From Patescibacteria group bacterium (GTDB lineage Bacteria > Patescibacteriota > UBA1384 > XYA2-FULL-43-10 > 1-14-0-10-43-13), in NCBI GenBank assembly GCA_041671645.1, contig JBAZBD010000001.1, forward strand, positions 21,561 through 85,560: 64,000 nt of DNA. Direction: 5' to 3'. Shown in pieces: positions 1-64,000 of the stretch (positions are counted from its first letter, which is position 1; each line of letters opens with the position of its first letter). The notes beneath the pieces are model-generated. The model was given only the letters and a program-made list of their open reading frames with translations. It was not told the origin of the DNA and ran no database searches. A program made the translations under genes and the position numbers.

Positions 1-2
1 TA

Positions 3-932
3 GTGATCGGCGGACTCTGCCTTTTCGAGACGATCTCGAGCATCGATAACGCCATTATCAACGCTGAAGTTCTGACGACGATGGGCCAGCGGGCAAGAAA
101 ATGGTTTATGTCGTGGGGATTAATTTTCGCTGTATTTGGTGTACGCGGTCTCCTGCCCTGGATTATCGTCTGGGCAGTCAATCCATACCTTGGCCCAATC
201 GGAGCGCTGACCGCTACCTTTAGCTCTGACCCACAAATTAAATTAGCGATCGAACTATCTTCTCCGATGCTGTTAGCGGGAGGCGGTATTTTCTTGGTCT
301 TTCTATTCTTCCATTGGCTCTTTCTCGAGGAGAAAAACTTTGGCCTGCCAAGGGCAGAGCAGTTTTTCATGCAAAACGGCGTTTGGTTTTACGCTCTTAT
401 CTCCATAATCCTGACAGTCGTTGTGTCTATGACAGTCAAGGAAGATCCCATGCTAGCTCTTGGAGCGGTAGTTGGATCGACAGCCTTCTTCATCACTCAC
501 GGCTTCAAACAAAATGCTGAAAGAAGCGAAGCGAGTTTGATGTCCAGAAACAACGGCTTATCGGATATTTCCAAAATTCTATATCTTGAGATTATCGACG
601 CCACTTTCTCGGTCGACGGAGTACTCGGCGCCTTCGCCTTCACGCTAGCTGTTCCTCTGATCTTACTTGGTAATGGTGTTGGCGCATTGGTGGTCCGACA
701 GTTGACCTTGAACAATATCGACAAGATCAAGAAGTATATTTACCTCAAAAACGGAGCGATGTATTCTATCCTAATCCTCGGTGCAATCATGCTCTTTGAC
801 GGCCTTGGAGCTGAGATTCCACAATGGCTCTCTCCTGTCTCAACATTCGCAATTGTCGGGTACTTCTTCTATAGATCCAAAAAAGCAATTCCTGCCATGA
901 CGCCTCCTCCAGTCATGACTCAAGCCATATGA
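3..932 (+). CDS. DUF475/TerC-like integral membrane protein, 5' end truncated by window edge
   Basis: The frame is open to base 3 and the profile is multi-pass hydrophobic. Paired motifs SSIDNAIINAEVL and LEIIDATFSVDGVLGAFAFT match what I recall for DUF475/TerC-type proteins. The stop overlaps the next start (ATGA 929-932). Confidence 0.5.
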   Translation: MIGGLCLFETISSIDNAIINAEVLTTMGQRARKWFMSWGLIFAVFGVRGLLPWIIVWAVNPYLGPIGALTATFSSDPQIKLAIELSSPMLLAGGGIFLVFLFFHWLFLEEKNFGLPRAEQFFMQNGVWFYALISIILTVVVSMTVKEDPMLALGAVVGSTAFFITHGFKQNAERSEASLMSRNNGLSDISKILYLEIIDATFSVDGVLGAFAFTLAVPLILLGNGVGALVVRQLTLNNIDKIKKYIYLKNGAMYSILILGAIMLFDGLGAEIPQWLSPVSTFAIVGYFFYRSKKAIPAMTPPPVMTQAI

Positions 933-1792
933 ACTCTCCTATTTTGCTGGCTCTCCTGGCGCTAATATTACTCGGACTTTCGAGCGCTTTTGCCAAGAAA
1001 CCGACCGACAAAATTGGAGCGACAAAAGTGATGATCTTCCGTGGTCTGTTTAACGTAGTTATATTGGGCGTAATTCTGATTTTCAATTTTCCGTCCTCAT
1101 TTTCGTGGACAGATCTGCCAGTTGCGATACTAATTTCCGCCCTTGGGTATTTCCCCCTGCTCTTCTTCCTCAAGGCTCTCAAAGTCGGGAAAATGGGAAT
1201 TGTCAGCCCAGTTTCCTCTTCGTACGGGCTGATTACGGCATTATTGGCGGTCGTCTTTTATCATGAAAAATTAAATGGGCTTCAGCTCTTTGGCATTCTG
1301 GCCGTTGTGATAGGAATCATTCTAGTTTCAATCAACTTCCGTGATTTCAAGAATTCGCATCTCTTTGACCGACAAAGCGGTATCGGCCTAGCGCTATTGG
1401 CCGCGCTACTTTGGGGAATATATTTCTTTCTGATCAAGATACCGACCCAACATTTCGGGACATATTTCACCTCGTTCTTGGTCGAGGCAGTAATATTGAT
1501 TTCCGCCTTGGTCTCGCTAATATTTGCCAAAGAATTTGATCTCAAATTGCCTGATCGTATGACAGCTTCATACCTATTCCTAGTTTCGATCACCGTTTCA
1601 GTTGGGGTATTGTTCTTCTACCAAGCACTCAACACCGGCTCGGTCGCGATTGTATCGGCGATCGGCTCCTCGACTCCCTTGATCGTAACTCTATACGGTG
1701 CTATCTTCATGAAGGAACGACTCAAACTTCAACAATACTGTGGTATGGCAATAATATTAATTGGAATAATCGGATTGGCAGTTACAAAATGA
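929..1792 (+). CDS. EamA/DMT-family transporter
   Basis: 287 aa with about 10 hydrophobic helices in two similar halves, typical of the drug/metabolite transporter (EamA repeat) family. Translationally coupled on both sides by ATGA overlaps. Confidence 0.7.
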   Translation: MNSPILLALLALILLGLSSAFAKKPTDKIGATKVMIFRGLFNVVILGVILIFNFPSSFSWTDLPVAILISALGYFPLLFFLKALKVGKMGIVSPVSSSYGLITALLAVVFYHEKLNGLQLFGILAVVIGIILVSINFRDFKNSHLFDRQSGIGLALLAALLWGIYFFLIKIPTQHFGTYFTSFLVEAVILISALVSLIFAKEFDLKLPDRMTASYLFLVSITVSVGVLFFYQALNTGSVAIVSAIGSSTPLIVTLYGAIFMKERLKLQQYCGMAIILIGIIGLAVTK

Positions 1793-2406
1793 AAAATAAT
1801 ATTGAGAAAATTTTTGACTTCCTCAGGACTTCTGAAAGATTGAAATATACCAAAAGATGGAAGAATACTCCGAGTATGGTGAACAAAGAAACAAGCGCGG
1901 ATCATTCATGGCATTTGGCGCTGCTGCTTATCGTGTTGACCGAAGAAAATGATTTCAAATTGGACGTCCATAAGGCCCTGAAAATGGCTCTGACCCATGA
2001 CCTCGTCGAAGCAATCGCCGACGATACAGACGCCTCCTTGATCCATTTCGGTATCACCACCAAAAAGAAAAAGTACGAGGCTGAATTAAAGGCTATAGAA
2101 GAAATAAAAAAGATGCTACCAAGCAAATCAGGCAAAGCCATGTACGATCTCTGGATGGAGTACGAAATTTCTGAGACGGAAGAATCAAAATTTGTGAAGG
2201 CTCTCGATAAGATCGAGGGCATCAACCATATGCTTTGCGAAACAGACAAATGCTTTGATACACCAGATTTAATAGCCCCTTATCCGAGAGAATCAGTCGA
2301 GAAATATCCTGCTCTAAAATATGTTTACCAAGAGCTTCTCAAGCGTCTTAAGCCTGAATACAAAAAGCATAAATGGGAGTGGAAAGATTCTTACAATATC
2401 GAATAG
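1789..2406 (+). CDS. HD-domain phosphohydrolase, YfbR-like 5'-nucleotidase family
   Basis: H...HD...D metal signature (SADHSWHLALL, LTHDLVEAIADD, KALDKIEG). Size (205 aa) and motif order match COG1896/YfbR-type HD proteins. Confidence 0.7.
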   Translation: MKNNIEKIFDFLRTSERLKYTKRWKNTPSMVNKETSADHSWHLALLLIVLTEENDFKLDVHKALKMALTHDLVEAIADDTDASLIHFGITTKKKKYEAELKAIEEIKKMLPSKSGKAMYDLWMEYEISETEESKFVKALDKIEGINHMLCETDKCFDTPDLIAPYPRESVEKYPALKYVYQELLKRLKPEYKKHKWEWKDSYNIE

Positions 2407-3195
2407 ATGAAAAGAGAATTGAAGAAAATCTTAGATTTCTTGGTCGAGACGGAGAAGCTGAAACTCATCGAGCGGATTCCCGTCCTTTCCGACAAGATCC
2501 GTCGTGAGAATGATGCTGAACACTCTTGGCATCTGGCTTTGATGGTGATGGCCCTCAAGGATAAGTTGGGGCTCGATTTTGATCTCGAAAAAGCGCTCCA
2601 GATCGCCCTAGTCCACGATCTGCCAGAGATTTATACCGGTGATACCTGGCCGTCAGACGAAAAAGAGAAGAAGGAAAAATCAGAGAAAGAAAAATTATCA
2701 GCCAATAAAATCTTTGCTCTTTTGCCCGAAGAGGAGTGTGAAAAGTTCACACAACTTTGGCAAGAATACGAAGACGGAAAAACTATCGAAGCCAAAATCG
2801 TCAAAGCTCTCGACAAGATCTGCTATTCGATGCAATTTTCAATCTCCAACAATATTGTCTACTTCGACAAGGACTCAGGCCATACACGGCGCAAGGAATA
2901 CGCCGAACCGCATCTGCAATTTAATGAAACTTTGACAGAAATTTTTGATTATTTCTCCGAGAAAATCAATCAAGAACCTCAGCCAGCAATTAAACCTGGC
3001 AAATATAGGCATTTCAAAGGGAATCATTATCGGGTCATCAGCACGGGCAAACACTCAGAAACTGGTGAAGAGATGGTAGTCTACACTCCTCTATATCAAT
3101 CAGAGACCAAGATCTGGATTCGTCCCGCCTCTATGTTCTTTGAGGAAGTTGGATCGAACGGTCAAACCACCAAAAGATTTACTTTTTTGGGATAA
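2407..3195 (+). CDS. YfbR-like HD phosphohydrolase fused to a C-terminal DUF1653 domain
   Basis: Paralogue of the preceding gene (AEHSWHLALM, VHDLPEIYTGD, KALDKICY). The C-terminal ~65 aa (YRHFKGNHYRVISTGKHSETGEEMVVYTPLY..IWIRPASMFFE) match stand-alone DUF1653 proteins as I recall them. The ATG directly follows the upstream TAG. Confidence 0.7.
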   Translation: MKRELKKILDFLVETEKLKLIERIPVLSDKIRRENDAEHSWHLALMVMALKDKLGLDFDLEKALQIALVHDLPEIYTGDTWPSDEKEKKEKSEKEKLSANKIFALLPEEECEKFTQLWQEYEDGKTIEAKIVKALDKICYSMQFSISNNIVYFDKDSGHTRRKEYAEPHLQFNETLTEIFDYFSEKINQEPQPAIKPGKYRHFKGNHYRVISTGKHSETGEEMVVYTPLYQSETKIWIRPASMFFEEVGSNGQTTKRFTFLG

Positions 3196-3204
3196 ATTTT
3201 CTCC

Positions 3205-3247
3205 AAATAAAAACGCCTCGATGCAATATCGAGACGTTCGGTTTTTA
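3205..3247. terminator. Bidirectional intrinsic terminator between convergent HD2 gene and small ORF
   Basis: Hairpin aacgcctcgat/atcgagacgtt (3212-3222/3228-3238) with a 5-nt loop, an A-run upstream and a T-run downstream. The single C/A mismatch becomes a G-U pair on the minus-strand RNA. Confidence 0.7.
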
Positions 3248-3460
3248 GGGTCCAGAGATCTGGAATTGGCCTTCGTGATACAGGCCCGATCTATCATTCC
3301 ACCAAGCGACGATGACATTCGGAGCGTCACCAGGCCCCAGATAGACGACTTCCGGTTTATCCGGTCGATGGTCCGCCAAAGCAGGTCCGCTGAGCTGATC
3401 CACAAGATGCATGCTGGGCAACTCGCGAACCCTGTACGGTGGTTGTTGCGGTAACGCCAT
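3245..3460 (-). CDS. Small hypothetical protein (71 aa), no family recognised
   Basis: The ATG at 3460 is preceded by GGAGG 8 nt upstream (acGGAGGaaattaccATG). The TAA at 3245-3247 abuts the terminator hairpin. The longer 88-aa version (start 3511) would begin inside the ppsA terminator, so it is rejected. Confidence 0.5.
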   Translation of the reverse strand: MALPQQPPYRVRELPSMHLVDQLSGPALADHRPDKPEVVYLGPGDAPNVIVAWWNDRSGLYHEGQFQISGP

Positions 3461-3482
3461 GGTAATTTCCTCCGTTAGTATT

Positions 3483-3511
3483 TTCATAACACAAAAACTG
3501 GCTCGAGTCAA
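3483..3511 (-). promoter_or_regulatory. Candidate sigma70-type promoter of the 71-aa ORF (TTGACT-17-TATGAA)
   Basis: On the minus strand, TTGACT (3511-3506) lies in the loop of the ppsA terminator, followed by a 17-nt spacer and TATGAA (3488-3483). Pattern match only. Confidence 0.3.
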
Positions 3512-3530
3512 AGCTCTGAGCCAGTTTTTT
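3493..3530 (-). terminator. Intrinsic terminator downstream of ppsA
   Basis: Stem actggctc/gagccagt (3497-3504/3518-3525) with inner GAG/CTC pairs, flanked by A5 and T6 runs, 18 nt after the ppsA stop. Confidence 0.7.
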
Positions 3531-3547
3531 CGAGAGATTAGATTTTT

Positions 3548-5878
3548 CTAGCGATCTATGATGTTACCGAGTAATATTCTTTTTTCGACTGAAGCAATGA
3601 CTTTGCGGGTCTGGAAGACGACATCAGGAGTGACAGAGACGGAGGTCGTACCAGCGCGTACCATCATCTCGGTAATTTCAGGATAGACGCTTGGCGCTTG
3701 ACCGCAGATCGAGCAAGTAACAGAGTGCTTACGACAAGTCTTGATGATATATTCGAGCGAAAGCCTGACGGCTTCGTCGCGTTCATCGAAGATCTTGGCC
3801 AATGTCTGATTGTCACGATCAACCCCGAGAGTAAGCTGGGTCAAATCGTTGGATCCAATAGAGATGCCATCAATGCCGAGGGCAATGAATTTTTCGAGCA
3901 ATATGACGTTGGAGGGGATTTCGCACATCATCCAGATTTTGAAATCTGGCCCCTGCTTCAACCCACCCTTTTCAATTAATTTCATGCACTCTGCCATCTC
4001 GGTAGTGGTGCGGACGAAAGGAATCATAATCCAGAGATTCTTCAGATCAAATTCCTCGCGAACCTTCTTGATTGCCTCAAGTTCAAGTGCGAACATTTCC
4101 GGCTCAGCGATATATCGAGAAGCTCCACGATAACCGATCATCGGATTGTCTTCGACAGGTTCGTATTTCTCGCCGCCCTTGAGCCCGCGATATTCATTGG
4201 TTTTGAAGTCGGTAGCACGATATACCACCGGACGTGGCGCAAAAGCGCCAGCGATCGTCTTCAAGCCGTCTACAAGGGCTTGGACATAATCTTTGCCTCT
4301 CCCATCGGCTACCATTGCTTTGGGATGCTCGCCAATGTTGGCAATCATAAATTCTGCGCGGAGCAATCCAACGCCGTCGACTGGTAAGGCAGCCACCTTT
4401 TCGGCCATTTCTGGCTCTCCCAAATTGACATAAACTTTGGTCCCAGTGATCGGGACTTCTTCGACGAGCGCTGAGCCCTTGGCGGATGCATCCGCTGGGC
4501 CAGGGACAGGGGCTGAAGCGACTTTGACGTTTCCCTTGTAAACCAATCCCTTGGCGCCATCAACTGTGATCATCTGACCAGTTTTCAAAGTAGAAGTAGC
4601 TGTGCCAGTGCCAACTACACAAGGAATGCCAAGTTCGCGTGAAACGATGGCGGCGTGACAAGTTCTGCCACCGGTATCGGTCACAATGCCCTTGGCTTTT
4701 TTCATAGCTGGGACAAAATCTGGGGTTGTCATTTCAGTCACCAGTATGTCGCCCTCCATCACTTTGTCTATTTCGGTTGGTTTGTGGATTATCTTGACTG
4801 GGCCAGAAGCTGATCCCATAGAGGCGGCCGCACCATGAAGAATGACCTCTAGTTTGTCGGCAGTTTGGGGTTGGGAGTCGGCAGTTTTTTCTCCTGACTC
4901 CTGACTTTTGACGCCTGACTTTCCTAGTGTCGTGATTGGACGAGATTGAACAAAATAGACCGTGTCATTCTCTATCGCCCATTCTGTATCCTGAGGCTTG
5001 CCGTAATGTTTCTCGATTGCCATGCCAATCTTGGCTAACTCTAGGATTTGGTCATCGGTAATCTTCTGTTTTGATTGAAAATCCTTGGCGACCGAAACAT
5101 GTTTGTCCCCGCCATCCTTCTTGTGAACAATCTTCCAAGTCTGAGTATTGACCTCCTTGGCCGAAATCTTGAATTCCTTCTTGTCGACGATATAACGGTC
5201 AGGTGTGACCGAGCCAGAAACGATCGCCTCGCCAAGCCCATAACCCGCTTCGACGATCAAGTGGTCCATGTCTTCGTCAACTGGATCGACAGTGAAGAGA
5301 ATACCTGATTTCTCTGACTGAATCATGTTTTGGACAACAGCACAAAGGCCGACCTTCATATGGTCGAATTTGTTAATCAGACGATAATAAATAGCACGAG
5401 CCTCGAAAAGAGAGGCGAAGCACTCGAGAACTGCTTTGGCGACTTGGTCTTTGCTCTGCATATTGAGAAAGGTAGCTTGCTGTCCAGCAAATGAAGCCTC
5501 TGGCAAATCTTCGGCCGTGGCGCTAGAGCGAACAGCGACCGCGAAGCCACCAAGTTTGGTGTATGAGTCTTTGATCTCTGTCTCAAGATCCTTGGGTAGT
5601 GGAGTCTTCAGCATCAACTTCTTGATCTCCTTGGACACAACATTTAGCTTCTTGTTGTCCTCGGGATTGAGACCCTTCAAATACCCGGTAATTTTATTTT
5701 TAATTCCTGTCTTTTCCAGGTAATAAAAATAGGCTTGGGCTGTGACGCAAAAGCCTTGTGGAACGGGAATCCCCGCTCGAGTCATCTCGCCAAGATTGGC
5801 GCCCTTGCCACCTACCTGTGGAATAAAGCTCTTGTCGATCTCTTTAAACCAAAGAATATTTGCCGATTTCTTGGCCAT
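3548..5878 (-). CDS. ppsA: Phosphoenolpyruvate synthase (pyruvate, water dikinase)
   Basis: 776 aa. N-terminal ATP-grasp (IPQVGGKGANLGEM), phospho-His domain (GGRTCHAAIVSRELGIPCVVG) and C-terminal PEP-utilising TIM barrel (GIDGISIGSNDLTQL). Confidence 0.9.
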   Translation of the reverse strand: MAKKSANILWFKEIDKSFIPQVGGKGANLGEMTRAGIPVPQGFCVTAQAYFYYLEKTGIKNKITGYLKGLNPEDNKKLNVVSKEIKKLMLKTPLPKDLETEIKDSYTKLGGFAVAVRSSATAEDLPEASFAGQQATFLNMQSKDQVAKAVLECFASLFEARAIYYRLINKFDHMKVGLCAVVQNMIQSEKSGILFTVDPVDEDMDHLIVEAGYGLGEAIVSGSVTPDRYIVDKKEFKISAKEVNTQTWKIVHKKDGGDKHVSVAKDFQSKQKITDDQILELAKIGMAIEKHYGKPQDTEWAIENDTVYFVQSRPITTLGKSGVKSQESGEKTADSQPQTADKLEVILHGAAASMGSASGPVKIIHKPTEIDKVMEGDILVTEMTTPDFVPAMKKAKGIVTDTGGRTCHAAIVSRELGIPCVVGTGTATSTLKTGQMITVDGAKGLVYKGNVKVASAPVPGPADASAKGSALVEEVPITGTKVYVNLGEPEMAEKVAALPVDGVGLLRAEFMIANIGEHPKAMVADGRGKDYVQALVDGLKTIAGAFAPRPVVYRATDFKTNEYRGLKGGEKYEPVEDNPMIGYRGASRYIAEPEMFALELEAIKKVREEFDLKNLWIMIPFVRTTTEMAECMKLIEKGGLKQGPDFKIWMMCEIPSNVILLEKFIALGIDGISIGSNDLTQLTLGVDRDNQTLAKIFDERDEAVRLSLEYIIKTCRKHSVTCSICGQAPSVYPEITEMMVRAGTTSVSVTPDVVFQTRKVIASVEKRILLGNIIDR

Positions 5879-5899
5879 AACCCCTCCGTTTTCTATAAT

Positions 5900-6343
5900 T
5901 TAAAATTTTGTTTTTTCTAATACACTTTTGATCGTGCCGTAGTCAAATCCTCGAGCCATCATAAAGCGGATTAATTTTTCTTTGGCGTTTTCTTTGGATC
6001 CGTTCTTCTTGATCCACCGTTCAACTAATTCGCCAGCTCTTTCGCTCTCGTCCTCCTCTGACACTTCAGCTAGACCTGCTTTGATCAAAGCATCATCTAT
6101 CTTGAGGCACTGCAATCGAAATTTGATTCGAGTCGTTCCGCGCCCCATATTTTGCTGGCTTCTGATATAGCTGGAGACAAATCTCTCGTCATCAAGCAAT
6201 TTCGTCTCTTTCAACTTTGCGATGACCGCTTCTGTCTCATCCGCAAAAAACCCCTTCAATTTCATCTTTTGTCTGACTTCACCCTCACTCCGGTCACGGA
6301 TTTTTATCAAGTTCAGGGCGTAATTTAGCGGCGAATATTTCAT
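5900..6343 (-). CDS. recX: RecX regulatory protein
   Basis: 147 aa helical-repeat protein immediately downstream of recA. N-terminal AL..LK.R.RSE.E... pattern typical of RecX. Confidence 0.75.
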   Translation of the reverse strand: MKYSPLNYALNLIKIRDRSEGEVRQKMKLKGFFADETEAVIAKLKETKLLDDERFVSSYIRSQQNMGRGTTRIKFRLQCLKIDDALIKAGLAEVSEEDESERAGELVERWIKKNGSKENAKEKLIRFMMARGFDYGTIKSVLEKTKF

Positions 6344-6354
6344 ATCCTCTAACT

Positions 6355-6375
6355 CCTCTCCTTTTCAAGGAGAGG
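6355..6375 (-). promoter_or_regulatory. GC-rich intercistronic hairpin between recA and recX
   Basis: cctctcc-ttttcaa-ggagagg forms a 7-bp stem 12 nt upstream of the recX ATG, with no U-run after it. An attenuating hairpin between recA and recX is known in E. coli; its function here is inferred. Confidence 0.35.
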
Positions 6376-6398
6376 TTGGGTGAGGTTAATGTTGAATT

Positions 6399-7457
6399 TT
6401 AATTTTGCTTGTCGGACTCGACTTTGTCGGCGGCTACTTTTTCTAGAATTTTGGCTTTGATTTCTTCAGTGATCTTGGGATTTTGTTTCAGAAATGCGCG
6501 ACCGCCCTCTTTGCCCTGGCCTAGTTTCTCGCCATTGTATGAAAGCCATGATCCGGCTTTGTCGACAATGCCTTTGTTGACTCCCAAATCCAAAACTTCA
6601 CCTTCATAATCAATTCCAGTGCCGAACATAATATCGAATTCGGCCATTTTGAAAGGCGGAGCAACTTTGTTTTTCACTACCTTGACTGTGACGTTGTTGC
6701 CGACGTTATCATCTCCCTGCTTCAAGGTCGCTTTGCGGCGGATGTCGAGACGGACTGAGGCATAAAACTTGAGCGCGTTACCACCGGTCGTCGTCTCAGG
6801 ATTTCCGAACATGACACCGATCTTCATACGAATCTGGTTGATAAAGATAAGAATGGTTTTGGATTTGCTAACAGCGCCAGTCAACTTGCGAAGTGCTTGT
6901 GACATTAATCTGGCCTGGACACCCATCATAGAGTCGCCCATCTCACCTTCAATTTCAGCACGTGGGACAAGAGCTGCTACTGAGTCAACTACGATAACGT
7001 CAAGCGCGTTTGAGCGTACCAGAGTTTCGCAAATTTCCAAAGCCTGCTCGCCATTGTCTGGCTGGGAAATTAGAAGATCGTCGAGATTGACACCGATTCT
7101 CTTGGCATATTCAGGGTCAAAAGCGTGTTCAGCATCAATAAAAGCACAGTATCCGCCAGTTTTCTGAGACTGGGCGATGGTGTGGATCGCAAGTGTTGTC
7201 TTACCGGATGACTCTGGACCGTAGATTTCGACAACTCGTCCGCGTGGCAAACCGCCAACGCCAAGAGCCAGGTCAAGCGATAGGGAGCCAGTCGAAATGG
7301 CGTCAACCTTGTATGAACCAGTGTCAGACATGGTCATGATTGCACCCTTGCCGAACTGCTTCTCAATTGTCAGAAGTGCAGATTTGAGCGCTTCATTCTT
7401 TCCCAACTCCATATTTGATATTTGTTTTTCTTCTTTTGTTGCTTCCTTCTTGGCCAT
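6399..7457 (-). CDS. recA: Recombinase RecA
   Basis: Unmistakable RecA sequence ([36 protein letters not shown]-type, [38 protein letters not shown]). Confidence 0.97.
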
Positions 7458-7489
7458 GGCAGTCCTTCCAGTCTTAATTTCTCTAAATA

Positions 7490-8197
7490 TTATTGATTTG
7501 TGTTCAAATTGATAAGCGCCGTTTTGGGTTTGTATTCGATTGTCAAAACTTCGCTTGTTTGCTTCTTGGCCTTATTGACCGCCTCGACTTTGATCACATT
7601 GACACCTTTGTGGAGTTTAACATCGCTGATGAAGTGGCCGTCATTGGTAATCGGAATAACCTCCTGATTTATCCGAAGAACCGCGTCGATATCAGCGACG
7701 CCGGCGATTTCGATGCTGTCGTCTTCAAAAATCTGGTTGTTGCCAGGAGAAGTGATCTTCAAATCTGGTGTACCGGCAAAACCGCGAACCTGGTAGCTGA
7801 TATAACCAAAAAATGCAGCAATCAAAACAACCGCAGCGACATAGCCTAGCAGTTTCGGGGTAATCAAAATCGGCACATCTTTGATTGTTCTTTTGTATGA
7901 TAAATTATGAACTGACTCTTTTTTGTACAGTTTCTTCTCTCGGTCGAAAAGACCGAGTGCTTCGCTCACATTTAGACCAATAAATTTGGAGTAGGCCATC
8001 ACAAAACCGCGGACATGGACAGACGAAGGAAGGTCACCCCAATCGTCCTTCTCCAGCGAAACGAGATATTTTGCCTTAACTTTTGAGCCGGTTTCGGCTT
8101 CCTCGATCGAGATATTCTTTGATTCGCGACCACACTTAAGCATCTCCCCCAGGGTCAAATCAGTCGCCACTTTTCTTTTTGAAAAACCTTTTACCAT
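7490..8197 (-). CDS. RodZ-like HTH-domain membrane protein
   Basis: N-terminal HTH ([29 protein letters not shown]), one TM ([20 protein letters not shown]) and a beta-rich C-terminal domain. The ATG at 8197 sits 4 nt after the ftsK stop; the ORF-track start at 8242 would overlap ftsK by 41 nt. Confidence 0.55.
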
Positions 8198-8201
8198 TGT
8201 G

Positions 8202-10544
8202 TTAAATCTTTTCGTCCTCTGGATAATCTTTGGAACTGTCATAAGTGCTACGGTATTCCGGTGTAAATCCGGTCGAAACCTGGCTCATCCCGCCTCCAGA
8301 CATTTCGTCGACCAAAACATCACGAGGCTTGGCGCCGTCTGGCGGTCCGATCACTCCGTTCTCCTCTAGTATATCGAGTAATCGTGCTGCTCTGGCATAG
8401 CCTACCTTAAGCCGACGCTGGAGTAAAGATGCGCTTGCCTTGCCAGCCGCTACGACAGTGTCGACAGCATCATTGTATAGGTCATCCTCGCTTGCTCCAT
8501 TGACTGAATTGCCGGATGATCCGTTGCGGCTAGCCCCAAAATTTGTGACTAGCTCATTGTACTGTGGCTCTGCTTGATCCTTTAGGAATTTTGTTACTTC
8601 CTCAATCTCTGGGTCAGAAACATAACAACCCTGGATACGTCGAGGCTTCTGGCCAGCGGCCATGTAGAGCATATCTCCGAATCCAAGTAATTTCTCAGAG
8701 CCAGAGACGTCCAAGATTGTGCGAGAGTCAACTTGGGAAGCGGTAGCAAAAGCAATTCTCGATGGGACATTGGCCTTGATCAAACCTGTCAAAACGTCAA
8801 CTGAAGGGCGCTGGGTCGCGATAATCAAATGCATCCCAGTCGCTCGAGCCATTTGGGCCAAACGAACGATCGAGCCTTCAACTTCTTTGGCAGAGGTTGC
8901 CATCAGATCGGCCAACTCATCGATAATAATTACAATGTAAGGCAATTTGCCCTCTGGCCCCGGATCAGAGTTGTAGGCGATAATATTGCGTTTGCCCAAT
9001 TCAGAAAACATCTTGTAGCGTCTTTCCATCTCCCAGACAGCCCATTTTAGCGCAGAAACCGTCTTGTCCACCTCAGTGACTACAGGAGTTAGAAGGTGCG
9101 GGATACTATTGTATCCAGTCAATTCAACACGCTTCGGGTCAACCAGAAGGATTTTTAGCTCCGCCGGAGAATTGTTGTAAAGCAGAGTCACGATGATAGT
9201 GTTGATACAAACTGATTTGCCCGAACCTGTCGCACCAGCGATCAGGATATGGGGCATTTTCTCGAGATCTATCGCTACCGGCTCCCCGGCTACGTCACGA
9301 CCAAGAGCTAGAGCAAGTTTGCTCTTCACGGCCGAGAATTGAGGTGCGTTCAAGATTTCACGCAGTGTAACTTTGGCAGAAACCTTATTTGGGATTTCGA
9401 TACCGACGGCGTTCTTGCCAGGGATTGGCGCTTCGATACGGATACTCTTGGCAGATAGCGCCAGAGCCAAATCATTCTGTCGAGCCACAATTTGATTTAA
9501 TTTGACGCCCTCTTTTGGCTTGATCGTATATTGAGTCACAGTCGGGCCTACATTGGCATCGCCCAAAGTAATATCCATGCTGAAGGTCTTGAGACAATTT
9601 TGGATCGCCTCGGCGTTTTTGTAAATATTGCCCGGATTCGCAACCTCGTCTAATTCTTTCAAGATTTTAATATCTGGGTATTTCCAAGCTACGCCAGGTT
9701 TGGCTGGGGTCTTAGGCGTGCGGTCTTCGGCAATTTCGAGAACTTGAGCGCGATTGACTTCCTCAAATTTGGGTGGTTTGCGGAAACCAAATCTTCTTCT
9801 AACGGCCTCAAAGACAGAAACTTTGGCGCTTGGCTGAGCCGCCTGGGCGCCGCTGTTGTTGATGTTGAGCTTGGGCCCAGTCTTGGCCTCTTCGCCCTCC
9901 TCCGACCGCTTGACGCCAAAAAGCTCCAGGATGGAAAACCCGAAGATCATAATAAGCGAGATCGCAATGAAAGCGACTGTGAGTAAAAATGTCGGGAAAA
10001 GACCGATCGCTCCCCTGAGAGGTCCAGAAATCAAATTACCAATTTCTCCGCCATAACCGCCCCTGGCGGCTACTTCCTTGGAGATATCGACGGGGATGAA
10101 TAGATGGAGGAAGGTCGGTAATGACAATAGAAGAAGGAAAATTCCGAAGAATTCAGCAACTCTGTAGCCGATTTTGCCCTTTTTGTCCTTCGGAGGGACC
10201 ATCAAACGATATGCGACGAATATAAATGAGATATCGAAGACAACTCCGCCGAATTTTCCAAACAGCCTGTAAATCACATTGGACAAGCCTTCGCCGATCG
10301 AGCCGGCTCGGCCGAAGAATCCAAGGAGGATGGTGACGCCAAGAATTAGCATTAGGATCGAAAAGATAAGCCGCCAAATTTCTTTGGGCAAGCCGAGAGA
10401 CCAATCGAAAACAAAATTGCCCCATTCGTCTTCCCTCTGATACCAGCGTCTGGTTGGTTTGTTTTTTGGATGAATTCTTTTTCTGCCCAATTTTCCCTCT
10501 TTGTGCACTCTATTATTTTTGAAAACTTTCCAGCATAACAACAA
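8202..10544 (-). CDS. ftsK: DNA translocase FtsK/SpoIIIE
   Basis: N-terminal TM segments, a Walker A motif (LIAGATGSGKSVCIN), the motor-domain motif IIDELADLM and a C-terminal gamma winged-helix (ASASLLQRRLKVGYARAARLLDILE). The exact start is uncertain. Confidence 0.9.
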   Translation of the reverse strand: MLLCWKVFKNNRVHKEGKLGRKRIHPKNKPTRRWYQREDEWGNFVFDWSLGLPKEIWRLIFSILMLILGVTILLGFFGRAGSIGEGLSNVIYRLFGKFGGVVFDISFIFVAYRLMVPPKDKKGKIGYRVAEFFGIFLLLLSLPTFLHLFIPVDISKEVAARGGYGGEIGNLISGPLRGAIGLFPTFLLTVAFIAISLIMIFGFSILELFGVKRSEEGEEAKTGPKLNINNSGAQAAQPSAKVSVFEAVRRRFGFRKPPKFEEVNRAQVLEIAEDRTPKTPAKPGVAWKYPDIKILKELDEVANPGNIYKNAEAIQNCLKTFSMDITLGDANVGPTVTQYTIKPKEGVKLNQIVARQNDLALALSAKSIRIEAPIPGKNAVGIEIPNKVSAKVTLREILNAPQFSAVKSKLALALGRDVAGEPVAIDLEKMPHILIAGATGSGKSVCINTIIVTLLYNNSPAELKILLVDPKRVELTGYNSIPHLLTPVVTEVDKTVSALKWAVWEMERRYKMFSELGKRNIIAYNSDPGPEGKLPYIVIIIDELADLMATSAKEVEGSIVRLAQMARATGMHLIIATQRPSVDVLTGLIKANVPSRIAFATASQVDSRTILDVSGSEKLLGFGDMLYMAAGQKPRRIQGCYVSDPEIEEVTKFLKDQAEPQYNELVTNFGASRNGSSGNSVNGASEDDLYNDAVDTVVAAGKASASLLQRRLKVGYARAARLLDILEENGVIGPPDGAKPRDVLVDEMSGGGMSQVSTGFTPEYRSTYDSSKDYPEDEKI

Positions 10545-10602
10545 ATTGGAATACCGAGTGCATTCTCCTTTAATTATAGATCAAAGCAAATCTCAGCGCA
10601 AC

Positions 10603-10634
10603 AAAAAGGAACTGTATTCCTACAGTTCCTTTTT
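10603..10634 (-). terminator. Intrinsic terminator downstream of RNase J gene
   Basis: ggaactgta-ttcc-tacagttcc forms a perfect 9-bp stem flanked by A5/T5 runs, 22 nt after the rnj stop. Confidence 0.7.
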
Positions 10635-10655
10635 GTATTGTTACCAAGATTCTAT

Positions 10656-12617
10656 TTAGACCTCGATAATGACTGGGATGATCATTGGCTTTCGCTCTGT
10701 CTCTTTGAAGAGATAATCGCCGAGTTCGTCACGAAGCTTTTGTTTGGCCACAGTATAGTCAGGTTTGCCCTTACCAGGCGCAGTATATTTGACGAAAATT
10801 CGCTTGACCTCTGCTCTGGCCTTGTGGACCAAGTCTTCGCTCTCACGCATGTAGATGAAGCCTCGAGAAATAATATCTGGTGAGGTCAGGATCTGACCTG
10901 TCTGGTGATTAACTGTGACGATGATGACGAAGATACCATCTTCTGCCATCGCTTTTCGATCACGAAGCACGATGTTTCCAACGTCGCCGACGCCCAAACC
11001 GTCAACCATGACGTAGGATGCAGGAACTCTCTTGTTGGTGACTTCGCCCTTGCCATTTGAGAATTCGATCACTTGACCGTCATCTCCGACTAGACAGTGA
11101 GCTTCGTCGACGATGCCCATCTCCCTAGCAATCTGGCAGTGAAGCATAAGTTTGTGACGCTCTCCGTGGAAAGGAATCAGATATTTTGGTTTGATCAAGG
11201 CGAGCATTAGTTTCAAATCCTCCTGATTGGCGTGGCCAGAGGTGTGAACATCCATCAATCTCTGATAAATGACCTGGGCACCAGTACGGAACAAACTGTC
11301 CATCAGGCTAGAAACTGCTCGCTCGTTGCCAGGAATTGGAGAAGAAGAAAGGATAACAAGGTCGCCCTTCTTCATTTTCACATTTCGATCTTCGCCATTG
11401 GCGATACGAGTCAGAGCGGCATTATCTTCACCCTGTGAGCCGGTGCAGACAACGACAACACGATCGTCGGCATATTTGCCAAGATCTTTGACATCAATCA
11501 TGGTGTCTTTTGGCAAAAATAAAGCTTCAAGCGAAAGTGCGATCTCAACAGTTTTGACCATGCTTCGTCCGACAAAACAAACCTTGCGGTTCAATTTCTT
11601 CGAGACATTTAGGACTTGCTGGATACGACCGATCAGAGTTGAGAATGTTGAGACAATAATTCTATTATCACATCTCTCCATAATCGACATCAGAGAATCT
11701 TCGAGAACTTTCTCGGAGATGGAAACGCCTGGTTTCTCAATATTTGTTGATTCTGAAAGCATTACAAGTGGCTTTCGAGCGCCAATCATGGCGAGTCCCG
11801 AAAAATCAGCCGGTTTACCATCAGCTGGAGTATGATCAAATTTGAAGTCTCCAGTCACAACGATGACGCCCTCAGGACTGGTAATACAAAATCCCATTGC
11901 CTGAGGGATAGAGTGGTTGACCTTGAAAGTTTCAATTTTGAAACAGCCAAGCTGGAGAGTGTCTTCTCCGATTTTCATCGAGGACATTTTGACTTTGTTG
12001 TCTAGACCAAATTCCTCAAGTTTGCTCTTGATAATTCCGAGAGTCAAAGGAGCTGAATAAATGGTCGGTGAGCCAAGTTTCTCATAAACGTAAGGAATGG
12101 CGCCAATATGGTCCAGGTGGCCATGAGTGATCAGCAGTCCTCGGATCTTCGACTTGTTTTGCTCCAAATAAGAAACATCAGGGATGACATAGTCAACGCC
12201 TGGCATAGTCTCGTCTGGGAACATGAAACCCATGTCGATAATAATAATATCGTTTTTGTACTCGATCACGGTGGTATTTTTGCCACCGGTTTCTTCAACA
12301 CCGCCGAGTGGGATGATCTTCAATTTTGGTTCGTAAAAAAACTTCGATTTGTAATTGTCATCGATCTGCTGAGCAGTGAAGCGGGGTTCGCCCTGAGCAG
12401 GCTCCTTGCGAGCAGTATCTTCCTTCTTCGGCTCAACCTTTTGAGCTGTGTATCTTGGCTCTGGGTTGTTGCCCTTTGGAGCCAAATTGATAGAGCGTCG
12501 AAATTCGTGTCTAGGCGAGTGCGCCTCCACGATATCGTGCTTTAGGGCCGCGTCCAACGGACTTGTTTTGATTGGTTTAGAGTTCATTGGATTCTGTGTT
12601 TTAATTTGTTCATTCAT
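10656..12617 (-). CDS. rnj: Ribonuclease J (metallo-beta-lactamase/beta-CASP) with ~95-aa low-complexity N-terminal extension
   Basis: LKIIPLGGVEETGKN start of the core, the HxHxDH motif (ITHGHLDHIG), beta-CASP region motifs and a C-terminal domain. The start could lie further downstream. Confidence 0.85.
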   Translation of the reverse strand: MNEQIKTQNPMNSKPIKTSPLDAALKHDIVEAHSPRHEFRRSINLAPKGNNPEPRYTAQKVEPKKEDTARKEPAQGEPRFTAQQIDDNYKSKFFYEPKLKIIPLGGVEETGGKNTTVIEYKNDIIIIDMGFMFPDETMPGVDYVIPDVSYLEQNKSKIRGLLITHGHLDHIGAIPYVYEKLGSPTIYSAPLTLGIIKSKLEEFGLDNKVKMSSMKIGEDTLQLGCFKIETFKVNHSIPQAMGFCITSPEGVIVVTGDFKFDHTPADGKPADFSGLAMIGARKPLVMLSESTNIEKPGVSISEKVLEDSLMSIMERCDNRIIVSTFSTLIGRIQQVLNVSKKLNRKVCFVGRSMVKTVEIALSLEALFLPKDTMIDVKDLGKYADDRVVVVCTGSQGEDNAALTRIANGEDRNVKMKKGDLVILSSSPIPGNERAVSSLMDSLFRTGAQVIYQRLMDVHTSGHANQEDLKLMLALIKPKYLIPFHGERHKLMLHCQIAREMGIVDEAHCLVGDDGQVIEFSNGKGEVTNKRVPASYVMVDGLGVGDVGNIVLRDRKAMAEDGIFVIIVTVNHQTGQILTSPDIISRGFIYMRESEDLVHKARAEVKRIFVKYTAPGKGKPDYTVAKQKLRDELGDYLFKETERKPMIIPVIIEV

Positions 12618-12711
12618 AATGTTAAATCTTTATTTCTTAATTCTTACTTCTTAATTTTTATTCAATTTTTAATTAATAATTAATAATTCATTAGAAACTA
12701 GTAATTAAAAA
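12618..12711 (-). repeat. AT-only intergenic cassette, copy A (related to 28872-28978)
   Basis: On the minus strand it reads TTTTTAATTACTAG..TTTCTAAT..ATTAATTAAAAATT..GAATTAAGAAAT and contains the inverted repeat AATTTTTAATT/AATTAAAAATT. It shares ordered blocks with the 28.9-kb cassette in the same orientation relative to transcription. Confidence 0.5.
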
Positions 12712-13335
12712 TTAAATGAGGGTCTCTTGTTTCGATTGGTCCTTTTCTTCTTTTTTAAATTCTTCAATTTTGTTTAATATTGCGGGGATCTTTTGAAAAT
12801 CTGAGATCAGAGTGCTGCGGAGTCCTCCGTTGTGCAGAGCGGCGGCAGGATGGTAGAGGGGCAGATAGACAATACCGTTGGGCCGCTTGAGCGCTTTGCC
12901 ATGGATTTTGGAAATACCAGGCATTCCAGGCAAAAGCGTGGTAGCGGCGTGGCGGCCGAGCGCAACGATCAGTCTGGGCTTGATTAATTCAATCTGTTTT
13001 TCTAGATATGGGCGGCAAACTGATTTTTCATCATCTTCGGGGTCGCGGTTTTCAGGCGGACGGCATTTTACCGAGTTGGTGATAAATATTTTGTCGCGGT
13101 CGAGCTCAATGCTTGCAAGCATCTCGTCCAAGAATTTTCCGGCGGCGCCACAGAAAGGGATTCCCTCTTTGTCTTCATTGGCGCCAGGTGCCTCACCGAT
13201 AAACATTACGCGTGAACTATAATCTCCCGAACCAGGAACCGCTTTGGTCCTCGTCTCAGAAAGTCGGCATTTAGTGCAAACCGAAACCTGGTCACAAATG
13301 GCGTCGAGTGCTTCTTTTCGTTCTGTTTCAATCAT
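12712..13335 (-). CDS. Uracil-DNA glycosylase, family 4 (Fe-S type)
   Basis: CTKCRL..., MFIGEAPGANEDKEGIPFCGAAGKFL, NSVKCRPP and LYHPAAAL motifs. ATG at 13335 preferred over the TTG at 13362. Confidence 0.8.
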   Translation of the reverse strand: MIETERKEALDAICDQVSVCTKCRLSETRTKAVPGSGDYSSRVMFIGEAPGANEDKEGIPFCGAAGKFLDEMLASIELDRDKIFITNSVKCRPPENRDPEDDEKSVCRPYLEKQIELIKPRLIVALGRHAATTLLPGMPGISKIHGKALKRPNGIVYLPLYHPAAALHNGGLRSTLISDFQKIPAILNKIEEFKKEEKDQSKQETLI

Positions 13336-13429
13336 TAAGCAAAAAATATAGAAAAATATCAAATAAGTTCAAAAAACGAAATGGCTTGAGTGCGTTTGTT
13401 TATGTTGTTATAAGATTAACACAACTTTT

Positions 13430-15979
13430 TTATTTTGTCAACCGAGCCGCCCGTTTGTCATGCACGGCGCGAATGATTTCTGCACCGAGGAACGAAATAA
13501 TGACAAGAGTTAAGAGGATAGTAATATCACGAGAGTTAAGAGCGACAATTCCGAAAACATGTCGGAGCGAAGGTAGGAATATCACAACTTGCAGAAGACC
13601 AACAACCAAAACTGAGAGCCATAAATATGGATTCCGGAAGAATGCGGCAGGGCTCTGCCAAATTCTTTTCTTCGATCGAATTGATACGACAAAAGCCAAA
13701 TTCATAAAGACCAGATAGGTAAATAATACTGTGCGAGCGTGAATTGGAGAGAAATTTTCGATAGCGTAGAGATACAAGCCAAGGCCGATTGTGAAGGACA
13801 ACACAGCCAATGAGAGGCCATAAGTCATAGAGATTTTGAGCGCGTTCTTCTTGGAGGAGCGCGGGGGCTGGCTCAGGACTTCTTTCTCTGGTTTTTCAAA
13901 ACAAAGCGCCAGCGCTGGCAAAGAATCGGTAATCAGATTGATCCAAAGAATCTGGATCGTTGTAATGGGCAGCGGCAGATTGAAACCGAAACCGACGCCA
14001 ACCAGAAAAAGCTCGACTAAATTGCCCGAGACGAGAAACACTACAATATTTTTGATATTGTCATAAATCGTCCGACCGTACTCTACCGCTGACAAAATTG
14101 TGGCATACTTGTCATCCAGAAGGACAATATCGGCCGAATCCTTGGCGATATCCGTCCCCTTTTGTCCCATGGCAATGCCAACGTCAGCTTTCTTGAGAGC
14201 TGGAGCGTCATTGATGCCATCCCCTGTCATCGCGACACAATATCCCTGACGCTGGAAAAGTTCTACAATTCTAATCTTGTCTGCCGGCGCGATCCGAGCA
14301 AATATTTTGACCTTTTTGATAATCTCTAGGAGTTCCCGATCGCTCTTTTTCTCCAGCATTTCGCCGATTATGATCTCATCGTCTTCAATCGAGATACCAA
14401 CTTTTTCGGCGATAAACCGAGCTGTTTCTGGGTGATCTCCCGTCAAAATGACTGGACGTATTCCCGCCTTTATCGCAAGCGCGATTGCTTCCTTGACTCC
14501 CTCCGACGGTTCGTCGGCCAGAGCGAAGAAGCCCTTGAAGGTCATGCCAGCCAAAGCGCTACTTTTTAGAGAACTCAAATGCTTGTCGGCTAGCGCGATT
14601 ACCTTGTACCCAAAGGCGGAAAGCTTGTGAGCCTCTTCTAATATCTTTTCTTTCTCACTTTGCTTGAGAACACAAAATTCAACAATTTTTTCGGTAGTGC
14701 CCTTGGCAATCAGCGACTTTTTACCCGCGGAGTTGACGATAACTCCCATGTATTTCTTTTCAGAATCAAATGGAATCTCGAAAATTCTTTCGTAATTTTT
14801 GGCAAAATATCGATCCAGGTGACTATGAGTTTTGGCCAGATTAGCTATCGCCACCTCGACAGAATCACCTAGAAAATCGGAATTCCCCTCCAAATTTAAG
14901 TTTGAACAAGCCAGCCCATGGACAATAAAATGACCGGCTTCGCTCTCTCTGATTCGATCAATGTTTTTCTTGGTGCTGATTTGTTCAAATTTTCCTCGAT
15001 CATAAAGACAAATCTCGCCAACTTCGAGATCGTTGTTGGTTAGTGTACCAGTCTTGTCGGTCGCAATAATGCTTACACTTCCTAGTGTCTCTACGGCTGA
15101 CATTTTCTTTACCAACGCCTTTTTCTTCGCCATTCTAGAAACACCAATCGCTAGAGCCAAAGTAATGGCGGTTGGCAAACTCTCCGGTACGACAGCCACC
15201 AGGAGGGCAATCGTAAAGGTGAGCAACTCTAGGACTTCGATCTGGCGAAATAATCCGAGCGCGAAGATGACCACACAAGCGGCTACTGCGAGCAGAGTCA
15301 GTTTCTTGGCCAGATAGATTATTTGCTTTTCCAGAGGAGTCTTTTCTTTCTCTTCGAGGGTCAGACTAGCGATTTTACCAAATTCTGTCTCCGCACCCGT
15401 AGCAACCACGATTCCCCGAGAGTGGCCAGAAACAATAATATCGCCGTTGAAAAGCATATTGATCTGGTCAGGCAGAGCCTTCTTTTTCGAAAGTGTCTTG
15501 GCGTTTTTGCTGACCGGCAGAGATTCGCCAGTCAGAGCCGACTCATTGACCTCTAGAGACTGCGCTTCAATAATTCGTAGGTCTGCAGGGACTTTCCCGC
15601 CTGCTTCGATCAGAACGATGTCACCACGTACAAGTAATGCGCTCTCGATCTCGATCACCTTTCCGCCGCGTAAAACTCTTGCCCGTGAGGTAAAATTACT
15701 CTTGAGATCCTGGAGCGTTCTCTCTGCCTTGTATTCCTGAAAAAAGCCAAAAATGACGTTAAGCAAAACTATCGCCAACAATATCAGTGATTGCGCCACT
15801 CCGTCGACAAAGTATGAAATCGTAGCCGCACCTAGGATAAGCAAGATGAATAAATTCTTAAATTGATTCAGAAGGATACGCCAAATCCCTCCCGTACTGG
15901 TCTCGACGAGAGAATTTGGGCCGTCTTGTTGGAGACGAAGACTGGCTTTGGCTTGTGAAAGGCCTGTTTCCGGATCCAC
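13430..15979 (-). CDS. P-type cation-transporting ATPase (type II, Ca2+/cation-pump-like)
   Basis: DKTGTLT phosphorylation site, TGES actuator motif, MTGDGINDAPALKKADVGIAMG and 10 TM-like segments. The annotated GTG start is probably not the true N-terminus (see finding at 15977-16048). Confidence 0.9.
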   Translation of the reverse strand: MDPETGLSQAKASLRLQQDGPNSLVETSTGGIWRILLNQFKNLFILLILGAATISYFVDGVAQSLILLAIVLLNVIFGFFQEYKAERTLQDLKSNFTSRARVLRGGKVIEIESALLVRGDIVLIEAGGKVPADLRIIEAQSLEVNESALTGESLPVSKNAKTLSKKKALPDQINMLFNGDIIVSGHSRGIVVATGAETEFGKIASLTLEEKEKTPLEKQIIYLAKKLTLLAVAACVVIFALGLFRQIEVLELLTFTIALLVAVVPESLPTAITLALAIGVSRMAKKKALVKKMSAVETLGSVSIIATDKTGTLTNNDLEVGEICLYDRGKFEQISTKKNIDRIRESEAGHFIVHGLACSNLNLEGNSDFLGDSVEVAIANLAKTHSHLDRYFAKNYERIFEIPFDSEKKYMGVIVNSAGKKSLIAKGTTEKIVEFCVLKQSEKEKILEEAHKLSAFGYKVIALADKHLSSLKSSALAGMTFKGFFALADEPSEGVKEAIALAIKAGIRPVILTGDHPETARFIAEKVGISIEDDEIIIGEMLEKKSDRELLEIIKKVKIFARIAPADKIRIVELFQRQGYCVAMTGDGINDAPALKKADVGIAMGQKGTDIAKDSADIVLLDDKYATILSAVEYGRTIYDNIKNIVVFLVSGNLVELFLVGVGFGFNLPLPITTIQILWINLITDSLPALALCFEKPEKEVLSQPPRSSKKNALKISMTYGLSLAVLSFTIGLGLYLYAIENFSPIHARTVLFTYLVFMNLAFVVSIRSKKRIWQSPAAFFRNPYLWLSVLVVGLLQVVIFLPSLRHVFGIVALNSRDITILLTLVIISFLGAEIIRAVHDKRAARLTK

Positions 15980-16125
15980 CCCAAAATGCTCTAGGACTTT
16001 TGGGATATCCCATTCATAATAATTATTCTTTTGCGTAACCCCTCCTTATTTAGTCGGGAGCAGGGAGTTCGGAGTCGGGAGATAAAATTGTGGTCTCCTC
16101 CTAACTACTAACTCCTAACTATCAA

Positions 16126-17997
16126 CTAGCTCTGTTTTGGGCAGCTCCCGCCCATATCCACTGCAGTTTCGTCACCGTCCTGGACTCCGTTTGAGCAATT
16201 TGCCGGGACAGCTGTGCCCGTGCCGACGAGCCAGCGCTCCTGCCAGGGTACGTAGACTGACTTGAAAGTCCTGGTTTGCAAATCAGTACCGTCGGCGGCT
16301 GTGACTTTATAATTAAAGCTGGCGGTCGCGCCCTGATGCGATTTCTCAATTCGTTTGGTCTCCCCTGCCGCCATGGTCGGAGTTTCGACATAGACCGGCG
16401 GATCTGGGTTGGTGTAGTCATAAACCGTCGGAGTCGAGACCTCGATTTTCCGACTGTCTTTCGTGCCATAGAAGTCGAAGATGATCTTGGTGCCCTCAAT
16501 CCTTGATTGAATCAAAACCGAGTTAGCGTAATTGTTGACGAACTTGAAATCTGGAGCCGGGTCATAGATCGTGGCGTCCATCCCGACGGGAGGCTCATAA
16601 TACGAAACTCGGTATTTGTGATTTTGGCGATCGGTAATCTTCATGCCCGAATTGAGAGCAGCTCGGAATAAAGTCGAGGACACTTGGCAAAGCCCGCCAC
16701 CAAATTCTGGAGTTGTCGAATTATCCTTGATCACCAGCTCCTCAAGGTAGCCAGTCGAGGCGTCGATAGCGCCCAGGTGAGCCAGAGTCGAAAATTCCTC
16801 TCCTGGTTTGAGCAAAACTCCGTTCAGGGCGGCCGCGCCTACGGTCAAATTGTGCACACGGTTCACCGGAGAGCCTTTGAAATTGGTCATAGCAGTACCG
16901 ATCTGCTCGTTGATACCGAGACTGGCGATATCAGTATCTGCTACGTCCGGCTTCTTCTCGGTGATGACAAGAGCGATGGTTTTGGTATCAGTAGCGGCCA
17001 TATTGGTAGAGACACGGGCCAGAATTAGGCTCTTGATACTCTCTGTCACGCTATCTTGATTGAGCGAACGCCCATTTTTTGAAGGAGTGAAGACGGTCAC
17101 TTTGCCATTTTCGACAATAAGTTTGGAGCTAACTGGTTCGTTGTCTATGCCTTTGGCCAGCGCTTCGCTAAATTTTCTAATACGAGTATCGTTGGTGCTA
17201 AGCTTCATATTGGCATCATCGCTGACGAACCCAAAGAATCCGGCCAGTGTATCTTTGTCTATTTTGATCTCCTGGTCTGATCCAGTTAAAGTGATTTCTC
17301 CGCCGTCAATTATCTGATTTGCCTTGGCCAGAGCGGCATTTGCGTTTTCGATCGTAATCGTCGGCTTGTAATTTTCTCTCTCGAAAGCGATATCCAGGCA
17401 TCGGATCGCCTGGAAACAAGACTGGAAGGCCTCATTCATCTTTAGCTGGTTGAGCCTTTTGCCCTCCTGGCGTTTGTCGACAAGCGTGAATCTATCGCCG
17501 TTGTATTCCAGAGTGTAATCTTTGGCATTTTCGTCAATTTCCTTGGCGATGCTGGCAATCTTTTCGGCCAGTTGAGTCGCATTGTAGGTGTAGACGGCCG
17601 GATGGACAGAATCTTTGTAGACAGTCTCCAATTGCGCCCAAGCCGCCTTGGCGACCCTCTCGTCACGACCAACCTGCCAAAGGCTATTTACTGTTGCATC
17701 CAGATCATACTGGAGCCCAATATCGCTCGGATTGATAGAGTACTCCGCGCCAGTCTCCATGTAAATCAATTTGATCGGATTTTTGAGGACATCTCCAGCA
17801 TTTGATGATAATTCTTCTGAGGCGCTCTTCTTCTTCATCCCGCCCAGGTCGAGTTCGCCGATATGTTGCCGTGGAAAGATTTTTTTCGAGTAAAAGAGTG
17901 AATATCCAGCGAATAGAATCAATGACAACGCCAAAAGGCCCGCTACCGCTAGCAGTCCGATCCGCAGAATTTTCTTCGTTTTTGGCTTAATGTGCAT
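16126..17997 (-). CDS. VanW/YoaR-family secreted protein
   Basis: N-terminal TM anchor, repeated PG-binding-like region and a VanW core (GGGLCQVSSTLFRAALNSGMKITDRQNHKYRVSYY). Start is ATG 17997 or TTG 18003. Confidence 0.75.
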   Translation of the reverse strand: MHIKPKTKKILRIGLLAVAGLLALSLILFAGYSLFYSKKIFPRQHIGELDLGGMKKKSASEELSSNAGDVLKNPIKLIYMETGAEYSINPSDIGLQYDLDATVNSLWQVGRDERVAKAAWAQLETVYKDSVHPAVYTYNATQLAEKIASIAKEIDENAKDYTLEYNGDRFTLVDKRQEGKRLNQLKMNEAFQSCFQAIRCLDIAFERENYKPTITIENANAALAKANQIIDGGEITLTGSDQEIKIDKDTLAGFFGFVSDDANMKLSTNDTRIRKFSEALAKGIDNEPVSSKLIVENGKVTVFTPSKNGRSLNQDSVTESIKSLILARVSTNMAATDTKTIALVITEKKPDVADTDIASLGINEQIGTAMTNFKGSPVNRVHNLTVGAAALNGVLLKPGEEFSTLAHLGAIDASTGYLEELVIKDNSTTPEFGGGLCQVSSTLFRAALNSGMKITDRQNHKYRVSYYEPPVGMDATIYDPAPDFKFVNNYANSVLIQSRIEGTKIIFDFYGTKDSRKIEVSTPTVYDYTNPDPPVYVETPTMAAGETKRIEKSHQGATASFNYKVTAADGTDLQTRTFKSVYVPWQERWLVGTGTAVPANCSNGVQDGDETAVDMGGSCPKQS

Positions 17998-18066
17998 CGC
18001 CAATATTAATCATTTATCTGTATATTCACATCTTAACAACTGAGGGGAAATATTGGAAGGCCATAC

Positions 18067-18103
18067 GAAAAATGGAGCAACTGATTTTCACCAGTCGCCC
18101 CAT
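18067..18103 (-). terminator. Strand-specific intrinsic terminator ending the hppA operon
   Basis: The minus-strand RNA AUGGGGCGACUG-GUGAAAAU-CAGUUGCUCCAU forms 12 pairs, including two G-U pairs valid only on this strand, followed by U5. It lies 17 nt after the DUF3006 gene stop. Confidence 0.7.
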
Positions 18104-18119
18104 TTATATTTGAATCAAC

Positions 18120-18377
18120 TTATTCTTTGATATCGAGTATCTCGTTCAAAATATCTTTGGCCTGTTTTTCCTTCTCGATTTGTTTGACTTCGTTGTCAGA
18201 AATCGTCAGCACCACTATCTTGCCTTCGACGATCTCTTTTGATAATAACTTCTTGGGCAGGATTAACTCTTCGTCATTTTCATCAAGAAGGACTGCCTTG
18301 TCGCCCTCGAATCTGTCTAGAGAATATTCGTGTTCAGTTGTGTTTTTTTCTTTTCTTATCATATTAAACACAAACAT
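18120..18377 (-). CDS. DUF3006-like small protein
   Basis: 85 aa. The pattern YSLDRFEGDKAVLLDENDEELILPKKLL matches the DUF3006 pattern (IDRIEGD.AVL...) as I recall it. The start overlaps the upstream stop (TAATG). Confidence 0.55.
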   Translation of the reverse strand: MFVFNMIRKEKNTTEHEYSLDRFEGDKAVLLDENDEELILPKKLLSKEIVEGKIVVLTISDNEVKQIEKEKQAKDILNEILDIKE

Positions 18378-18880
18378 TATTTTTCAAAAACACCATTTTT
18401 AGTAATTTCCTTGCCAACGGCCTGATAAGTCATTGAGTATGGAATGTCATAGCGATCAATCAATCCGAGAGCAATATCAACCAATGTTTTCTCGGAATCA
18501 CTTAACGCTGTATATCGATCGCTTAGTTTACATTTTTCAACAGCGCTGAGACCAGGGGCATCTTCTTTATGTGCTGATGAGCCGAACGAAGTAATAAATC
18601 GGAGTGAGTTTTCGGCTCTTAACTCGCCGAAGAGCCCTGCCGCGATAGAAGCAGCCACTTGCGCGTCTGTCCGATCCGAAGTTGGATTATCGCTATTTTC
18701 TCTAATCGTCTTGAAAAGAAGATTCTGGCCTCCATCATAATTTTCTGGGATCTCTTGCGAAGGCGCATCGGCGTCAGGCAGGACCACGGAACCACTGATT
18801 TTCGGGTCCTTCATGCCTGCATGAAGATCGTCTCCATCTCCAATGTCTACTCCAGGAACATCTGTTTCTGAGTCAACCAT
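18377..18880 (-). CDS. Hypothetical acidic protein (167 aa), no family recognised
   Basis: GGAGG lies 4 nt upstream of the ATG (cGGAGGctctATG), 17 nt after the hppA stop. No signal peptide or TM segment. The N-terminal third is D/E/P-rich. Confidence 0.5.
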   Translation of the reverse strand: MVDSETDVPGVDIGDGDDLHAGMKDPKISGSVVLPDADAPSQEIPENYDGGQNLLFKTIRENSDNPTSDRTDAQVAASIAAGLFGELRAENSLRFITSFGSSAHKEDAPGLSAVEKCKLSDRYTALSDSEKTLVDIALGLIDRYDIPYSMTYQAVGKEITKNGVFEK

Positions 18881-18897
18881 AGAGCCTCCGATTTTAG

Positions 18898-21012
18898 CTA
18901 TTTAGCCTTTTTAGCGGTCATCCTTGGGGCGAAGATCATCCAGGCGGCAACGCCGAGGACGAGAGCACCGACAATGATGATTTTGACCATGTTGGTCAAT
19001 TCATATTTGACCAGAGTGCCGGCGATAAGCATAGCGATAATATTTACGACTTTGATCACAGGGTTGATGGCCGGGCCAGCAGTATCCTTGTATGGATCGC
19101 CAACGGTATCGCCAGTGACAGCAGCAGCGTGTGCAATTGAACCTTTGCCACCAAAGTTTCCGTCTTCAATGTATTTCTTCGAGTTGTCCCAAGCGCCACC
19201 GCCAGAAGTCATCGAGATAGCGATGAAGAGTCCTGTGATGATGGTACCGATCAGGAATCCGCCAAGAGCGACAGGACCCAAAAGGAAACCAACCAAAATA
19301 GGTGCGGCTACCGTAATTACGGCTGGCAAAATCATCTCGCGAATAGCGGCTTTGGTCACAATATCGACTGCGCGACCGTAATCAGGTTTGGCTTTGCCCT
19401 CCATGATCCCCTTGATCTCGCGGAATTGTCTTCGAACTTCTTCGACGACAGCGCCAGCAGCCTTACCGACCGCCTGCATGGCGAGAGAGCCGAAGTAATA
19501 TGGAAGTAATCCACCAATAATCAAGCCAACCAGAACATACGGATCTTTGAGGTCGAAGGCGATGACTTTGCCACCAGCAGACAATTTCTCAGTATAATCA
19601 GCGAATAGTACCATAGCGGCCAATCCGGCAGAAGCGATAGCATAACCTTTGGTCACGGCTTTGGTCGTGTTGCCGACAGAGTCAAGCTCGTCAGTGTGGA
19701 CACGAACATCTGATGGCAATTCGGCCATTTCAGCAATTCCACCAGCGTTGTCTACGACTGGGCCAAAAGCGTCGATAGCAACGATAATACCGGCCATCGA
19801 GAGCATGGACATGGCAGCGATTGCGATACCGTAGATACCAGCAAGAGAGTAAGCGCCTAGAATTGCGGCAGCGATCACGAGGACTGGAGCGGCAGTAGAA
19901 CGCATTGAGACAGCCAGACCGGTGATAATATTGGTACCATGACCGGTGACTGAGCTCTCAGCAATTGACTGGACTGGGTTGAAAGATTTGGAAGTGAAAT
20001 ACTCAGTGATCAAACACATTGCGGCAGTGACGCCGAGACCGATCAGAGAAGTGTAATAAATGCTCATGACCGAATATTGACCGTTGTCTTTCATCATCCA
20101 GGCGGTGATGAAGTAGAATGCAACTGCGGCCAAGAGGCCAGCGACAGCTAGACCGATATAGAGAGTGCCCATGACATTCTTGGATTTCTTTGGCAATCTG
20201 ACAAACCAGCTACCGACGATCGAAGTTACGATCGAAGCGGCGCCAAGCATGAGCGGATATAGAATAGCGTTACCGAAACTAGCGAAGAAAAGGTGGCCAA
20301 GCAACATTGCGGCAACTGCAGTGACAGAATAGGTTTCAAATAAGTCAGCTGCCATACCAGCACAGTCGCCGACGTTATCACCAACATTGTCAGCGATCAC
20401 AGCAGGATTGCGTGGATCATCTTCTGGAATTCCAGCTTCGACTTTGCCGACCAAATCAGCTCCCACGTCAGCAGCCTTGGTGAAGATACCGCCGCCGAGA
20501 CGAGCGAAGATTGAGATCAATGATCCACCAAATCCGAGGCCGATCAGAGCTTCGAGATCATGGAAAATTGCGTAAAATCCAGCAACAGCCAAGAGACCAA
20601 GGCCGACGACGAGCAAACCAGTCACAGTGCCGGACTTGAAAGCAACGTCCATACCAGCGGCCAGGCCCTTGCGTGAAGCTTCAGCTGTGCGGACATTGCC
20701 GCGAACTGAAACATTCATGCCGATATAGCCAGCCAGTGCTGAGAAGACTGCGCCGACCATAAAGCCGAGAGCGATTTTCCAGCCGAGTGCGTAGAGCAAA
20801 ATTACAAATAAGACAGCGGCGACCATGCCGACAGTTGAGTATTGGCGATTCAAGAAGGCCATAGCACCAGTCTCGATCGCCTTGGCGATGTCGACCATCT
20901 TCTTGTTGCCTGGGTCTTTCTTGTTGACCGATAAGGCCAAGAAAAGACCGTAAATAATTGAGATGCCTGCAGCGCAGAGCGCGATCGTGAACGCAATTGT
21001 CTCCATACTCAT
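18898..21012 (-). CDS. hppA: Membrane-bound proton/sodium-translocating pyrophosphatase
   Basis: Classic M-PPase motifs ([56 protein letters not shown]; [13 protein letters not shown]; [14 protein letters not shown]). The start is placed at MSMETIAF (21012, GGGAG upstream) rather than the ORF-track 21075. Confidence 0.93.
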
Positions 21013-21053
21013 AAGACTCCCACAGTTAGTTTTATATAAGGTTATTCCTGTGT

Positions 21054-21082
21054 AATTTAACACAAGGGGGTCCAAAGTTCAA
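21054..21082 (-). promoter_or_regulatory. Candidate hppA promoter (TTGAAC-17-TAAATT)
   Basis: Minus-strand TTGAAC (21082-21077), a 17-nt spacer and TAAATT (21059-21054), about 40 nt upstream of the ATG. Pattern match only. Confidence 0.3.
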
Positions 21083-21203
21083 TAACTGACGCCCCGAGAA
21101 GGAAATGGCGCCCTTAACGGCGTGAATAAAAGCGTTTCCTATCGCCTGAGCCCCATAAGACAGTCAGACCCCGATAATCGACCTCAAAGCTCTGATAAGG
21201 CTG

Positions 21204-21217
21204 AATTGAGCTCAATT
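21204..21217. promoter_or_regulatory. Perfect 14-bp palindrome AATTGAGCTCAATT, candidate operator
   Basis: Exact palindrome 15 nt upstream of the -35 box of the lipoprotein promoter, in the divergent hppA/lipoprotein control region. Confidence 0.3.
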
Positions 21218-21232
21218 TACTCTCCATACCAT

Positions 21233-21261
21233 TGACAAAGTAGCAGTATATGTGCTATAAT
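21233..21261 (+). promoter_or_regulatory. Consensus sigma70 promoter (TTGACA-17-TATAAT) for lipoprotein gene
   Basis: TTGACA at 21233-21238, an exact 17-nt spacer and TATAAT at 21256-21261, about 95 nt upstream of the ATG at 21356. Confidence 0.6.
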
Positions 21262-21355
21262 AACTAGTTACGCTGGTAAATCTTACATGCCGGCTGACTG
21301 CAAATTGACAACGAGGCAACGTGCCTCAATATATTCTGAAAAGGAGGACGCGAAC

Positions 21356-22498
21356 ATGCGTTCAATCGTTCTGGCCACTCTGGCCCTTTTTGCCGCTCTG
21401 CTAATGAGTGGCTGTAATGGAAATTCTTCCATATCGACCCCAATCAAAAATAACCTCAGCATCACTGTTGAGCGTTACGACGGTGCTGCGTGGCAGACCG
21501 TCGAAGTTGGAGAGAGTGTTTTTGAGAGCGACGAGCTCTCATTTGACGTATTAGCCCCCGCAATCAAACGCGGTGGGGTGGATATTGTCTGGTCAGTTAA
21601 GAAGGCTGGTTTCGAAATCACCGGAAACGGTGGAAAATCGTGGAAGTTGATGGCCGGTGATTACATCATCTCGGCTCAACTTGCCATCTCCGGTAGCCCT
21701 GTATTGCTTCGAGAGTTGACCGTTAAAGCTGGCTCCAGACCAATCCCGCCAGCGCCACTTGCTTGGAATCCAGTCTTACGAGGCTACACCCCGTATAGTT
21801 CCGCAAACAGCGTCTCAACACAGGCAAGTAGCTACACGCTACAACGTAGCGGTGACAAATTCTTGGCCAAAGTCGGCCAAAAATTGACAGTTGAGATTGA
21901 TCGAACGGATCACCGCGGTGGACCTGGCGACGGTACAGTAGACCCCACCGCACCTCTATATAAAGAGGTAAAGGTGGTCGTCGTCAACAACATCGGCGCG
22001 GAAGTCCCCACAACCTATGAAGACTACTACTGGGGCTATAACGGCCTCCTCCCCGTCTTTACAGTAAAGGAGAGTGGCGACTTCACAGCAAAAGTTAGCA
22101 TTGTCCTTAGCGACAATACGCAAAAGGATTTTAGTCTCCAATTACGTGTCGAAGACGTGGTTGTAGACCAGCCGATGACCGTCGCCATCAAATGGCATTA
22201 CTATGACGGCACGCTTAAAACGCTTACCCTAACCAATAACACATTGTATGTGCTGCCTGGCAATCGCTACGATATTAAAGCGTCGAAACCAGGCTGGGAA
22301 GGTGCTCAGCAAGAAATCGTGATCTTTAATGAGATCACCCAGGTCTCCCCGCCGTTGATGGTAGGGAACGACTTTATTGAAGGACTTATGTCCGGAACAG
22401 GCGAAGGCACCGTTCGGGTGACCTTAAGCAAGGATGGACAATCAGTCCACACCGACTTCCACGTGGAAGTCATAGAGGGGCTAGGAATGGTCCGATAA
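21356..22498 (+). CDS. Hypothetical lipoprotein (beta-rich, Ig-like repeats likely)
   Basis: AAGGAGG RBS 7 nt before the ATG at 21356. Signal peptide with a lipobox-like LLMSGC. No recognised catalytic motif. The ORF-track start at 21287 lies upstream of the RBS. Confidence 0.65.
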   Translation: MRSIVLATLALFAALLMSGCNGNSSISTPIKNNLSITVERYDGAAWQTVEVGESVFESDELSFDVLAPAIKRGGVDIVWSVKKAGFEITGNGGKSWKLMAGDYIISAQLAISGSPVLLRELTVKAGSRPIPPAPLAWNPVLRGYTPYSSANSVSTQASSYTLQRSGDKFLAKVGQKLTVEIDRTDHRGGPGDGTVDPTAPLYKEVKVVVVNNIGAEVPTTYEDYYWGYNGLLPVFTVKESGDFTAKVSIVLSDNTQKDFSLQLRVEDVVVDQPMTVAIKWHYYDGTLKTLTLTNNTLYVLPGNRYDIKASKPGWEGAQQEIVIFNEITQVSPPLMVGNDFIEGLMSGTGEGTVRVTLSKDGQSVHTDFHVEVIEGLGMVR

Positions 22499-22570
22499 TA
22501 TTTTTTAGAAACTCCCTCTGGGGAGCTTAGGACAGCCCATCTGGGCTTGTCCAATGTACTTTAAACCGTT

Positions 22571-22596
22571 GCGCCCCGATAATTTTATCGGGGCGC
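22571..22596. terminator. Bidirectional GC-rich hairpin terminator
   Basis: gcgccccgata-attt-tatcggggcgc forms a perfect 11-bp stem between the convergent lipoprotein (+) and GT4 (-) genes. Confidence 0.7.
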
Positions 22597-22620
22597 TTCT
22601 GCGTTTTAAGAGGACTTTAT

Positions 22621-23820
22621 TTATTTTAGAGCACTTTTATAGACGTCGAGAGTTTTCTCTGCCGTGTCGGACCAATTGTATTTGGCCGCTTGTTTCAGGC
22701 CTTTGGTTGAGAGCTCTCCCCTGAGCTTCTCGCCGGTGGAGACTCGTGCCATCGCCTTGGCCATATCTTCGATATCGTATGGATCGAAATACAGTGGAGC
22801 ATCGCCTAGAATTTCTGGCATACAGGAAACGTTGGATGAGAGTACTGGCGTGCCGCAAGCCATAGCTTGGAGCGGAGGGAGGCCGAAACCTTCATAGAGC
22901 GAAGGAATGATATAAGCCATCGCGCCAGCGAAACCAATCACCTGCTCCTCGGACTTCTCTGGCAAGAAACCAGTAGTAATAATGGAATTTGGAATTTGGA
23001 ATTTGGAATTTAGGTATTCTCGGACTCTTTTAATTTCTTCCATTACCTCTGGCTCTGCAGGATCGGGTTTGCCCATTAGGACTAGTTGAACAAAATTACT
23101 AGATTCCCGGGTCATGGCTTCGCCTGCCCGAGAATGACAATCAACGACAAACTTCTCATAGGCCTGGATTAGGCGTACGAGATTTTTGTGTTTTTTCCAC
23201 ATTCCGGCATAGAGAAAATAATCGCCGGTGATGCCAAATTTCTCCTTAAAATCTTTGACCTTCGAGGTCTGACCTTTGACCGATTCGTTATATTTCAAAT
23301 CGAAACCGAGATGAGTGACCGCTATCTTCTCTGGTTTGACGCTGAATCTTTTGACAATGTCCTGTTTGGTTGTTTCTGAGACAGAAATTATCTTGGCTGA
23401 GTCTCGAGCCGCTGATTGCATTACCTTCTTGAAGGCGAATTGCTTGATCGGATTAGCTTGGAAGAATTCGGTGAATTGGGTCAAGTCATGGATCGTGACG
23501 ACATAATTGCCCCGATACATGACCGGGTGATTGAACTGGGTAAAGTGCACGAGATCATACTTTTTATGATTCAGAAAAGTTAGGAGTTTGGTCTGCTCCG
23601 CCATGGAATAATGGGGGACGTCCAGAATCTTGGTTTGAAAGTTAGATGATTTTCCGAATGTTGGGTAGGCCTTCAATTTCTCTAGGCCCTGCGGACGGAT
23701 TAATAGTGTATACTCATTTTCCTTATCCAATTCCAAGACTCGGCTCAAAATCTCAAGGGTGTAGATAGTAAGTGAAGAGCCTATACCAATAAATCTGCCG
23801 TCAATTAGAATTTTTTTCAT
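22621..23820 (-). CDS. Glycosyltransferase family 4 (GT-B, GT1-type domain)
   Basis: C-terminal EX7E region (PSLYEGFGLPPLQAMACGTPVLSSNVSCMPEILGDA). The start overlaps the upstream Wzy_C gene by 20 nt. Contains the 7-nt tandem repeat at 22984-23011. Confidence 0.8.
   Translation of the reverse strand: MKKILIDGRFIGIGSSLTIYTLEILSRVLELDKENEYTLLIRPQGLEKLKAYPTFGKSSNFQTKILDVPHYSMAEQTKLLTFLNHKKYDLVHFTQFNHPVMYRGNYVVTIHDLTQFTEFFQANPIKQFAFKKVMQSAARDSAKIISVSETTKQDIVKRFSVKPEKIAVTHLGFDLKYNESVKGQTSKVKDFKEKFGITGDYFLYAGMWKKHKNLVRLIQAYEKFVVDCHSRAGEAMTRESSNFVQLVLMGKPDPAEPEVMEEIKRVREYLNSKFQIPNSIITTGFLPEKSEEQVIGFAGAMAYIIPSLYEGFGLPPLQAMACGTPVLSSNVSCMPEILGDAPLYFDPYDIEDMAKAMARVSTGEKLRGELSTKGLKQAAKYNWSDTAEKTLDVYKSALK
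22984..23011. repeat. Tandem heptanucleotide repeat (GGAATTT)x4 inside GT4 coding sequence
   Basis: Four perfect head-to-tail copies (22984-90, 22991-97, 22998-23004, 23005-11), encoding ..LNSKFQIPNSI.. on the minus strand. The unit length is not a multiple of 3. Confidence 0.9.
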
Positions 23821-25048
23821 CTGTTTCCTTTTTTACATTGGCCAAAGCGACTCCGATCAGGATAAACAAAGAGTAGCTCAAAGCTGGATTATCTGCAAAA
23901 GTATGAAGAAATATGGCGGTGATCGACACGGCCAACAGTGAGAAGAAAAGTCCCAGCTCTTTGGCACGAATAAGGGCAGTAGAGACGAGGTAAGAGATAT
24001 AGAGCCAAAGAGCCAAGCCGATGGCACCAATCTCAAGCAAAAGTTGGATATACCAAGATTCGGAAATTATACCTCCGTATTTGATGGCAATTGGCCCAGC
24101 TGTGCCAAGTCCATTGCCAAAGATCAAAATCGCCGGCTCTGCTAGCCTGTGCGTCACTTCATCAATTGAACTCTGGAGAGCGAAATTGTGGCCGGCCTGT
24201 GATTGGCCATGAGTCATGAATTGCGAGACCGTGGCGTTCGGCCAGAACCAGAGAGCCACAGCCAACGCCACGACAGCGAGACCGATAATTGAAATTATTT
24301 TCTTGACCCTCAAATTTGACTTGATGAAGATGAAGACAAAGAGTGAAACTATCAGCCCTATCAGCGCCGCTCGAGAAAAGGAGAGGAAGACGCCTAGGAA
24401 TAATACGATCGCCAACGAGATCGATAATTTCTTGGCACTGCCCTTGAAAATATTGTTGATGCAGATGAAGAAAGCCGGCAAAAGGTATGAGCCGAGCTGG
24501 ATCGCGCCAAGCAAGAAGGAGGCGCTCCGCTGCAAATCCATGTCGAAGCTGACTAGGAATGAGCCATATCCGTTCTCGACCCCGGGGATGATTATTCGCC
24601 AATAGTCAGCAGGGAGAAACCTCTCCAGTATCGCCCAAATCGCCACGGCCAGAGCGGTGCCAAGATAAACCTTGGTCATTTTTTTGATGTCAATAAGATC
24701 GCCCAGATTGGATAGTCCAAAGAGTAAAACGAGTGGCATGAGGGTAAATCGGAATCCCTCAATCCCCTGGCCCCAGCTTGGTGAGAAGAAAAAGATAGAG
24801 AAAGCGCCAAGGATAAGAATCGCCAGAATCGGCAATTGCCTATACAAATTAGCTTTTGCCTTGGGGAGGATCGAAAAGCGGACAAGCGCGATAAGAGCAA
24901 TTATCAAAATGATTGGCTCATAGAAATGAAGTGCCCAGAAGGAGACCCCGGAATCAATATTAATTGAGTCAAAATAAAAAGAGAGTAACTGCTGGAAGGG
25001 CAAGAGGATGATTAGAAAAGCAAGAAAAATATTAAGAGCTTTTTTCAT
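23801..25048 (-). CDS. O-antigen ligase/polymerase-like membrane protein (Wzy_C family), paralogue 1
   Basis: About 12 TM segments, an SRAALIGL loop motif and the distal WYIQLLLEIGAIG motif. Start set at MKKALNIFL (25048), overlapping the upstream stop by 17 nt. Confidence 0.7.
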   Translation of the reverse strand: MKKALNIFLAFLIILLPFQQLLSFYFDSINIDSGVSFWALHFYEPIILIIALIALVRFSILPKAKANLYRQLPILAILILGAFSIFFFSPSWGQGIEGFRFTLMPLVLLFGLSNLGDLIDIKKMTKVYLGTALAVAIWAILERFLPADYWRIIIPGVENGYGSFLVSFDMDLQRSASFLLGAIQLGSYLLPAFFICINNIFKGSAKKLSISLAIVLFLGVFLSFSRAALIGLIVSLFVFIFIKSNLRVKKIISIIGLAVVALAVALWFWPNATVSQFMTHGQSQAGHNFALQSSIDEVTHRLAEPAILIFGNGLGTAGPIAIKYGGIISESWYIQLLLEIGAIGLALWLYISYLVSTALIRAKELGLFFSLLAVSITAIFLHTFADNPALSYSLFILIGVALANVKKETDEKNSN

Positions 25049-26264
25049 TGTTTTGGCTTCCCTTCCCAAGCAAAAATGCTGAGGCGAAAACGAGCCAGAA
25101 GATGACCGAGAGATCGTTCTTGAAATAGGTCGTGTCAAATAAGCCATGGATCAGGATCGCGGACATAGCGGCGGCCACAAAATATTTGGTATTGCCGACC
25201 GATGCCCTCCAGGTATTTACGAAGAAGCTGATGATGAGGCCGAAAAGTGCAATGATGCCAACTAATCCCAAATTGAGCCAGAAAGCGAGGAAGAGATTGT
25301 GCGGGTGAATTGCGTATGGGAGGCCAAACTGTGTGAAGCTGGGATTGTTGAGGGCCACGACCGCCACCTTGTCCTGGAAGTCCCCCATGCCAATGCCAAA
25401 CAAATAATCTGAATTGATCAGTTGAAAACTGTAGCGATAAATTTCGGTACGCACAGTCTGAGTTGTCAGCAAACTGTCCGCAATTTGTGTCAGGAAGAAA
25501 ATTGCTATTGCAGATATGACGCCAAGGGCCGTCCACTTCAGAAACTTTCCTCTAATGAAGCTAAACGAGACAACCACAAGGCCAGAGAACAAAGCAATCA
25601 GCCCTCCGCTGGATTTACTCAAGACAAGCGCAGTTATTGCGATGAGGATTGAAACTATTTGAACGAAAAGAAGAAAATTGAATTTTCTCCAATTGACAGA
25701 GACAGCGGCGAGAAGCAGGACAGGAACGATGAACATCGTCAGATAATTTGGCGATTCGAAAGGACCAAAGAATCTTTGCTCACTAATATATTGGGCGAAA
25801 GAAGAATCGGTGCTTTGATAAAGCATCGGCGCAATCAGCCCTAGTCTTTGCAAGATAGCCCAGAGAGAAATCAGGAAGAGTGGGACGAAGAGAAGACGCA
25901 ATGATTTGATGAAGCCTTCACGGTCCTGGCCGAAGAGATTGATGATAGAGAGATAAAACATTATAGGGATTACAATCCAGCCCTTGGCGATTCCGAGAGA
26001 GACAGTGCTTGTTCCGTTGGCGATTAAGCTCAAGACAGCGGCAAAAACTACCAGATAAGCCCAGGGAGAGCCCCAGTTCCAGCTCTTCTTCTGTGATAAT
26101 TTCAAAATCAAAACCAAGAAGAAGAAAATGAGAATCAAAAGTTCAAGCGGATTGGTCCTGATCGAGCCGATCAAGGTAAAGCGAAAAATATAGGCCGGCA
26201 AAAAAATTAGTACAAGAGAATAGGCAGCAAAGGAAAACGACCTCAAATTTAATTTATTTTTCAT
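25032..26264 (-). CDS. O-antigen ligase/polymerase-like membrane protein (Wzy_C family), paralogue 2
   Basis: Polytopic protein with SKSSGGLIAL and IHPHNLFLAFWLNLGLVG motifs typical of Wzy_C proteins. 11-nt overlap with the upstream gene. Confidence 0.7.
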   Translation of the reverse strand: MKNKLNLRSFSFAAYSLVLIFLPAYIFRFTLIGSIRTNPLELLILIFFFLVLILKLSQKKSWNWGSPWAYLVVFAAVLSLIANGTSTVSLGIAKGWIVIPIMFYLSIINLFGQDREGFIKSLRLLFVPLFLISLWAILQRLGLIAPMLYQSTDSSFAQYISEQRFFGPFESPNYLTMFIVPVLLLAAVSVNWRKFNFLLFVQIVSILIAITALVLSKSSGGLIALFSGLVVVSFSFIRGKFLKWTALGVISAIAIFFLTQIADSLLTTQTVRTEIYRYSFQLINSDYLFGIGMGDFQDKVAVVALNNPSFTQFGLPYAIHPHNLFLAFWLNLGLVGIIALFGLIISFFVNTWRASVGNTKYFVAAAMSAILIHGLFDTTYFKNDLSVIFWLVFASAFLLGKGSQNNEKSS

Positions 26265-27576
26265 TTTGTTTGAATTGATATGAATTTAGCCAAGCCAAGA
26301 AGACCCAAAACGAAATTACATACAAAGTAGAGAAGAAATTATATTGGATCAGGACCGCCAGCATGCCGAGAGAGAGCGCAATCACCGTAGATTTTTGAGC
26401 GAGCGGAAGTGATCGGGTCGCCTTCCGAATTTCGATCGCCAAGAAGACCAAGAAAAGAAGGAAGAGAGTGAGTCCGACAGCACCGTTCTCAGCTAACAAT
26501 TCCAAATATTCGTTGTTAACTATCAGATACTGGCCGTTTGCAAGCTGTGCAGCCGGAGTGTAAAGATAGCCGAAGCTGGCTGGACCGGCGCCAAAAATTG
26601 GCTTTTTCTTAAATGAATCTATGGCCGAGCCATAAAATCCAAGCCGTTCGAAAGTCGAGTAGTCCGACCTCTGGCTCGGGACAACGTTGGTCGTCTGCTG
26701 TAAAAAACTTGAAGTTAGCTGAACTTTTTGGCCGTCCTTTGGTGGGTTCTTGATGTCTCTAACCATTTGATTGAGCCAAATCAGACCAAAACAGATGCCG
26801 AGAGATAAGATGAATGCGACAATGCCGCCGCCGATCTTGGCAAAACGATTGGCGATAGTCTTATTACAGATTATATAAATCAGGAAGATCAGTAGAGCCA
26901 CGCCCATGCCCAAGAAAGCGCCTCGTGACATTGTGAGCAGAAAGTTCACCAAGAATAGTACGATCAGCCAAAAAGTTGAATTGAAAAACTTAGCTCCAAA
27001 GATATATTTTCTCAGAGATATAAGGATCGGGATGATTAGAAAGTTTGCAAAATATAACGGCTCCAAAGCGACAGATTGAATTCGGGCAAAGCCAAAAACT
27101 TCCTTGGTATAGCGTTGTAGCAAGCCAGTAAATGTTGTCGGGGCGTCAAAAGTGTCTCCCAGGAATTGTACAAGACCGAAAATAGAAATGAAAATAGCAG
27201 CGGCAATTAGGAATTTTTCAATTTTCTCAAAGCTAATCTTGGCGATAACGCGAGAAAAGGAGAAATAAATCAAAAACATAAACAGCCAGAGCAAGGTGAA
27301 AATTAGTCCGCGTTTGGTCGGTGCAAGCATGAAAGAGATCAAGTCTGAGATGAATAATCCGACCAGGATAACCTCAGACCCTCTGAATTTGACAAATTTA
27401 TCCTTGCGAAAGAGGAGGCCAAAAAGCCAGCAGGAAAGGAAAGCGATAGCCAAGAGATAGCTGATCTTGACCGTGAACCCTCCAACGTCGAAAGTCGGGA
27501 TTCGTTCGAAAGGCAGGAAAAAAAAGATGGCTAGGACGAGGCCTGATAGGATGTTTGGTAGAGTAACTTTCTTCAT
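26254..27576 (-). CDS. O-antigen ligase/polymerase-like membrane protein (Wzy_C family), paralogue 3
   Basis: Polytopic protein with MSRGAFLGMG and NNEYLELLAENGAVG motifs. It has a larger extracytoplasmic loop (residues ~270-340) than the other two paralogues. Confidence 0.7.
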   Translation of the reverse strand: MKKVTLPNILSGLVLAIFFFLPFERIPTFDVGGFTVKISYLLAIAFLSCWLFGLLFRKDKFVKFRGSEVILVGLFISDLISFMLAPTKRGLIFTLLWLFMFLIYFSFSRVIAKISFEKIEKFLIAAAIFISIFGLVQFLGDTFDAPTTFTGLLQRYTKEVFGFARIQSVALEPLYFANFLIIPILISLRKYIFGAKFFNSTFWLIVLFLVNFLLTMSRGAFLGMGVALLIFLIYIICNKTIANRFAKIGGGIVAFILSLGICFGLIWLNQMVRDIKNPPKDGQKVQLTSSFLQQTTNVVPSQRSDYSTFERLGFYGSAIDSFKKKPIFGAGPASFGYLYTPAAQLANGQYLIVNNEYLELLAENGAVGLTLFLLFLVFLAIEIRKATRSLPLAQKSTVIALSLGMLAVLIQYNFFSTLYVISFWVFLAWLNSYQFKQNEK

Positions 27577-27692
27577 AGATTTATTATACCTTATTATTTA
27601 TATTTTTTTTGGTGGGGTAATTGCCTCATAAAAAGCAAATGCCCCCAGGCAAGGGCTTAAAAGTTGTATGAAGCTATGATAAAATTAGTTTG

Positions 27693-28871
27693 ATGATATT
27701 GTCAAATTGGGACAGAAAATTTGTGTCTGCTATTCTCTGCGTATCCGTGTTTTCTCTGACGCTCGCGGCAATGCAAAAAGTTCATGCTGAAATCAACAGC
27801 ACTGATTTTGTAAATAATAAATCCTACAACAATCTGATCTCCAACAGGGACTTTATCGATATCGGATCGATGACCCAGGACGAAATTCAAGCCTTCCTCA
27901 ATACTAAGGCCTCTTATCTAAAAGAATTTTCTGAGGGTGGCAAGAGCGCTGCACAAATTATTTATGAGGCGGCTCGAGGCAAGAAAAATACTGCCGCCAG
28001 AGATGGCGAGGATTACAGCACTTATCTAGGTGAAACATATAAGAATGTCACGGTCAACGAAAGCACCGGCACCGTGAGCCCCAAAGTACTGCTTGTGATG
28101 CTGCAAAAGGAACAAAGCTTGATCACTCGAACTGAACGCAACGATGACGCCCTAACGATCGCCATGGGCTACGGCTGCCCCGATTCGAGCAGTTGCTCCA
28201 GTCATTATTTCGGCTTTACTTTCCAAGTCGAATGGGCGGCTTGGCAATTGCGTTACAATTATGGACGCTCACAAGGTAAAGGAACCGATTTTCAGGTCGG
28301 CCAGACGATGACCGGGGTAGACGGACAATACGATGTCACATTTATGAACGAAGCCACAGCTTCGCTCTATCGCTATACTCCGCATGTTTTCGATAGCGCC
28401 TATAATTTTATGAACTTGTATGATAGTTGGTTCACTACCCACGCCGATAGTGAAAGTGACGACACGGCCAACTTCACCCTCAAAACTTATACTAACGCCC
28501 AAAAAGTTTCTGGCGGGAAAAGAAGCGACACTATCGCTTATCTGAACAACAGCCCCCTAAGCGACGGTGGGCTCGGATCTAGAAGTTGGAATATTAATTT
28601 TACCGATCTGGCTTACGGGACCAATAATTACACCTTAGAATACAAGGACGCGGGCGGTACTCTGGTCGATACAAAATCGATAGTGATCGAGATTCACAAA
28701 CCTGGCGATATCGACGGCAATAACGCCGTCGACGTCCAGGACCTTTCGATTTTCGCCGCCTACTGGTCGCAGATCAATCCAGAGGAGCCACTGGCCAATT
28801 TGACCGGTGAAGTCGGCCATGCCATTAACGTTCAGGATCTTTCAATCTTGGCGGGGTATTGGGGAAAGTAG
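27693..28871 (+). CDS. Secreted protein with C-terminal dockerin-like module
   Basis: N-terminal signal/anchor (FVSAILCVSVFSLTLAAMQKVHA), a conserved unknown central domain (LLVMLQKEQSLI..AMGYGCPD) and a C-terminal duplicated segment, GDIDGNNAVDVQDLSIFAAYW ... INVQDLSILAGYW. Confidence 0.6.
   Translation: MILSNWDRKFVSAILCVSVFSLTLAAMQKVHAEINSTDFVNNKSYNNLISNRDFIDIGSMTQDEIQAFLNTKASYLKEFSEGGKSAAQIIYEAARGKKNTAARDGEDYSTYLGETYKNVTVNESTGTVSPKVLLVMLQKEQSLITRTERNDDALTIAMGYGCPDSSSCSSHYFGFTFQVEWAAWQLRYNYGRSQGKGTDFQVGQTMTGVDGQYDVTFMNEATASLYRYTPHVFDSAYNFMNLYDSWFTTHADSESDDTANFTLKTYTNAQKVSGGKRSDTIAYLNNSPLSDGGLGSRSWNINFTDLAYGTNNYTLEYKDAGGTLVDTKSIVIEIHKPGDIDGNNAVDVQDLSIFAAYWSQINPEEPLANLTGEVGHAINVQDLSILAGYWGK
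28704..28868 (+). other. Dockerin-like module (two ~22-aa repeats, first with canonical Ca-binding loop)
   Basis: DIDGNNAVDVQD fits the D-x-D-x-N-x-x-x-D-x-x-D EF-hand-like loop of type I dockerins and is followed by an LSIFAAYW helix. The second repeat keeps the helix (VQDLSILAGYW) but has a degenerate loop. Confidence 0.55.
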
Positions 28872-28978
28872 TTACAATTTTTAATTACTAATTTTTAATT
28901 TCTAATCAAATCTTAATCATTAAAAATTTTAAATTGATTAAAACTTAGGAAATACGAATTAAGAATTAAAAGGATAAT
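28872..28978 (+). repeat. AT-only intergenic cassette, copy B (related to 12618-12711)
   Basis: It reads AATTTTTAATTACTA..TTTCTAAT..ATCATTAAAAATT..GAATTAAGAATTAAAAGG with the inverted repeat AATTTTTAAT/ATTAAAAATT. It has the same block order as copy A read on the minus strand. Confidence 0.5.
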
Positions 28979-30232
28979 ATGAAGAAAAATTTGTTAGTAT
29001 GCGTATCGGCGTTCTTGTCAGTTTTATTTTTGCCCACGCTTGCCATGGCGGCTGGTATTTCTGTCTCGTCTGGCAGTCTGAAATACCCAGGAGATGAAGC
29101 TACTGGCACCGTTACGGCTAGCGGCACTACTTTTAATGCCTTTTCGGGGACGATCGGGTCCGGCGGCGTGATCAAAATAGTGAGCTGTTCTCCTGGAGAT
29201 GCCCTCTGGGTAAACAAGCCAAACGGAGCTGGCAGTTTTGCCGGAGCTTTGACTGAGCCAGTTTCCTCATTTCGGATCGCTTCCTGCAAATTGAGAGCTA
29301 GTACGACAGGCAGTGGAACATTCTCTGTCTCTGGAGTATCTCTGGCCGACAAAGGACCTATCGTCGGGACTGATGGCGACAGCACATCCTTCAGCATCGT
29401 TCGCCGTCCGACGCCCCCAGGTGCTATCTCCATCTCTTCGGCGACTCACGCTGACCAAAATACGTCCTACGAAGCGAACACCGTCATCTTGTCCTGGGAT
29501 CGGCCAAGCAATATTACCGGTTTCTCCTATCTTCTCGATCAGACCGCTGACACTATTCCTGGCGCGAAGGTGACCTCCAATGAGATGACCGTCACTTATG
29601 CGGATCAAGCAATCGGGACATATTATTTCCATATCCGAGGACAGAACAATGATGGCTTTGGCGACACTTCGCATTTCAAAATTATGATCAAGGAGCCAGA
29701 TCCAAAGATTAAGGAAGAAATTGCCAAACCCTCCGATATTTCAATCTCAAAAACAAGCGACTTCAAAAATATTATAGCTGACGGCACCGCATCAGGTATC
29801 AAGATCTCAGGCCTGACACTGCCAGAGTATATGGCTAACATCAAATTGGAACCATCGCCAAAGATACCTGAGGGCAAATTGATGTCGGCCAAGGCTGACG
29901 CCAATGGCAGATTTGAATTCCTGATCGACTTTCCGATACCAGCAGGGTCGTATATTTTGACAGTTCAGGGTCAAAACAACAAAACTTTAACCCCAGTCTC
30001 CGATCCGATTCGCTTCGAGCTCTCTCAAAAAGAGGGTGGATCAATCCAAATTGTTACGGCAAGCGATGAAAATGTCCCCATTATTCCACCCAAGAAATGG
30101 CATGAAAAAGTAAATTGGTTGGCGGTTTCTATCGCAATAGCTTCGCTTTGGTTGATTTCCGCAGCCATAATTGTTACTTTGGCAGTAAGGAAAAAGATAA
30201 ATTTGAAGAAATTCACTAAATTGATTGGTTAG
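28979..30232 (+). CDS. Cell-surface protein: signal peptide, cohesin-like domain, conserved THxDQ/YxLD domain, Ig-like region, C-terminal TM anchor
   Basis: Signal peptide MKKNLLVCVSAFLSVLFLPTLAMA. Residues 25-141 have the cohesin-like pattern (SSGS..FNAF..LWV..P..F.G..TGSGTFSVSGVSLADKG), followed by ISSATHADQ...GFSYLLDQTADTIP...YYFHIRG. The C-terminal TM is WLAVSIAIASLWLISAAIIVTLAV. Confidence 0.55.
   Translation: MKKNLLVCVSAFLSVLFLPTLAMAAGISVSSGSLKYPGDEATGTVTASGTTFNAFSGTIGSGGVIKIVSCSPGDALWVNKPNGAGSFAGALTEPVSSFRIASCKLRASTTGSGTFSVSGVSLADKGPIVGTDGDSTSFSIVRRPTPPGAISISSATHADQNTSYEANTVILSWDRPSNITGFSYLLDQTADTIPGAKVTSNEMTVTYADQAIGTYYFHIRGQNNDGFGDTSHFKIMIKEPDPKIKEEIAKPSDISISKTSDFKNIIADGTASGIKISGLTLPEYMANIKLEPSPKIPEGKLMSAKADANGRFEFLIDFPIPAGSYILTVQGQNNKTLTPVSDPIRFELSQKEGGSIQIVTASDENVPIIPPKKWHEKVNWLAVSIAIASLWLISAAIIVTLAVRKKINLKKFTKLIG
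29051..29401 (+). other. Cohesin-like beta-sandwich module
   Basis: The pattern resembles the cohesin-domain surface proteins annotated in many uncultivated small-genome bacteria. This is recognised from memory and not HMM-verified. Confidence 0.45.
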
Positions 30233-31660
30233 ATGAAAGAAAAACGAGCCATTTTTATCAGTACCGCTTCGCAAATAATTGTGCGATTTTTCACCTTGGC
30301 CTTTACTCTTATCGCGGTCAAACTGATCACAAACTATCTGGGAACCAAAGGAACCGGTGATTATAACACTATTAATACCTTCCTGGGCTTCTTCATTGTC
30401 ATTGCTGACCTCGGTCTATTCTCTGTAGCCGTAAGGGAAATCGCCAAAAATCCAGAAAAAGAGAGAAAAATTCTTTCGAATGTCCTGGCGATTAGAATTA
30501 TTACCGCGATCTTGGCTGTTATCTTTGCGGTGATAATAATGTTTTCTACAAAGTTCAGCCCAGAAGTAAAATTTGGCACTTTGGTCGGAAGCGGTTTTAT
30601 TTTCTTCAATCTGCTCTCGAGCGTTTACGATGTCGTTTTGCAGTACAAATTGCAGATGCAGTTCTCTGCGCTAGCTGAGTTTATAACTCGAATTATTACT
30701 CTGATCGCCCTGTATATCGTAATCAAAAGTCATGGGAATTTTTACTTGATCATGGCGACACTTACCTTTTCGGCGATACTAATATATTTCTTCAAAAAGA
30801 TTTTTTCTGATCGTCTGGCTAAATTCAGACCGGAATTCGACCAGAAAATATCAAAATGGATCTTCGATCTCGCTTGGCCTCTGGGAATCGTCTTCGTCAT
30901 GAATAATCTGTTTTTCAAGATCGACACTCTGATGGTAGCCTGGATCAAAGGATCGGTTGCTGTCGGGATTTATTCAACAGCTTACAAAGTGATCGAGGTG
31001 ATAGTTTTCATGGGCGGTTATTTTGCTAGTAGTTTGAAGCCTGTCATCTCCCGAGAGATAGATCGCGACAAAGAAGGCGTAGCCCGCATAATTCAAAAAT
31101 CGGTAAATATTATGCTGATTCTTTCCCTGCCGGTCACTATCATCTCAGTCGCCTTTTCCAGAGAGATAATCCTCTTTATTAGTAGCCCAGATTTTGCAAT
31201 TGGCGCGAAGGCCCTAATTGTCTTGTCCTTCACTCTACCATTTATTTATCTTGACACCTTGCTTGGTGAAGTGCTCCTGGCCAGCAACGCTCGGAAGTTA
31301 CTTGTCAAAATAGCTGTTTTTATCTTGGCTTTCAACTTTTTGACGAATCTTTACTTCATTCCGAAATACTCATACATGGGCGCCGCCTTTACGACCCTAA
31401 TGTCAGAAATAGTCTTGTTTGGCGTAAATTATTACTATACTAAGAAAATATTGCCCTATTCATTCGACAAAAAAATGATCGCAAAGATATTCGCGATTTC
31501 CTTGATCTCTTATTTTTTCGCCGTAGCGGTGAAACAGGCCACTTCTTGGCACTTCCTGATTATTATGGCTCTGACACTAGTTCTCTACATTCTTTTGCTT
31601 AATGCATGGAAGATACTCACTCTCGCAAGCTTGAAAGAACTGCGTAAAAGCGACCAATAG
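30233..31660 (+). CDS. Polysaccharide flippase (Wzx/MOP superfamily)
   Basis: 475 aa with about 14 TM segments and an N-terminal pattern typical of polysaccharide-biosynthesis (Wzx) proteins. The ATG directly follows the TAG of the cohesin-like gene. Confidence 0.75.
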   Translation: MKEKRAIFISTASQIIVRFFTLAFTLIAVKLITNYLGTKGTGDYNTINTFLGFFIVIADLGLFSVAVREIAKNPEKERKILSNVLAIRIITAILAVIFAVIIMFSTKFSPEVKFGTLVGSGFIFFNLLSSVYDVVLQYKLQMQFSALAEFITRIITLIALYIVIKSHGNFYLIMATLTFSAILIYFFKKIFSDRLAKFRPEFDQKISKWIFDLAWPLGIVFVMNNLFFKIDTLMVAWIKGSVAVGIYSTAYKVIEVIVFMGGYFASSLKPVISREIDRDKEGVARIIQKSVNIMLILSLPVTIISVAFSREIILFISSPDFAIGAKALIVLSFTLPFIYLDTLLGEVLLASNARKLLVKIAVFILAFNFLTNLYFIPKYSYMGAAFTTLMSEIVLFGVNYYYTKKILPYSFDKKMIAKIFAISLISYFFAVAVKQATSWHFLIIMALTLVLYILLLNAWKILTLASLKELRKSDQ

Positions 31661-31662
31661 CG

Positions 31663-32535
31663 CTATTTAGCTTTGATTAAATCAAAGTCCTTTTTGGCTT
31701 GAGCAAAGGCCCAAAAAGGAGTTTTGAGCGCTTTTGCTTTTCCCTTGCCATAGAAGAACATGCAGGCTAGTATCGGCCTTAGTTTGCGCCAGAAGAAACA
31801 CAGAAGATAGATATGTGAAAAGTTCTTCAGGAAGAAATAGTACTCGTTGTGGAAAAAGTCAAAGTACCAATCAATCCGTGATTTTTGGCGGCCACCACCA
31901 CTTTTGTGGGCCAGATGGATAATTTCGGCCTCTGGATCAAAAATTATTTTGTAGCCAGCGGCCACGACTCTCAAGACAAAATCGCTCTCTTCTCTCATGG
32001 CGTTGCCAATATAATTCTCGTCATAATAGCCAGCTTTGGCGATTATCTCTCGGTAAATAGAGAAGTTCCCTCCGGCGACCGTGTTCACTTCTTCTCGATC
32101 ACGGCTGGTCCAGTTGACGATAATATTGCCAGTCTTGGTGATATGGTTGGCCTTGCCGGAAGTGAAAACCCCCTTTTCATGAGGTAGGACGACTCGTCCA
32201 GTCACTGCAGAAATGCTCTTGTCCTCATAATTCTTGAGGTGCTTGGCTAGAAATCCTTCGACCGGGATGATGTCGTCATCGAGGAATAATACTAATTCCC
32301 CTGTCGCCTTCCGAGCAGCGAAATTCCTGGCGGCTGGCGCGTTTGGCACATCCAAATGAAAATATTTGATAATCGGAATTTTGGCCACAAAATCGAGGAA
32401 AGGTTTGTCGACATCTTCAGACTGATCGATAATCAAAATTTCCTCAATCAAAGATTTTTCTCGAAGCAAAAGATCGATTGTATCTTTGAGCACACCGTAT
32501 CGATTGAGAGTTGGGATGATAATTGAAAATTTCAT
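31663..32535 (-). CDS. Glycosyltransferase family 2
   Basis: MKFSIIIPTLNR start, a DQSED motif and the LFLDDDIIP DxD motif; 290 aa. Confidence 0.8.
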   Translation of the reverse strand: MKFSIIIPTLNRYGVLKDTIDLLLREKSLIEEILIIDQSEDVDKPFLDFVAKIPIIKYFHLDVPNAPAARNFAARKATGELVLFLDDDIIPVEGFLAKHLKNYEDKSISAVTGRVVLPHEKGVFTSGKANHITKTGNIIVNWTSRDREEVNTVAGGNFSIYREIIAKAGYYDENYIGNAMREESDFVLRVVAAGYKIIFDPEAEIIHLAHKSGGGRQKSRIDWYFDFFHNEYYFFLKNFSHIYLLCFFWRKLRPILACMFFYGKGKAKALKTPFWAFAQAKKDFDLIKAK

Positions 32536-32543
32536 ATTTAGTC

Positions 32544-33545
32544 TTAATTAATTCCTGAAACTTCGTCGAGCATCCAACTTGATTGTCGCCTTGAGGCCCA
32601 GCCAGAATAGCGACGTTTGCATTTGATAATGAGTGAAGCCAACGATGGGGACAGAGCCAGGATTGATCTCATCAATTCTCGGCTTCTGCTTGAGATGTAT
32701 TTTTCTGATTCCTGATAGTTTGACTTGGCCTTCTCGTAATCCTTCGCTTCTAGGTAATAATTGCCGAGTCGAATCAGGTAAGTCCCGATTTGGCTCTGGA
32801 CGAAAGTTTTATCAACAGGATCGAGCTCCCATGTACCATCTATTTTTTTGTAGCAATAGACCAGATCGATCAGCATTTTGTCTACTCTGTGAGAGAGGCT
32901 GGTACGATGGAATCTCCAACGAAAGAGCGGCTCCGAGATAAAGGTAAGTTGTCCCTCTCGAGCTAGACGAAGCCAAAGCTCATAATCATCAGCGAGCTTC
33001 ATCTTTTCGTCGAAACCGCCGAGTTTCTTCAAAACTGACGCTCTAACCACCGCGCCAGTCGTCGTCAAGATAAAATTCTGCTTGATTAAAGCCTTCAAAA
33101 TACTCTTTTGGCTTGGCACAGACTCAATCTCGGGCCATCGGGCGGCAAGATCAATCTTTTTGACATCATCGAAAATGAAACCATTGGCGAAATTGGCAAC
33201 TGCGTCAGAGTTTTTCTCGAGAGAATCGACTTGTTTGGCCAGCTTGGTCGAAAGCCAAAGATCGTCATGGTCAGAGAAGGCAATATACTTGCCACGAGAA
33301 TTTTTGATTCCGGTATTTTTGGTCCCAGCCGGCGCACCAGCGTTCTTATCGTGTTCTATGAGACGCAGTTTGTCGCCATAACTCTTGATTATCTCAACTG
33401 AATTGTCGGTCGAGCAATCGTCAACTAGAATCAATTCAAAATCTTTGAACGTTTGGCCAAGGACTGAGTCTATTGTTTGTCGCAGATTTTTGGCGCCGTT
33501 GTAAACCGGAATGATGATCGAAACCAGCGGACTTTTATCGCCCAT
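32544..33545 (-). CDS. Glycosyltransferase family 2 with TPR-like C-terminal tail
   Basis: VSIIIPVYNGAKNLRQTIDSVLGQTFKDFELILVDDCSTDNS and FSDHDD motifs. The C-terminal region YLIRLGNYYLEAKDYEKAKSNY is TPR-like. Confidence 0.8.
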   Translation of the reverse strand: MGDKSPLVSIIIPVYNGAKNLRQTIDSVLGQTFKDFELILVDDCSTDNSVEIIKSYGDKLRLIEHDKNAGAPAGTKNTGIKNSRGKYIAFSDHDDLWLSTKLAKQVDSLEKNSDAVANFANGFIFDDVKKIDLAARWPEIESVPSQKSILKALIKQNFILTTTGAVVRASVLKKLGGFDEKMKLADDYELWLRLAREGQLTFISEPLFRWRFHRTSLSHRVDKMLIDLVYCYKKIDGTWELDPVDKTFVQSQIGTYLIRLGNYYLEAKDYEKAKSNYQESEKYISSRSRELMRSILALSPSLASLIIKCKRRYSGWASRRQSSWMLDEVSGIN

Positions 33546-33586
33546 AGTATTCCTGAAAATTTAATAGTTTGATATATTAAAATTAC

Positions 33587-34684
33587 ATGATAATCGGCGT
33601 TGATACAAGAGAATTGGGCGAGAGGAAGACTGGCAAGGGCTGGTATGTTTACCATGTCCTGAAAAGGATGCTGGAAAGAGATCACGAAAATACCTATCTT
33701 TTGTATTCTAACAAAGAAATCGATTTTCCTCACTTCAAAAATGCCAAACTGGTCAAAGTCGAGAGCGGAGGGATTGGTTGGCATTTCAAGGTAAACAGTC
33801 GATTGGGAAAGGATGGGGTCGATCTATATTGGGCTCCGACTAGCCCAATCGTACCAGCAATCGCCAAGATCCCGACCGTTCATACCATCCATGATCTTTC
33901 AAACTTGATCTTCCCCCAAACACACACCTGGAAAGGAATCTTGGTCGACAAAATTTTCACTTATTGGGCAGTCAAGAGGACGAAAAAAGTCATAACTATT
34001 TCAGAGGCGACCCAAAAAGATATCTTGAGTTTCTATCCTTTCGCAAAGGGAAAAATTGAGATTACGCCGCTCGGCTTCGACCAAGCTTTCAAACCCATGA
34101 CTGATAGCGAAATCGCACCAATTCTGGCGGAAGACAAACTCAAACCTGGCTATATTCTCTTCGTCGGGACACTCGAGCCCAGGAAAAATATTGAGACGAT
34201 ACTAGGCGCATTTGCCAAGTTAGACCCCAAAACGCAAGAAGCTCATCCGCTCATAATTTGCGGCAAGAAGGGTTGGCTTTATGAGAATATATTTGCCAAA
34301 GTCGATCAGCTGAATCTCAAAGACAAGGTCAAATTCCTGGAGCACAAGGGGCTCAGAGAGCTACCAGCGCTTTATAATGGGGCTTCGGTCTTCGTCTTCC
34401 CGTCTCTATATGAAGGGTTTGGTTTGCCACCGCTCGAAGCAATGGCCTGCGGCAAGGCAGTCATCGTAAGCAATGTTAGCTCTCTGCCAGAGGTAGTCGG
34501 AGACGCTGGCATTTTGATAGAGCCAAAAGACGCCGATAATCTGGCACAAAATATTACAAAAATACTAAGCGACAACAACTATCGCCAAGATCTAGAGCAA
34601 AGAGGATTGAGAAGAGCGAAAGAGTTCTCCTGGGAAAAAACTGCCGATCAGACCAGAGACATACTGTCGAATATATTGAAATAA
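33587..34684 (+). CDS. Glycosyltransferase family 4
   Basis: PSLYEGFGLPPLEAMACGKAVIVSNVSSLPEVVGDAG (EX7E region); 365 aa. Divergent from the GT2 genes. Confidence 0.85.
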   Translation: MIIGVDTRELGERKTGKGWYVYHVLKRMLERDHENTYLLYSNKEIDFPHFKNAKLVKVESGGIGWHFKVNSRLGKDGVDLYWAPTSPIVPAIAKIPTVHTIHDLSNLIFPQTHTWKGILVDKIFTYWAVKRTKKVITISEATQKDILSFYPFAKGKIEITPLGFDQAFKPMTDSEIAPILAEDKLKPGYILFVGTLEPRKNIETILGAFAKLDPKTQEAHPLIICGKKGWLYENIFAKVDQLNLKDKVKFLEHKGLRELPALYNGASVFVFPSLYEGFGLPPLEAMACGKAVIVSNVSSLPEVVGDAGILIEPKDADNLAQNITKILSDNNYRQDLEQRGLRRAKEFSWEKTADQTRDILSNILK

Positions 34685-34685
34685 A

Positions 34686-35147
34686 CTATTTGTTCTGCCA
34701 GTCGTTGTGGAAATAAAATGATGGAATCTTCTCACGAGATTCCTCTTTTTTTGGCTTGTTTTTTTCGAGCGATATCCAAATTAGAAAATTGAATAATCCG
34801 ACGGGCAGAACGATCAGAATCGCAAAATAGAGATAGTTCACAATTAACTTCGTCGAGAGATAGATATCATCACTAGTCAGCCAAAGATAGGGCGCAGGAA
34901 TCTTCTTGAAGAAGAGTAGGAGTGCCATCGTCGTAATGATCAGTAAATTAACGATGTAACGTAATTTGACCTGGGAAAGAAACAGCAGGACGCCAGACAA
35001 TAGCGCTGCAAAACGAAAACGTCCGCCCCATTCTGGATGGTAGAAGGCTAACGTGAACATGATGATTATCAAAAGAGCAAATACCGATCTGATCGGAGAC
35101 TCGCTACTTTCGTTTTTTTCTTGTGGGGGCTGCTGGGGGTGGGTCAT
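34686..35147 (-). CDS. Small polytopic membrane protein, unknown function
   Basis: 153 aa with 4 predicted TM segments. The start overlaps the upstream gene by 44 nt, and an alternative internal start cannot be excluded. Confidence 0.4.
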   Translation of the reverse strand: MTHPQQPPQEKNESSESPIRSVFALLIIIMFTLAFYHPEWGGRFRFAALLSGVLLFLSQVKLRYIVNLLIITTMALLLFFKKIPAPYLWLTSDDIYLSTKLIVNYLYFAILIVLPVGLFNFLIWISLEKNKPKKEESREKIPSFYFHNDWQNK

Positions 35148-36597
35148 TTTTCTTCAGAATTAATACTTTATCATTATAAACTATAGAGTAATTCTTGAAA
35201 TCTGTGGGCGACGAGGTAGCCTCGGGCGGAAAGTAGATATAGTCATATTTGACTTCGTTGCCTTTCGCTAGATAGTCATCTAGGGCTGGCTTTTCAAAGA
35301 GCATATTATCATACACTAGATTGTAGCGATCACCTACCGCCTTGATCCATATGCCATAGCGCCAATAAGCCGCAATCGTTTTATCTTCGGGAATGTTGTC
35401 CCTTACCCAGGTGATGGCCTTTTGGTCCGATCCAGTCATAATTGCCTGGGCTCCCGGGTCATTCTTCTGCCAATTCAATAATACTGTGTTGGCGCTGTAG
35501 CTAGGAGCGATCGCAAGAAATGCGAGTATCGCGATTAATGTACAACGAGCAACCGCTGGCAAAATCACCGTTTTGGCTAGCGAATAGATCCCGACCGCCG
35601 CGAATACGGCCAGACCCATTTCGAAATACGGGTAGAAGCGAAATGAGAGGAAATATATCCCGAAAACATAGTTTAGCGACATGAAAAGCCCTGCGATTAC
35701 AAGGGCAAATCCAACCTTCACTTCATGCTTGACCCAGTTTTTCAACGAAGCGATAAGTCCAATTATAGCCAAGAATGGGACAAGGATGCGTTGTGGTTGG
35801 TCAGAAGTAAGGATCAGCCAAAACGGGCGCTGACCGTATCCCTTCGGATCGCCCGAGACGAAAAGTAAAAACTTTTCAATCAAGTCATTTTTGAAGAAAT
35901 AAGTAAGCAGTCCGGCCAAGGCATATATTGCCAATAAAATCAAAAGAAATTTCCTGCTCTCTTTGTTCTCTGACTCGACGAATGTAAGAACACAAATAGT
36001 TATGAAAAATAATACATATATGATAAACGAAAGCGGATGGGAAAAAATTAAAATTATTGAAAAAATAATTGTAAAGACGATATTCTTTTTTACAAAGAAA
36101 TAGAGCAGGAGTGCAAACGCAAACCAGCCCCACGTCTCTCCGAGAAGGCCCATCCTGATACCGTCGTTGGTCCAGCGACTTGTCACGAAGATCAGGGCTG
36201 ACAAGAAACCGACGATCCAACTCTTCGAGATTGATTTGGCGAGGAGCGCAACCCCGAGGCCGGCAAGAAAAAAGTAGAAGGAAATAGTTACAGTGAAGAG
36301 CCGAGGCAATTCTACCCCGTGGAACACAATGGAAAGCCATTTGAAAATTATCAGCGGGATCGGGTAGAACATCCCACATATATCGCTGAAGCTCATGGTC
36401 TTGATTCGAGTAATATGAGTCGCTGGATCATCGCCTATCGGAAAAGCAGTGACACGCGCGTATTGGAATGCAAAGTAATAGAGCAGATAAACAAAAAATG
36501 CCCCGACCAAACTTCTCCAAAGAAGGGGGTATTTTTTGAAAAAATTAGAGACTTTTACAATAGCCATTTCCTGATAATCATACCAGAAAATGGCCAT
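35104..36597 (-). CDS. Polytopic membrane protein, GT-C-like glycosyltransferase candidate
   Basis: 497 aa with more than 10 TM segments, an acidic first-loop motif (PIGDDPATH) and a soluble C-terminal domain. This architecture resembles GT-C enzymes; there is no direct sequence match I can name. Confidence 0.4.
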   Translation of the reverse strand: MAIFWYDYQEMAIVKVSNFFKKYPLLWRSLVGAFFVYLLYYFAFQYARVTAFPIGDDPATHITRIKTMSFSDICGMFYPIPLIIFKWLSIVFHGVELPRLFTVTISFYFFLAGLGVALLAKSISKSWIVGFLSALIFVTSRWTNDGIRMGLLGETWGWFAFALLLYFFVKKNIVFTIIFSIILIFSHPLSFIIYVLFFITICVLTFVESENKESRKFLLILLAIYALAGLLTYFFKNDLIEKFLLFVSGDPKGYGQRPFWLILTSDQPQRILVPFLAIIGLIASLKNWVKHEVKVGFALVIAGLFMSLNYVFGIYFLSFRFYPYFEMGLAVFAAVGIYSLAKTVILPAVARCTLIAILAFLAIAPSYSANTVLLNWQKNDPGAQAIMTGSDQKAITWVRDNIPEDKTIAAYWRYGIWIKAVGDRYNLVYDNMLFEKPALDDYLAKGNEVKYDYIYFPPEATSSPTDFKNYSIVYNDKVLILKKNDPPPAAPTRKKRK

Positions 36598-36628
36598 CCA
36601 GCGGAAGTGGACGAGACGAAATCAAAGC

Positions 36629-38806
<2,178 letters not shown>

Positions 38807-38807
<1 letters not shown>

Positions 38808-39970
38808 TATTTGATCTTCTTAGCTTTTTCCCATGGCAGATCTAGATCTGGACGGCCAAAATGGCCGTAGGCGGCGCATTGTCGATAGAGTGGTCGACGA
38901 AGTTTCAACTCTTTGATGATCATACCTGGACGAAGATCAAAGTTCTTGGCGATTTTTTCAGCGATTGCTTCATCAGAGATCTTACCCGTGCCCGAAGTGT
39001 TGACGTAAACAGACAATGGCTCTGGCTTGCCGATAGCGTAGGCGAGCTGGATTTCGCATTTGGAAGCAAGCCCAGAAGCTACAACGCTCTTGGCGACCCA
39101 ACGAGCGGCATAAGCGCCAGATCGGTCAACCTTCGACGGATCTTTGCCCGAGAAAGCGCCTCCGCCATGACGAGCATATCCACCATAAGTATCAACAATA
39201 ATTTTTCGGCCAGTCAGACCTGTGTCGCCCTCAGGGCCACCGATCACAAATTTACCTGTCGTATTAACATAAATCTTGGTCGCTTTGTCAATTTCAAAAC
39301 CATATTCCCTGAGCACTGGAGCGATCACTTTCTCGGTGATTTCTTTTCTCAAAGTCTTCTGGTCTTTGTCTTCTGCGTGTTGAGCGGCGATTAAGACCGT
39401 GTGAATTCGGGCTGGTTTGTCATTTTCATATTCAACAGTGACCTGAGATTTGCCATCAGGATAGAGACCTTTGACAATATTCTTCTTGCGAACTTCAGCT
39501 AGACGCTGGCAAAGTCTGTGCGCTAGCGTGATCGGAAGTGGCATCAGCTCTGGTGTTTCGTCGCATGCAAAGCCAAACATTAAGCCCTGATCCCCTGCAC
39601 CAAGATGCTCCAAGTCTTCCTTCACAATTTTGCCGCCAGCGGTTTGTTCGAAGCTATCAACACCCTGGGCGATGTCCGAAGACTGTTCTTTGATCGCGGT
39701 CATGACACCGGAGGATGAGTGGTGGAAGCCACAACCGTCATAGCCGATCTCTTTGATTACGTTTCGCGCAATCTTGGCCATATCAACGTATGCGTTGGTC
39801 GTAACTTCACCTGCTACCACGGCAACACCATTGGTCAACAACGTCTCTACCGCGACTCTGGATTTTTCGTCCTTCTCAAGCAACGCGTCTAGAACTGCGT
39901 CGGAAATCTGATCCGCCATTTTGTCAGGATGACCCTCCGTCACTGACTCGGAGGTAAATAAATAACTCAT
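38807..39970 (-). CDS. metK: S-adenosylmethionine synthetase
   Basis: [33 protein letters not shown] and [19 protein letters not shown] motifs. Start at MSYLFTSE (39970); the longer ORF-track N-terminus runs into the leader. Confidence 0.95.
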
Positions 39971-40040
39971 ACTAAGCTCCAATCCGCCAAAGGGCGGAGA
40001 ATTAAGAATATTGAATATAGAATCAAGGTTCGAACCCATA

Positions 40041-40065
40041 ATTCCAAATTCGAGATTCCAAATTC
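40041..40065. repeat. Direct repeat ATTCCAAATTC-GAG-ATTCCAAATTC in metK leader
   Basis: Two perfect 11-mers (40041-51 and 40055-65). Their reverse complement GAATTTGGAAT is also contained in the (GGAATTT)4 repeat at 22984-23011. Confidence 0.8.
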
Positions 40066-40092
40066 AAAAAAGGCTTGCCACCGGCAAGACTT
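40066..40092 (-). terminator. Riboswitch expression-platform terminator
   Basis: Minus-strand RNA GUCUUGCC-GGU-GGCAAGCC followed by U6. The CUUGCC arm can alternatively pair with GGCAAG at the 3' end of the aptamer, giving an antiterminator. Confidence 0.7.
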
Positions 40093-40097
40093 TACAT

Positions 40098-40193
40098 TTT
40101 TATCTTGCCCGAAGGCTTGGATTTAGCACTTTACCTTGCGGCAAGCTGCTGGATGGTCGACGGGCCAATTCCCTACCATCACTCTTGATAATT
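40098..40193 (-). promoter_or_regulatory. SAM-I (S-box) riboswitch aptamer
   Basis: The minus strand reads UUAUCAAGAGUGAUGGUAGGGAAUUGGCCCGUCGACCAUCCAGCAGCUUGCCGCAAGGUAAAGUGCUAAAUCCAAGCCUUCGGGCAAGAUAA. It matches the S-box core blocks (UUAUCAAGAG, AGGGA, GGCCC, GA..CC, CAGCA, GUGCUAA.UCC, AGAUAA) and the P1 pairing UUAUC/GAUAA. Confidence 0.85.
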
Positions 40194-40209
40194 ATTTGAT
40201 TGTAAATCC

Positions 40210-40238
40210 ACAATACCAATGCTTTGGTCGGCTGTCAA
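40210..40238 (-). promoter_or_regulatory. Candidate promoter of riboswitch-metK operon (TTGACA-17-TATTGT)
   Basis: Minus-strand TTGACA (40238-40233), a 17-nt spacer and TATTGT (40215-40210), about 20 nt upstream of the aptamer. Confidence 0.45.
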
Positions 40239-40306
40239 ATTCGTACATTGTAGATCGTGATTATATTTGTTATGTTAGTGATATATTTATTCAGGAAGAG
40301 AATGAA

Positions 40307-40996
40307 ATGAAACTCGTTATCGTCATCCCCGCTTATAATGAAGAAGCGGCCATTGAACATGTTTTGAAATCATTGCCCAAGAAGATCGAGGGTATCGATG
40401 ATATTATTTCCTTAGTGGTCGACGATGGCTCTACCGACAAGACAGCCGAGAAAGCATCCCAGCACGCGGGCAGACTCGTCCAGCATGCTATCAATTTGGG
40501 TGTAGGAGCAGCCACAATCACAGGGTTGGAAGCTGCCAAAAAACTTGGTGCAGATATTGTCGTCACTATGGACGCAGACGGCCAGCACAATCCAAAAGAT
40601 ATTCGTAGAGTCATCCTGCCGATTTTGGAAAAAAATGTGGACGTGGTGGTCGGGACCAGAATGTATAACGCGGAAGGCATGCCGAAGTTCAAAATCTTTG
40701 GTAATCATATGATGAATGTGATGACCTTGATAGTGTTTCGTAAATGGTCTTCTGACTCTCAATCAGGCATGAAAGCATTTAACAGGAAAGCACTTAGAAA
40801 GATTTGCCTGCATTCGATGGGATACGAAATTTGTTCTGAGATTGTCGGCGAGATTAAGCGCAACAGGTTGAAGCACCTTGAAGTGCCGATCGAAGTCCTC
40901 TATTCAAGCTACTCCAAACAAAAAGGCCAGAGTTGGATGAACGGAGTTAATATTTTAACAAAAATACTAACCATTAAAATCGCAGGGAGAAAATAA
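40307..40996 (+). CDS. Polyprenyl-phosphate glycosyltransferase (GT2, GtrB/DPM1-like)
   Basis: MKLVIVIPAYNEEAAI, VVDDGSTDKT, TMDADGQH and SDSQSGMKAF motifs. Start at 40307 (AGGAAGAG upstream); the ORF-track extension from 40136 overlaps the riboswitch and promoter on the other strand. Confidence 0.8.
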   Translation: MKLVIVIPAYNEEAAIEHVLKSLPKKIEGIDDIISLVVDDGSTDKTAEKASQHAGRLVQHAINLGVGAATITGLEAAKKLGADIVVTMDADGQHNPKDIRRVILPILEKNVDVVVGTRMYNAEGMPKFKIFGNHMMNVMTLIVFRKWSSDSQSGMKAFNRKALRKICLHSMGYEICSEIVGEIKRNRLKHLEVPIEVLYSSYSKQKGQSWMNGVNILTKILTIKIAGRK

Positions 40997-41343
40997 TGGT
41001 CATCATCGCCAAAATACTTTCCATGGTGATAGGGATAGTAGTCATCACCAAAACATTCCATGATTTTCGGAAGAAAAAAGAGAACCTCATAATGTCCCTC
41101 TTCTGGATATTTACCTGGCTGGCAGTGATGGTTCTGGCTATCTTCCCGCCGATCATCGACGAGATAAACCGTGCGATTGGCGGAAACGACTCCGGACTCA
41201 ACACTTTCTTCGGGGCTGCCTTCGTCTTCTTGTTCTTCGTAACATACAGAATATATATCAAGGCCCACCGTCTCGAGAGACAAATACACAGGATGGTGAT
41301 GAAGATCGGTCTCAAAGATTTTGAGAAACAGGAAGAAGAATGA
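40996..41343 (+). CDS. DUF2304-like small membrane protein
   Basis: 115 aa with 3 TM segments and a C-terminal amphipathic helix (RLERQIHRMVMKIG). The position directly after a GtrB-like GT2 (overlapping its TAATG stop) is typical for DUF2304. Confidence 0.55.
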   Translation: MVIIAKILSMVIGIVVITKTFHDFRKKKENLIMSLFWIFTWLAVMVLAIFPPIIDEINRAIGGNDSGLNTFFGAAFVFLFFVTYRIYIKAHRLERQIHRMVMKIGLKDFEKQEEE

Positions 41344-42353
41344 TTTCGGTAATTATCGTCGGCTATAATAGCAAGAAACATCTTCGAGACTGCCTGGAAA
41401 GTCTGTTCGCCTCCAAATACAAGAAATTTGAGGTGATCTTCGTCGATAACAACTCGCAGGATGGATCGATAAATTATATCGAAAAAGAATATCCTCGTGT
41501 TAAGTTAATTCAGGGCAAGAAGAACTTAGGATTTGCAGGCGGAAATAATCTAGGCATTGATACGGCAGTCAAGAACAAGTCTGAATATGTTTTCCTGCTG
41601 AACCCCGACACGATAATCGATCCTGATTGCCTTGGACAACTTGTTGAAAAAGCCGATAGAAATACTATCCTTCAGCCTTTAATCCTCCTTCACGATGGCA
41701 AGCGTAAGACCGATTTGGTCAATTCGGCGGGAAATGTCCTGAACTTCCTTGGCTTTAGCTATTGTGGCGATTACAAAAAAAACAAATCGGAGATTGCCTC
41801 TGATAAAGATATTTCGGTCGCCAGCGGCGCCGCCATGCTTATCCCTGCTGAGATAATCAGAAAAATCGGCATGTTTGACGAGAGTTTCTTCATGTACCAC
41901 GAAGACGTAGATCTGAGCTGGCGAGCTAGAATTGCTGGTTATAATATTCGATTGATCAAAGACGCCATCGTTTGGCACAAATACTCATTTAGCAAAAACA
42001 AAAATAAGTTCTTCTATGCCGAAAGAAATCGGCTGATATTTTTATTCAAGAATTCTCAAACGAAGACTCTGTTGTTGATCCTGCCTCTGCTGCTCTTGAA
42101 CGAGATTTTTCTCTTATTGTATGCAACAATCGACGGATGGTTTATAGCCAAAATACAAAGCTCTGTTTCTTTTGTTCAAGGATTATCAAGTGTGCTGAGA
42201 GCCAGAAAAAAAATGAAGCGGGCCAAAACAGATAAGGACCTAAAGAAACATCTCAGCTCTAAGTTGAGTTTTTCCGAACTAGATTCCCCTGCTCTCCGTT
42301 GCTATAATATTTTGGTTGATAGCTACTGGAAAATAATTCTAAAATTCGTTTAA
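41340..42353 (+). CDS. Glycosyltransferase family 2 (rhamnosyltransferase-like)
   Basis: MISVIIVGYNSKKHLRDCLESL, VDNNSQDGS, LNPDT and GAAMLI..FDE.FFMYHEDVDLSWR motifs; ATGA overlap with DUF2304. Confidence 0.8.
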   Translation: MISVIIVGYNSKKHLRDCLESLFASKYKKFEVIFVDNNSQDGSINYIEKEYPRVKLIQGKKNLGFAGGNNLGIDTAVKNKSEYVFLLNPDTIIDPDCLGQLVEKADRNTILQPLILLHDGKRKTDLVNSAGNVLNFLGFSYCGDYKKNKSEIASDKDISVASGAAMLIPAEIIRKIGMFDESFFMYHEDVDLSWRARIAGYNIRLIKDAIVWHKYSFSKNKNKFFYAERNRLIFLFKNSQTKTLLLILPLLLLNEIFLLLYATIDGWFIAKIQSSVSFVQGLSSVLRARKKMKRAKTDKDLKKHLSSKLSFSELDSPALRCYNILVDSYWKIILKFV

Positions 42354-42355
42354 AT

Positions 42356-44410
42356 ATGGCAAGAAGAATAAAAAGTAAAACCTGGCTCCAGGCTAATGTT
42401 TGGAAGGGAGTCCCTCAATTCGGTCTCTTTTTTGTAGCCACCTATTGTTTGTCATGGCTGCTAAATTTTTCTTTTGGCATGACTTTGTTCGGTAGTGTAT
42501 TATTATTTTACTTTCCTGGGAAACTTCTGATAGATCTAGCGCCTTGGATCAATTTTAGCTTTGGGAGATTCGGCAACATCTCGTTAAGTATCCTGTATTC
42601 ATTTTTTATTTCCACGATTATTGGATTTTTAACTCAGTCATCATTCGAGTTCAATACGATATGGCAGATTTGGTTGATTATTATTATAAATACTTTCCTA
42701 TCGATTCTTGTTTTGCTCTTTAACCGATGGAAATTATGGAAAAAAATTATTTCTGGTGAGCTAGAACATCAAAAAAAATATACTGTGGACTGGCGTGATT
42801 ACGCGACAATCATCGCATTTGCAAGTGTAATTTTGATTACAGTGGTTGCAAACCCACTGGCGCAGGACGCTGACGGCTATTTGACACAGCTTACGCGATC
42901 AATCGCCCAGAATATCAACTTGGAGCCACGGAGGCAATTCTATATCTCGTTCCTAGGTGTTTGTGCAAAATTTTTGCGAATTGATGTACTTTTTCTGTAT
43001 AGGAATGTATTCATTGCCTTATTCCTCGGCCTATCTCTCATTTTTTATGATTATTTGAGAAAAAATATACATCCTAGATTTACTGCCATTTTGTTATACA
43101 TGTCTCTTCTGGCGCCTTCCGTGATACTCACAGAAATGAATATTATCAGACCACAAGTTGGGATGATGGTTCTGACGATTCCAGTCTTGATTCTCACCGC
43201 TGCTTCAGTCAAGACTAATAATGCCCTAGCGTCAATTGTGGCCTTCACGATTTCCGTTTTCTCAATGAAGTTTCATGAATTAGGTATCTGCCTTGTGATG
43301 ATTTCCTCATTAGCGCTTGTGATAAATTTGTCACAACTAATTTTTGTCGATAAAAAAATTCCATTTAAATACGTCATTTTAGCAATTCTTATCATTCTGC
43401 CGTATATCGAGCTCTTCCATTTAGGGCAAATCTTCGCTGGTGCTACCTTTATGATTAAATATGCGCTACATTTTTTTGATTCCGTTCATTGGAGGTGGTG
43501 GTTTATAAATAACTACCAAACGATGGACGGAGCAGAGTTGGGTTGGACTGGCATTTATGCATTATTTTATTATTTGTATAATGGGATACTGTCGCTTTTG
43601 TTAGCCGTTTATCTCTCGGTTTTTCTGCTGAAAAAAAGAATCAAAGTCAGGCCTTACATTGTATTGCCACTTGTCTATATTCTTCTTTTTTTCTTGGTCG
43701 CAGAAGTTTTGCCGAGGTTGGGCCTGTTCTTTCTGCCCAATCGAGCTTGGGTCCATTTGTCGATCGGAGTTGTTATCATGACAGCCATGCTCATCGAACG
43801 TTGTCAACAACTAGGAGAAAAGAATAAGCTTTTGAACATTGCTCTTATGATATTTATTATTATGGGTTCAGCCGCAAGCTTATATGTTTCCATAAATAAC
43901 GTCTCCATTGTTTATAAGGAAGAATTGGCAGTCGCAAGATATATCAAAAATCATACACCAGCGAATTCAATAATTTTTTCTACCCAGGGCAATGCCACCT
44001 TAATTGACCTTTACAGTAACAGATACTACCATCAGCTCATCTTTGACCATAGGGTCGATAGACTCGAATTTGATAACATATTGGATAAAAATTTACGTAA
44101 TCTTGCTAGTAATACCCCTATCGTTATCCAGCCAGAGCTCAAACAACAGATAACTACCTTAGAAGATGATACCGTTGTAAGTACGAGAACGGTCTTATTA
44201 AAAAATCGAATAATTGAGAACCCTAAAATCCAGTACGATGACAAAACTGCGGTCTATTTCCTGTATTCATATAAGAAATTAAGTGGTTTAAATGCCAAAA
44301 GATCGTATCAACAAAATTCTGATGATATATTAAATCGCGAGATATATTCCGCCTTGGGATACCCTATCGTCTATGCAGATAACGGCGGGATACTGATTAA
44401 AATCAGATAG
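42356..44410 (+). CDS. Large polytopic membrane protein with soluble C-terminal domain, GT-C-like/polymerase candidate
   Basis: 684 aa with about 14 TM segments, an acidic loop (ANPLAQDADGY) and a ~180-aa C-terminal non-membrane domain. Very AT-rich. No family named with confidence. Confidence 0.4.
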   Translation: MARRIKSKTWLQANVWKGVPQFGLFFVATYCLSWLLNFSFGMTLFGSVLLFYFPGKLLIDLAPWINFSFGRFGNISLSILYSFFISTIIGFLTQSSFEFNTIWQIWLIIIINTFLSILVLLFNRWKLWKKIISGELEHQKKYTVDWRDYATIIAFASVILITVVANPLAQDADGYLTQLTRSIAQNINLEPRRQFYISFLGVCAKFLRIDVLFLYRNVFIALFLGLSLIFYDYLRKNIHPRFTAILLYMSLLAPSVILTEMNIIRPQVGMMVLTIPVLILTAASVKTNNALASIVAFTISVFSMKFHELGICLVMISSLALVINLSQLIFVDKKIPFKYVILAILIILPYIELFHLGQIFAGATFMIKYALHFFDSVHWRWWFINNYQTMDGAELGWTGIYALFYYLYNGILSLLLAVYLSVFLLKKRIKVRPYIVLPLVYILLFFLVAEVLPRLGLFFLPNRAWVHLSIGVVIMTAMLIERCQQLGEKNKLLNIALMIFIIMGSAASLYVSINNVSIVYKEELAVARYIKNHTPANSIIFSTQGNATLIDLYSNRYYHQLIFDHRVDRLEFDNILDKNLRNLASNTPIVIQPELKQQITTLEDDTVVSTRTVLLKNRIIENPKIQYDDKTAVYFLYSYKKLSGLNAKRSYQQNSDDILNREIYSALGYPIVYADNGGILIKIR

Positions 44411-44417
44411 GAACCAA

Positions 44418-45464
44418 CTAGTTGAGATGTTTTAGTAATTTGATCAACTTCTCAAATGATTTTGACCATGAATAGCTCCCCGCTGTCTCCAGGCCATTAT
44501 CGATTAACTTTTTACAAAGTTTAGAATCAGCCAAAATTTTCTTAATAGCGGAGGTTGTTTCTTCCGGTCTATTTACCGCGGTGACAATGCAATTTTCCTT
44601 ATTCTTCGCATATTCTCTGGCTCCGACAGTGTCAGTCAAAACCACAGGGGCACCTGACGCCATCGCCTCAAGTGCTGGTAAACCGAAGCTTTCTCCTAGG
44701 CTAGTATTCACGTAGATCAGTGCCCTACTATAGATCTCTGCAAGCTGTTCCCTATCTTTGTATTTTATAAATTCTATTCCGTTCACAATTCTGTCTTCAA
44801 CTGTCGGGGATACTACCTTCGCTTTAATCTCGGGGGAATCTCTTTTGATAATTCTATAAGCTTCCTTAAAAATATGGAAGCCCTTCGGTCTTTGCGGTCG
44901 GCCAACGAAGAGAAGATAATTATCCCTTTTAAGGGAACTCTGATGGAATTCAGGATCAATGCCGTTCTTTACCACCACTGATTTGACCTTGGAAACGCTT
45001 CTCAGGGCTTTTTCTGAGCTATCCGAGACACATACTGCAAGAGCAATGTTTTCAGTGATTTTTTTGTTCCCAAGCATCCGTTTGATAAAAGGGCCGGCCC
45101 AAACCATCTCAAAGAAATCTTGAAAAAGAAAAACAATTTTTGCTTCGAGTTTTTTTTGCTTTTTGGCTTTGATGATTGCCGGTAGCAAAGGAGTATAGAT
45201 CGGAATTAGAAAATCGCACTCTGAAATTAACCCAATTATTTGTTTGAAATAAATTTTCTGGAGAAGAAAGAAATCAACATACCTGATCGGAAAAGATTTA
45301 TATTGTTTGAGCGTAATTCTCCTGTCGATATCAAAAAGAGTTTGGCGGTCAGCAGAGATAATTGTAACCTCGTGGCCACTCTCGGCCAGGAAGTTTGCAT
45401 ACCTGAGCATGACCAAATTACCACCATGCATCTCTAAATTGGGGGTCAGGAAGGTAATTTTCAT
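44418..45464 (-). CDS. Glycosyltransferase family 4
   Basis: NTSLGESFGLPALEAMASGAPVVLTDTVGAREY (EX7E region). Start at MKITFLTPN (45464), which forms ATGA with the upstream stop. Confidence 0.8.
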   Translation of the reverse strand: MKITFLTPNLEMHGGNLVMLRYANFLAESGHEVTIISADRQTLFDIDRRITLKQYKSFPIRYVDFFLLQKIYFKQIIGLISECDFLIPIYTPLLPAIIKAKKQKKLEAKIVFLFQDFFEMVWAGPFIKRMLGNKKITENIALAVCVSDSSEKALRSVSKVKSVVVKNGIDPEFHQSSLKRDNYLLFVGRPQRPKGFHIFKEAYRIIKRDSPEIKAKVVSPTVEDRIVNGIEFIKYKDREQLAEIYSRALIYVNTSLGESFGLPALEAMASGAPVVLTDTVGAREYAKNKENCIVTAVNRPEETTSAIKKILADSKLCKKLIDNGLETAGSYSWSKSFEKLIKLLKHLN

Positions 45465-46429
45465 TTCAGTTTGTCCGTCATCTTTTTTCTCATCGACATC
45501 AGCAGCTTTATCCACGGTCCGTTAAAGACAACAAACGCAAAGATTGAAGTGAACAAATAGGGCACAAAAGCAACAAGCCAATAGTTATTCTCTCGGTAAT
45601 AACTCCAAAGAATTTTATTCATTTCCTCTCGAGACAAGCAATCCTTGATACCCGACTCATCCTCCACAAACTTACGCTGTTCCCTGCTGATCACATGGGT
45701 GGGTCCGGTTGAGAATAAGTCTCTTGTCCTCTTGCCATACTCAAGTTTGTCGATAACGGTAAATTTTCCGACATTAACATCACGCATTCCCTTATTTACT
45801 AAGACTGGTGATTTTCCAGTCAAGAAGAACGGAACCCCGAGATCCACAGCGTTAAGAAGATAGGTACCAACATCGTTGGAGGTGGCATACTTATGACTCG
45901 AAAGTATCCTATAAAAATTTCTGACAAAATCTTGGCTATTCGAAATCCTCGGCCCAGCCGATGTAACGCTAAAGCCTTCATTCCGATAAATATCAGCGCT
46001 CTTGTCAATAAAATCCAACCAGAAGAGGCAGATGGTGACCGGCTGGAATTCAGCCGGAAGAGTTTTAAGCTCCTTACAATATTCCTTGATATTAAAGTCG
46101 CTTTTTAGGAAATAAGTTGAATGACTCGGGAAAACAACTGTCCCCTTTGCGTCAGATTTTATGGTAATTTTGTGGGCATTTTTGTAATGGATGTATGGAG
46201 ACCCCATTACATACGCCGGAATTTTGCTTTTCTTGCGCCAAGCCAAGACCATCCGTTTATTGAAAAGAAAAACACAGGGTTTATCAGTGCTAAGGTCGCT
46301 CACTGCCGGCTCCAAGAGAATGCTCCACCCGTGGTCGATATGACAGGGTAACGGCAGAAACCGTGGAAAGCGAGCGTAGTCTTTCAAAACTTGGTTAAAA
46401 CCGTAATTTCTGCCCTCTGTATATTGCAT
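45461..46429 (-). CDS. Hypothetical protein (322 aa) with C-terminal TM anchor, no family recognised
   Basis: Soluble ~280-aa domain (HIDHGWS, FPSHSTYF) followed by a hydrophobic tail (WLVAFVPYLFTSIFAFVVF). Embedded in the nonulosonate operon. Confidence 0.45.
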   Translation of the reverse strand: MQYTEGRNYGFNQVLKDYARFPRFLPLPCHIDHGWSILLEPAVSDLSTDKPCVFLFNKRMVLAWRKKSKIPAYVMGSPYIHYKNAHKITIKSDAKGTVVFPSHSTYFLKSDFNIKEYCKELKTLPAEFQPVTICLFWLDFIDKSADIYRNEGFSVTSAGPRISNSQDFVRNFYRILSSHKYATSNDVGTYLLNAVDLGVPFFLTGKSPVLVNKGMRDVNVGKFTVIDKLEYGKRTRDLFSTGPTHVISREQRKFVEDESGIKDCLSREEMNKILWSYYRENNYWLVAFVPYLFTSIFAFVVFNGPWIKLLMSMRKKMTDKLK

Positions 46430-46483
46430 AGGTGTCCTAGCGTTAAAAACAACTGTTTAGTAAAACCCATTCCGGCCTAAAGC

Positions 46484-47437
46484 CTAGACCGACGGTTTGA
46501 AGGTCGTAACAAAATATGGTTTAAGTTCCGGATTAAAGCTGAGCTTAAAGTCTCCTCTGTTTGGAGAATTTGCCCCGACAAAATCGACCTCGCTGAGCTT
46601 TTTATCCATTGCATCACGTACAGCATCAGCCAACAATAATGTGCCTGCGTTTAGATTGCGATAATCCGGATGATTTGCCCCGAATAAGTAGAAACCGGAT
46701 CGGTCATCAAAGATAAATAGATTGGCGGCAACCGGCACGCCGTCGACTTTGACACAGGTGAGTCTGCCATAGTGATTATCGAGGGCGCTCTTTGTGATAC
46801 TTCTCAAAAGAAGCGACTCTTTTTCATCACGCTCGATACCTTGGCGCTTAAAGGTTTTATCATGCAGGTCATCCAAAACCATTTCATCGTCAATTTCCTC
46901 GATCTTCAAATTCTCAAAAGCTTTCTTGATCTCCTGCCTTCTTACTTTTCGAATCGTGCCCAGATACTCATCAAAGCTTTCATGCTTCCGGAGATCCAAG
47001 ACGGCTGAATATCTCAACACCAGATTGTATACTCCCTTCTCCGGCTCATGATAATTGAACCATTGAAACGGCCGCATATCAACAAGGCGCCAAGAATGAC
47101 ACAGACACAATTGCCCATAGTGTTCAGTGCACTCAGCGATTAAGAATTCAGTAACCTTAAATTCCAGCGACTGTCGGCGATGTGGCTCCAAAGCTGAATT
47201 ATCAGCAAGCGACAAGCCCTGATACTCGGTGAAGGGAAATACGCCGGAGATAGGACCATCATCGCCAAATAGCACAACCAGACCGGCAACGATCTTATTG
47301 TCCTCGGCACAAGTAACAAGCTCGTATTTTGTATTTAAAGAATTTAAAAACTTTGTCGACACAAATACGCTTCTTTGTGGCGAACTATGGACAAATTCAT
47401 CCCAAAGCTCGGCACTCTCTCCGAATTTTATCTCCAT
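46484..47437 (-). CDS. FemAB/CelD-like GNAT-fold acyltransferase
   Basis: 317 aa. The C-terminal half (NLFIFDDRSGFYLFGANHPDYRNLNAGTLLLADAVRDAMDKKLSEVDFVGANSPNRGDFKLSF) resembles BioF2-like/FemAB-like acetyltransferase domains. Confidence 0.5.
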   Translation of the reverse strand: MEIKFGESAELWDEFVHSSPQRSVFVSTKFLNSLNTKYELVTCAEDNKIVAGLVVLFGDDGPISGVFPFTEYQGLSLADNSALEPHRRQSLEFKVTEFLIAECTEHYGQLCLCHSWRLVDMRPFQWFNYHEPEKGVYNLVLRYSAVLDLRKHESFDEYLGTIRKVRRQEIKKAFENLKIEEIDDEMVLDDLHDKTFKRQGIERDEKESLLLRSITKSALDNHYGRLTCVKVDGVPVAANLFIFDDRSGFYLFGANHPDYRNLNAGTLLLADAVRDAMDKKLSEVDFVGANSPNRGDFKLSFNPELKPYFVTTFKPSV

Positions 47438-47449
47438 ACTATACTCTCG

Positions 47450-48757
47450 CTAATTAGTTAACTGGCCTCTATTCTCCCAGACTTTTTTGAATGCGTTCGC
47501 CACATCATCCAGATCATCCCTCGTCATCGGCGGTCGCATTAATTCATGAGTTACCAGTAATTCGTAATGCATTTTTTCAGTGACCGGACAGATGCCTTTT
47601 TGATAAGAAACGTCATCATTATAAAAAGCACACTTCCATGGGCAGCCTTTGTCGCCATACGCTATTTTTTGCTGAAAAATCGGCTGGAGGTAGAGTGGCT
47701 TCACATAGCCTGTCCCTATTTTCACCCCCTCAGTTTCCCTCAGTTCTATGGGAGCCAGCTCTGCCTTGACGGCTTCAATAAATTTTTCTCTAGTGACTCC
47801 GGCTTTTGCCTCATCAAATTTAATCGCGTGCAGGTAAAAAACATGTTCGCTCTCCGGCCTGACCTTCGCAACCTCAAGACAGGGGATCTGATTTAGTTTA
47901 TCATTGAGATAATTAACGTTGTCAATTCGATCTTTTATCAGCCCAGCTAACTTTCTAAGTTGTACTTGAGCAATCGCTGCCTCAATCTCAGTCATCCGGA
48001 GATTGAAGCCGACCATATTTACTAAATCGCCGACACCTTTATTCTCAACAACGGCTTCAGCGTGGTTCCTTATTAGCCTGATCTTTTCGGCAAGGTCGTC
48101 ATCATCGGTCACGACGATACCGCCCTCACCAGTATGAATATGTTTATGGTAGTTCAGCGAGTAAACACCGATATCTCCGAGAGTACCGGCCCATCTCCCT
48201 TTATATTTAGCTCCTGGAGCCTGGGCACAATCCTCGATAACCAGCAGATGATGTTTCTTTGCGATTGCATTGATCTTATCAGCGTCATACGGTTGGCCGA
48301 ATATGTCGACTACAATAATTGCCTTTGTTTGTTTAGTAATTTTTGCCTCAATCGATTCGGGAGACAGACAAAAGTAGTCCTCCTCAATATCGGCAAAGAC
48401 TGGAATAGAATTAAAAATCAGAGGAGCAGTTGCAGAAGCTGACATCGTATAAGGCGAAACGATAACTTCGTCCCCTGGTCCGGCGCCAACGGCGCCAACG
48501 GCACAATAGAGTCCGGAGGTAGCAGAGTTAACTGAAATTGCATGTTTTACGTTAAAATATTTTGCCCATTTTTCCTCTAGCGCACGTACTTCTGGCCCGC
48601 CATAAAAATCCTCATGCCATGCTCCTAGAAATTTGGATAACACGCCGGACTCAATAACTTTTTTAGTTATCTCAGTCTCTTCTTGCCCCAGAACTCTATA
48701 TGCAGGAAAACTTTTGGCTCTGGTCTTCTCGCCACCGTTAATCGCTAATTTTGGCAT
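47450..48757 (-). CDS. DegT/DnrJ/EryC1/StrS-family PLP aminotransferase (second copy)
   Basis: AISVNSATSGL, VIEDCAQAPGAKYKGR and the SLNYHKHIHTGEGG catalytic Lys region. At 435 aa it is longer than the PseC-type enzyme. Confidence 0.85.
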   Translation of the reverse strand: MPKLAINGGEKTRAKSFPAYRVLGQEETEITKKVIESGVLSKFLGAWHEDFYGGPEVRALEEKWAKYFNVKHAISVNSATSGLYCAVGAVGAGPGDEVIVSPYTMSASATAPLIFNSIPVFADIEEDYFCLSPESIEAKITKQTKAIIVVDIFGQPYDADKINAIAKKHHLLVIEDCAQAPGAKYKGRWAGTLGDIGVYSLNYHKHIHTGEGGIVVTDDDDLAEKIRLIRNHAEAVVENKGVGDLVNMVGFNLRMTEIEAAIAQVQLRKLAGLIKDRIDNVNYLNDKLNQIPCLEVAKVRPESEHVFYLHAIKFDEAKAGVTREKFIEAVKAELAPIELRETEGVKIGTGYVKPLYLQPIFQQKIAYGDKGCPWKCAFYNDDVSYQKGICPVTEKMHYELLVTHELMRPPMTRDDLDDVANAFKKVWENRGQLTN

Positions 48758-49878
48758 AAACTCTGCTCCATATAATCAATTACTCTTTTCACCGGATCTT
48801 TTATTAATTTGAATTCAGCCATCTTCTCTCTTCCGCCGTTTATAGCCGATTTGATCCGGAAATTCAGGGTTCCTTGGTCTAAAATACTTCTCATTAGCCC
48901 AATCCGGTCCAGAACGAAGGGATTGTCCCCTTTGAGCCCGATCTGGATGCTGATCGTCGGTTTACCTAAAATATAAGATTCCAACAGGAACATCGAAGAC
49001 ATCCCACACACAAGATCTGATATTTTTATTAAATCTTGGGAGCAAGAATCCCGATCCAAATATACTTTTATATTATCGCTCTTCAGCTTATTGATCAACC
49101 CATCATAATAGCTTTCGTCCTCTTTGGGGTGAAGTTTTATTATCAGAGAAATTTTAAAGTTTTTCTTAACGTCCTCTATATCAGACAACGCTTCGTGCAA
49201 GCTACAAAATGTCGTGATTTCGTCATAACCAAAGTGTTCCCTAGCATCGCCATATATTTTTCTGATCGGCTCTGAAGCGTAGGTCACAACATAATTGGAG
49301 TGAGAAAGACGATATTTCTTTCTGATCTTTTCCAAAGCATGAGTATCAAATTCTCTATTCTTTAAATACTCGAAGTACGGCTGTCCAGAGACTAAAATCC
49401 GATCTACGGGCAATCCGGCCAAAATCGCCTCACTTTTAGCCAGCTCATCCATCACCAATATCTTTGATGGCAGATACTCATGCTGAGGGTTCTTCTTATA
49501 TTTATCGACATTAGAAACGCCCCATTTTGAAAAACGGATTCCGTAATTTACCCACTGATCCAGAATCGCAAATGAGGGAATGTCCATAATCATGGCCGAT
49601 GACCAAAGATATTTTTCCGTCATATCATCGGCGCTCGTACCGGTAATGATAAAATCTGGTTTTTGGATGAGAAGAAACCCCTTGATCTCTTTTGGACTTA
49701 TTTCTTTGATCTCTTCGGCGATCGGCAAAGCGTGGATTCCGTTTTGGTTAAAACGAGTCATCGCGACATCCTTGCCGAATACTACAACCTTATATCCCCT
49801 CTGTTTCAATGGTTCAAAAAGAGGAATAACCGTGTTAGCTCCGCCGGGATCTCTGGCAAACAGAAGAATTTTCTTCAC
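48745..49878 (-). CDS. GT-B-fold protein: PseG-like UDP-sugar hydrolase or nonulosonate transferase candidate
   Basis: GTG start 2 nt after the upstream stop. N-terminal KILLFARDPGGANTV (Rossmann-like). The C-terminal half has KLHPKE and, 44 residues later, GMSSMFLLESYILGKP, a generic GT-B nucleotide-binding pattern. Confidence 0.4.
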   Translation of the reverse strand: MKKILLFARDPGGANTVIPLFEPLKQRGYKVVVFGKDVAMTRFNQNGIHALPIAEEIKEISPKEIKGFLLIQKPDFIITGTSADDMTEKYLWSSAMIMDIPSFAILDQWVNYGIRFSKWGVSNVDKYKKNPQHEYLPSKILVMDELAKSEAILAGLPVDRILVSGQPYFEYLKNREFDTHALEKIRKKYRLSHSNYVVTYASEPIRKIYGDAREHFGYDEITTFCSLHEALSDIEDVKKNFKISLIIKLHPKEDESYYDGLINKLKSDNIKVYLDRDSCSQDLIKISDLVCGMSSMFLLESYILGKPTISIQIGLKGDNPFVLDRIGLMRSILDQGTLNFRIKSAINGGREKMAEFKLIKDPVKRVIDYMEQSLCQN

Positions 49879-49880
49879 CC

Positions 49881-50834
49881 TTACGATCCCTTCATATTAA
49901 TAGCCGTTTCTAGATCAGCAATGGCCTCTTTGGCTGAGCACAGAAGCGTTTCTTTTTTTGTTAAATGTGAGAATATGTTATCGGCGGCAAAGTATATAGA
50001 CCTATTTAGCGAAGTCTTGAGGTTGTTCTCCTTCACTAGGTATTTATAACCTTCGAACTCATCGCTCTTCTCTACCCGCCAAATCTCAACATCATTTCCT
50101 GAATTGCGTATCTGAATTCTACCGCTAGCAAAAAGGAGTTCCAGTTCGAAGATTGTATAGTTTTTCGAGCCTATCGCCAAGAATGCAACATTGCCTGAGT
50201 TTATCTTCAGAATACCACTCACCGATGGATCGTCAGTAGAAAAATCATTCTCTCTCGCAAAAGGTTCAAACGCACCGGCTTCCCCCAAAAACATCCGAAG
50301 AAGATCGACCATATGCGAGCCATTATGCATAACGCCCTTACCATAGTAAGCCGTACCACAGATAAAGTTACCATATTCGCCTGCCTTAACAGCCTCGGCC
50401 AAATTTATTAGTTCCGGGACAAACCGCCTAGAATAGTTGACCTGCAAGGCGATACTGCGCTCCTCACAGATTTTTACAATCTCCACGGCCTCTAGTAACG
50501 TTTTGGTAATTGGCTTCTCAGCAAAGATAGCCTTGATCGACTTGGTCATCAATGATTTTAGAATCTCCGCATGGAAATCGTCTGGCACGCAAACGCTGAC
50601 AACATCAATGGATTCTGATGAAAATGCTTCGTCAATATCCTTAAAACTACGACATCCCCACGCCTTGGCTGCTTTCGTGCCCCTCTCAGTGTCATTATCG
50701 ACAAAACCAACCAGCTTAAAACCAGGATGTTCGGTATAAGCGTGAGCGTGTGTGATGATGTTTTTGCTGTTGGGAGTATCAAAATACGCTCCAATTTTCC
50801 CAGCTCCAACAATTAAAGCTTTAAGTTTGTCCAT
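49881..50834 (-). CDS. Gfo/Idh/MocA-family NAD(P)-dependent oxidoreductase
   Basis: LKALIVGAGKIG Rossmann start and the EKP motif (IFAEKPITKT); 317 aa. It overlaps the pseF stop by 14 nt. Confidence 0.8.
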   Translation of the reverse strand: MDKLKALIVGAGKIGAYFDTPNSKNIITHAHAYTEHPGFKLVGFVDNDTERGTKAAKAWGCRSFKDIDEAFSSESIDVVSVCVPDDFHAEILKSLMTKSIKAIFAEKPITKTLLEAVEIVKICEERSIALQVNYSRRFVPELINLAEAVKAGEYGNFICGTAYYGKGVMHNGSHMVDLLRMFLGEAGAFEPFARENDFSTDDPSVSGILKINSGNVAFLAIGSKNYTIFELELLFASGRIQIRNSGNDVEIWRVEKSDEFEGYKYLVKENNLKTSLNRSIYFAADNIFSHLTKKETLLCSAKEAIADLETAINMKGS

Positions 50835-51528
50835 TATTTTCCAAAATTTTGTACTTCATCTCGGCGATCTTCCAGTCCTCCAGGGTGTCGATATCCTGAA
50901 CCTCTGATTCAGGTATCTCTACGGGGACAGCATCATCAAGAAATGATTTCTTCTGAGCCAAAAATTTTTCTGTATTATACCAGTAAAACTGGCCACTATC
51001 GTGGTAGGACGATTCCAGATCCTGCGAGTGTTTATGCATATTCTCTGGCCAAATCATTTTTAAGCGGTCCTTTTCAATTTGGAAAGCTCGCTGGATCGGA
51101 AAGCTATATTTTACGACTGCCACAACCTGATCAGCGTGATTTTCCCTTAATTTCTGAAAGCCTAATTTCAATCTTTCAGCATTTATAAACGGTGCGGTCG
51201 ACAAAATCACGCAGAAATTGTCAAAAGATTTGCCCTCCTTCTCATATCTCTTGATCACTTCCTCAAAAACATCAATGAGGTTGGCCTTGCTGTCAGAGTT
51301 CTCCCGACTTCGTAAAAAAGGAACCTTGGCGCCTGATCTTCGTGAAATCTCTGCAATCTCTTCGTCATCTGTCGAGACCATTACCTCGTCAAAACAGCCA
51401 CACTTTACGGCAGCATCGATAGAATATTTAAGAATTGGCTGACCAAGAAAATTTTTGACATTTTTTCTCGGAACTCTCTTGCTACCACCACGGGCGGGGA
51501 TAATGGCTAATGTTTTGCTCTCCATCAT
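50821..51528 (-). CDS. pseF: Acylneuraminate/pseudaminate cytidylyltransferase
   Basis: LAIIPARGGSKRVPRKNVKNFLGQPILKYSIDAA. Start at the MM codons 51528/51525 with GAGG 5 nt upstream; the ORF-track start at 51567 overlaps pseI. Confidence 0.8.
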   Translation of the reverse strand: MMESKTLAIIPARGGSKRVPRKNVKNFLGQPILKYSIDAAVKCGCFDEVMVSTDDEEIAEISRRSGAKVPFLRSRENSDSKANLIDVFEEVIKRYEKEGKSFDNFCVILSTAPFINAERLKLGFQKLRENHADQVVAVVKYSFPIQRAFQIEKDRLKMIWPENMHKHSQDLESSYHDSGQFYWYNTEKFLAQKKSFLDDAVPVEIPESEVQDIDTLEDWKIAEMKYKILENNGQT

Positions 51529-51551
51529 ATAAACCTCGGTCATGATTAATT

Positions 51552-52595
51552 CTAAATGTGCATCCAATTAAGTGGCGTACCCTTTTCTAGGTGTTTTTTG
51601 GCTCTTTTACCCAATATTGCATTGAGATGTTTCGGCGGTAACCCAAAGCCTGGCCTAACCGATCGTATGTTGTCAGTAGTAAATAATTCACCTCGTTCAA
51701 TATTCTCTGCTACAAAAAGTGACCGACAGAAATCTCGGCTCTTGCTTGCCTTTTCGGTCAATTCATAATTCACCTTGCCAAGAGATTCTTCTACTTCTCG
51801 AATAGAACTAACCATTTTGCGAAAATCTTCTGGTTCCATAGAGAAAGATGCATCTGGCCCACCAATTTTTTTATCCAATATGAAATGCTTCTCAATTATC
51901 TTTGCGCCAAGAGCACAGCTAGCGATCGGAATCGCTGAACCAATGGTGTGGTCAGATAAGCCAGCAATCGCTTTCAGCCTCCGACCGATGTCTGGGATCG
52001 TTGCTAAATTTATCTCCCTCAGAGGTGCAGGATATGACGAAGTGCATTTAAGTACTGCAATTTGGTTATTACCCATTCTTCGACAAGCGGCAATAGCATC
52101 CTCTATATCTGATAACTCCGCGACACCTGTCGCTAGTATCATCGGCTTGCCTTTCGACGCGGTATATTCGATCAACGGAATATCTGTAATTTCAAAAGAA
52201 GCAATTTTGTAAGCAGGCACATCCATTTTTTCTAGAAAATCGACAGCCGTATTGTCAAAGGGAGTCGAGAAACACTCCATGCCAAGATCATTGGCGATTT
52301 TCTTGAGCTTCGGCTGCCACTCCCATGGCATAGAGGCCTCTTCGTACAATTTATGAAGATTTTTACCATCCCAGATTGTGCCCTGCTTGATCTTGAAGTA
52401 ATCATTGTCGCAATTTAGTGTAATAGTATCCGCAGTGTAAGTTTGCAACTTTACGGCATCTGCACCTGAATCTCTCATCGCCCTAACAGTGTCCGCTGCT
52501 ATCTCGAATTTGTTTCCATGGTTGGCCGATAATTCGGCGACAATGAATGCCGGAGCTCCATCACCAATCGTTTTATTCCCAATCTTCAATCTCAT
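51552..52595 (-). CDS. pseI: NeuB-family nonulosonate synthase (pseudaminic acid synthase-like)
   Basis: FIVAELSANHGNKFEIAADTVRAMRDSGADAVKLQTY, the LKCTSSYPAP motif and a C-terminal SAF-like domain. ATGA overlap with pseH. Confidence 0.85.
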   Translation of the reverse strand: MRLKIGNKTIGDGAPAFIVAELSANHGNKFEIAADTVRAMRDSGADAVKLQTYTADTITLNCDNDYFKIKQGTIWDGKNLHKLYEEASMPWEWQPKLKKIANDLGMECFSTPFDNTAVDFLEKMDVPAYKIASFEITDIPLIEYTASKGKPMILATGVAELSDIEDAIAACRRMGNNQIAVLKCTSSYPAPLREINLATIPDIGRRLKAIAGLSDHTIGSAIPIASCALGAKIIEKHFILDKKIGGPDASFSMEPEDFRKMVSSIREVEESLGKVNYELTEKASKSRDFCRSLFVAENIERGELFTTDNIRSVRPGFGLPPKHLNAILGKRAKKHLEKGTPLNWMHI

Positions 52596-53092
52596 CGGGA
52601 TCTCTTTCTTAAATCACATTTACAGCGTAAGAATTTCTCTCCGCTTATAACACTTTCTTTCTCGAAAACGAAACCGGCATATTCAGAGTTTCTGACAGCT
52701 GCTAGATTGTTTGGTTTTATGTCACCAGTAGCAAAGCTTATTTCGGGCCGATATTTTTTTAAGTAGTCCATGCCTCTGATAAGAAGAATTTTGCCAAGAC
52801 CATATCCCCTAAACCTTTTGTGAAGACTAACACCGGTCAAGGCCTCGTCCCCTTTGAGATCAAATCTTACTTGACCAGCAAAAAGGCCCTTAGTTTCAGC
52901 GATCAGAAAAATATAATTCTTATCGCAAATTTTTCTGGCGAACCACGCCTTATGGTTCTTAAAATCTAATTTTTCTTGATTTACGGAATTTTTTCTTACC
53001 AAGGGATCATTAAAAAGATAGAAGATCTTTTTGCAATCTTTCTCGGTAGCCAACCGAAGTGTTACGTTGTCTCTAATTTCGTTTTTATCCAT
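52592..53092 (-). CDS. pseH: GNAT N-acyltransferase, PseH-like
   Basis: VTLRLATEKDCKKIFYLFNDPLVRKNS...HKAWF plus the GNAT core RFRGYGLGKILL. Start at MDKNEI (53092), 7 nt after the upstream stop. Confidence 0.65.
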   Translation of the reverse strand: MDKNEIRDNVTLRLATEKDCKKIFYLFNDPLVRKNSVNQEKLDFKNHKAWFARKICDKNYIFLIAETKGLFAGQVRFDLKGDEALTGVSLHKRFRGYGLGKILLIRGMDYLKKYRPEISFATGDIKPNNLAAVRNSEYAGFVFEKESVISGEKFLRCKCDLRKRSR

Positions 53093-53099
53093 TGCCACC

Positions 53100-53936
53100 T
53101 TAAATAATATAAGAATACGGCGCAAACTCCGCATGGTCTTTGCTAATATATCCTATAATGCCTCTTAATTCAGCGTTTGTAAATTCAATCTCATCCTCAA
53201 GATGATCTAATTTGATTGGAAAAGCTTGGATTGTTGCTCCTCGGGGAAAGGATTTGTGCTTATTTGCCATACGCAAAACCCGAGGAAAATGCGGCGAGTG
53301 AGTCACAACGCCGATTATGTCTCCGATATTGAATTCAATGTTCGGAAATTTTAAATCGGTCACCTGATCAATGGTACAAGTGATAGTTCCGTCGGGTATA
53401 CAGAGCTTCTCCTCCGGGAAATTTAGCTTGCCTATTCTGACAGCACTCCTTAAAGCTTCTATTTGTATTTTAACCCCGTTGTAGATTAGATAAGGCCCAA
53501 ATTCTCTGATAATATTTTCGACCTGTTCTTCAGTCAAACTTTTTTGGTCTTCTTCTGAGAGTCCTGAGACAGCAAGACTAATTTCCCGAATAATTTTTAT
53601 GGCGTGGTCAATTCTTTTTTTATCGGAATTGTGCGCCCAAGTTTTATCCTTATAGATAGCATCGCCTGTCAAATCAGTGATCGACTCCTGATAAGTCCCA
53701 GCCCCAGAGATCGCCCAAATCGCTTTGTATGTTTTTGGTTTTTCGTGGTCAAACTGTATCGGTTTTGAAGCTGCTTGATCCAAACTCTCAATTTCAAGAA
53801 CAACTGTTTTTATGAGATGATCGAGCCGATCCTCGTGACCACGCCAATACTCTCCATGCTCTTCAGTCGCATAGTCGAGGAGGGCCGGACTATCAATCCC
53901 TTTAGTTAATTTTGATATAGTTTTTTTCTCATTCAT
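53100..53936 (-). CDS. DUF218 (YdcF/ElyC/SanA-like) domain protein
   Basis: The block order AIWAISGAG ... RIDHAIKII ... LIYNGVKIQIEALR ... IGVVTHSPHFPRVLRM parallels the DUF218 pattern (vvLGgG..Rl..a..sGg..Ea..VTs.yH.pRa). GGAG lies 8 nt before the ATG at 53936. Confidence 0.5.
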   Translation of the reverse strand: MNEKKTISKLTKGIDSPALLDYATEEHGEYWRGHEDRLDHLIKTVVLEIESLDQAASKPIQFDHEKPKTYKAIWAISGAGTYQESITDLTGDAIYKDKTWAHNSDKKRIDHAIKIIREISLAVSGLSEEDQKSLTEEQVENIIREFGPYLIYNGVKIQIEALRSAVRIGKLNFPEEKLCIPDGTITCTIDQVTDLKFPNIEFNIGDIIGVVTHSPHFPRVLRMANKHKSFPRGATIQAFPIKLDHLEDEIEFTNAELRGIIGYISKDHAEFAPYSYII

Positions 53937-53977
53937 ATGATCGACTCCGCAATCTTTCCATACAAGAGGCATCGACG

Positions 53978-54712
53978 CTATAGCCAACCGCCGTTGATAC
54001 CGATACATTCTCCGGTAATATAGCTGCTGTCGTCAGAAGCCAAAAAAATGGCTAGTTTCGCAATTTCTTGCGGTTTGGCTAATCTGCCAAGAGCAATTTT
54101 TGGCAAAACTTTTGTTTTCATTATTTCATCTGGGACTCCGGCCACCATATCAGTTTCTGTAAAACCGGGGCAAATGGCGTTGACTGTGATACCGTATCGT
54201 GCCGTTTCCTTGGCCAGAGACTTGGTCAGGCCGATCAAGCCGGCCTTGGCGGCGCTATAGTTTGTTTGGCCGAAGTTACCGATCTGAGCTATAATGGAGG
54301 AAATATTGATGATTCGCCCTCCGCCATTTTCAACCATTTTAGGTAAAAATTGTTTGATGATGAAAAAGGGGCCGTAAAGATCAGTTTTAATCACGGCGTC
54401 CCAATCCTCGAGAGACAACTTCAATAGCGTTCTATCTCTAGCAATACCAGCATTATTTACCACAACATCCACCTGGCCAAATTGATCCAGAATTTTCGCG
54501 CAAGCTTTTTCTACTTCTTCGTAGTTAGCTACATCAAAGTAGAATATGGAGCTCTTGGGAGAAATTTCTTTGACCTCAGCGACGGTCTGCTTGGAAGCGT
54601 CGTTTTCTTTGGTTCCCGTCATCGCTATTGTATAACCATTTTTCGCGAACTCCAGGGCCATACTTTTGCCAATTCCTCTGGTCGATCCAGTGATAACAGC
54701 AATCTTATTCAT
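53978..54712 (-). CDS. SDR reductase, PhaB-type acetoacetyl-CoA reductase / FabG-like
   Basis: ITGSTRGIGK, NNAGIARD and ISSIIAQIGNFGQTNYSAAKAGLIGLTKSLAKE. The FGQTNYS.AKAG block is closer to the PhaB sequences I recall than to E. coli FabG (GQANYAAAKAG). 8-nt overlap with the thiolase gene. Confidence 0.85.
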   Translation of the reverse strand: MNKIAVITGSTRGIGKSMALEFAKNGYTIAMTGTKENDASKQTVAEVKEISPKSSIFYFDVANYEEVEKACAKILDQFGQVDVVVNNAGIARDRTLLKLSLEDWDAVIKTDLYGPFFIIKQFLPKMVENGGGRIINISSIIAQIGNFGQTNYSAAKAGLIGLTKSLAKETARYGITVNAICPGFTETDMVAGVPDEIMKTKVLPKIALGRLAKPQEIAKLAIFLASDDSSYITGECIGINGGWL

Positions 54713-55889
54713 AGTTTTCTATCAGCATCGCAATGCCCTGACCACCACCAATACAAAGCGAGGCTACCCCATATTTTAATTTTCTTCTTTTGAGTTCATG
54801 GATGAGACTGACCAAGATACGAGCGCCACTTGCGCCAATTGGGTGGCCGAGGGCGATAGCTCCACCGTTTACATTAACAATTTTTTCATCTATACCAAGT
54901 AGTTTCAAGGCAGCAACACTTTGGCTGGCAAAAGCCTCGTTTAGTTCCCAAAGATCGATATCTTCAATCTTGAAATTTGCCTTCTTGAGGCAAGCAACTA
55001 CTGCATAATAAACACCCATACCCATGATCTTGGGATCCAGACCAACAGAAGCATAACTCATAATCCTAGCCATGGGCTTGATTTTCTCATTTTGAACAAA
55101 TTTTTCAGAGGCAACGAAGATAACCGCAGCTCTATCATTTAAGGATGAGGAGTTGCCTGCTGTCACGGTGCCGTCTTTGTCGAATATGGGCTTCAACTTA
55201 GCAAGCGCCTCAAACGTTGTGTCGGCACGGGGTTGCTCGTCAATTTTGAACTCCGCCATTTCTTTCTTCTGCTTCACCAGAACAGGAACAATCTCATCTG
55301 ACAGACGGTTCTCCATCATGGCCGCAAGGGCTTTCTCATGACTTCTGAACGCAAATCGATCCTGGTCTTCCCTAGAAACTTTGTATTTCTTGGCAACATT
55401 TTCAGCTGTTACCCCCATATGTTCGCCGATCAAGGAACAAAATAATCCATCAGTAATCATACTATCTTTGATCGTCTGATCTCCAAGTTTTACTCCGAAC
55501 CGATGATCATCAATTAAATATGGGCTACGGCTCATGTTTTCCATCCCACCAGCGACAATCAAGTCTGCTTCTCTGAGCTCGATCGCCTGGCTGGCCAAGG
55601 TAATGCTTTTTAACCCTGATCCACAAACCTTGTTTACTGTGTAGGCCGGAACTGATTCAGGAATTCCTGCCTTGACGCTAGCAATTCTGGCCGGATTCTG
55701 CCCCAATCCAGCAGACAAAACATTGCCAAGAATAACTTCTCCGACTTTCTTTTCAATCCCTGGATTCTCGGCAATCAAATTTTTGATAACAGCCGCAGCA
55801 AGCTCTGGTGCTGAGCTACCCTGAAGACTACCACCGAATTTTCCAACGGCTGTTCTTTTGGCTGAGACGATATACACATTTTCTTTCAT
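54705..55889 (-). CDS. Acetyl-CoA C-acetyltransferase (thiolase II)
   Basis: [12 protein letters not shown] (active-site Cys), [18 protein letters not shown] and [15 protein letters not shown]; 394 aa; GAGGAA RBS. Confidence 0.92.
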
Positions 55890-55910
55890 AACATATTCCT
55901 CGGCTCCTAG

Positions 55911-57062
55911 TCAGCTGACCAGTATTTTTATTTTTTGGATAACAAAGTTTACTTCAACATCGGTCATTTTTGGATACAATGGTAAGCTCAAACACTGCTC
56001 GTAATACGCTTCTGCAACAGGATAATCCCCAACCTTATACCCGTATGTGTCTTGATAATAAGGCTGCAAGTGAGCAGGAATATAATGAACCTGCGAGCCA
56101 ACATTGTTTTTCCTTAATTCTTCCATCACCTCTTTGCGCGTCTTACCAATTTTAGCAAAATCAATTTTTAATACGTAAAGATGAAATGCAGAGCCGACGC
56201 CTGGCTTTTCATAAGGGGTAACGACATTTGGAAGTTTAGCGAACGCTTTATTGTATTTATCAACGATTTCCCGACGGCGTGCAGCAAATTTGTCAAGTTT
56301 CCTAAGCTGACTCAAACCAAGCGCAGCTTGTATGTCAGTAATACGATAATTGAAGCCAAGATCTTGCATTTCATAGTACCAAGGACCGGGATTTTGGCTT
56401 AATATTGCTGGATCTTTGGTGATACCATGAGATCGAAGCAGGAGCAACTGTTTGTATATTTTTTCATCATTTGTAGTGATAGCCCCGCCCTCTCCAGTAG
56501 TAATCGTCTTAACCGGATGGAACGAGAAGGTCGTCAGATCGGAATATTTGTTTGACCCAACCTTACTGCCATCAGCAAACGAAGATCCGATAGAGTGAGC
56601 GGCGTCCTCAATTACATAAATGCCTTTACTCTTCGCAAAATCGTATATTTCCTCCAAGTCGGCGACCTGGCCAGCAAAATCGACGGCCACAATTACCTTG
56701 GTTTTGTCGGTCACTCTCTTCTTGATTTCCACTAGGTCAATATTGCAGGTGTCCTCCCTGATATCCGCGAAAGCAGGGGTTAGCCCGCAATAAGCAAGGC
56801 AGTTGGCTGAAGCAACAAATGTATTGGGTGTGGTGATCCCCTCACCGTTCCCTAAATTTAATGCTAAAACGGCCAAATGGAGGGCGGCCGTGCCGTTGGA
56901 GACGGCGACACAATGTTTTGCGCCAGTATATTTGCAAATTGCCTGCTCAAACTCCTCTATTTTTGGACCTTGTGTCAAGAAGTCGCTTTTGAGCGTTTGG
57001 ACAACTTCAGCGATATCGTCGTCATCAAGCCACTGCTTGCCATATGCAATAAAACTATTCAT
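55911..57062 (-). CDS. pseC: UDP-4-amino-4,6-dideoxy-N-acetyl-beta-L-altrosamine transaminase-like (DegT family)
   Basis: The N-terminus IAYGKQWLDDDDIAEV is typical of PseC. It also has HCVAVSNGTAALHLA and FSFHPVKTITTGEGG (catalytic Lys). The ATG at 57062 lies one base after the pseB TAA. Confidence 0.85.
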   Translation of the reverse strand: MNSFIAYGKQWLDDDDIAEVVQTLKSDFLTQGPKIEEFEQAICKYTGAKHCVAVSNGTAALHLAVLALNLGNGEGITTPNTFVASANCLAYCGLTPAFADIREDTCNIDLVEIKKRVTDKTKVIVAVDFAGQVADLEEIYDFAKSKGIYVIEDAAHSIGSSFADGSKVGSNKYSDLTTFSFHPVKTITTGEGGAITTNDEKIYKQLLLLRSHGITKDPAILSQNPGPWYYEMQDLGFNYRITDIQAALGLSQLRKLDKFAARRREIVDKYNKAFAKLPNVVTPYEKPGVGSAFHLYVLKIDFAKIGKTRKEVMEELRKNNVGSQVHYIPAHLQPYYQDTYGYKVGDYPVAEAYYEQCLSLPLYPKMTDVEVNFVIQKIKILVS

Positions 57063-57063
57063 T

Positions 57064-58062
57064 TTAATACACAATCTCTATTGATTTCAAAAATTCTGTA
57101 ATGCCTTTTTGATCCAACCACTCATCGTTTAAATCTGAGGAATAGCGGAATCCCTCCATCACTTTCTTGCTCCCTGGTTTGCAATGAATTTTTGGGTTCC
57201 ACCAATCAAAATCTGGATAGATAATGTAGTGATCGCCGTAGTCATGGGTTAATCTGGAGTCTTCCTCAGTGATCATGACTTCATGAAGTTTCTCCCCTTC
57301 CCTGATGCCAATTTCTTTAAGCTTGACCTCTTTGTGCATCGCTTTGGCCAAATCAGTAATTTTGACAGACGGGATCTTGGACACATAAATCTCGCCGCCT
57401 TTGGCTTCTTTGATCGCCTTAAATACAAGATCGACGCCTTGATTGAGAGTTATTAAAAATCGGGTCATACGGAAATCAGTGATCGGAATTATTCTTTGGC
57501 CAGAATCTAACAACTGTTTGAAGAAAGGTATGACTGAGCCGCGGCTACCGGCAACGTTGCCATATCGGACTACAGAAAAAACTGGGCCCTTGCCCCCAGA
57601 GTAAGCGTTGGCGGAAACAAACAATCTATCAGAGACTAACTTGGTGGCCCCATAAAGGTTGACTGGATTGACAGCTTTATCGGTAGAAAGAGCAACTACT
57701 TTCTCGACCCCGCAGTCCAAAGCCGCATCGATTACATTCTCTGCGCCGTGAATATTGGTTTTGATGGCCTCCATCGGGTTGTATTCGGCTATCGGCACAT
57801 GCTTCATAGCGGCCGCATGGATCACAATATCTACTCCATTGAGGGCCCTCTTCAGACGATCTTTGTCACGGACATCTCCGATAAAGTAACGCAGCTGACT
57901 GTCATATTCGGCGAACTGTCGGCGCATCATGTATTGCTTATACTCGTCACGAGAATAAATGATGATCTTTTTTGGTTTATATTCAGACAAAATCCGCTTA
58001 GTAAATTGCTTACCAAATGAGCCGGTCCCACCCGTGATTAGAATTGTTTTATTATTTAGCAT
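57064..58062 (-). CDS. pseB: UDP-N-acetylglucosamine 4,6-dehydratase (inverting), PseB/FlaA1-like
   Basis: Near-collinear with H. pylori FlaA1 as I recall it: NKTILITGGTGSFGK, FIGDVRD, HAAAMKHVPIAEYNP, STDKAVNPVNLYGATK, VRYGNVAGSRGSVIPFF, GIREGEKLHE. Confidence 0.92.
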   Translation of the reverse strand: MLNNKTILITGGTGSFGKQFTKRILSEYKPKKIIIYSRDEYKQYMMRRQFAEYDSQLRYFIGDVRDKDRLKRALNGVDIVIHAAAMKHVPIAEYNPMEAIKTNIHGAENVIDAALDCGVEKVVALSTDKAVNPVNLYGATKLVSDRLFVSANAYSGGKGPVFSVVRYGNVAGSRGSVIPFFKQLLDSGQRIIPITDFRMTRFLITLNQGVDLVFKAIKEAKGGEIYVSKIPSVKITDLAKAMHKEVKLKEIGIREGEKLHEVMITEEDSRLTHDYGDHYIIYPDFDWWNPKIHCKPGSKKVMEGFRYSSDLNDEWLDQKGITEFLKSIEIVY

Positions 58063-58110
58063 ATCCGTACCTCTTAATAATCAAGTAGAAAAATTTGTAA
58101 TTGTCTCGAC

Positions 58111-59403
58111 TCACTCGCTCATTACTTTCTTTATATAGAAACGCTGAATCGCTATCGTGATACAATAGTTTGCTATCAGAGTCCCAATCACTAAAGACAC
58201 GGAGAAGAAGCTAAACCTCACAGCCACTATATAGAGGCAAATCGCTAAGAAATTTACTCCATATGTAGTTAACAGACATTTCCTATAATATTGTTCCGAA
58301 AAATCAAGAATGATTGTAGCATATATCGATTGGAACAGAAAGACAACTGAGAGCACGGAGAAGCCAATAACATAAAATAAACTGACCGGGTATTGCCGCC
58401 CAAATATTGATAACATTATTAGAGTCAAGCAAGATGCAAGAACAAACAGCGGCAGGAACCCAATACAAAAGATTTTATCAATTTTTTTAATAAATGCTTT
58501 GTCTTTTACCCGAACTGTAGCAGGGAAAAATACGTTGTTAAACAATTGCCCAGCTTGTGCGATCAAGGTAAAAGAAGAAAAATAATAGGCACTGTATATG
58601 CCAAACGCTGTGAATCCAAGATATTTCGCAATTATTATTTTGTCAGCGGATAAGAAAATCGTGCCAAGCAGCGCGCTTATGAGAAACCATTTCCCCTCCC
58701 TCAAAACAGCCAATGAATCAGTAAAGTTACTTTTGCCAAAATATCTTTTAAGATAGGATAGATAATAAATCGATATTGCTATAGCCCCAGCGACTAGAAC
58801 TGAAACGAATCCCGCAAATGTGTGATCTTTTAGGACAAAAAACACCGCGATAAATAGAACGGCAACGATAATCACCTCGAATATCTTAGCCTTAGCCTGA
58901 ACTTTGAACTCCTCCAGCCCTCTAATGGACGAATCAAATAAAGTTTTAGCTGAGAAAACAATTGTGTAGCATATGAGCATCAGAAAAAAGGATTTTCCTC
59001 CAGACATTATCCGGCTCACAAAAGGATAAACTATTGGCGAGAGGACCACCAACCCGACTAGCACCAGAAAAACAATGTTGCTTATTGATGAGATAACCCG
59101 TTTTCTAGCTTTAACGGAAGGGTCTCTCGCGATGCTTCTGATAAGTACTGTATCCAGACCCAAAAAAATGAAAATAATTAAATACTGATTTGCAACCAGC
59201 ATGAGATTGTATTTTCCATACTCGATCGGTCCCATGAAGCGCCCAGCCAGGGTGGTAATCAGCATGAGAATTGGTAAGGCTCCGATGCCAGACAAAAAGG
59301 ACCACGATAGGCGAGTTAAGAATGACCGCATCTCATCCCCCATCTCATGACCGAAGACCTTGAGGTGGACTTTTTCGACAAATTGTACTAATCTTTTTTT
59401 CAT
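58111..59403 (-). CDS. Wzx-like polysaccharide flippase (MOP superfamily)
   Basis: 430 aa with about 12 TM segments and an N-terminal pattern (GALPILMLITTLAGRFMGPIEYGKY) typical of Wzx proteins. First gene of the minus-strand operon. Confidence 0.65.
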   Translation of the reverse strand: MKKRLVQFVEKVHLKVFGHEMGDEMRSFLTRLSWSFLSGIGALPILMLITTLAGRFMGPIEYGKYNLMLVANQYLIIFIFLGLDTVLIRSIARDPSVKARKRVISSISNIVFLVLVGLVVLSPIVYPFVSRIMSGGKSFFLMLICYTIVFSAKTLFDSSIRGLEEFKVQAKAKIFEVIIVAVLFIAVFFVLKDHTFAGFVSVLVAGAIAISIYYLSYLKRYFGKSNFTDSLAVLREGKWFLISALLGTIFLSADKIIIAKYLGFTAFGIYSAYYFSSFTLIAQAGQLFNNVFFPATVRVKDKAFIKKIDKIFCIGFLPLFVLASCLTLIMLSIFGRQYPVSLFYVIGFSVLSVVFLFQSIYATIILDFSEQYYRKCLLTTYGVNFLAICLYIVAVRFSFFSVSLVIGTLIANYCITIAIQRFYIKKVMSE

Positions 59404-59431
59404 AATTCTTGTCCGATCATATCAGGAATGA

Positions 59432-59460
59432 TTGCTCTTATAAACCCTTGATGATAATAT
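59432..59460 (+). promoter_or_regulatory. Candidate rfb operon promoter (TTGCTC-17-TAATAT)
   Basis: TTGCTC at 59432-37, a 17-nt spacer and TAATAT at 59455-60, 28 nt before the rfbA ATG, which has an AAGGAG RBS. Pattern match only. Confidence 0.35.
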
Positions 59461-59488
59461 TTGAGTCAGATAAATAAAAGGAGTCCAT

Positions 59489-60379
59489 ATGAAAGGTATA
59501 ATTTTAGCAGGTGGGAGTGGGACGAGACTTTATCCGTTGACCATGGCGATGAGCAAGCAGATGTTGCCGATCTATGACAAGCCGATGATCTTCTACCCAC
59601 TATCAATCCTGATGTTGGCTGGGATCAAGGATGTTTTGATAATTTCAACACCGCACGATCTGCCAAATTTCAAGAAATTGTTGGGGGACGGATCGGATTA
59701 CGGAATCAAATTGAGCTACGAAGAGCAGCCTTCTCCCGACGGCCTGGCTCAGGCTTTCATCATCGGTGAGAAGTTTATTGGTAGCGACGACGTCGCGATG
59801 GTCCTGGGAGACAATATTTTCTTTGGCAACGGGCTGACCGAGATGTTGAGAGACGCCGCCAGCAACAAAAGCGGAGCGACTGTCTTTGGCTATTATGTCA
59901 ATGACCCGGAGCGATTCGGCGTTGTCGAGTTCGACGAGAACAATAGAGCGATCTCGCTGGTCGAGAAACCAACCGAGCCCAAGTCCAACTACGCCGTGAC
60001 CGGCCTCTATTTCTATGACAACCGCGTCGTCGAATTCGCCAAGAATTTGAAACCGAGTGATCGAGGCGAGTTGGAAATCACCGATTTGAACAAGGTATAT
60101 TTGGAAAAGGGTGATCTCAACGTCAAATTGCTCGGCCGAGGATTTGCCTGGCTCGACACTGGAACGGTGGATTCGATGTCGCAAGCCAGCGAATTTATCC
60201 GCATTGTTGAAGAGCGCCAGAATATCAAAGTTGCCGCACTCGAAGAAATTGCCTTCAACCAGGGTTGGATTTCGAAGGATCAATTGCTCGTATCAGCAAA
60301 TAGGTATGGTAAGTCTCCATATGGCCAATATTTAAAGAAGGTGGCTGAGGGCAAAATTAAAATCCTGGAGTCGCTATGA
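59489..60379 (+). CDS. rfbA: Glucose-1-phosphate thymidylyltransferase
   Basis: [36 protein letters not shown]..., LGDNIF, the ERFGVVEFD motif and EITD. Confidence 0.95.
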
Positions 60380-60939
60380 ACGTGACCGAAACAGATATTC
60401 CCGGAGTCCTAATCCTCGAGCCCAAGGCTTTTGGTGACGATCGTGGCTGGTTTATGGAGACTTACAGTAAATCTAAGTTTGAGGAGGCCGGGATCAAGGG
60501 TGAATTTGTTCAGGACAACCATAGTTTTAGTGCACAAAAAGGCACTCTTCGCGGAATTCATTTCCAGAAGAATCCGATGGCACAAGCCAAAATAGTCCGC
60601 TGTACCAGAGGAGCCGTCCTAGACGTTGCGGTTGATCTGAGGAAAGACTCGCCCACATTCAAGCAATGGGTTTCTGTCGAGCTCACGGCCGAAAACAAGA
60701 AAATGTTTTACATTCCCAGAGGCTTTGGCCATGGTTTCCTCACACTCGAAGAGAATACAGAATTTCAGTACAAGGTAGATAATTACTATTCGCCAGAAAA
60801 TGATAGGAGCATCCGTTTCGACGACCCAGAAATCTCTATCGACTGGCAAGTGGCAGAGCCGATCGTGTCAGAAAAGGATCGACAAGCTCCTCTGCTCAAA
60901 GATAGCGACGTTGATTTTGCATATCAGGAAAATCAATAA
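60376..60939 (+). CDS. rfbC: dTDP-4-dehydrorhamnose 3,5-epimerase
   Basis: [50 protein letters not shown] and PRGFGHGF; ATGA overlap with rfbA. Confidence 0.93.
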
Positions 60940-61478
60940 TGGCTGGCTGGAAAAAAGTTGATAGCAAAACCGCCTTTGAGTGTCCTTATTACTCGATTTC
61001 TGAGGATAATGTGATCCGTCCAGACGGCGCACCAGGCAAATACTTCCATGTCGTGACCAAAGGCTCGGTTTCTATCATCGCAGAAGACACGGACGAGAAG
61101 ATTTATATGGTCAGCCAGCATCGCTACACGGCAGACAATGAATTGTCCACTGAAGTAGTAGCTGGCGGTATCGAGAAAAATGAAGATCCTTTGTCAGCAG
61201 CCAAGCGAGAGCTTGTGGAGGAAGCTGGAATCGCTGCTAAAGAGTGGATATATTTGGGGAACTTTCGGCCATTCAATGGTATTTCCTCCGAGATTGATTA
61301 CGTCTACTTGGCCCGAGATTTGACCCAAGGGCTTAGTAATCCTGATTCGACTGAAGATATTACGCTATCGAAAAAAAGTCTGGCCGAGGTAAAAGAATTG
61401 ATATTGAAAAATGAGATCACTGATGGCCAAGCCATCGCCGCATTGATGAAATATATTATATATAAGGAGAATGTATGA
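60939..61478 (+). CDS. NUDIX hydrolase (nucleotide-sugar/ADP-ribose pyrophosphatase-like)
   Basis: The Nudix box GGIEKNEDPLSAAKRELVEEAGI fits GX5EX7REUXEEXGU. Translationally coupled between rfbC and rfbB. Confidence 0.75.
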   Translation: MAGWKKVDSKTAFECPYYSISEDNVIRPDGAPGKYFHVVTKGSVSIIAEDTDEKIYMVSQHRYTADNELSTEVVAGGIEKNEDPLSAAKRELVEEAGIAAKEWIYLGNFRPFNGISSEIDYVYLARDLTQGLSNPDSTEDITLSKKSLAEVKELILKNEITDGQAIAALMKYIIYKENV

Positions 61479-62500
61479 AAATTTTGGTAACTGGGGGCGC
61501 TGGATTTATTGGTTCAAACTTTATTCTCTACATGATGAGCAAGTATCCCGACTACGAAATAGTTAACTTGGATAATCTGACCTACGCAGGAAATCTAGAA
61601 ACTCTTGCCAGTGTCGAGAACAATCCAAATTATACTTTTGTCCATGGTGACATTTGCGATCGCGAAACGGTCGTCAAGGCGATGGCTGGCTGTGATATTG
61701 TCGTCCATTTCGCCGCAGAATCCCATGTCGATCGTTCGATCACTGGGCCAGCGATTTTCGTCAAGACAAATGTTGTCGGGACTCAAGTCTTGCTCGATGT
61801 TGCCAAGGACAACAATATCAAGCGATTCCATCACGTCTCGACCGATGAAGTCTTCGGTGCCCTCGACTTGGACAAGCCAGAAGAGAGATTTTCCGAATCA
61901 ACTCCATATTGTCCGCACTCCCCATATTCTGCTTCCAAGGCCGGTAGCGACCACCTAGTTCGTGCTTATCATGATACTTATGGACTTGATGTGACTATCT
62001 CCAACTGCACCAACAATTATGGCCCGTATCAATTTCCAGAGAAGGTTATTCCCCTCTTCATCACCAACGCCCTTCAAGACAAGGCCCTCCCGATCTATGG
62101 CAAAGGCCTGGCTATCAGAGATTATATCTATGTCACCGACCACTGCGCTGGCATCGATCTGATCGTTCACAATGGAAAAGCCGGCGAGACCTACTGCCTC
62201 GGCGGTCATGCTGAGAAAAATGGCCTGGAAGTAGCTGACACAATATTGAGAACAGTCGGCAAGCCAGAGACACTCAAGACTCACGTCGAGGATCGCAAGG
62301 GTCATGATATGAGATATGCCATTGACGACACCAAAATCCGCAACGAGCTTGGCTACAAGCCTTCCGTAACTTTTGACGAGGGCATCCAGAAAACTATTGA
62401 TTGGTATAAGGAAAACAAAACTTGGTGGGAACGGATCATCTCCAAGGAATATCTCGACACCAATAGAGAGCAATTAAACAATTCAAAGGTTGGGGAATAA
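61475..62500 (+). CDS. rfbB: dTDP-glucose 4,6-dehydratase
   Basis: MKILVTGGAGFIGSNF, HFAAESHVDRS, STDEVFG and YSASKAGSDHLVRAY. Confidence 0.95.
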   Translation: MKILVTGGAGFIGSNFILYMMSKYPDYEIVNLDNLTYAGNLETLASVENNPNYTFVHGDICDRETVVKAMAGCDIVVHFAAESHVDRSITGPAIFVKTNVVGTQVLLDVAKDNNIKRFHHVSTDEVFGALDLDKPEERFSESTPYCPHSPYSASKAGSDHLVRAYHDTYGLDVTISNCTNNYGPYQFPEKVIPLFITNALQDKALPIYGKGLAIRDYIYVTDHCAGIDLIVHNGKAGETYCLGGHAEKNGLEVADTILRTVGKPETLKTHVEDRKGHDMRYAIDDTKIRNELGYKPSVTFDEGIQKTIDWYKENKTWWERIISKEYLDTNREQLNNSKVGE

Positions 62501-63354
62501 TGAAAATATTAGTCACTGGCGCCAAAGGACAACTTGGCAAGAAAATCATCGATTTACTAAGCGATAAATACGAATTGGTATTGACCGACTCGGCAGAAAT
62601 GGATATCACAGACAAGGCGAAAGTCCTCGAAGTTGTTGGCGCGGAAAAGCCAGATTTCATCTTGCACGCCGCCGCTTACACTCAGGTAGACAAGGCCGAG
62701 GAAACGGAAGAGATTTGCCGCAAAGTGAATTCACTGGGCTCGGAAAATATTGCAAAAGCAGGTAAAGAATTTGGCTCGACCGTGATTTACATCTCGACTG
62801 ATTATGTCTTTGACGGCAAGAAAGATTCGCCTTATACCGAAGAAGACGCAACCAATCCTCTCTCAGTATATGGGAAGACGAAACTCGAGGGCGAAGAAGC
62901 CGTTAAAAATAATTGTGATAAATACTATATTATCCGCTCCGCTTGGATCTTTGGCGAATTGCCAGAGGGCCATCCAGGAACCAATTTCGTCGAGACGATG
63001 CTCAGACTTGCCAAAGATCGAGATGAATTAAGCATCGTCAGCGATCAGATCGGCTCGCCTACTTACACTGGCGATTTGGTCGAGGCAATTGAGAAAATAA
63101 TCGAAATCAAACCCGCCTACGGCGTTTATCTCTTTTCTGGCGCTGGTGCCGCTTCATGGTACGACTTCGCAGTTGAGATTTTCAAGCAAACCAATACCAA
63201 AATTGAGGTCAAGCCGATCACAAGCGACCAATATCCCCAAAAAGCGACGAGACCAGCCTATTCATACATGGATAAAACTAAAGTCGAGACAGCACTCTCT
63301 TCCAAAGTTCGGCCATGGCAAGAAATGTTGGCTGACTATCTCAAAAGAAGATAA
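62500..63354 (+). CDS. rfbD: dTDP-4-dehydrorhamnose reductase
   Basis: MKILVTGAKGQLG, HAAAYTQVDKAE, STDYVFDG, YGKTKLEGE and GSPTYTGDL. Confidence 0.9.
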   Translation: MKILVTGAKGQLGKKIIDLLSDKYELVLTDSAEMDITDKAKVLEVVGAEKPDFILHAAAYTQVDKAEETEEICRKVNSLGSENIAKAGKEFGSTVIYISTDYVFDGKKDSPYTEEDATNPLSVYGKTKLEGEEAVKNNCDKYYIIRSAWIFGELPEGHPGTNFVETMLRLAKDRDELSIVSDQIGSPTYTGDLVEAIEKIIEIKPAYGVYLFSGAGAASWYDFAVEIFKQTNTKIEVKPITSDQYPQKATRPAYSYMDKTKVETALSSKVRPWQEMLADYLKRR

Positions 63355-63364
63355 TTGTTTACAC

Positions 63365-63398
63365 TAAAAAAGAGGCCCATCGTGAGCCTCTTTTTTTA
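63365..63398. terminator. Bidirectional intrinsic terminator between rfbD (+) and gtrA-like (-)
   Basis: The agaggc/gcctct stem (63371-76/63386-91) is flanked by A6 and T7 runs. Confidence 0.65.
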
Positions 63399-63407
63399 TA
63401 GATATTC

Positions 63408-63848
63408 CTATCTCTTGTATGTCCAGAGCTTGTTGATGAAGAAATTCCAGATGATCGCTGAGCCAGAGGCGAAGACAAGTGGCATGATATCGTGTTTACC
63501 CATCAGGACAGGATTGTAGGAGCCAAGAGTCGCTCTGAATACTAGCCAATTGATGCCCCAGCCGATCAGGCTGACAACAAAGAATTTGACCAGGATCATG
63601 CTTTTGGCGTTAGCTTCGCCCGATTGAGCAATTTTTTGATATTCCTTCTTGAAGGTCCAAATCGTGTTGAAAAGGTATGAATTGGCGACCGCGACCAGGA
63701 ATGAAATCGCCTTGGCGATGCTCTTGTCCCCCTCTAGCACCGAAGCCGTCAAAAGATAGTAGACAACCCAGTCGACACCGGTGTTGACGACGCCAACTAC
63801 ACCAAACTTTATAAATTGAACGAGATTCTCATTTTTCGATTTATTCAT
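63408..63848 (-). CDS. GtrA-family membrane protein
   Basis: 146 aa with 4 TM segments. N-terminal FIKFGVVGVVNTGVDWVVYYLL and C-terminal NFFINKLWTYK are typical of GtrA-like proteins. Confidence 0.75.
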   Translation of the reverse strand: MNKSKNENLVQFIKFGVVGVVNTGVDWVVYYLLTASVLEGDKSIAKAISFLVAVANSYLFNTIWTFKKEYQKIAQSGEANAKSMILVKFFVVSLIGWGINWLVFRATLGSYNPVLMGKHDIMPLVFASGSAIIWNFFINKLWTYKR

Positions 63849-63901
63849 TTTTCGATTCTCATTAATTTTCTGCTCTTTCCAATTATACTCGAATTACGGA
63901 A

Positions 63902-63931
63902 TTGTGAAAATAAATATTAAAATGCTAGAAT
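63902..63931 (+). promoter_or_regulatory. Candidate promoter (TTGTGA-18-TAGAAT)
   Basis: TTGTGA at 63902-07, an 18-nt spacer and TAGAAT at 63926-31, upstream of the partial ORF at 63974. Pattern match only. Confidence 0.3.
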
Positions 63932-63973
63932 GGAATAAATAGAAAGATTGTAAAATAATTCACTGGAGGTGCC

Positions 63974-64000
63974 ATGCTTGAAGTAGACATTGAGAAAATT
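63974..64000 (+). CDS. 5' end of an unidentified CDS running off the window
   Basis: ATG at 63974 with GGAGG 4 nt upstream. Only 9 codons (MLEVDIEKI) are visible. Confidence 0.3.

Follow-up and report, generated by a model that had tools for sequence, protein, structure and literature searches.

The window analysed here, a 64-kb stretch of Patescibacteria DNA, carries a glycosyltransferase (GT) gene with a short heptanucleotide repeat in its coding sequence. The gene is the only long open reading frame over the repeat and encodes a protein of 399 residues; the identical protein, MFA6963131.1, lies on a Patescibacteria MAG contig of 867,751 bp. Two Pfam domains are recognized, Glyco_transf_4 at residues 69-176 (E-value 1.6e-11) and Glycos_transf_1 at residues 194-375 (4.4e-21), and an AlphaFold model made from 30 homologues predicts a two-Rossmann GT-B fold (pLDDT 89), for which the best Foldseek matches in the PDB are MshA, GlgM, BshA, PimA, WaaG, and PglA (E-values 1e-13 to 1e-19). 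By its domains and predicted fold the product is a GT4 / GT-B retaining glycosyltransferase. At the position of the GT4 EX7E motif, the window protein and the two relatives nearest to it have E-x7-Q; the remaining 27 homologues of the alignment have E-x7-E. The gene and its surroundings include the following features:

22621-23820, minus strand: GT4 (GT-B, retaining-type) glycosyltransferase gene, 399 aa (NCBI MFA6963131.1)
22984-23011, minus strand: perfect array, (AAATTCC)x4 on the coding strand, encoding NSKFQIPNS (residues 271-279)
22867-22893, minus strand: E310-x7-Q318 at the GT4 EX7E position, located 3' of the array on the coding strand and missing from any frameshifted allele
23801-27576, minus strand: upstream of the GT gene, a run of three genes for polytopic membrane proteins, two of which match Wzy_C
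30233-31660, plus strand: polysaccharide flippase (Polysacc_synt/MurJ-like), a glycan-cluster neighbour

The Wzy_C matches are O-antigen ligase- or polymerase-like, and the order Wzy_C - GT - H+-PPase is kept in orthologous loci. The initial annotation had described a surface-glycan gene, and with the GT4 domains, Wzy_C-like neighbours, flippase, and conserved synteny this context is sound.

The array at site D and its reading frame

On the plus strand, positions 22984-23011 read GGAATTTGGAATTTGGAATTTGGAATTT, an uninterrupted (GGAATTT)x4 just as the initial annotation had reported, and TRF returns 22983-23011 with a period of 7, 4.1 copies, and 100% matches. Its placement of the repeat inside the GT4 gene, at codons 270-279 and upstream of the EX7E region (here E310-x7-Q318), also stands, but the unit needs correcting: because the gene lies on the minus strand, the coding-strand unit is AAATTCC (equivalently AATTCCA). 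The coding reading is CTA AAT TCC AAA TTC CAA ATT CCA AAT TCC ATT, or L270-NSKFQIPNS-I280. Three units of seven nucleotides make 21 nt and seven codons, so each unit position is read as codon base 1, 2, and 3, and the tract therefore encodes a peptide with a seven-residue period. In the model it occupies the end of helix 257-274 and the loop before strand 280-284, a position that we call site D.

The site D tract is a real coding heptanucleotide microsatellite, and chance is excluded. The 3-copy unit pattern with up to three mismatches has no match in 100 dinucleotide shuffles. Only one other perfect array exists in the window (length at least 2p+5, periods 4-12), there being none in 50 shuffles of the window, and the tract is the sole perfect simple sequence repeat (SSR) there with at least three copies of a 4-8 nt unit; the window has no G/C homopolymers of seven or more. 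A chance arrangement of codons or an assembly artefact, for which the low copy number alone speaks, is effectively refuted by these shuffles, by a reading frame that is intact and orthologous to many full-length proteins, and by equivalent perfect arrays in independent assemblies of orthologues (see below). A hairpin or other structured DNA or RNA at the array is ruled out by its folding energy (MFE -0.4 kcal/mol, z = 0.5, no secondary structure), and an internal promoter or terminator by the lack of any promoter-like or terminator-like match at the tract.

Replacing the tract in silico with other copy numbers gives the following products:

1 copy: 392 aa, in frame
3 copies: 291 aa, truncated
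4 copies: 399 aa, in frame
5 copies: 311 aa, truncated
7 copies: 406 aa, in frame

Gain or loss of one unit shifts the frame and truncates the enzyme, as had been proposed from the first inspection of the DNA. The predicted 291- and 311-residue products are without the C-terminal third of the nucleotide-sugar-binding domain, and are presumably null.

Frameshift switching by SSRs in glycosyltransferase genes is textbook, and the array could be a contingency locus in which selection keeps the repeats and one-unit slips reversibly switch a surface-glycan decoration. The benefit might be, for example, phage evasion or altered host attachment, on the same principle as Neisseria pglE. We regard this reading as possible, short of probable, and as a serious rival to the one that we favor (see below). 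In its favor the array is a perfect non-triplet SSR, (AAATTCC)x4, inside the reading frame of a glycan-cluster glycosyltransferase, and the enzyme is truncated in silico by one unit fewer or more. There is a heptanucleotide precedent, since phase variation of Neisseria pglE is controlled by an intragenic heptanucleotide repeat (PMC7157529), and the four copies at site D pass the candidate threshold of at least three units that SSR surveys apply to 7-mers (PMC2651432). However, documented heptanucleotide phase-variable tracts have 13-38 copies (PMC2651432), and rather than a long tract of lineage-dependent length we find 4 copies here and a maximum of about 5 (about 33 nt) among the 46 array sites predicted in 120 GT homologues.

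Orthologous arrays in four loops

Arrays in the family fall in four loops, each of which is a helix-to-strand connection in the model. These loops, and two further features that the window gene has within them, are:

Site A, residues about 46-86: helix-to-strand connection
Site B, residues about 181-192: helix-to-strand connection
Site C, residues about 225-250: helix-to-strand connection
Site D, residues about 270-280: helix-to-strand connection
23251-23280, minus strand: decayed heptanucleotide array at site B, GTCAAAG GTCAGAC CTCGAAG GTCAAAG AT, encoding VKGQTSKVKD
23098-23139, minus strand: in-frame palindromic insert at site C, CHSRAGEAMTRESS, in a low-confidence loop of the model

Helix-to-strand connections in a Rossmann domain face away from the substrate cleft, and the homologue loops that host arrays range from 23 to 93 aa. 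The site C insert forms a DNA hairpin (-9.2 kcal/mol, z = -2.9), and the site C loop of the closest orthologue has (AATTCAA)x5.0 and no palindromic insert. The presence of palindromic inserts in array-bearing loops indicates that these loops are generally permissive.

At site D the loop peptide is nearly unchanged in distant relatives in the 30-homologue alignment (P0004 NSKFKIQNS, P0006 NTRYQIPNT, P0039 NTKYHIPNA). The initial annotation had named the same peptide encoded without a DNA repeat in orthologues as an observation that would count against it; that is not what was found, as NSKFKIQNS in the orthologue P0004 (L002, 56% identity) is encoded by a perfect (AATTCAA)x4 at exactly the site D codons. 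Relative to the (AATTCCA)x4 of the window this array has a C to A change in all four units, and because four parallel substitutions cannot be independent, the site D array has undergone concerted evolution. P0063 has an AATACAA-type array at site D, in the same phase as in the window and P0004. Of the 51 homologues with a loop of 29-31 aa, 13 have the same residue at i and i+7 at both positions where this can be tested, and the site D array is thus old and persistent.

The closest orthologue, P0002 (L001, 78-82% identity), has two 8-nt arrays at site D in place of the heptamer array, and heptanucleotide arrays at three other places in the gene, with 2.9, 4.6, and 5.0 copies; the 4.6- and 5.0-copy arrays are perfect over 32 and 35 nt. 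Perfect 7-nt arrays are present in all of the orthologues with DNA examined (L001, L002, L203, L205, L207, L208, L209, and L003). Contig CAZGJE010000005.1 of GCA_964526355.1 carries three perfect arrays in one gene, and GCA_964543385.1 has the site-B array. A count of 9/9 orthologues with an array is biased because most loci were picked for repeat-like peptides, the unbiased figure being 39/120 (see below). L003 (51% identity) was the only useful orthologue among the matches listed from a contig scan with the family alignment, the rest being mostly GT4s of 30-38% identity. GC palindromes of 21 nt are placed exactly between heptamer units in L212 and L203.

Site B has a perfect (AAGTCAA)x4.6 encoding VKSQKSKVKS in four orthologues (P0002, P0019, P0023, and P0015) and is nucleotide-identical across them over 32-34 nt at 57-70% protein identity. 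The four genes agree in all ten codons of the array, compared with 17 of the 153 same-amino-acid columns outside it (11%), and the array is the only run of at least 12 nt common to all four. Selection on the peptide alone is ruled out as the cause by this comparison; the identity needs either efficient homogenization among the units or selection that acts on the DNA sequence. We infer from the concerted evolution that slipped mispairing between units keeps the arrays homogeneous. Homogeneity combined with concerted turnover suggests that slipped mispairing acts on them much faster than point mutation, and if so, one-unit slips must recur and yield null alleles in the GT4 gene.

Arrays have persisted at particular loops through turnover of their unit sequence, and the site-B array is perfect at the DNA level across saturated synonymous divergence; both observations are consistent with selection for a contingency locus. 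The copy numbers argue against it. The initial annotation had called for a search for repeat-number polymorphism in orthologues and had suggested that the organism may switch a glycan decoration, a suggestion for which we find no support: there are 4 copies in both the window and P0004 and 4.6 in the four site-B orthologues, so that copy number is unchanged across deep orthologues, and no frameshifted (OFF) allele was found. Nor is there an in-frame n+3 allele among the 120 homologues, although their loops span 23-93 aa.

An exact-protein look-up with the window GT found nothing, its 90% cluster consists of one member on one contig, and a collection of 15 billion proteins holds no close strain. 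No OFF alleles were found in this collection, a search of low power because nearly all 90%-identity clusters hold one sequence. An N-terminal profile search for truncated alleles gave 19 short proteins, none of them an N-terminal fragment of the window lineage. P0122 (L210) and P0123 (L212), which end at site-B arrays, were considered as OFF alleles and rejected, as both continue into unrelated DNA, L212 running from the site-B array into an IscU-like ORF. These breaks are junctions or chimeras and not one-unit slips; L210 and L212 come from samples SRR8542065 and SRR15603315 and are k=31 Logan contigs, in which the breaks may be chimeras through shared repeats.

Period-7 repeats beyond the GT gene and enrichment within the family

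A lag test requiring 16 of 21 matches, applied over the window, identifies seven loci at period 7, five of them intergenic, and zero or one at each of the other periods between 3 and 15. Period-7 tracts outside the GT gene are:

4891-4919, minus strand: decayed AGTCAGG-like heptanucleotide array in the housekeeping gene for PEP synthase (PpsA), in the linker between domains
12625-12697, no strand assigned: intergenic AT-rich period-7 tract, TTAATTC-like, about 9 units
16098-16130, no strand assigned: period-7 tract, CTAACTA-like, directly downstream of a VanW-like ORF and overlapping its stop codon
28876-28906, no strand assigned: intergenic period-7 tract, AATTTCT-like
40040-40069, no strand assigned: intergenic degenerate array, AATTCCA AATTCGA GATTCCA AATTCAA, with a GC hairpin after it

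The array at 40040-40069 belongs to the same unit family as that at site D. Because period 7 is dominant in intergenic DNA too, the 7-nt unit reflects a repeat-generating process and not selection for frameshifting, which counts against the contingency-locus reading.

Scanning metagenome contigs for (AAATTCN) in at least three copies with the query AAATTCNAAATTCNAAATTC gave at least 120 loci of 22-67% GC. Among the matches listed, at least 56 arrays lie within ORFs of at least 150 aa; in-frame examples are SecA, ValRS, Leu/Ile-RS, PurL, a UvrD-like helicase, GcvP, MiaA, and TrmD, and further arrays lie in ORFs for DnaA and PGK. Neither the source contig nor any GT orthologue is among the metagenome matches listed. 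AT-rich arrays are also seen inside GC-rich genes of other contigs, such as L196 at 61% GC. The arrays in frame in SecA and ValRS show that a coding heptamer of 3-4 copies does not by itself indicate phase variation, and their occurrence in essential genes that short coding heptamers are tolerated where on/off switching is implausible. This tolerance of the same unit in essential genes is a second argument against a contingency locus drawn from outside the GT family.

Within the family, we searched for protein segments whose coding DNA could be a perfect 7-nt array of at least 24 nt. This peptide test is positive in 39 of the 120 GT homologues (46 sites), compared with zero or one in shuffled proteins, and periods of 4, 5, 8, and 10 are at background level in the GT homologues. 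The array-bearing GT loops have no peptide repeats of the frame-neutral kind (periods 1-6). The control family, homologues of the PpsA encoded in the window, is positive in 3 of 120 in the same test, which corresponds to about 13-fold more arrays per protein and 30-fold more per residue in the GT family. At the DNA level, we count 12 perfect arrays of at least 19 nt across 9.7 kb of GT genes and a single one across the 84.4 kb of non-GT sequence from these loci; a softer criterion gives 16 versus 5. The GT family is genuinely enriched in heptanucleotide arrays. A genome-wide mutational bias explains the 7-nt length of the unit, but it is insufficient on its own to account for the enrichment, given 3/120 in PpsA and 39/120 in the GTs.

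The enrichment over PpsA and over flanking DNA (about 100-fold in the latter case), together with unit lengths that are exclusively frame-shifting (7, rarely 8, and never 3, 6, or 9), again favors a contingency locus, whereas the two thirds of the 120 homologues without an array of at least 24 nt do not. Enrichment, site-B DNA identity, and the lack of frame-neutral repeats all count against a tolerated by-product, since a selected contingency locus would show them too.

The array might instead be an element in its own right. It might bind a protein or an RNA, or act as a 'linker' for recombination between GT segments; or a small mobile element might use it as a target or have left it as a footprint, placing heptamer arrays of ~21-28 nt and 21-nt GC palindromes in frame into loops. 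Preservation of the site-B array at the DNA level is compatible with this, as are the recurrence of the unit AAATTCA or AAATTCC in different loops, different orthologues, and intergenic DNA, the AT-rich arrays in GC-rich genes, the palindromes lying exactly between units in L212 and L203, and the two contigs that break from GT sequence exactly at arrays. However, both breaks were seen in k=31 Logan assemblies and could be chimeric, and the array lacks secondary structure and any promoter-like or terminator-like match. Furthermore, the unit varies between lineages at one loop while its phase is kept, which points to concerted evolution in situ rather than to a conserved binding site or repeated insertion. 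An autonomous element is accordingly improbable.

Interpretation and comparison with known systems

We favor, at a probability of about 0.5, the view that slippage maintains the tract as a coding microsatellite, that the loop is permissive and the gene dispensable, and that the tract would be at most a latent, low-rate switch. A heptamer-specific repeat process, active also in intergenic DNA and in other genes, would generate the arrays, and a dispensable GT4 gene with structurally permissive helix-to-strand surface loops would tolerate them. The perfect 7-nt arrays of 2.7-5 copies that orthologues carry in loops A-D would be products of this process, with the site D tract as one instance. Slipped mispairing between units would homogenize each array, so that phase and copy number are kept while the unit changes in all copies. 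Since full-length enzyme is predicted with 1, 4, or 7 units only, one unit fewer or more would give a null product, and the array would thus constitute a latent mutational on/off site, probably of low rate at four copies. The array is best explained as a tolerated by-product of this kind and less well as a switch under selection; we infer that the rate is low and that selection for switching is absent.

A more ambitious interpretation is that the GT4 genes of these CPR bacteria form a 'switchboard', in which up to four frame-shifting microsatellites per gene, DNA-perfect over deep divergence, act as contingency switches. These could be coupled to an undescribed heptamer-specific generating or homogenizing process, one that would also place arrays and 21-nt palindromes in intergenic DNA and in further genes. 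We consider this unlikely, but SSR-based phase variation would then be described for the first time in uncultured CPR episymbionts; the literature searched contained nothing relevant on SSRs or phase variation in CPR/Patescibacteria. CPR bacteria are tiny, uncultured, and host-attached, with few known regulatory systems, and if the arrays do switch, these organisms would have stochastic surface-glycan variation of relevance to phage escape and host attachment.

Even as a tolerated by-product the arrays are unusual, both in that 7-nt-specific repeats keep returning to four loops of a single enzyme family and in that a 32-nt array remains nucleotide-identical amid saturated synonymous sites. They clearly illustrate how a very short coding microsatellite can evolve in concert, and they point to an uncharacterized repeat-generating process. 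Apparently new, in the literature searched, are heptamer-specific repeats in four fixed loops of one Patescibacteria enzyme family, a copy number held at 3-5, and nucleotide-perfect conservation across saturated divergence. They also urge caution: because the same repeat type is in frame in SecA and tRNA synthetases, a short non-triplet repeat in a glycan gene is insufficient evidence for phase variation.

Several known repeat systems resemble these arrays in part. The cyanobacterial STRR heptanucleotide repeats share with the arrays described here a genome-wide preference for 7-nt tandem units, mostly in intergenic DNA; they differ in phylum and unit sequences, and recurrent in-frame arrays within a single enzyme family are not known among them. 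Rickettsia palindromic elements are mobile palindromic elements of ~100-150 bp inserted in frame in coding genes. As with these elements, the GT4 arrays lie in surface loops, the same repeat type is tolerated in frame in many unrelated and even essential genes, and the loops also host palindromic inserts. However, the GT4 feature is not a discrete mobile palindrome of conserved sequence but a 28-nt tandem heptamer array, without structure and with a varying unit, that changes in situ by concerted change.

Among established phase-variable loci, Haemophilus influenzae has heptanucleotide SSRs in the hmw1A and hmw2A promoters, and (AATTTTG)14 inside hmw1A of strain PittAA (PMC2651432). Likeness to the GT4 array lies in 7-nt SSRs tied to surface structures, with one H. 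influenzae tract being intragenic with an observed frameshift, whereas the H. influenzae tracts have 13-38 copies, vary between strains, and are mostly in promoters, and the GT4 tract has 4 copies and is invariant in length in the in-frame alleles observed. Similar in arrangement is Neisseria pglE, which encodes a galactosyltransferase of pilin/protein O-glycosylation: in both cases a heptanucleotide repeat lies within a surface-glycan glycosyltransferase ORF and a one-unit change causes a frameshift. For pglE, ON and OFF phasotypes are found among isolates and confirmed by immunoblot (PMC7157529), whereas for the GT4 gene neither copy-number polymorphism nor an OFF allele turned up among the proteins searched. 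The GT4 tract also differs in having four units and in belonging to a family with up to four separate arrays per gene, each at a fixed low copy number.

Heptanucleotide periodicity between and within genes

Seven loci in the window pass the lag test (at least 16 of 21 lag matches) for period 7, versus zero or one for each other period from 3 to 15. AT-rich tracts with this periodicity lie between genes:

12625-12697, intergenic period-7 tract
16052-16130, two period-7 tracts that are in part mutually complementary
28876-28969, intergenic period-7 tract
40005-40069, intergenic period-7 tract

The segment at 40040-40069 shares its unit family with the array in the GT4 glycosyltransferase gene (22621-23820, minus strand), and a GC hairpin comes after this segment. 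A further array is found within the gene for PEP synthase (PpsA), our control family:

4891-4919, minus strand, decayed AGTCAGG-like heptanucleotide array, PpsA residues ~320-330, interdomain linker

Repeat-compatible peptides are present in three of 120 PpsA homologues, either at this linker or at a second one.

Arrays of the form (AAATTCN)≥3 are common in environmental metagenome contigs of 22-67% GC among the matches listed, where about half of them are inside open reading frames, including those for SecA, ValRS, PurL, UvrD, GcvP, MiaA (four times) and TrmD (twice). Some of these listed matches are GC-rich genes with an AT-rich array inside, such as L196 at 61% GC.

Glycosyltransferase orthologues and relatives

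In the locus of P0002, the closest orthologue, the position of the window's array holds two adjoining 8-nt arrays, CTCTGAAC x2.6 and CCTCTGTC x2.6 (L001, 3785-3824), and not the heptamer. An 8-nt array, AACAATTC x2.9, also occupies loop site A of another orthologue locus, L205.

22867-22893, GT4 EX7E motif position, residues 310-318

The motif has the form E-x7-Q in the window protein and in P0002 and P0003, the two relatives nearest to it, and the form E-x7-E in the other 27 aligned homologues.

The glycosyltransferase sequence in two Logan contigs, L210 (~1312) and L212 (~676), stops at a heptamer array at loop site B and gives way to unrelated sequence, which is AT-rich DNA in one and an IscU-like open reading frame in the other. 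These breaks are either assembly chimeras formed via arrays common to several loci, or real array-mediated rearrangements.

Palindromic inserts in glycosyltransferase loops

Loops of this family also carry palindromes:

23098-23139, in-frame palindromic insert, CATTCTCGGG...CCCGGGAATC, residues 228-241
L212 ~631-651 and L203 site C (codons for AMPAGRQV), GC-rich 21-nt palindromes CCCGCCTGCCGGACGGGCAGG and CCATGCCTGCCGGCAGGCAGG

The 21-nt palindromes lie exactly between heptamer units, in two lineages and two different loops, and because 21 nt equals three units they maintain both reading frame and repeat phase. The window's insert forms a DNA hairpin of -9.2 kcal/mol (z = -2.9), and its residues are modelled as a low-confidence loop. 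Other palindrome-derived loop peptides in homologues are HPERQRRISGDSSALPQND, SERSESKDL and SFPRRRESR. Together with these peptides, the window's insert resembles in-frame palindromic elements.

Follow-up and report, generated by a model that had tools for sequence, protein, structure and literature searches.

A probable cell-surface glycan biosynthesis region with conserved blocks and exchanged cassettes in a member of the Patescibacteria

Results and Discussion

The region between 22,621 and 63,848 of the analysed window (64,000 nucleotides) is a real, lineage-conserved cluster for a surface sugar coat, its component machinery is of known kinds, and its arrangement of conserved flanks and variable cassettes is an already known type of locus organisation. 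We consider it probable that the region directs the biosynthesis of cell-surface glycan in a Patescibacteria (CPR) bacterium and that its conserved blocks flank cassettes exchanged among relatives; its layout resembles that of loci for O-antigens, capsules or Gram-positive cell-wall polysaccharides. Two membrane glycosyltransferase families in it, represented by GT-C proteins of 497 and 684 aa, are undescribed so far. The locus covers ~41 kb, or ~4.7% of an 867,751-bp contig of a Patescibacteria MAG, in line with the compact genome supposed by the first-pass annotation. Two proteins of the window match the NCBI proteins WC227_00280 and WC227_00315 of this MAG with 100% identity. The features are as follows.

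21287..22498, plus strand, 403-aa lipoprotein-like surface protein (lipobox-like LLMSGC; no Pfam match)
22621..23820, minus strand, GT4 (Pfam Glycos_transf_1, 4.4e-21)
23801-25147, 25032-26264 and 26254-27576, minus strand, three tandem Wzy_C-family membrane proteins (Pfam Wzy_C)
27690..28871, plus strand, 393-aa protein, secreted or anchored, whose C-terminal segment is duplicated and dockerin-like (KPGDIDGNNAVDVQDLSIFAAYW...INVQDLSILAGYW)
28979..30232, plus strand, 417-aa FN3/Ig-domain protein with signal peptide and C-terminal TM anchor (weak fn3 and Ig_J matches)
30233..31660, plus strand, Wzx-type flippase 1 (Pfam Polysacc_synt, 4.2e-22; 11 TM predicted)
31663-32535, minus strand, cytoplasmic GT2, variable block 1 (Pfam)
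32544-33545, minus strand, cytoplasmic GT2, variable block 1 (Pfam)
33587-34684, plus strand, cytoplasmic GT4, variable block 1 (Pfam)
34686..35147, minus strand, 153-aa protein with three predicted TM segments, downstream of the STT3-like gene
35104..36597, minus strand, 497-aa GT-C membrane glycosyltransferase, STT3/AglB-like, whose C-terminal domain is small (phmmer, AF2, Foldseek)
36629-37939, minus strand, ahcY (Pfam)
37908-38807, minus strand, pfkB-family kinase, most nucleoside-kinase-like (Pfam)
38807-40039, minus strand, metK (Pfam)
40097..40194, minus strand, SAM-I riboswitch in the metK leader, then a hairpin and T-run (Rfam RF00162)
40136..40996, plus strand, GT2 polyprenyl-phosphate sugar synthase, GacI/PpgS/GtrB-like (NCBIfam, PDB)
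40996..41343, plus strand, DUF2304 small membrane protein of the GacJ/Rv3632 family (Pfam DUF2304, 74.4 bits; threshold 25.5)
41340..42353, plus strand, conserved GT2 with one TM segment (Pfam)
42356..44410, plus strand, 684-aa GT-C-fold membrane glycosyltransferase, putative GacL-like transferase (AF2, Foldseek)
44418-45515, minus strand, GT4 (Pfam)
45461-46429, minus strand, conserved 322-aa unknown with a C-terminal TM segment (conservation in relatives)
46484..50834, minus strand, FemAB/GNAT-like acyltransferase, second DegT aminotransferase, 377-aa protein and GFO/IDH/MocA oxidoreductase (Pfam, NCBIfam)
48745-49878, minus strand, the 377-aa nonulosonate-transferase-like protein (BFO_1060 family, 60.6 bits, below the 200-bit cut-off)
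50821..58062, minus strand, pse operon, in the order 58062 to 50821: PseB, PseC, thiolase, FabG/PhaB-like SDR, 302-aa DUF218-like unknown, GNAT, PseI, PseF
58111..59403, minus strand, Wzx-type flippase 2 (Pfam Polysacc_synt, 1.9e-22; 11 TM predicted)
59489..63354, plus strand, rmlA, rmlC, NUDIX hydrolase, rmlB and rmlD for dTDP-L-rhamnose supply (NCBIfam equivalogs; NUDIX by Pfam)
63408..63848, minus strand, GtrA-family small membrane protein, right edge of the locus (Pfam GtrA_DPMS_TM, 70.1 bits)

The first-pass annotation had counted 39 CDS in the locus and called 36 of them glycan- or surface-related. This content was largely borne out among the 40 ORFs that we called (non-overlapping, 90 aa or longer), although support at family or fold level extended to ~30 of them; seven were placed by context alone (the 153-, 322- and 302-aa unknowns, thiolase, SDR, NUDIX and GFO oxidoreductase) and three form the metK-pfkB-ahcY unit, which a SAM-I riboswitch of its own precedes. 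The density of glycan genes was well above chance expectation. Pfam and NCBIfam returned four GT2 and three GT4 genes, seven in total rather than the eight counted before, and the eighth may have been the 377-aa BFO_1060-like or polysialyltransferase-like protein. The four assembly routes proposed earlier were supported either by annotation or by fold.

Cytoplasmic GT2 and GT4 enzymes would assemble an oligosaccharide on a polyprenyl carrier from dTDP-L-rhamnose (rmlACBD) and CMP-pseudaminic acid (PseB/C/I/F), with the PseG and PseH steps presumably taken by non-orthologous candidates and the nonulosonate added by the BFO_1060-like transferase. The lipid-linked units would be exported by the Wzx flippases, and their polymerisation, or their transfer to the final acceptor, may fall to the STT3/AglB-like GT-C and to the three Wzy_C proteins, which are dissimilar to one another. 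A GacI/GacJ/GacL-type module (the GT2 at 40136, DUF2304 and the 684-aa GT-C), of which GtrA is possibly part, would decorate the polymer outside the membrane with a polyprenyl-monophosphate sugar as donor. The order of the steps and the identities of donors and acceptors are as we infer them.

Conserved core and exchanged cassettes

The core common to the relatives comprises the GT4, the three Wzy_C proteins, the two surface proteins and GT2-DUF2304-GT2-GT-C, and its synteny was seen in the loci L087, L088, L091, L093, L094, L101 and L103. The comparison suggested by the first-pass annotation confirmed a variable locus, in which 30.2-36.6 kb and the nonulosonate cassette are replaced. In the close relative L103, the flanks are 78-97% identical at the aa level and 30.2-36.6 kb is replaced by a non-homologous block encoding GT4, Wzx (43% identity) and GT2. 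The nonulosonate cassettes vary across more distant relatives (NeuB identity 33-59%); those of L085, L087 and L088 contain methyltransferases, ATP-grasp and WbqC/PIG-L genes.

It is possible, though we hold it doubtful, that several independent glycan units (Wzx/Wzy, GacIJL-type, nonulosonate cassette and generic rml) and housekeeping genes are adjacent only because they occupy a variable, recombination-prone part of a small genome. The independent exchange of cassettes, the co-occurrence of two Wzx flippases with three Wzy_C proteins unlike one another, and a SAM operon with its own riboswitch and terminator would fit this, as would L089, in which GT2-DUF2304-GT2-GT-C adjoins recA-recX, the Wzy/Wzx block and nonulosonate genes being absent. 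The at least nine strand switches within the locus point the same way and, together with at least one autonomous regulatory unit, make a single functional unit at most putative. However, the order GT4, Wzy_C, 393 aa, 417 aa, Wzx ... (STT3-like) ... metK ... GT2-DUF2304-GT-C recurs in the distant relatives L094, L087 and L088 at 36-56% protein identity, a degree of conservation that speaks for selection on linkage. An initiating phosphoglycosyltransferase (Bac_transf or MraY-like), an LCP ligase and a Wzz are missing from this locus and from those of the relatives, and therefore the pathway is incomplete as seen; the super-locus described earlier stands as a glycan gene cluster, its functional unity is not supported, and the proposed role in host or partner interaction is hypothetical.

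Left part of the locus

The slot of the 403-aa protein is a possible left-edge variable slot; L103 has other genes there, and the intergenic DNA upstream aligns at 89%. A perfect (AATTCCA)x4 repeat at 22983-23011 (TRF and sequence) lies in-frame in the inter-domain linker of the adjacent GT4, whose L103 orthologue is 78% identical with an unrelated 8-mer x4 at the repeat site. The AT-rich core and heptamer repeat from which a variable glycan coat had been proposed are both present, but the repeat is outside that core. All three Wzy_C proteins matched the Pfam model (21.7 bits for 23801-25147, then 55.4 and 64.5), two of them above the gathering score of 31.7 and each with 10-11 predicted TM segments. 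BLASTP detected no similarity among the three; each has a separate L103 orthologue (79-86%), and L094 matches two of them (36-39%). The trio may act as polymerases, as ligases or as enzymes of the O-oligosaccharyltransferase type.

The supposed dockerin/cohesin pair was not upheld. The 393-aa protein is kept in L087, L091, L094 and L103 at 40-90%; its PDB matches were type I dockerins only (E 0.6-0.9), its L087 orthologue gave a faint Dockerin_1 match, and its assignment as a putative dockerin is at motif level only. A cohesin identity found no support for the 417-aa protein, which is an FN3-domain membrane protein: its matches were FN3/Ig only, including the lambda J Ig region (E 4.5e-5), and its 108 homologues carry the name "fibronectin type III domain-containing", with a cohesin Pfam domain in none of them.

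The variable block and the STT3-like protein

Both flippases matched Pfam Polysacc_synt, as had been annotated. The GT2/GT2/GT4 set (31663..34684) gave partial NCBIfam matches to HpsN and TuaG/EpsE. The 153-aa protein had no family match; on another contig, a 120-aa gene comes after P0002, a homologue of the 497-aa protein. The two GT-C-like calls of the first-pass annotation agree with predicted structures that resemble GT-C enzymes almost exclusively, with no Pfam match for either protein. For the 497-aa protein (AF2 pLDDT 93.3), the best 12 Foldseek matches were STT3 or PglB (~1e-8), the nearest solved folds were STT3B, AglB and PglB, an AglB-S2-like C-terminal domain included, and phmmer matched the STT3 C-terminal domain at E 7.6e-4. 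Its family is rare (66 representatives) and has no Pfam entry.

This likeness favours another reading, which we regard as unlikely, that the locus serves mainly protein glycosylation: the STT3/AglB-like GT-C and/or Wzy_C (PglL-like) would transfer a Wzx-flipped, pseudaminic-acid-capped oligosaccharide en bloc to surface proteins such as pilins, an S-layer, the dockerin-like protein or the FN3 protein of the membrane, which is co-conserved. In L091, L093, L094 and L095 the 497-aa gene keeps its synteny with the two conserved surface proteins, P0002 adjoins a nonulosonate cluster, the 377-aa protein resembles the nonulosonate transferase of the Tannerella protein O-glycosylation system, and the locus is without an LCP ligase for wall attachment. 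On the other hand, WWDYG, the sequon-reading motif, is not conserved; YWRYG stands in its place, and W417 alone is invariant in the family. The Pfam STT3 model matched 0/34 family members, and the STT3 match of a profile against PDB was non-significant (E 0.29). L103 has no 497-aa gene yet retains the surface proteins, and Wzy_C membership does not separate polymerase, ligase and oligosaccharyltransferase.

The SAM-cycle unit

At 49.9 bits (E 1.9e-8) the riboswitch exceeded the Rfam gathering score of 44.4, and L103 has ahcY, pfkB and metK at the identical position with 94-97% aa identity. With a SAM-I riboswitch and a terminator of its own, and kept as a flank in relatives, metK-pfkB-ahcY reads best as an independently regulated, SAM-riboswitch-controlled housekeeping island between two variable cassettes. 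The first-pass annotation had considered it either coincidental or serving methylated sugars and had seen no methyltransferase, and we likewise detected none. However, metK recurs within the locus in L088, L094 and L103 and the relatives' cassettes include methyltransferases, so that a methylated-sugar role, though weakened for this genome, may still hold within the lineage.

The GacI/GacJ/GacL-type module

The GT2 at 40136 matched NCBIfam PpgS (9e-47, below the curated cut-off) and AglJ (1e-33), and in PDB DPM synthase (2.4e-16), ArnC and GtrB, in agreement with its earlier GtrB-like label; its true start is probably near 40196, and the Logan gene call has 266 aa. With DUF2304 it resembles the GacI/GacJ pair, and the 684-aa GT-C is a putative counterpart of GacL; the role of GacJ and the precedents GacI/GacJ/GacL and PpgS/Rv3632 are described in 10.1101/180810. 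The second GT2 (41340) is 48-57% identical across all relatives examined. The significant Foldseek matches of the 684-aa model (pLDDT 86.1) were all GT-C enzymes, PglB first at 4.8e-5 (TMq 0.33-0.41), and neither this protein nor its 29 homologues have a Pfam domain.

Composition changes in this part of the locus, with a GC minimum of 0.376 at 42-44 kb and a tetranucleotide correlation with the housekeeping part of 0.75-0.85 over 40-60 kb against 0.87-0.94, which is compatible with acquired cassettes and no proof of common function. These values, and a branch of the Logan assembly graph at 40116-40143, are what a chimeric assembly might leave, or a recent insertion of foreign DNA from an organism with a large genome, yet we find either origin highly improbable. 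The Logan contigs abut exactly on the window path with a 28-nt overlap, and chimerism is unlikely because a single 26.5-kb Logan contig (SRR18595301, independent assembler) matches 40116-64000 with 100% identity. L087, L091, L094 and L102 remain syntenic across the 40-kb junction, the housekeeping genes recA, recX and HTH_25 flank the equivalent module in L089, and homologues of locus-specific proteins are named Patescibacteria or Berkelbacteria.

The nonulosonate cassette and the right edge

L085, L087 and L088 have the 322-aa protein at 51-60% identity, always next to the GT-C and the nonulosonate cassette. The 377-aa protein has an HP motif at residue 250; the function of the BFO_1060 nonulosonate transferase family has been described (PMC5420450). 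The Pse-type operon was confirmed by PseB (537.6 against an NCBIfam cut-off of 407.75), PseC (500.2 against 423.5), PseI (486.5 against 340.25) and PseF (292.8 against 205.7); NCBIfam gave no equivalog-level PseH (16.9 against 93.1) and no PseG match. The thiolase scored 477 bits against TIGR01930, and since it and the FabG/PhaB-like reductase would yield 3-hydroxybutyryl-CoA, the product is probably 7-N-(3-hydroxybutanoyl) pseudaminic acid, for which Pse5Ac7(3-hydroxybutanoyl) gene modules offer precedent (PMC9676051). RmlA, RmlC, RmlB and RmlD all exceeded their equivalog cut-offs, and the GtrA-like call also held. Beyond the window, the next genes encode a PhdYeFM-domain protein and a DedA/VTT protein.

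Gene content and boundaries of the surface-glycan locus

ORF calling gave 56 non-overlapping ORFs for the window; every one was scanned with Pfam, and 30 of them, all from within the locus, were also scanned with NCBIfam. The region spanning 22,621–63,848 contains 40 ORFs, of which about 30 are supported by direct family or fold evidence and 7 by context only, and 3 are the SAM-cycle genes.

Features of the window in ascending order (coordinates and strand, where given, are those of the window)
1–21 kb: housekeeping genes (PPDK, RecX, RecA, FtsK, RNase J, UDG, P-type ATPase, VanW, H+-pyrophosphatase)
22621: GT4
23801, 25032 and 26254: three Wzy_C genes
Between the Wzy_C genes and Wzx: two secreted/anchored proteins, 393 aa (27690–28871, +) and 417 aa (28979–30232, +)
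30233: Wzx 1
31663–34684: GT2, GT2 and GT4
After the GT2/GT2/GT4 group: 153-aa three-TM protein and 497-aa polytopic protein (35104–36597, −)
After the 497-aa gene: ahcY, pfkB and metK, the SAM-cycle genes
40136–44410: GT2, DUF2304, GT2 and 684-aa polytopic protein (42356–44410, +)
After the 684-aa gene: GT4, 322-aa unknown, FemAB/GNAT-like protein, DegT aminotransferase, 377-aa protein, GFO/IDH/MocA oxidoreductase
Nonulosonate cassette: PseF, PseI, GNAT, 302-aa unknown, FabG/PhaB-like SDR, thiolase, PseC, PseB
Beyond PseB: Wzx 2
Beyond Wzx 2: rmlA, rmlC, NUDIX gene, rmlB, rmlD
Right end of the locus: GtrA

The gene content described in the first-pass annotation, which had read this region as one surface-glycan super-locus, was found to be essentially correct, except that the GT2/GT4 genes number 7 and not 8 and that the supposed dockerin/cohesin pair needed correction; its interpretation was supported in part. 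The nine proteins without assignment gave no convincing match in Pfam at E<5, and a PDB sequence search with the 684-, 302- and 322-aa proteins returned no usable match. On the right, GtrA is followed by a PhdYeFM-domain gene and then by a DedA/VTT gene, which places the end of the locus near 63.8 kb. This DedA/VTT-domain gene, found at 1233–1859 of the contig L082, lies about 1 kb beyond the right end of the window, and DedA proteins are implicated in the recycling of the undecaprenyl-phosphate carrier. On the left, a 403-aa lipoprotein-like protein with the lipobox LLMSGC and without family match is encoded at 21287–22498. The matching slot of L103, the corresponding locus of a close relative, holds a 528-aa unknown, a FemAB protein and a 200-aa protein instead, and thus the variable surface region may begin near 21.3 kb.

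A MAG named Patescibacteria group bacterium encodes the 497-aa and the 684-aa protein at 100% identity (NCBI proteins WC227_00280 and WC227_00315), both on an 867,751-bp contig, of which the 41-kb locus makes up ~4.7%. The possibility of a chimeric assembly was weighed with the tetranucleotide continuity that the first-pass annotation had pointed to. The correlation with the housekeeping part was indeed somewhat lower over 40–60 kb (0.75–0.85 against 0.87–0.94), a decrease that is typical of exchanged glycan cassettes. Contigs of an independent assembly (Logan, SRR18595301) were 100% identical to the window; one of 26.5 kb spans 40116–64000 and extends 2.65 kb past the window, and a second spans 37670–40143 and overlaps the first by 28 nt inside the metK leader. 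The independent contig together with the conserved synteny opposes a chimeric origin and makes chimerism unlikely.

A conserved core surrounds two variable cassettes

Related loci were reached via homologues of the 684-, 497- and 417-aa proteins and compared by tblastn. AhcY was too conserved for this purpose, as a search of genome contigs returned cross-phylum matches at 61–74% identity, and the only useful one was L002 from Magasanikiibacteriota. The comparison among relatives, which the first-pass annotation had proposed for separating conserved from variable parts, delimited a core and two variable parts.

The core shared with L094 and L103 comprises the GT4, the 393-aa and 417-aa proteins, Wzx and the Wzy_C genes, of which L103 has three and two were seen in L094. 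In L087 and L088 the surface-protein and Wzx part is common, and a Wzy_C gene lies where the compared DNA ends. The order GT2-DUF2304-GT2 followed by a 684-aa-type GT-C was found in all five loci reached via the 684-aa protein, the GT2s being 48–60% identical, and of the eight metagenome loci reached via the 497-aa protein seven carry these genes, whole or in part. Furthermore, each of the eight metagenome loci that measure 5 kb or more has the STT3-like gene next to core blocks.

The first variable part lies between the FN3 protein and ahcY. In L103 its left flank shows 78–90% amino acid identity and its right flank (AhcY/PfkB/MetK) 94–97%. Where the window has Wzx, GT2, GT2, GT4 and the genes of the 153-aa and STT3-like proteins (30.2–36.6 kb), L103 carries a GT4 and one GT2 together with a Wzx that is only 43% identical. 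The second variable part is the sugar cassette following the 684-aa GT-C. The NeuB homologues of L085, L087 and L088 are just 33–59% identical, the cassettes of these three loci carry methyltransferases, ATP-grasp, WbqC/PIG-L or aminotransferase genes, and in L089 the nonulosonate genes are altogether absent. Conserved flanks with variable cassettes are the architecture of O-antigen, capsule and cell-wall-polysaccharide loci, and, judging by the synteny, the locus may act as a single system.

The 322-aa protein (45461–46429), which has a C-terminal TM segment and neither family nor PDB match, is among the best conserved in the locus, with 51–60% identity in L085, L087 and L088; its gene always has the 684-aa GT-C on one side and the nonulosonate genes on the other.

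A perfect (AATTCCA)x4 of low copy number lies in frame at 22983–23011, in the inter-domain linker of the GT4. The GT4 orthologue of L103, which is 78% identical, has an unrelated 8-nt unit, also four times, at the matching position (about 4064–4245). The linker thus appears to be a hot spot of short tandem repeats, and the repeat could possibly work as an on/off switch. An exact look-up of the GT4 protein for repeat-number variants returned no record.

The SAM-cycle unit is a conserved flank

A SAM-I riboswitch covering the full model was found at 40097–40194 (−) (Rfam RF00162, 49.9 bits against a gathering score of 44.4). It lies 58 nt upstream of the metK start codon, with a hairpin and a T-run in between, which indicated that the SAM-cycle unit is under its own SAM feedback regulation. 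The unit is kept in place in L103, metK (78–79% identity) is located within the locus in L088 and L094, and the AhcY of L002 is flanked by Wzx- and Wzy-like ORFs. The positions in L103, L088 and L094 speak against a recent insertion of the operon, and the unit is best read as a housekeeping island that serves as a conserved flank with variable cassettes on either side. In those relatives whose cassettes carry methyltransferases, a link to sugar methylation is plausible; no methyltransferase is detectable among the genes of the present locus, in agreement with the first-pass annotation. A degenerate AATTCCA-like heptamer (4.3 copies) was also seen at 40040–40069, between the riboswitch terminator and the metK start, and its orientation relative to its gene is opposite to that of the GT4 copy.

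Two GT-C families and a putative side-chain module

The members of the two GT-C families (34 for the 497-aa and 29 for the 684-aa protein) gave no match to any family in a Pfam scan. The 497-aa family is small, with 66 representatives among 1.84 billion proteins in an exhaustive HMMER search. By phmmer against PDB, residues 366–431 of the 497-aa protein align with the start of the STT3/AglB C-terminal domain, the region bearing WWDYG, where the motif of the locus protein is YWRYG. Invariant positions in an alignment of 34 homologues are G55, D57, Y78, P79, H187, P188, R320 and W417; the WWD positions are not conserved, and W417 alone is invariant within the motif. Pfam STT3 was matched by none of the 34 members, and the family profile matched STT3 in PDB only at a non-significant E 0.29. 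The predicted fold of the protein is a GT-C fold nearest to STT3, with an AglB-like C-terminal domain. Thus, on its predicted structure the 497-aa protein is a miniature STT3/AglB-fold GT-C, whereas the sequence-level tests for an oligosaccharyltransferase failed. It resembles STT3/AglB/PglB (GT66) in having the invariant Asp in the first external loop, within GDDPAxH, but is much shorter than these enzymes (roughly 590–970 aa) and differs from them in the YWRYG motif, the lack of its conservation and the lack of a Pfam STT3 match. For the 684-aa protein, the predicted structure (pLDDT 86.1) gave significant Foldseek matches to GT-C enzymes only (PglB at 4.8e-5, STT3 and DPY19), with weaker TM-scores of 0.33–0.41.

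The genes preceding the 684-aa protein point to a function for this module. The GT2 at 40136 matched PpgS in NCBIfam at 9e-47 (159 bits against a cut-off of 370), and its other best matches were AglJ, DPM synthase in PDB (2.4e-16), ArnC and GtrB; below equivalog cut-offs, these matches would place it in the neighbourhood of polyprenyl-phosphate sugar synthases. The protein directly after it is a DUF2304 protein (74.4 bits against a cut-off of 25.5), and the order GT2-DUF2304-GT-C is kept in all relatives examined via the 684-aa protein. In S. pyogenes, the GT2 enzyme GacI makes GlcNAc-P-undecaprenol, GacJ (DUF2304) binds and stimulates GacI, and the GT-C GacL transfers the sugar to polyrhamnose; the mycobacterial PpgS and Rv3632 act likewise (10.1101/180810). 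By analogy with GacI/GacJ/GacL and PpgS/Rv3632, the route from Und-P-sugar to GT-C decoration proposed in the first-pass annotation appears well founded. The TTG start of this + strand GT2 ORF at 40136 overlaps the SAM-I riboswitch, so the real start is probably near 40196.

The likeness to the gac locus, and to streptococcal and lactococcal rhamnose-rich cell-wall polysaccharide clusters in general (GacI, GacJ, GacK, GacL, rml), extends to the dTDP-rhamnose supply, a GT2, putatively a polyprenyl-phosphate sugar synthase, directly followed by DUF2304 (GacJ family), a GT-C transferase, a candidate flippase of Wzx or GtrA type, a monoderm-type envelope and a variable side-chain part next to a conserved part. 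In contrast, the ABC-transporter rhamnan export, the GacO/TagO-type initiator and the LCP ligase of gac clusters are not seen in the present locus, which has Wzx and Wzy_C proteins in their place, and in addition carries a nonulosonate cassette, one further conserved GT2 and, as its second GT-C, the STT3-like protein. Unlike the gac system, its 684-aa GT-C has no sequence similarity to any Pfam family.

Putative Wzx/Wzy assembly, rhamnose supply and the acceptor

The locus encodes two Polysacc_synt proteins and three Wzy_C proteins (Pfam), the one at 23801 scoring 21.7 bits, under the Pfam threshold; the Wzy_C domain is common to polymerases, ligases and oligosaccharyltransferases. The Wzy_C genes, which lie side by side (23801–27576), show no mutual BLASTP similarity (E<1e-3), which speaks against a recent duplication; each has its own orthologue in L103 (79–86%), and two of the three are matched in L094 (36–39%). 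The missing similarity together with the separate orthologues indicates long-standing distinct roles of the trio. Bac_transf, Glycos_transf_4 and Wzz were not matched by any of the 56 window proteins in Pfam, no initiating phosphoglycosyltransferase or chain-length regulator is listed in the relatives' loci either, and no LCP ligase is encoded in the locus or in those of the relatives. The final acceptor may be wall, lipid or protein.

RmlA, RmlB, RmlC and RmlD all scored above the NCBIfam equivalog cut-offs, with 492.9, 472.4, 239.8 and 325.7 bits, respectively. The NUDIX hydrolase at 60939–61478 interrupts rmlC/rmlB; a NUDIX gene of L002 (11385–11933), whose product is 27% identical, adjoins AhcY.

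The nonulosonate cassette predicts an acylated pseudaminic acid

Four of the six enzymes of the Pse pathway are firm, with NCBIfam equivalog scores against cut-offs of 537.6/407.75 for PseB, 500.2/423.5 for PseC, 486.5/340.25 for PseI and 292.8/205.7 for PseF. The places of PseH and PseG are taken by the GNAT at 52592–53134, which scored 16.9 against the PseH cut-off of 93.1, and by the 302-aa protein, which has a weak DUF218 match only; PseG had no NCBIfam match in the cassette. DUF218 or DUF218-like proteins recur beside the cytidylyltransferase, at the expected place of PseG, in the nonulosonate cassettes of the window (53100–54008), L085 (20290–21060), L087 (20626–21156) and L088 (19883–20602), and they may carry out the UDP-sugar hydrolase step as non-orthologous substitutes.

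Between pseC and the GNAT/302-aa genes lie an acetyl-CoA C-acyltransferase (TIGR01930, 477 bits) and a FabG/acetoacetyl-CoA-reductase-like SDR. For an organism of little lipid metabolism, the simplest reading of this pair would be a dedicated supply of 3-hydroxybutyryl-CoA. The 3-hydroxybutyryl group would be placed on the C4 amine, which later becomes N7 of Pse, to give a sugar of the Pse5Ac7(3-hydroxybutanoyl) type. Acinetobacter makes Pse5Ac7(3-hydroxybutanoyl) via psaABCGHF modules (PMC9676051). The A. baumannii K loci, in which psaABCGHF leads to Pse5Ac7(R-3-hydroxybutanoyl), are thus the precedent for an N-7 3-hydroxybutanoyl Pse (PMC9676051), and they and Gram-negative O-antigen loci share with the present locus the conserved flanks with a variable centre, modular sugar cassettes including Pse and the Wzx/Wzy logic, which is putative in the present locus. 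The present locus differs in its CPR host with a ~0.87-Mb contig, in a thiolase and ketoreductase dedicated within the pse operon, in PseG/PseH equivalents that are unrecognisable, and in having no Wza/Wzb/Wzc or initiating transferase.

The 377-aa protein adjoins the CMP-Pse genes and matches in part the BFO_1060 family model (60.6 bits against a cut-off of 200) and the HP-motif region of polysialyltransferases, with the HP motif at residue 250; the D/E-D/E-G motif was searched for in this protein and not found. Tanf_01245/BFO_1060 of Tannerella forsythia are Pse/Leg transferases of protein O-glycosylation (PMC5420450). The position of this transferase-like protein resembles the general protein O-glycosylation of Tannerella with its terminal Pse or Leg, but the remainder of that system is absent from the locus.

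The dockerin-like protein and its FN3 neighbour

The C-terminal end of the 393-aa protein (KPGDIDGNNAVDVQDLSIFAAYW...INVQDLSILAGYW) carries a duplicated motif like the Ca-binding segment of dockerins. Its PDB matches are type I dockerins only, at E 0.6–0.9, it has no Pfam match at E<5, and one orthologue has a faint Dockerin_1 match. The 417-aa protein has a signal peptide, an FN3/Ig region that matches the Ig domain of lambda J (E 4.5e-5) and a C-terminal anchor, and its homologues are named FN3-domain proteins, from Patescibacteria and Berkelbacteria. A cohesin was matched neither in Pfam nor in PDB, and the domain was found in none of 108 homologues. Of the dockerin/cohesin pair in the first-pass annotation, the dockerin is thus a motif-level candidate, and the cohesin identity of the FN3/Ig protein finds no support.

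Significance for Patescibacteria

Patescibacteria live attached to other microbes, and to our knowledge almost nothing is known about their surface chemistry. No relevant work on pseudaminic acid, nonulosonic acids or oligosaccharyltransferase in Patescibacteria/CPR turned up among the papers available for searching. The locus predicts a surface glycan containing rhamnose and acyl-pseudaminic acid, and the GacIJL-type side-chain system and the two new GT-C families are further predictions that can be tested. The conserved-flank, variable-cassette architecture drives serotype and phage-receptor diversity in pathogens, and genomes of ~0.9 Mb too keep such a glycan region. Every machinery in the locus is of a known kind, and the advance is in distribution and detail, not in principle; new are the organisation in a CPR genome, the two undescribed GT-C families and the predicted acyl-pseudaminic acid.

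A far-reaching and rather improbable reading is that an ABY1/Berkelbacteria-like clade of Patescibacteria has an undescribed surface glycosylation built around the two non-Pfam GT-C families. The WWD-less mini-STT3 would be a new oligosaccharyltransferase or ligase that moves Wzx-flipped, acyl-Pse-capped glycans to the co-conserved FN3 and dockerin-like proteins, and cassette exchange, possibly with a repeat-switched GT4, would vary antigen and host range in an obligate episymbiont.

Outside the locus, two tandem HD-domain paralogues (YfbR-like 5'-deoxynucleotidase) that are 40% identical were observed at 1789–3195, the second being fused to DUF1653.

Follow-up and report, generated by a model that had tools for sequence, protein, structure and literature searches.

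Two adjacent genes in a 64,000-nucleotide stretch of DNA (hereafter, the window, which covers 64 kb out of a contig some 868 kb long) probably encode a surface-display pair with one plug and one socket, in which a membrane-anchored cohesin, the product of gene 2, would retain a dockerin-tagged, lysozyme-like enzyme, the product of gene 1. The adjacency of plug and socket is kept across many related genomes, and thus the two genes very probably form a minimal system that keeps an enzyme at the cell surface. An earlier note on this DNA had proposed that the anchored cohesin-like protein tethers its dockerin-bearing neighbor. Homology at the family level and genomic coupling support this proposal, and it is from them that we infer the binding. 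The source organism is an uncultivated small-genome bacterium of the Patescibacteria/CPR. The features of the locus are as follows.

23801..27576, minus strand: three Wzy_C membrane proteins in tandem (O-antigen ligase/polymerase-like), oriented divergently to gene 1
27693..28871, plus strand: gene 1, 392 aa from the ATG, with an alternative TTG start at 27690 (ORF list)
27693..27791, plus strand: predicted signal peptide of gene 1, residues 1-33, with a hydrophobic stretch at 8-30 and the cleavage site, between QKVHA and E, placed by inspection only
27795..28442, plus strand: lysozyme-like (GH73-like fold) domain, residues 35-250
28458..28697, plus strand: Ig-like "X" module, residues 256-335, ahead of the dockerin
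28698..28868, plus strand: dockerin module, residues 336-392
28704-28769, plus strand: dockerin segment 1, GDIDGNNAVDVQDLSIFAAYWS, residues 338-359, with a canonical Ca loop
28797-28865, plus strand: dockerin segment 2, LTGEVGHAINVQDLSILAGYWG, residues 370-391
28872..28978, no strand: spacer between genes 1 and 2, 107 nt, AT-rich (sequence)
28979..30232, plus strand: gene 2, 417 aa (ORF list)
28979..29050, plus strand: predicted signal peptide of gene 2, residues 1-24, cleaved between LAMA and AG (hydropathy and inspection)
29051..29416, plus strand: cohesin-fold module, residues 25-146
29417..29698, plus strand: FN3-like domain, residues 147-240, with motifs THADQ and YYFHIRG
29711..30058, plus strand: third, membrane-proximal domain, residues about 245-360, conserved in the family alignment and presumed to be Ig-like
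30116..30187, plus strand: C-terminal transmembrane helix, residues 380-403, followed by a basic tail, RKKINLKK
30233..31660, plus strand: Wzx-type flippase, Pfam Polysacc_synt (PF01943) 79.3 bits, threshold 28.2

The ORF list and the junction sequence agree with the positions of the reading frames, the 107-nt gap and the contact between gene 2 and the flippase gene given in the earlier note; the TAG of gene 2 abuts the ATG of wzx at 30233 (ggt tag atg aaa, 30227-30238). The spacer carries an AAGGA ribosome-binding site at 28970-28974, and a terminator scan found no terminator-like hairpin in its 107 nt (28872-28978), which is consistent with co-transcription of the two genes. Spacing is tighter in other species, and the genes overlap in loci L042 and L055. 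An antisense ORF of 155 aa within gene 2 (28966-29433) was regarded as spurious.

Gene 1 ends in a dockerin composed of two segments, which are identical at 10 of 22 positions. Segment 1, already read as the Ca-binding loop and helix of a dockerin, has the canonical D/N positions (D339, D341, N343, D347 and D350). Segment 2 had been described as keeping only the helix, which is roughly right: the helix is kept, but a loop is also present (N369-L-T-G-E-V-G-H-A-I-N-V-Q-D382), two residues longer than the canonical one. Because of this insertion, Ca binding by segment 2 is doubtful in the clade of the window. In the next clade, segment 2 is canonical (DLNGDHVVNIQD).

Scans of the two full-length proteins against Pfam and NCBIfam yielded neither a dockerin nor a cohesin. 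Pfam Dockerin_1 (PF00404, type I-like) gave no match on the full-length gene 1 protein; on the isolated tail it gave 16.4 bits (E=0.011), in segment 1 only and below the threshold of 22.9, and the single sequence reached a dockerin in the PDB only at E of about 0.6. Homologues revealed the relationship. A profile of 114 gene 1 homologues matched the solved dockerin 2y3n_B over both segments (E=1.2e-6), and beyond this chain it matched more than 15 dockerin chains, with 4fl4_A at 2e-4 and 2jnk_A at 7e-4. Furthermore, seven orthologues with 40-54% identity (P0010, P0015, P0024, P0039, P0063, P0100 and P0118) passed the Dockerin_1 threshold of 22.9 with 25.9-39.7 bits, and the match spanned both segments in six of them. 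Since orthologues pass Dockerin_1 and the family profile matches solved dockerins, the failure of gene 1 in Pfam indicates divergence rather than absence. The tail is conserved in 109 of the 114 aligned homologues. It was also considered that the C-terminal repeats are an EF-hand-type tail, which binds Ca for stability or binds wall or glycan, and that gene 2 merely begins with a generic spacer domain of the beta-sandwich type. The tail does show weak similarities to EF-hand proteins and troponin C, and dockerin-like repeats are present in many proteins with no known cohesin partner (Peer et al. 2009, cited in PMC9012536). We regard this explanation as very improbable.

The X module, which has beta strands at 261-334 in the AF2 model, matched two X-dockerin structures, 4u3s_B and 4wi0_B, weakly at the profile level (E about 0.05). 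The X module together with the dockerin is also found on unrelated cargo in L035 and L042 (HMM E 1e-22 to 1e-24), and the X module is missing from some orthologues, e.g., those in L013, L015 and L022.

Gene 2 has 108 homologues, whose sources give them no name beyond "fibronectin type III domain-containing protein" or "hypothetical". Hydropathy bore out the predicted signal peptide and the C-terminal transmembrane anchor, with windows 385-405 scoring above 1.7. The N-terminal domain has the cohesin fold, i.e., a nine-stranded flattened beta-sandwich of the jelly-roll type; classical cohesins are longer by about 20 residues. Pfam Cohesin (PF00963, threshold 24.1 bits) did not match gene 2 even at E<=10, and no cohesin was among the matches of the gene 2 family profile to the PDB. 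These matches were solely spurious ones to antibody heavy chains, aligned to the signal peptide and the first strands, and the single sequence retrieved nothing from the PDB but the FN3 region of lambda J. When the family of N-terminal domains was aligned with 13 CPR cohesin domains from proteins built like gene 2 (four of these domains pass the Pfam Cohesin threshold), hhalign gave a probability of 95% (E=3.7e-8, 108 columns). Distant relatives that share the FN3 domain are above the Pfam Cohesin threshold (L058, 27.8; L062, 40.4; L066, 35.4; L068, 30.4 bits). Thus, the failure of gene 2 in Pfam also reflects divergence, because its N-terminal domain has the cohesin fold and aligns to CPR cohesins. 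In summary, judged by the refuting condition set in the earlier note (no significant dockerin or cohesin HMM match), both proteins of the window fail Pfam, whereas the tests at the family level succeed. These two modules are the sole dockerin and cohesin within the 64-kb window.

The domain following the cohesin, noted before for its THxDQ/YxLD pattern, is present and is FN3-like, as indicated by matches to Pfam fn3 (E=1.1e-3) and Ig_J (2.9e-4), both sub-threshold, and to the lambda J protein (4.5e-5). Its motif is common to Pfam-positive cohesin proteins across the CPR. The third domain gave only faint matches to Y_Y_Y and Por_Secre_tail.

Gene order provides the strongest connection between the two proteins. 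A dockerin gene lies directly upstream and on the same strand in 48/48 GTDB species whose gene 2 orthologue is full-length, and the distance from the dockerin end to the start of the cohesin domain is 126 nt in the median, including a signal peptide of about 75 nt. Among 80 metagenomic homologues of the catalytic domain, 59 lack the dockerin and carry other C-terminal domains. A cohesin gene is next downstream in 16/16 dockerin-bearing homologues with enough downstream sequence and in 0/38 dockerin-less ones (Fisher p=5e-14, for loci that are not phylogenetically independent); one dockerin-less homologue (P0093) adjoins a subtilase instead. Gene coupling follows the dockerin, not the enzyme. 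The earlier note had reasoned that many dockerin-less homologues would mark the tail as unrelated low-complexity sequence. Such homologues are indeed common, but the coupling opposes this reading and indicates that the dockerin tail is a functional module.

The cargo is swapped in other lineages. Upstream of anchors of the gene 2 type we found there two copies of a C39-like peptidase (L035), an M11/reprolysin-like metalloprotease (L055, CPR2), a subtilase (L057, Dojkabacteria) and a 1105-aa protein that could be placed in no family (L042). The cargo dockerins in L035, L055 and L057 are above the Pfam threshold; that in L042 has no Pfam match and was found only with the family HMM. Some loci have a second cohesin gene, namely L088 and L058-L070, the latter having small cohesin-TM genes. 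In remote CPR loci, small proteins are encoded after the dockerin gene and ahead of the large cohesin gene; they fall below the Pfam Cohesin threshold and are homologous to cohesins (hhalign 99.7%).

These results bear on the possibility that the two genes are independent and lie together only as envelope genes, so that the dockerin would have another cohesin of the genome or of a host as its partner and gene 2 would encode an adhesin. The scan for cohesins and dockerins spans 64 kb of the genome, both modules of the window are below the Pfam threshold, cohesin-annotated CPR proteins are many and second cohesin genes exist, all of which would fit. However, adjacency in 48/48 species and in 16/16 loci against 0/38 dockerin-less loci, its survival when the cargo enzyme is replaced, and a cohesin divergence that tracks dockerin divergence make independence very unlikely. 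This last point came from a mirror-tree analysis (domain distance matrices of 40 unique loci, partial Mantel), which was used rather than residue-level mutual information, as no more than about 40 unique paired loci had the full set of domains. Cohesin distances tracked those of the dockerin (r=0.43, p<=5e-4) and the X module (0.40), but not those of the catalytic domain (0.07) or of the cohesin's own FN3 neighbor (0.04). The membrane-proximal domain of gene 2 also co-varies with the dockerin (r=0.39). The mirror-tree signal may therefore be called supportive, but not fully specific. Synteny points to the N-terminal domain of gene 2 as the likely dockerin binder.

The catalytic domain of gene 1 belongs to a large family. 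We found 1037 homologues of gene 1 (homologue search, 90% clustering), mostly from Patescibacteria/Berkelbacteria. In the AF2 model of gene 1 (pLDDT 93.2, pTM 0.86), the nearest folds to this domain are peptidoglycan glycosidases of the lysozyme/GH73-like type. The central domain had been called possibly cell-wall-related; because it appears lysozyme/GH73-like, such a role is supported at the level of the fold. The LQKEQS motif is invariant, and Glu140 (codon 28110-28112), also invariant in the family, is the candidate catalytic residue, located at the C-terminal end of helix 130-141 in the model. Neither Pfam Glucosaminidase (PF01832) nor SLT (PF01464) matched the catalytic domain of gene 1, a Foldseek search of the PDB with the gene 1 model had no match at E<=1e-3 and no lysozyme-like match, and a catalytic-domain profile found nothing in the PDB at E<=10. 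Thirty-four diverse catalytic domains searched against Pfam, PHROG and PDB profiles were assigned to no family, with a single SLT match in Pfam (E=0.17) among them. The lysozyme-like family, with more than 1000 sequences at 90% clustering, falls outside current family databases. Most likely, the enzyme cleaves a glycan of the peptidoglycan type. Autolysins of GH73, such as LytB of Streptococcus pneumoniae, the Atl glucosaminidase of Staphylococcus aureus and Acp of Clostridium perfringens, reach their place through wall-binding repeats of the choline-binding, GW or SH3 type. Gene 1 has no sequence similarity to them, and its targeting would be achieved by the dockerin.

From these features the following mechanism can be proposed. 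Gene 2 would be exported and its C-terminal helix would remain in the cytoplasmic membrane, while a stalk made up of the third beta domain and the FN3-like one would project the single cohesin from the membrane. The gene 1 product would be secreted via Sec, and its dockerin would bind the cohesin in a Ca-dependent manner, probably with help from the X module. The lysozyme-like enzyme would so stay on the cell surface, within or against the wall, without diffusing off, and there it might act in remodeling of the cell's own wall, in cell separation or in attack on a host cell's wall. Alternatively, it might trim the glycopolymer of the surrounding Wzx/Wzy cluster.

Cohesin-annotated proteins are common in CPR genomes and to our knowledge have no assigned partner or purpose. 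Here two small modules, of about 135 and 120 residues, allow a concrete partner to be assigned. A full-text literature search found no paper on this gene pair, which would count among the non-cellulosomal cohesin-dockerin systems. Cohesins of the ScaE type and of SdbA, OlpB and Orf2p are anchored by sortase/LPXTG or SLH domains. In contrast to ScaE with the X-dockerins of Ruminococcus flavefaciens (type III) and to the type II SdbA, OlpB and Orf2p of Clostridium thermocellum, the anchor here is a C-terminal TM helix, there is no scaffoldin hierarchy and no cellulase, the X module is absent from some orthologues and the organism is a CPR bacterium. In C. perfringens, the cohesins of NagJ (GH84) and NanJ (GH33) and the dockerin of NagH join secreted glycoside hydrolases to each other, whereas in the present pair one enzyme has a dedicated membrane anchor encoded by an adjacent gene. 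A precedent for the gene arrangement is ClcC/ClcD of Cellulosilyticum lentocellum, a single-cohesin gene beside a single-dockerin gene, whose products form a heterodimer in vitro (PMC13487519); here we infer one. ClcC/ClcD is cellulolytic and raises cellulase activity (PMC13487519), while here the cargo is lysozyme-like, the cohesin is membrane-anchored and the pair is conserved in a CPR clade. For the non-cellulosomal modules of Archaeoglobus fulgidus and others (Peer et al. 2009), partners and role are mostly unassigned, whereas gene adjacency indicates the partner here.

If the proposal is true, organisms with minimal genomes hold secreted enzymes via a membrane helix rather than by sortase or SLH domains, wall-lytic and proteolytic enzymes join the classes of cohesin-dockerin cargo, and attention is drawn to a large lysozyme-like family beyond current family databases. 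The pair would also be a new orthogonal cohesin-dockerin option for protein engineering. A wider reading can be offered tentatively, as a possibility somewhat short of even: socket-and-plug display might extend across the CPR/Patescibacteria, with a universal anchored cohesin encoded after any X-dockerin enzyme, the enzymes might be tools of episymbionts for remodeling their own wall or for breaching and digesting the host envelope, and the lysozyme-like domain might be a new family of glycan hydrolases. The enzymes comprised in this reading are the unclassified lysozyme-like hydrolase, C39-like, M11-like and S8 proteases, and others.

The pair lies inside a large glycan cluster, composed of a GT4, three Wzy_C genes, Wzx, GT2s, DegT and a second Wzx. 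Two of the Wzy_C proteins scored 64.5 and 55.4 bits in Pfam (threshold 31.7) and the third was below it, with 21.7; these genes are context and stand outside the docking pair. Glycosidases encoded in exopolysaccharide clusters trim or release polysaccharide. Docking could thus be real and yet serve the Wzx/Wzy pathway, the hydrolase trimming or releasing nascent surface polysaccharide at the export site instead of acting on peptidoglycan. This agrees with the location of the pair and with the presence of Wzx within 7 kb in 28/48 species and of Wzy_C in 22/48. Furthermore, the protease-cargo loci L055 and L057 have no Wzx or Wzy match, so that glycan genes accompany lysozyme-like cargo. We nevertheless consider a role in this pathway rather unlikely, because the nearest folds are peptidoglycan glycosidases, Wzx varies in position and orientation and has no match at 20/48 loci, and dockerin-less homologues of the enzyme exist outside glycan clusters. 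The link to Wzx suggested earlier is thus real but loose. The divergent arrangement of Wzy_C genes seen in the window recurs in L003, L006, L008, L017 and other loci.

In the window, the gene for a secreted protein with a lysozyme-like domain, an Ig-like X module and a C-terminal dockerin (gene 1), the gene for a membrane-anchored protein with a cohesin-like N-terminal domain (gene 2) and a Wzx-type flippase gene are arranged in tandem, head to tail, on the + strand.

Genes at the dockerin-cohesin locus
23801-27576, -, three tandem paralogous Wzy_C (O-antigen ligase/polymerase-like) membrane proteins, divergent from gene 1
27693-28871, +, gene 1, 392 aa; alternative TTG start one codon upstream
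28979-30232, +, gene 2, 417 aa; 107 nt 3' of gene 1
30233-31660, +, Wzx-type flippase; its ATG abuts the TAG of gene 2

The junction between gene 2 and the flippase, reported in the earlier note, is seen in the sequence as 'ggt tag atg'. A terminator scan of the AT-rich 107-nt spacer between gene 1 and gene 2 found no terminator-like hairpin, and an AAGGA site lies upstream of the gene 2 start.

Hydropathy revealed a signal peptide at the N-terminus of gene 1. The 22-residue duplication previously described in its tail is real; segments 338-359 and 370-391 are identical at 10 of 22 positions. Segment 1 has the canonical dockerin Ca loop (D339, D341, N343, D347 and D350) and segment 2 keeps the helix, as proposed, but the loop of segment 2 proved to be 2 residues longer than the canonical one. 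The suggested Pfam Dockerin_1 check gave no match to full-length gene 1 and 16.4 bits for the isolated tail (threshold, 22.9). The two-segment tail is present in 109 of 114 aligned gene 1 homologues, and seven tested orthologues pass the threshold with 25.9-39.7 bits (both segments covered in six). Furthermore, the gene 1 family profile matched the solved dockerins 2y3n_B (E=1.2e-6), 4fl4_A (2e-4) and 2jnk_A from C. perfringens NagH (7e-4). The sub-threshold score of the window protein thus reflects clade-specific divergence. The second Ca loop of the next clade is canonical: DLNGDHVVNIQD.

Hydropathy also bore out the signal peptide (1-24) and C-terminal TM helix (380-403, followed by RKK) that had been assigned to gene 2. 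In the middle of the protein are an FN3-like domain, for which the fn3, Ig_J and lambda J matches are weak, and another conserved domain, the third. Pfam Cohesin did not match gene 2, and the gene 2 family profile found no cohesin in PDB by sequence. More distant CPR proteins have the same FN3 module (HYFHIKA motif), and their N-terminal domains pass the Pfam Cohesin threshold (27.8-40.4 bits). The N-terminal domain family of gene 2 aligned with these Pfam-positive cohesins in hhalign (probability 95%, E=3.7e-8), in agreement with the cohesin-like module of the earlier note. Thus, despite the absent Cohesin HMM match, fold and profile comparisons show that this domain is a true cohesin, although shortened and divergent, and that it sits at the membrane-distal end of a type I membrane protein. 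In distant CPR loci of Parcubacteria type (comparison loci L058:3994-4899, L062:5890-6777, L066:5809-6771, L069:3104-3970 and L070:5173-6552), an extra gene lies between the dockerin gene and the gene of the large cohesin-FN3 protein. Its small product (about 290-320 aa) combines a signal peptide with a cohesin-like domain and a C-terminal TM helix. This product does not pass Pfam Cohesin, but hhalign shows its homology to cohesins (99.7%, E=4e-26); therefore, these loci have two cohesin anchors per dockerin gene.

Coupling of the dockerin and cohesin genes is clearly supported by comparative genomics. A full-length gene 2 orthologue was found at 48 loci when one genome per GTDB species was scanned with this family, and a dockerin-encoding gene was directly upstream on the same strand in all 48. 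The lysozyme-like domain was also present in 46 of these upstream genes. The two genes are mostly closer in other species than in the window, and overlap in some. The converse test used 80 metagenomic loci encoding the catalytic (lysozyme-like) domain: a cohesin gene was next in 16/16 dockerin-bearing copies with enough downstream sequence, versus 0/38 dockerin-less copies, whose C-termini are other domains (Fisher p=5e-14, a value inflated by shared ancestry of the loci). Dockerin-less homologues, which the earlier note had set against the tail, thus exist, but the 38 compared have no cohesin neighbour, which argues that the tail is a functional module. In one dockerin-less homologue checked separately, the neighbour is a subtilase. 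A search of the 64 kb of the window for competing partners revealed no dockerin or cohesin besides those of gene 1 and gene 2.

The adjacency is kept when the enzyme is replaced. Upstream of gene 2-type anchors are two C39-like peptidases in L035, a 1105-aa protein without family match in L042, an M11/reprolysin-like metalloprotease in L055 (CPR2) and a subtilase in L057 (Dojkabacteria). The C-terminal dockerins of the L035, L055 and L057 cargo proteins score above the Pfam threshold; the L042 protein has no Pfam match, and only the family HMM revealed its dockerin. The Ig-like module plus dockerin of L035 and L042 clearly matches the gene 1 unit (E 1e-20 to 1e-24), suggesting that the two form a mobile X-dockerin dyad. 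Two tandem dockerin-bearing cargo genes precede a single cohesin anchor in L027:503-2602 (two lysozyme-like copies) and L035:1718-6754 (where the peptidases carry He_PIG repeats), which implies competition or exchange at one socket.

Co-divergence was analyzed by a distance-matrix test (partial Mantel) on 40 unique orthologous loci from L001-L136. Cohesin divergence follows the dockerin (r=0.43, p<=5e-4) and the X module (0.40), and does not follow the catalytic domain (0.07) or its own FN3 neighbour (0.04). For the membrane-proximal third domain of gene 2, co-variation with the dockerin is as strong as for the cohesin (r=0.39, p<=5e-4). This could reflect either a rate artefact or a second contact, and cautions against over-reading the cohesin-dockerin co-divergence.

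The AF2 model of gene 1 (pLDDT 93.2, pTM 0.86) consists of a helical domain (about 35-250), a beta-sandwich (261-334) and a helical tail. The lysozyme-like assignment of the helical domain comes from one structure-comparison method, in which peptidoglycan glycosidases are the nearest folds. Against it, Foldseek with this model found no lysozyme-like match, and sequence methods gave no link between the catalytic domain and any Pfam, PHROG or PDB entry. The domain, a family without sequence match in these libraries, is therefore termed lysozyme-like at the fold level only. The family (27795-28442 in the window; also L156, L158 and L161) is large, with 1037 matches at E<=1e-3. Its motifs are an N-terminal IISDxxF...IQxFL, then LQKEQSL, AMGYGCPD and ATAxLYxYTPH, and the domain is also found in many different C-terminal architectures, e.g., NBR1-like Ig, FG-GAP/VCBS and NPCBM-associated.

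In the best-supported reading, in which we infer binding, Ca dependence, activity and substrate, the C-terminal helix of gene 2 would insert in the membrane and display a single cohesin on a stalk formed by two beta domains. Secreted gene 1 would dock onto it via its X-dockerin, which would keep a lysozyme-like hydrolase at the cell surface. One possible substrate is the peptidoglycan of the cell itself, in analogy to GH73 autolysins. A host cell wall is another candidate, because episymbiosis is common among CPR bacteria and the replacement cargos have degradative functions; a third is the product of the surrounding Wzx/Wzy cluster. Of the 48 species, 28 have a Wzx and 22 a Wzy_C within 7 kb, at variable positions. 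Since the Wzy_C family includes protein O-oligosaccharyltransferases, these proteins may glycosylate surface proteins.

The closest functional analogues are surface-anchoring cohesins that bind X-dockerins, namely R. flavefaciens ScaE and C. thermocellum type II cohesins, and the closest structural analogues are C. perfringens toxin-complex cohesins. Cohesin and dockerin modules outside cellulosomes are well known (Peer et al. 2009, as cited in PMC9012536), and an adjacent single-cohesin and single-dockerin gene pair of a cellulolytic Firmicute was recently found to form a heterodimer (PMC13487519). A full-text literature search found no description of the gene 1/gene 2 pair. Specific to this pair are the transmembrane-helix anchor, cargo of lysozyme-like or protease type in place of enzymes that act on plant cell walls, a catalytic domain that family databases lack, and the strict conservation, throughout a CPR clade, of a two-gene cassette whose cargo can be exchanged.

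As a whole, the window represents an extensive glycan-synthesis region in a Patescibacteria genome. Glycosyltransferase genes lie downstream of gene 1, gene 2 and Wzx. Neighbouring ORFs of the Wzy_C triplet overlap by 4 bp to 116 bp, and the same triplet is kept in L003, L006, L008 and L017. Three sizeable ORFs of this region, with 403, 497 and 684 aa (21287-22498 +, 35104-36597 - and 42356-44410 +), have no Pfam match at E<=1e-5. Upstream is a 625-aa VanW + PG_binding_4 protein (16126-18003, -). A SAM riboswitch (Rfam RF00162; 40097-40194, -; 49.9 bits, threshold 44.4) precedes metK (38807-40039, -), which is followed by genes for a PfkB-family kinase and S-adenosylhomocysteine hydrolase; the arrangement therefore resembles a SAM-cycle operon that sits within the glycan cluster. 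Because the TTG (40136) listed as start codon of an opposite-strand GT2 ORF overlaps with the riboswitch, translation of this ORF probably begins further downstream. A second Wzx-type flippase (58111-59403, -; Polysacc_synt 80.5 bits), located in the glycan region some 28 kb downstream of gene 2, adjoins more GT4 and DegT aminotransferase genes, suggesting two separate glycan pathways in one region.
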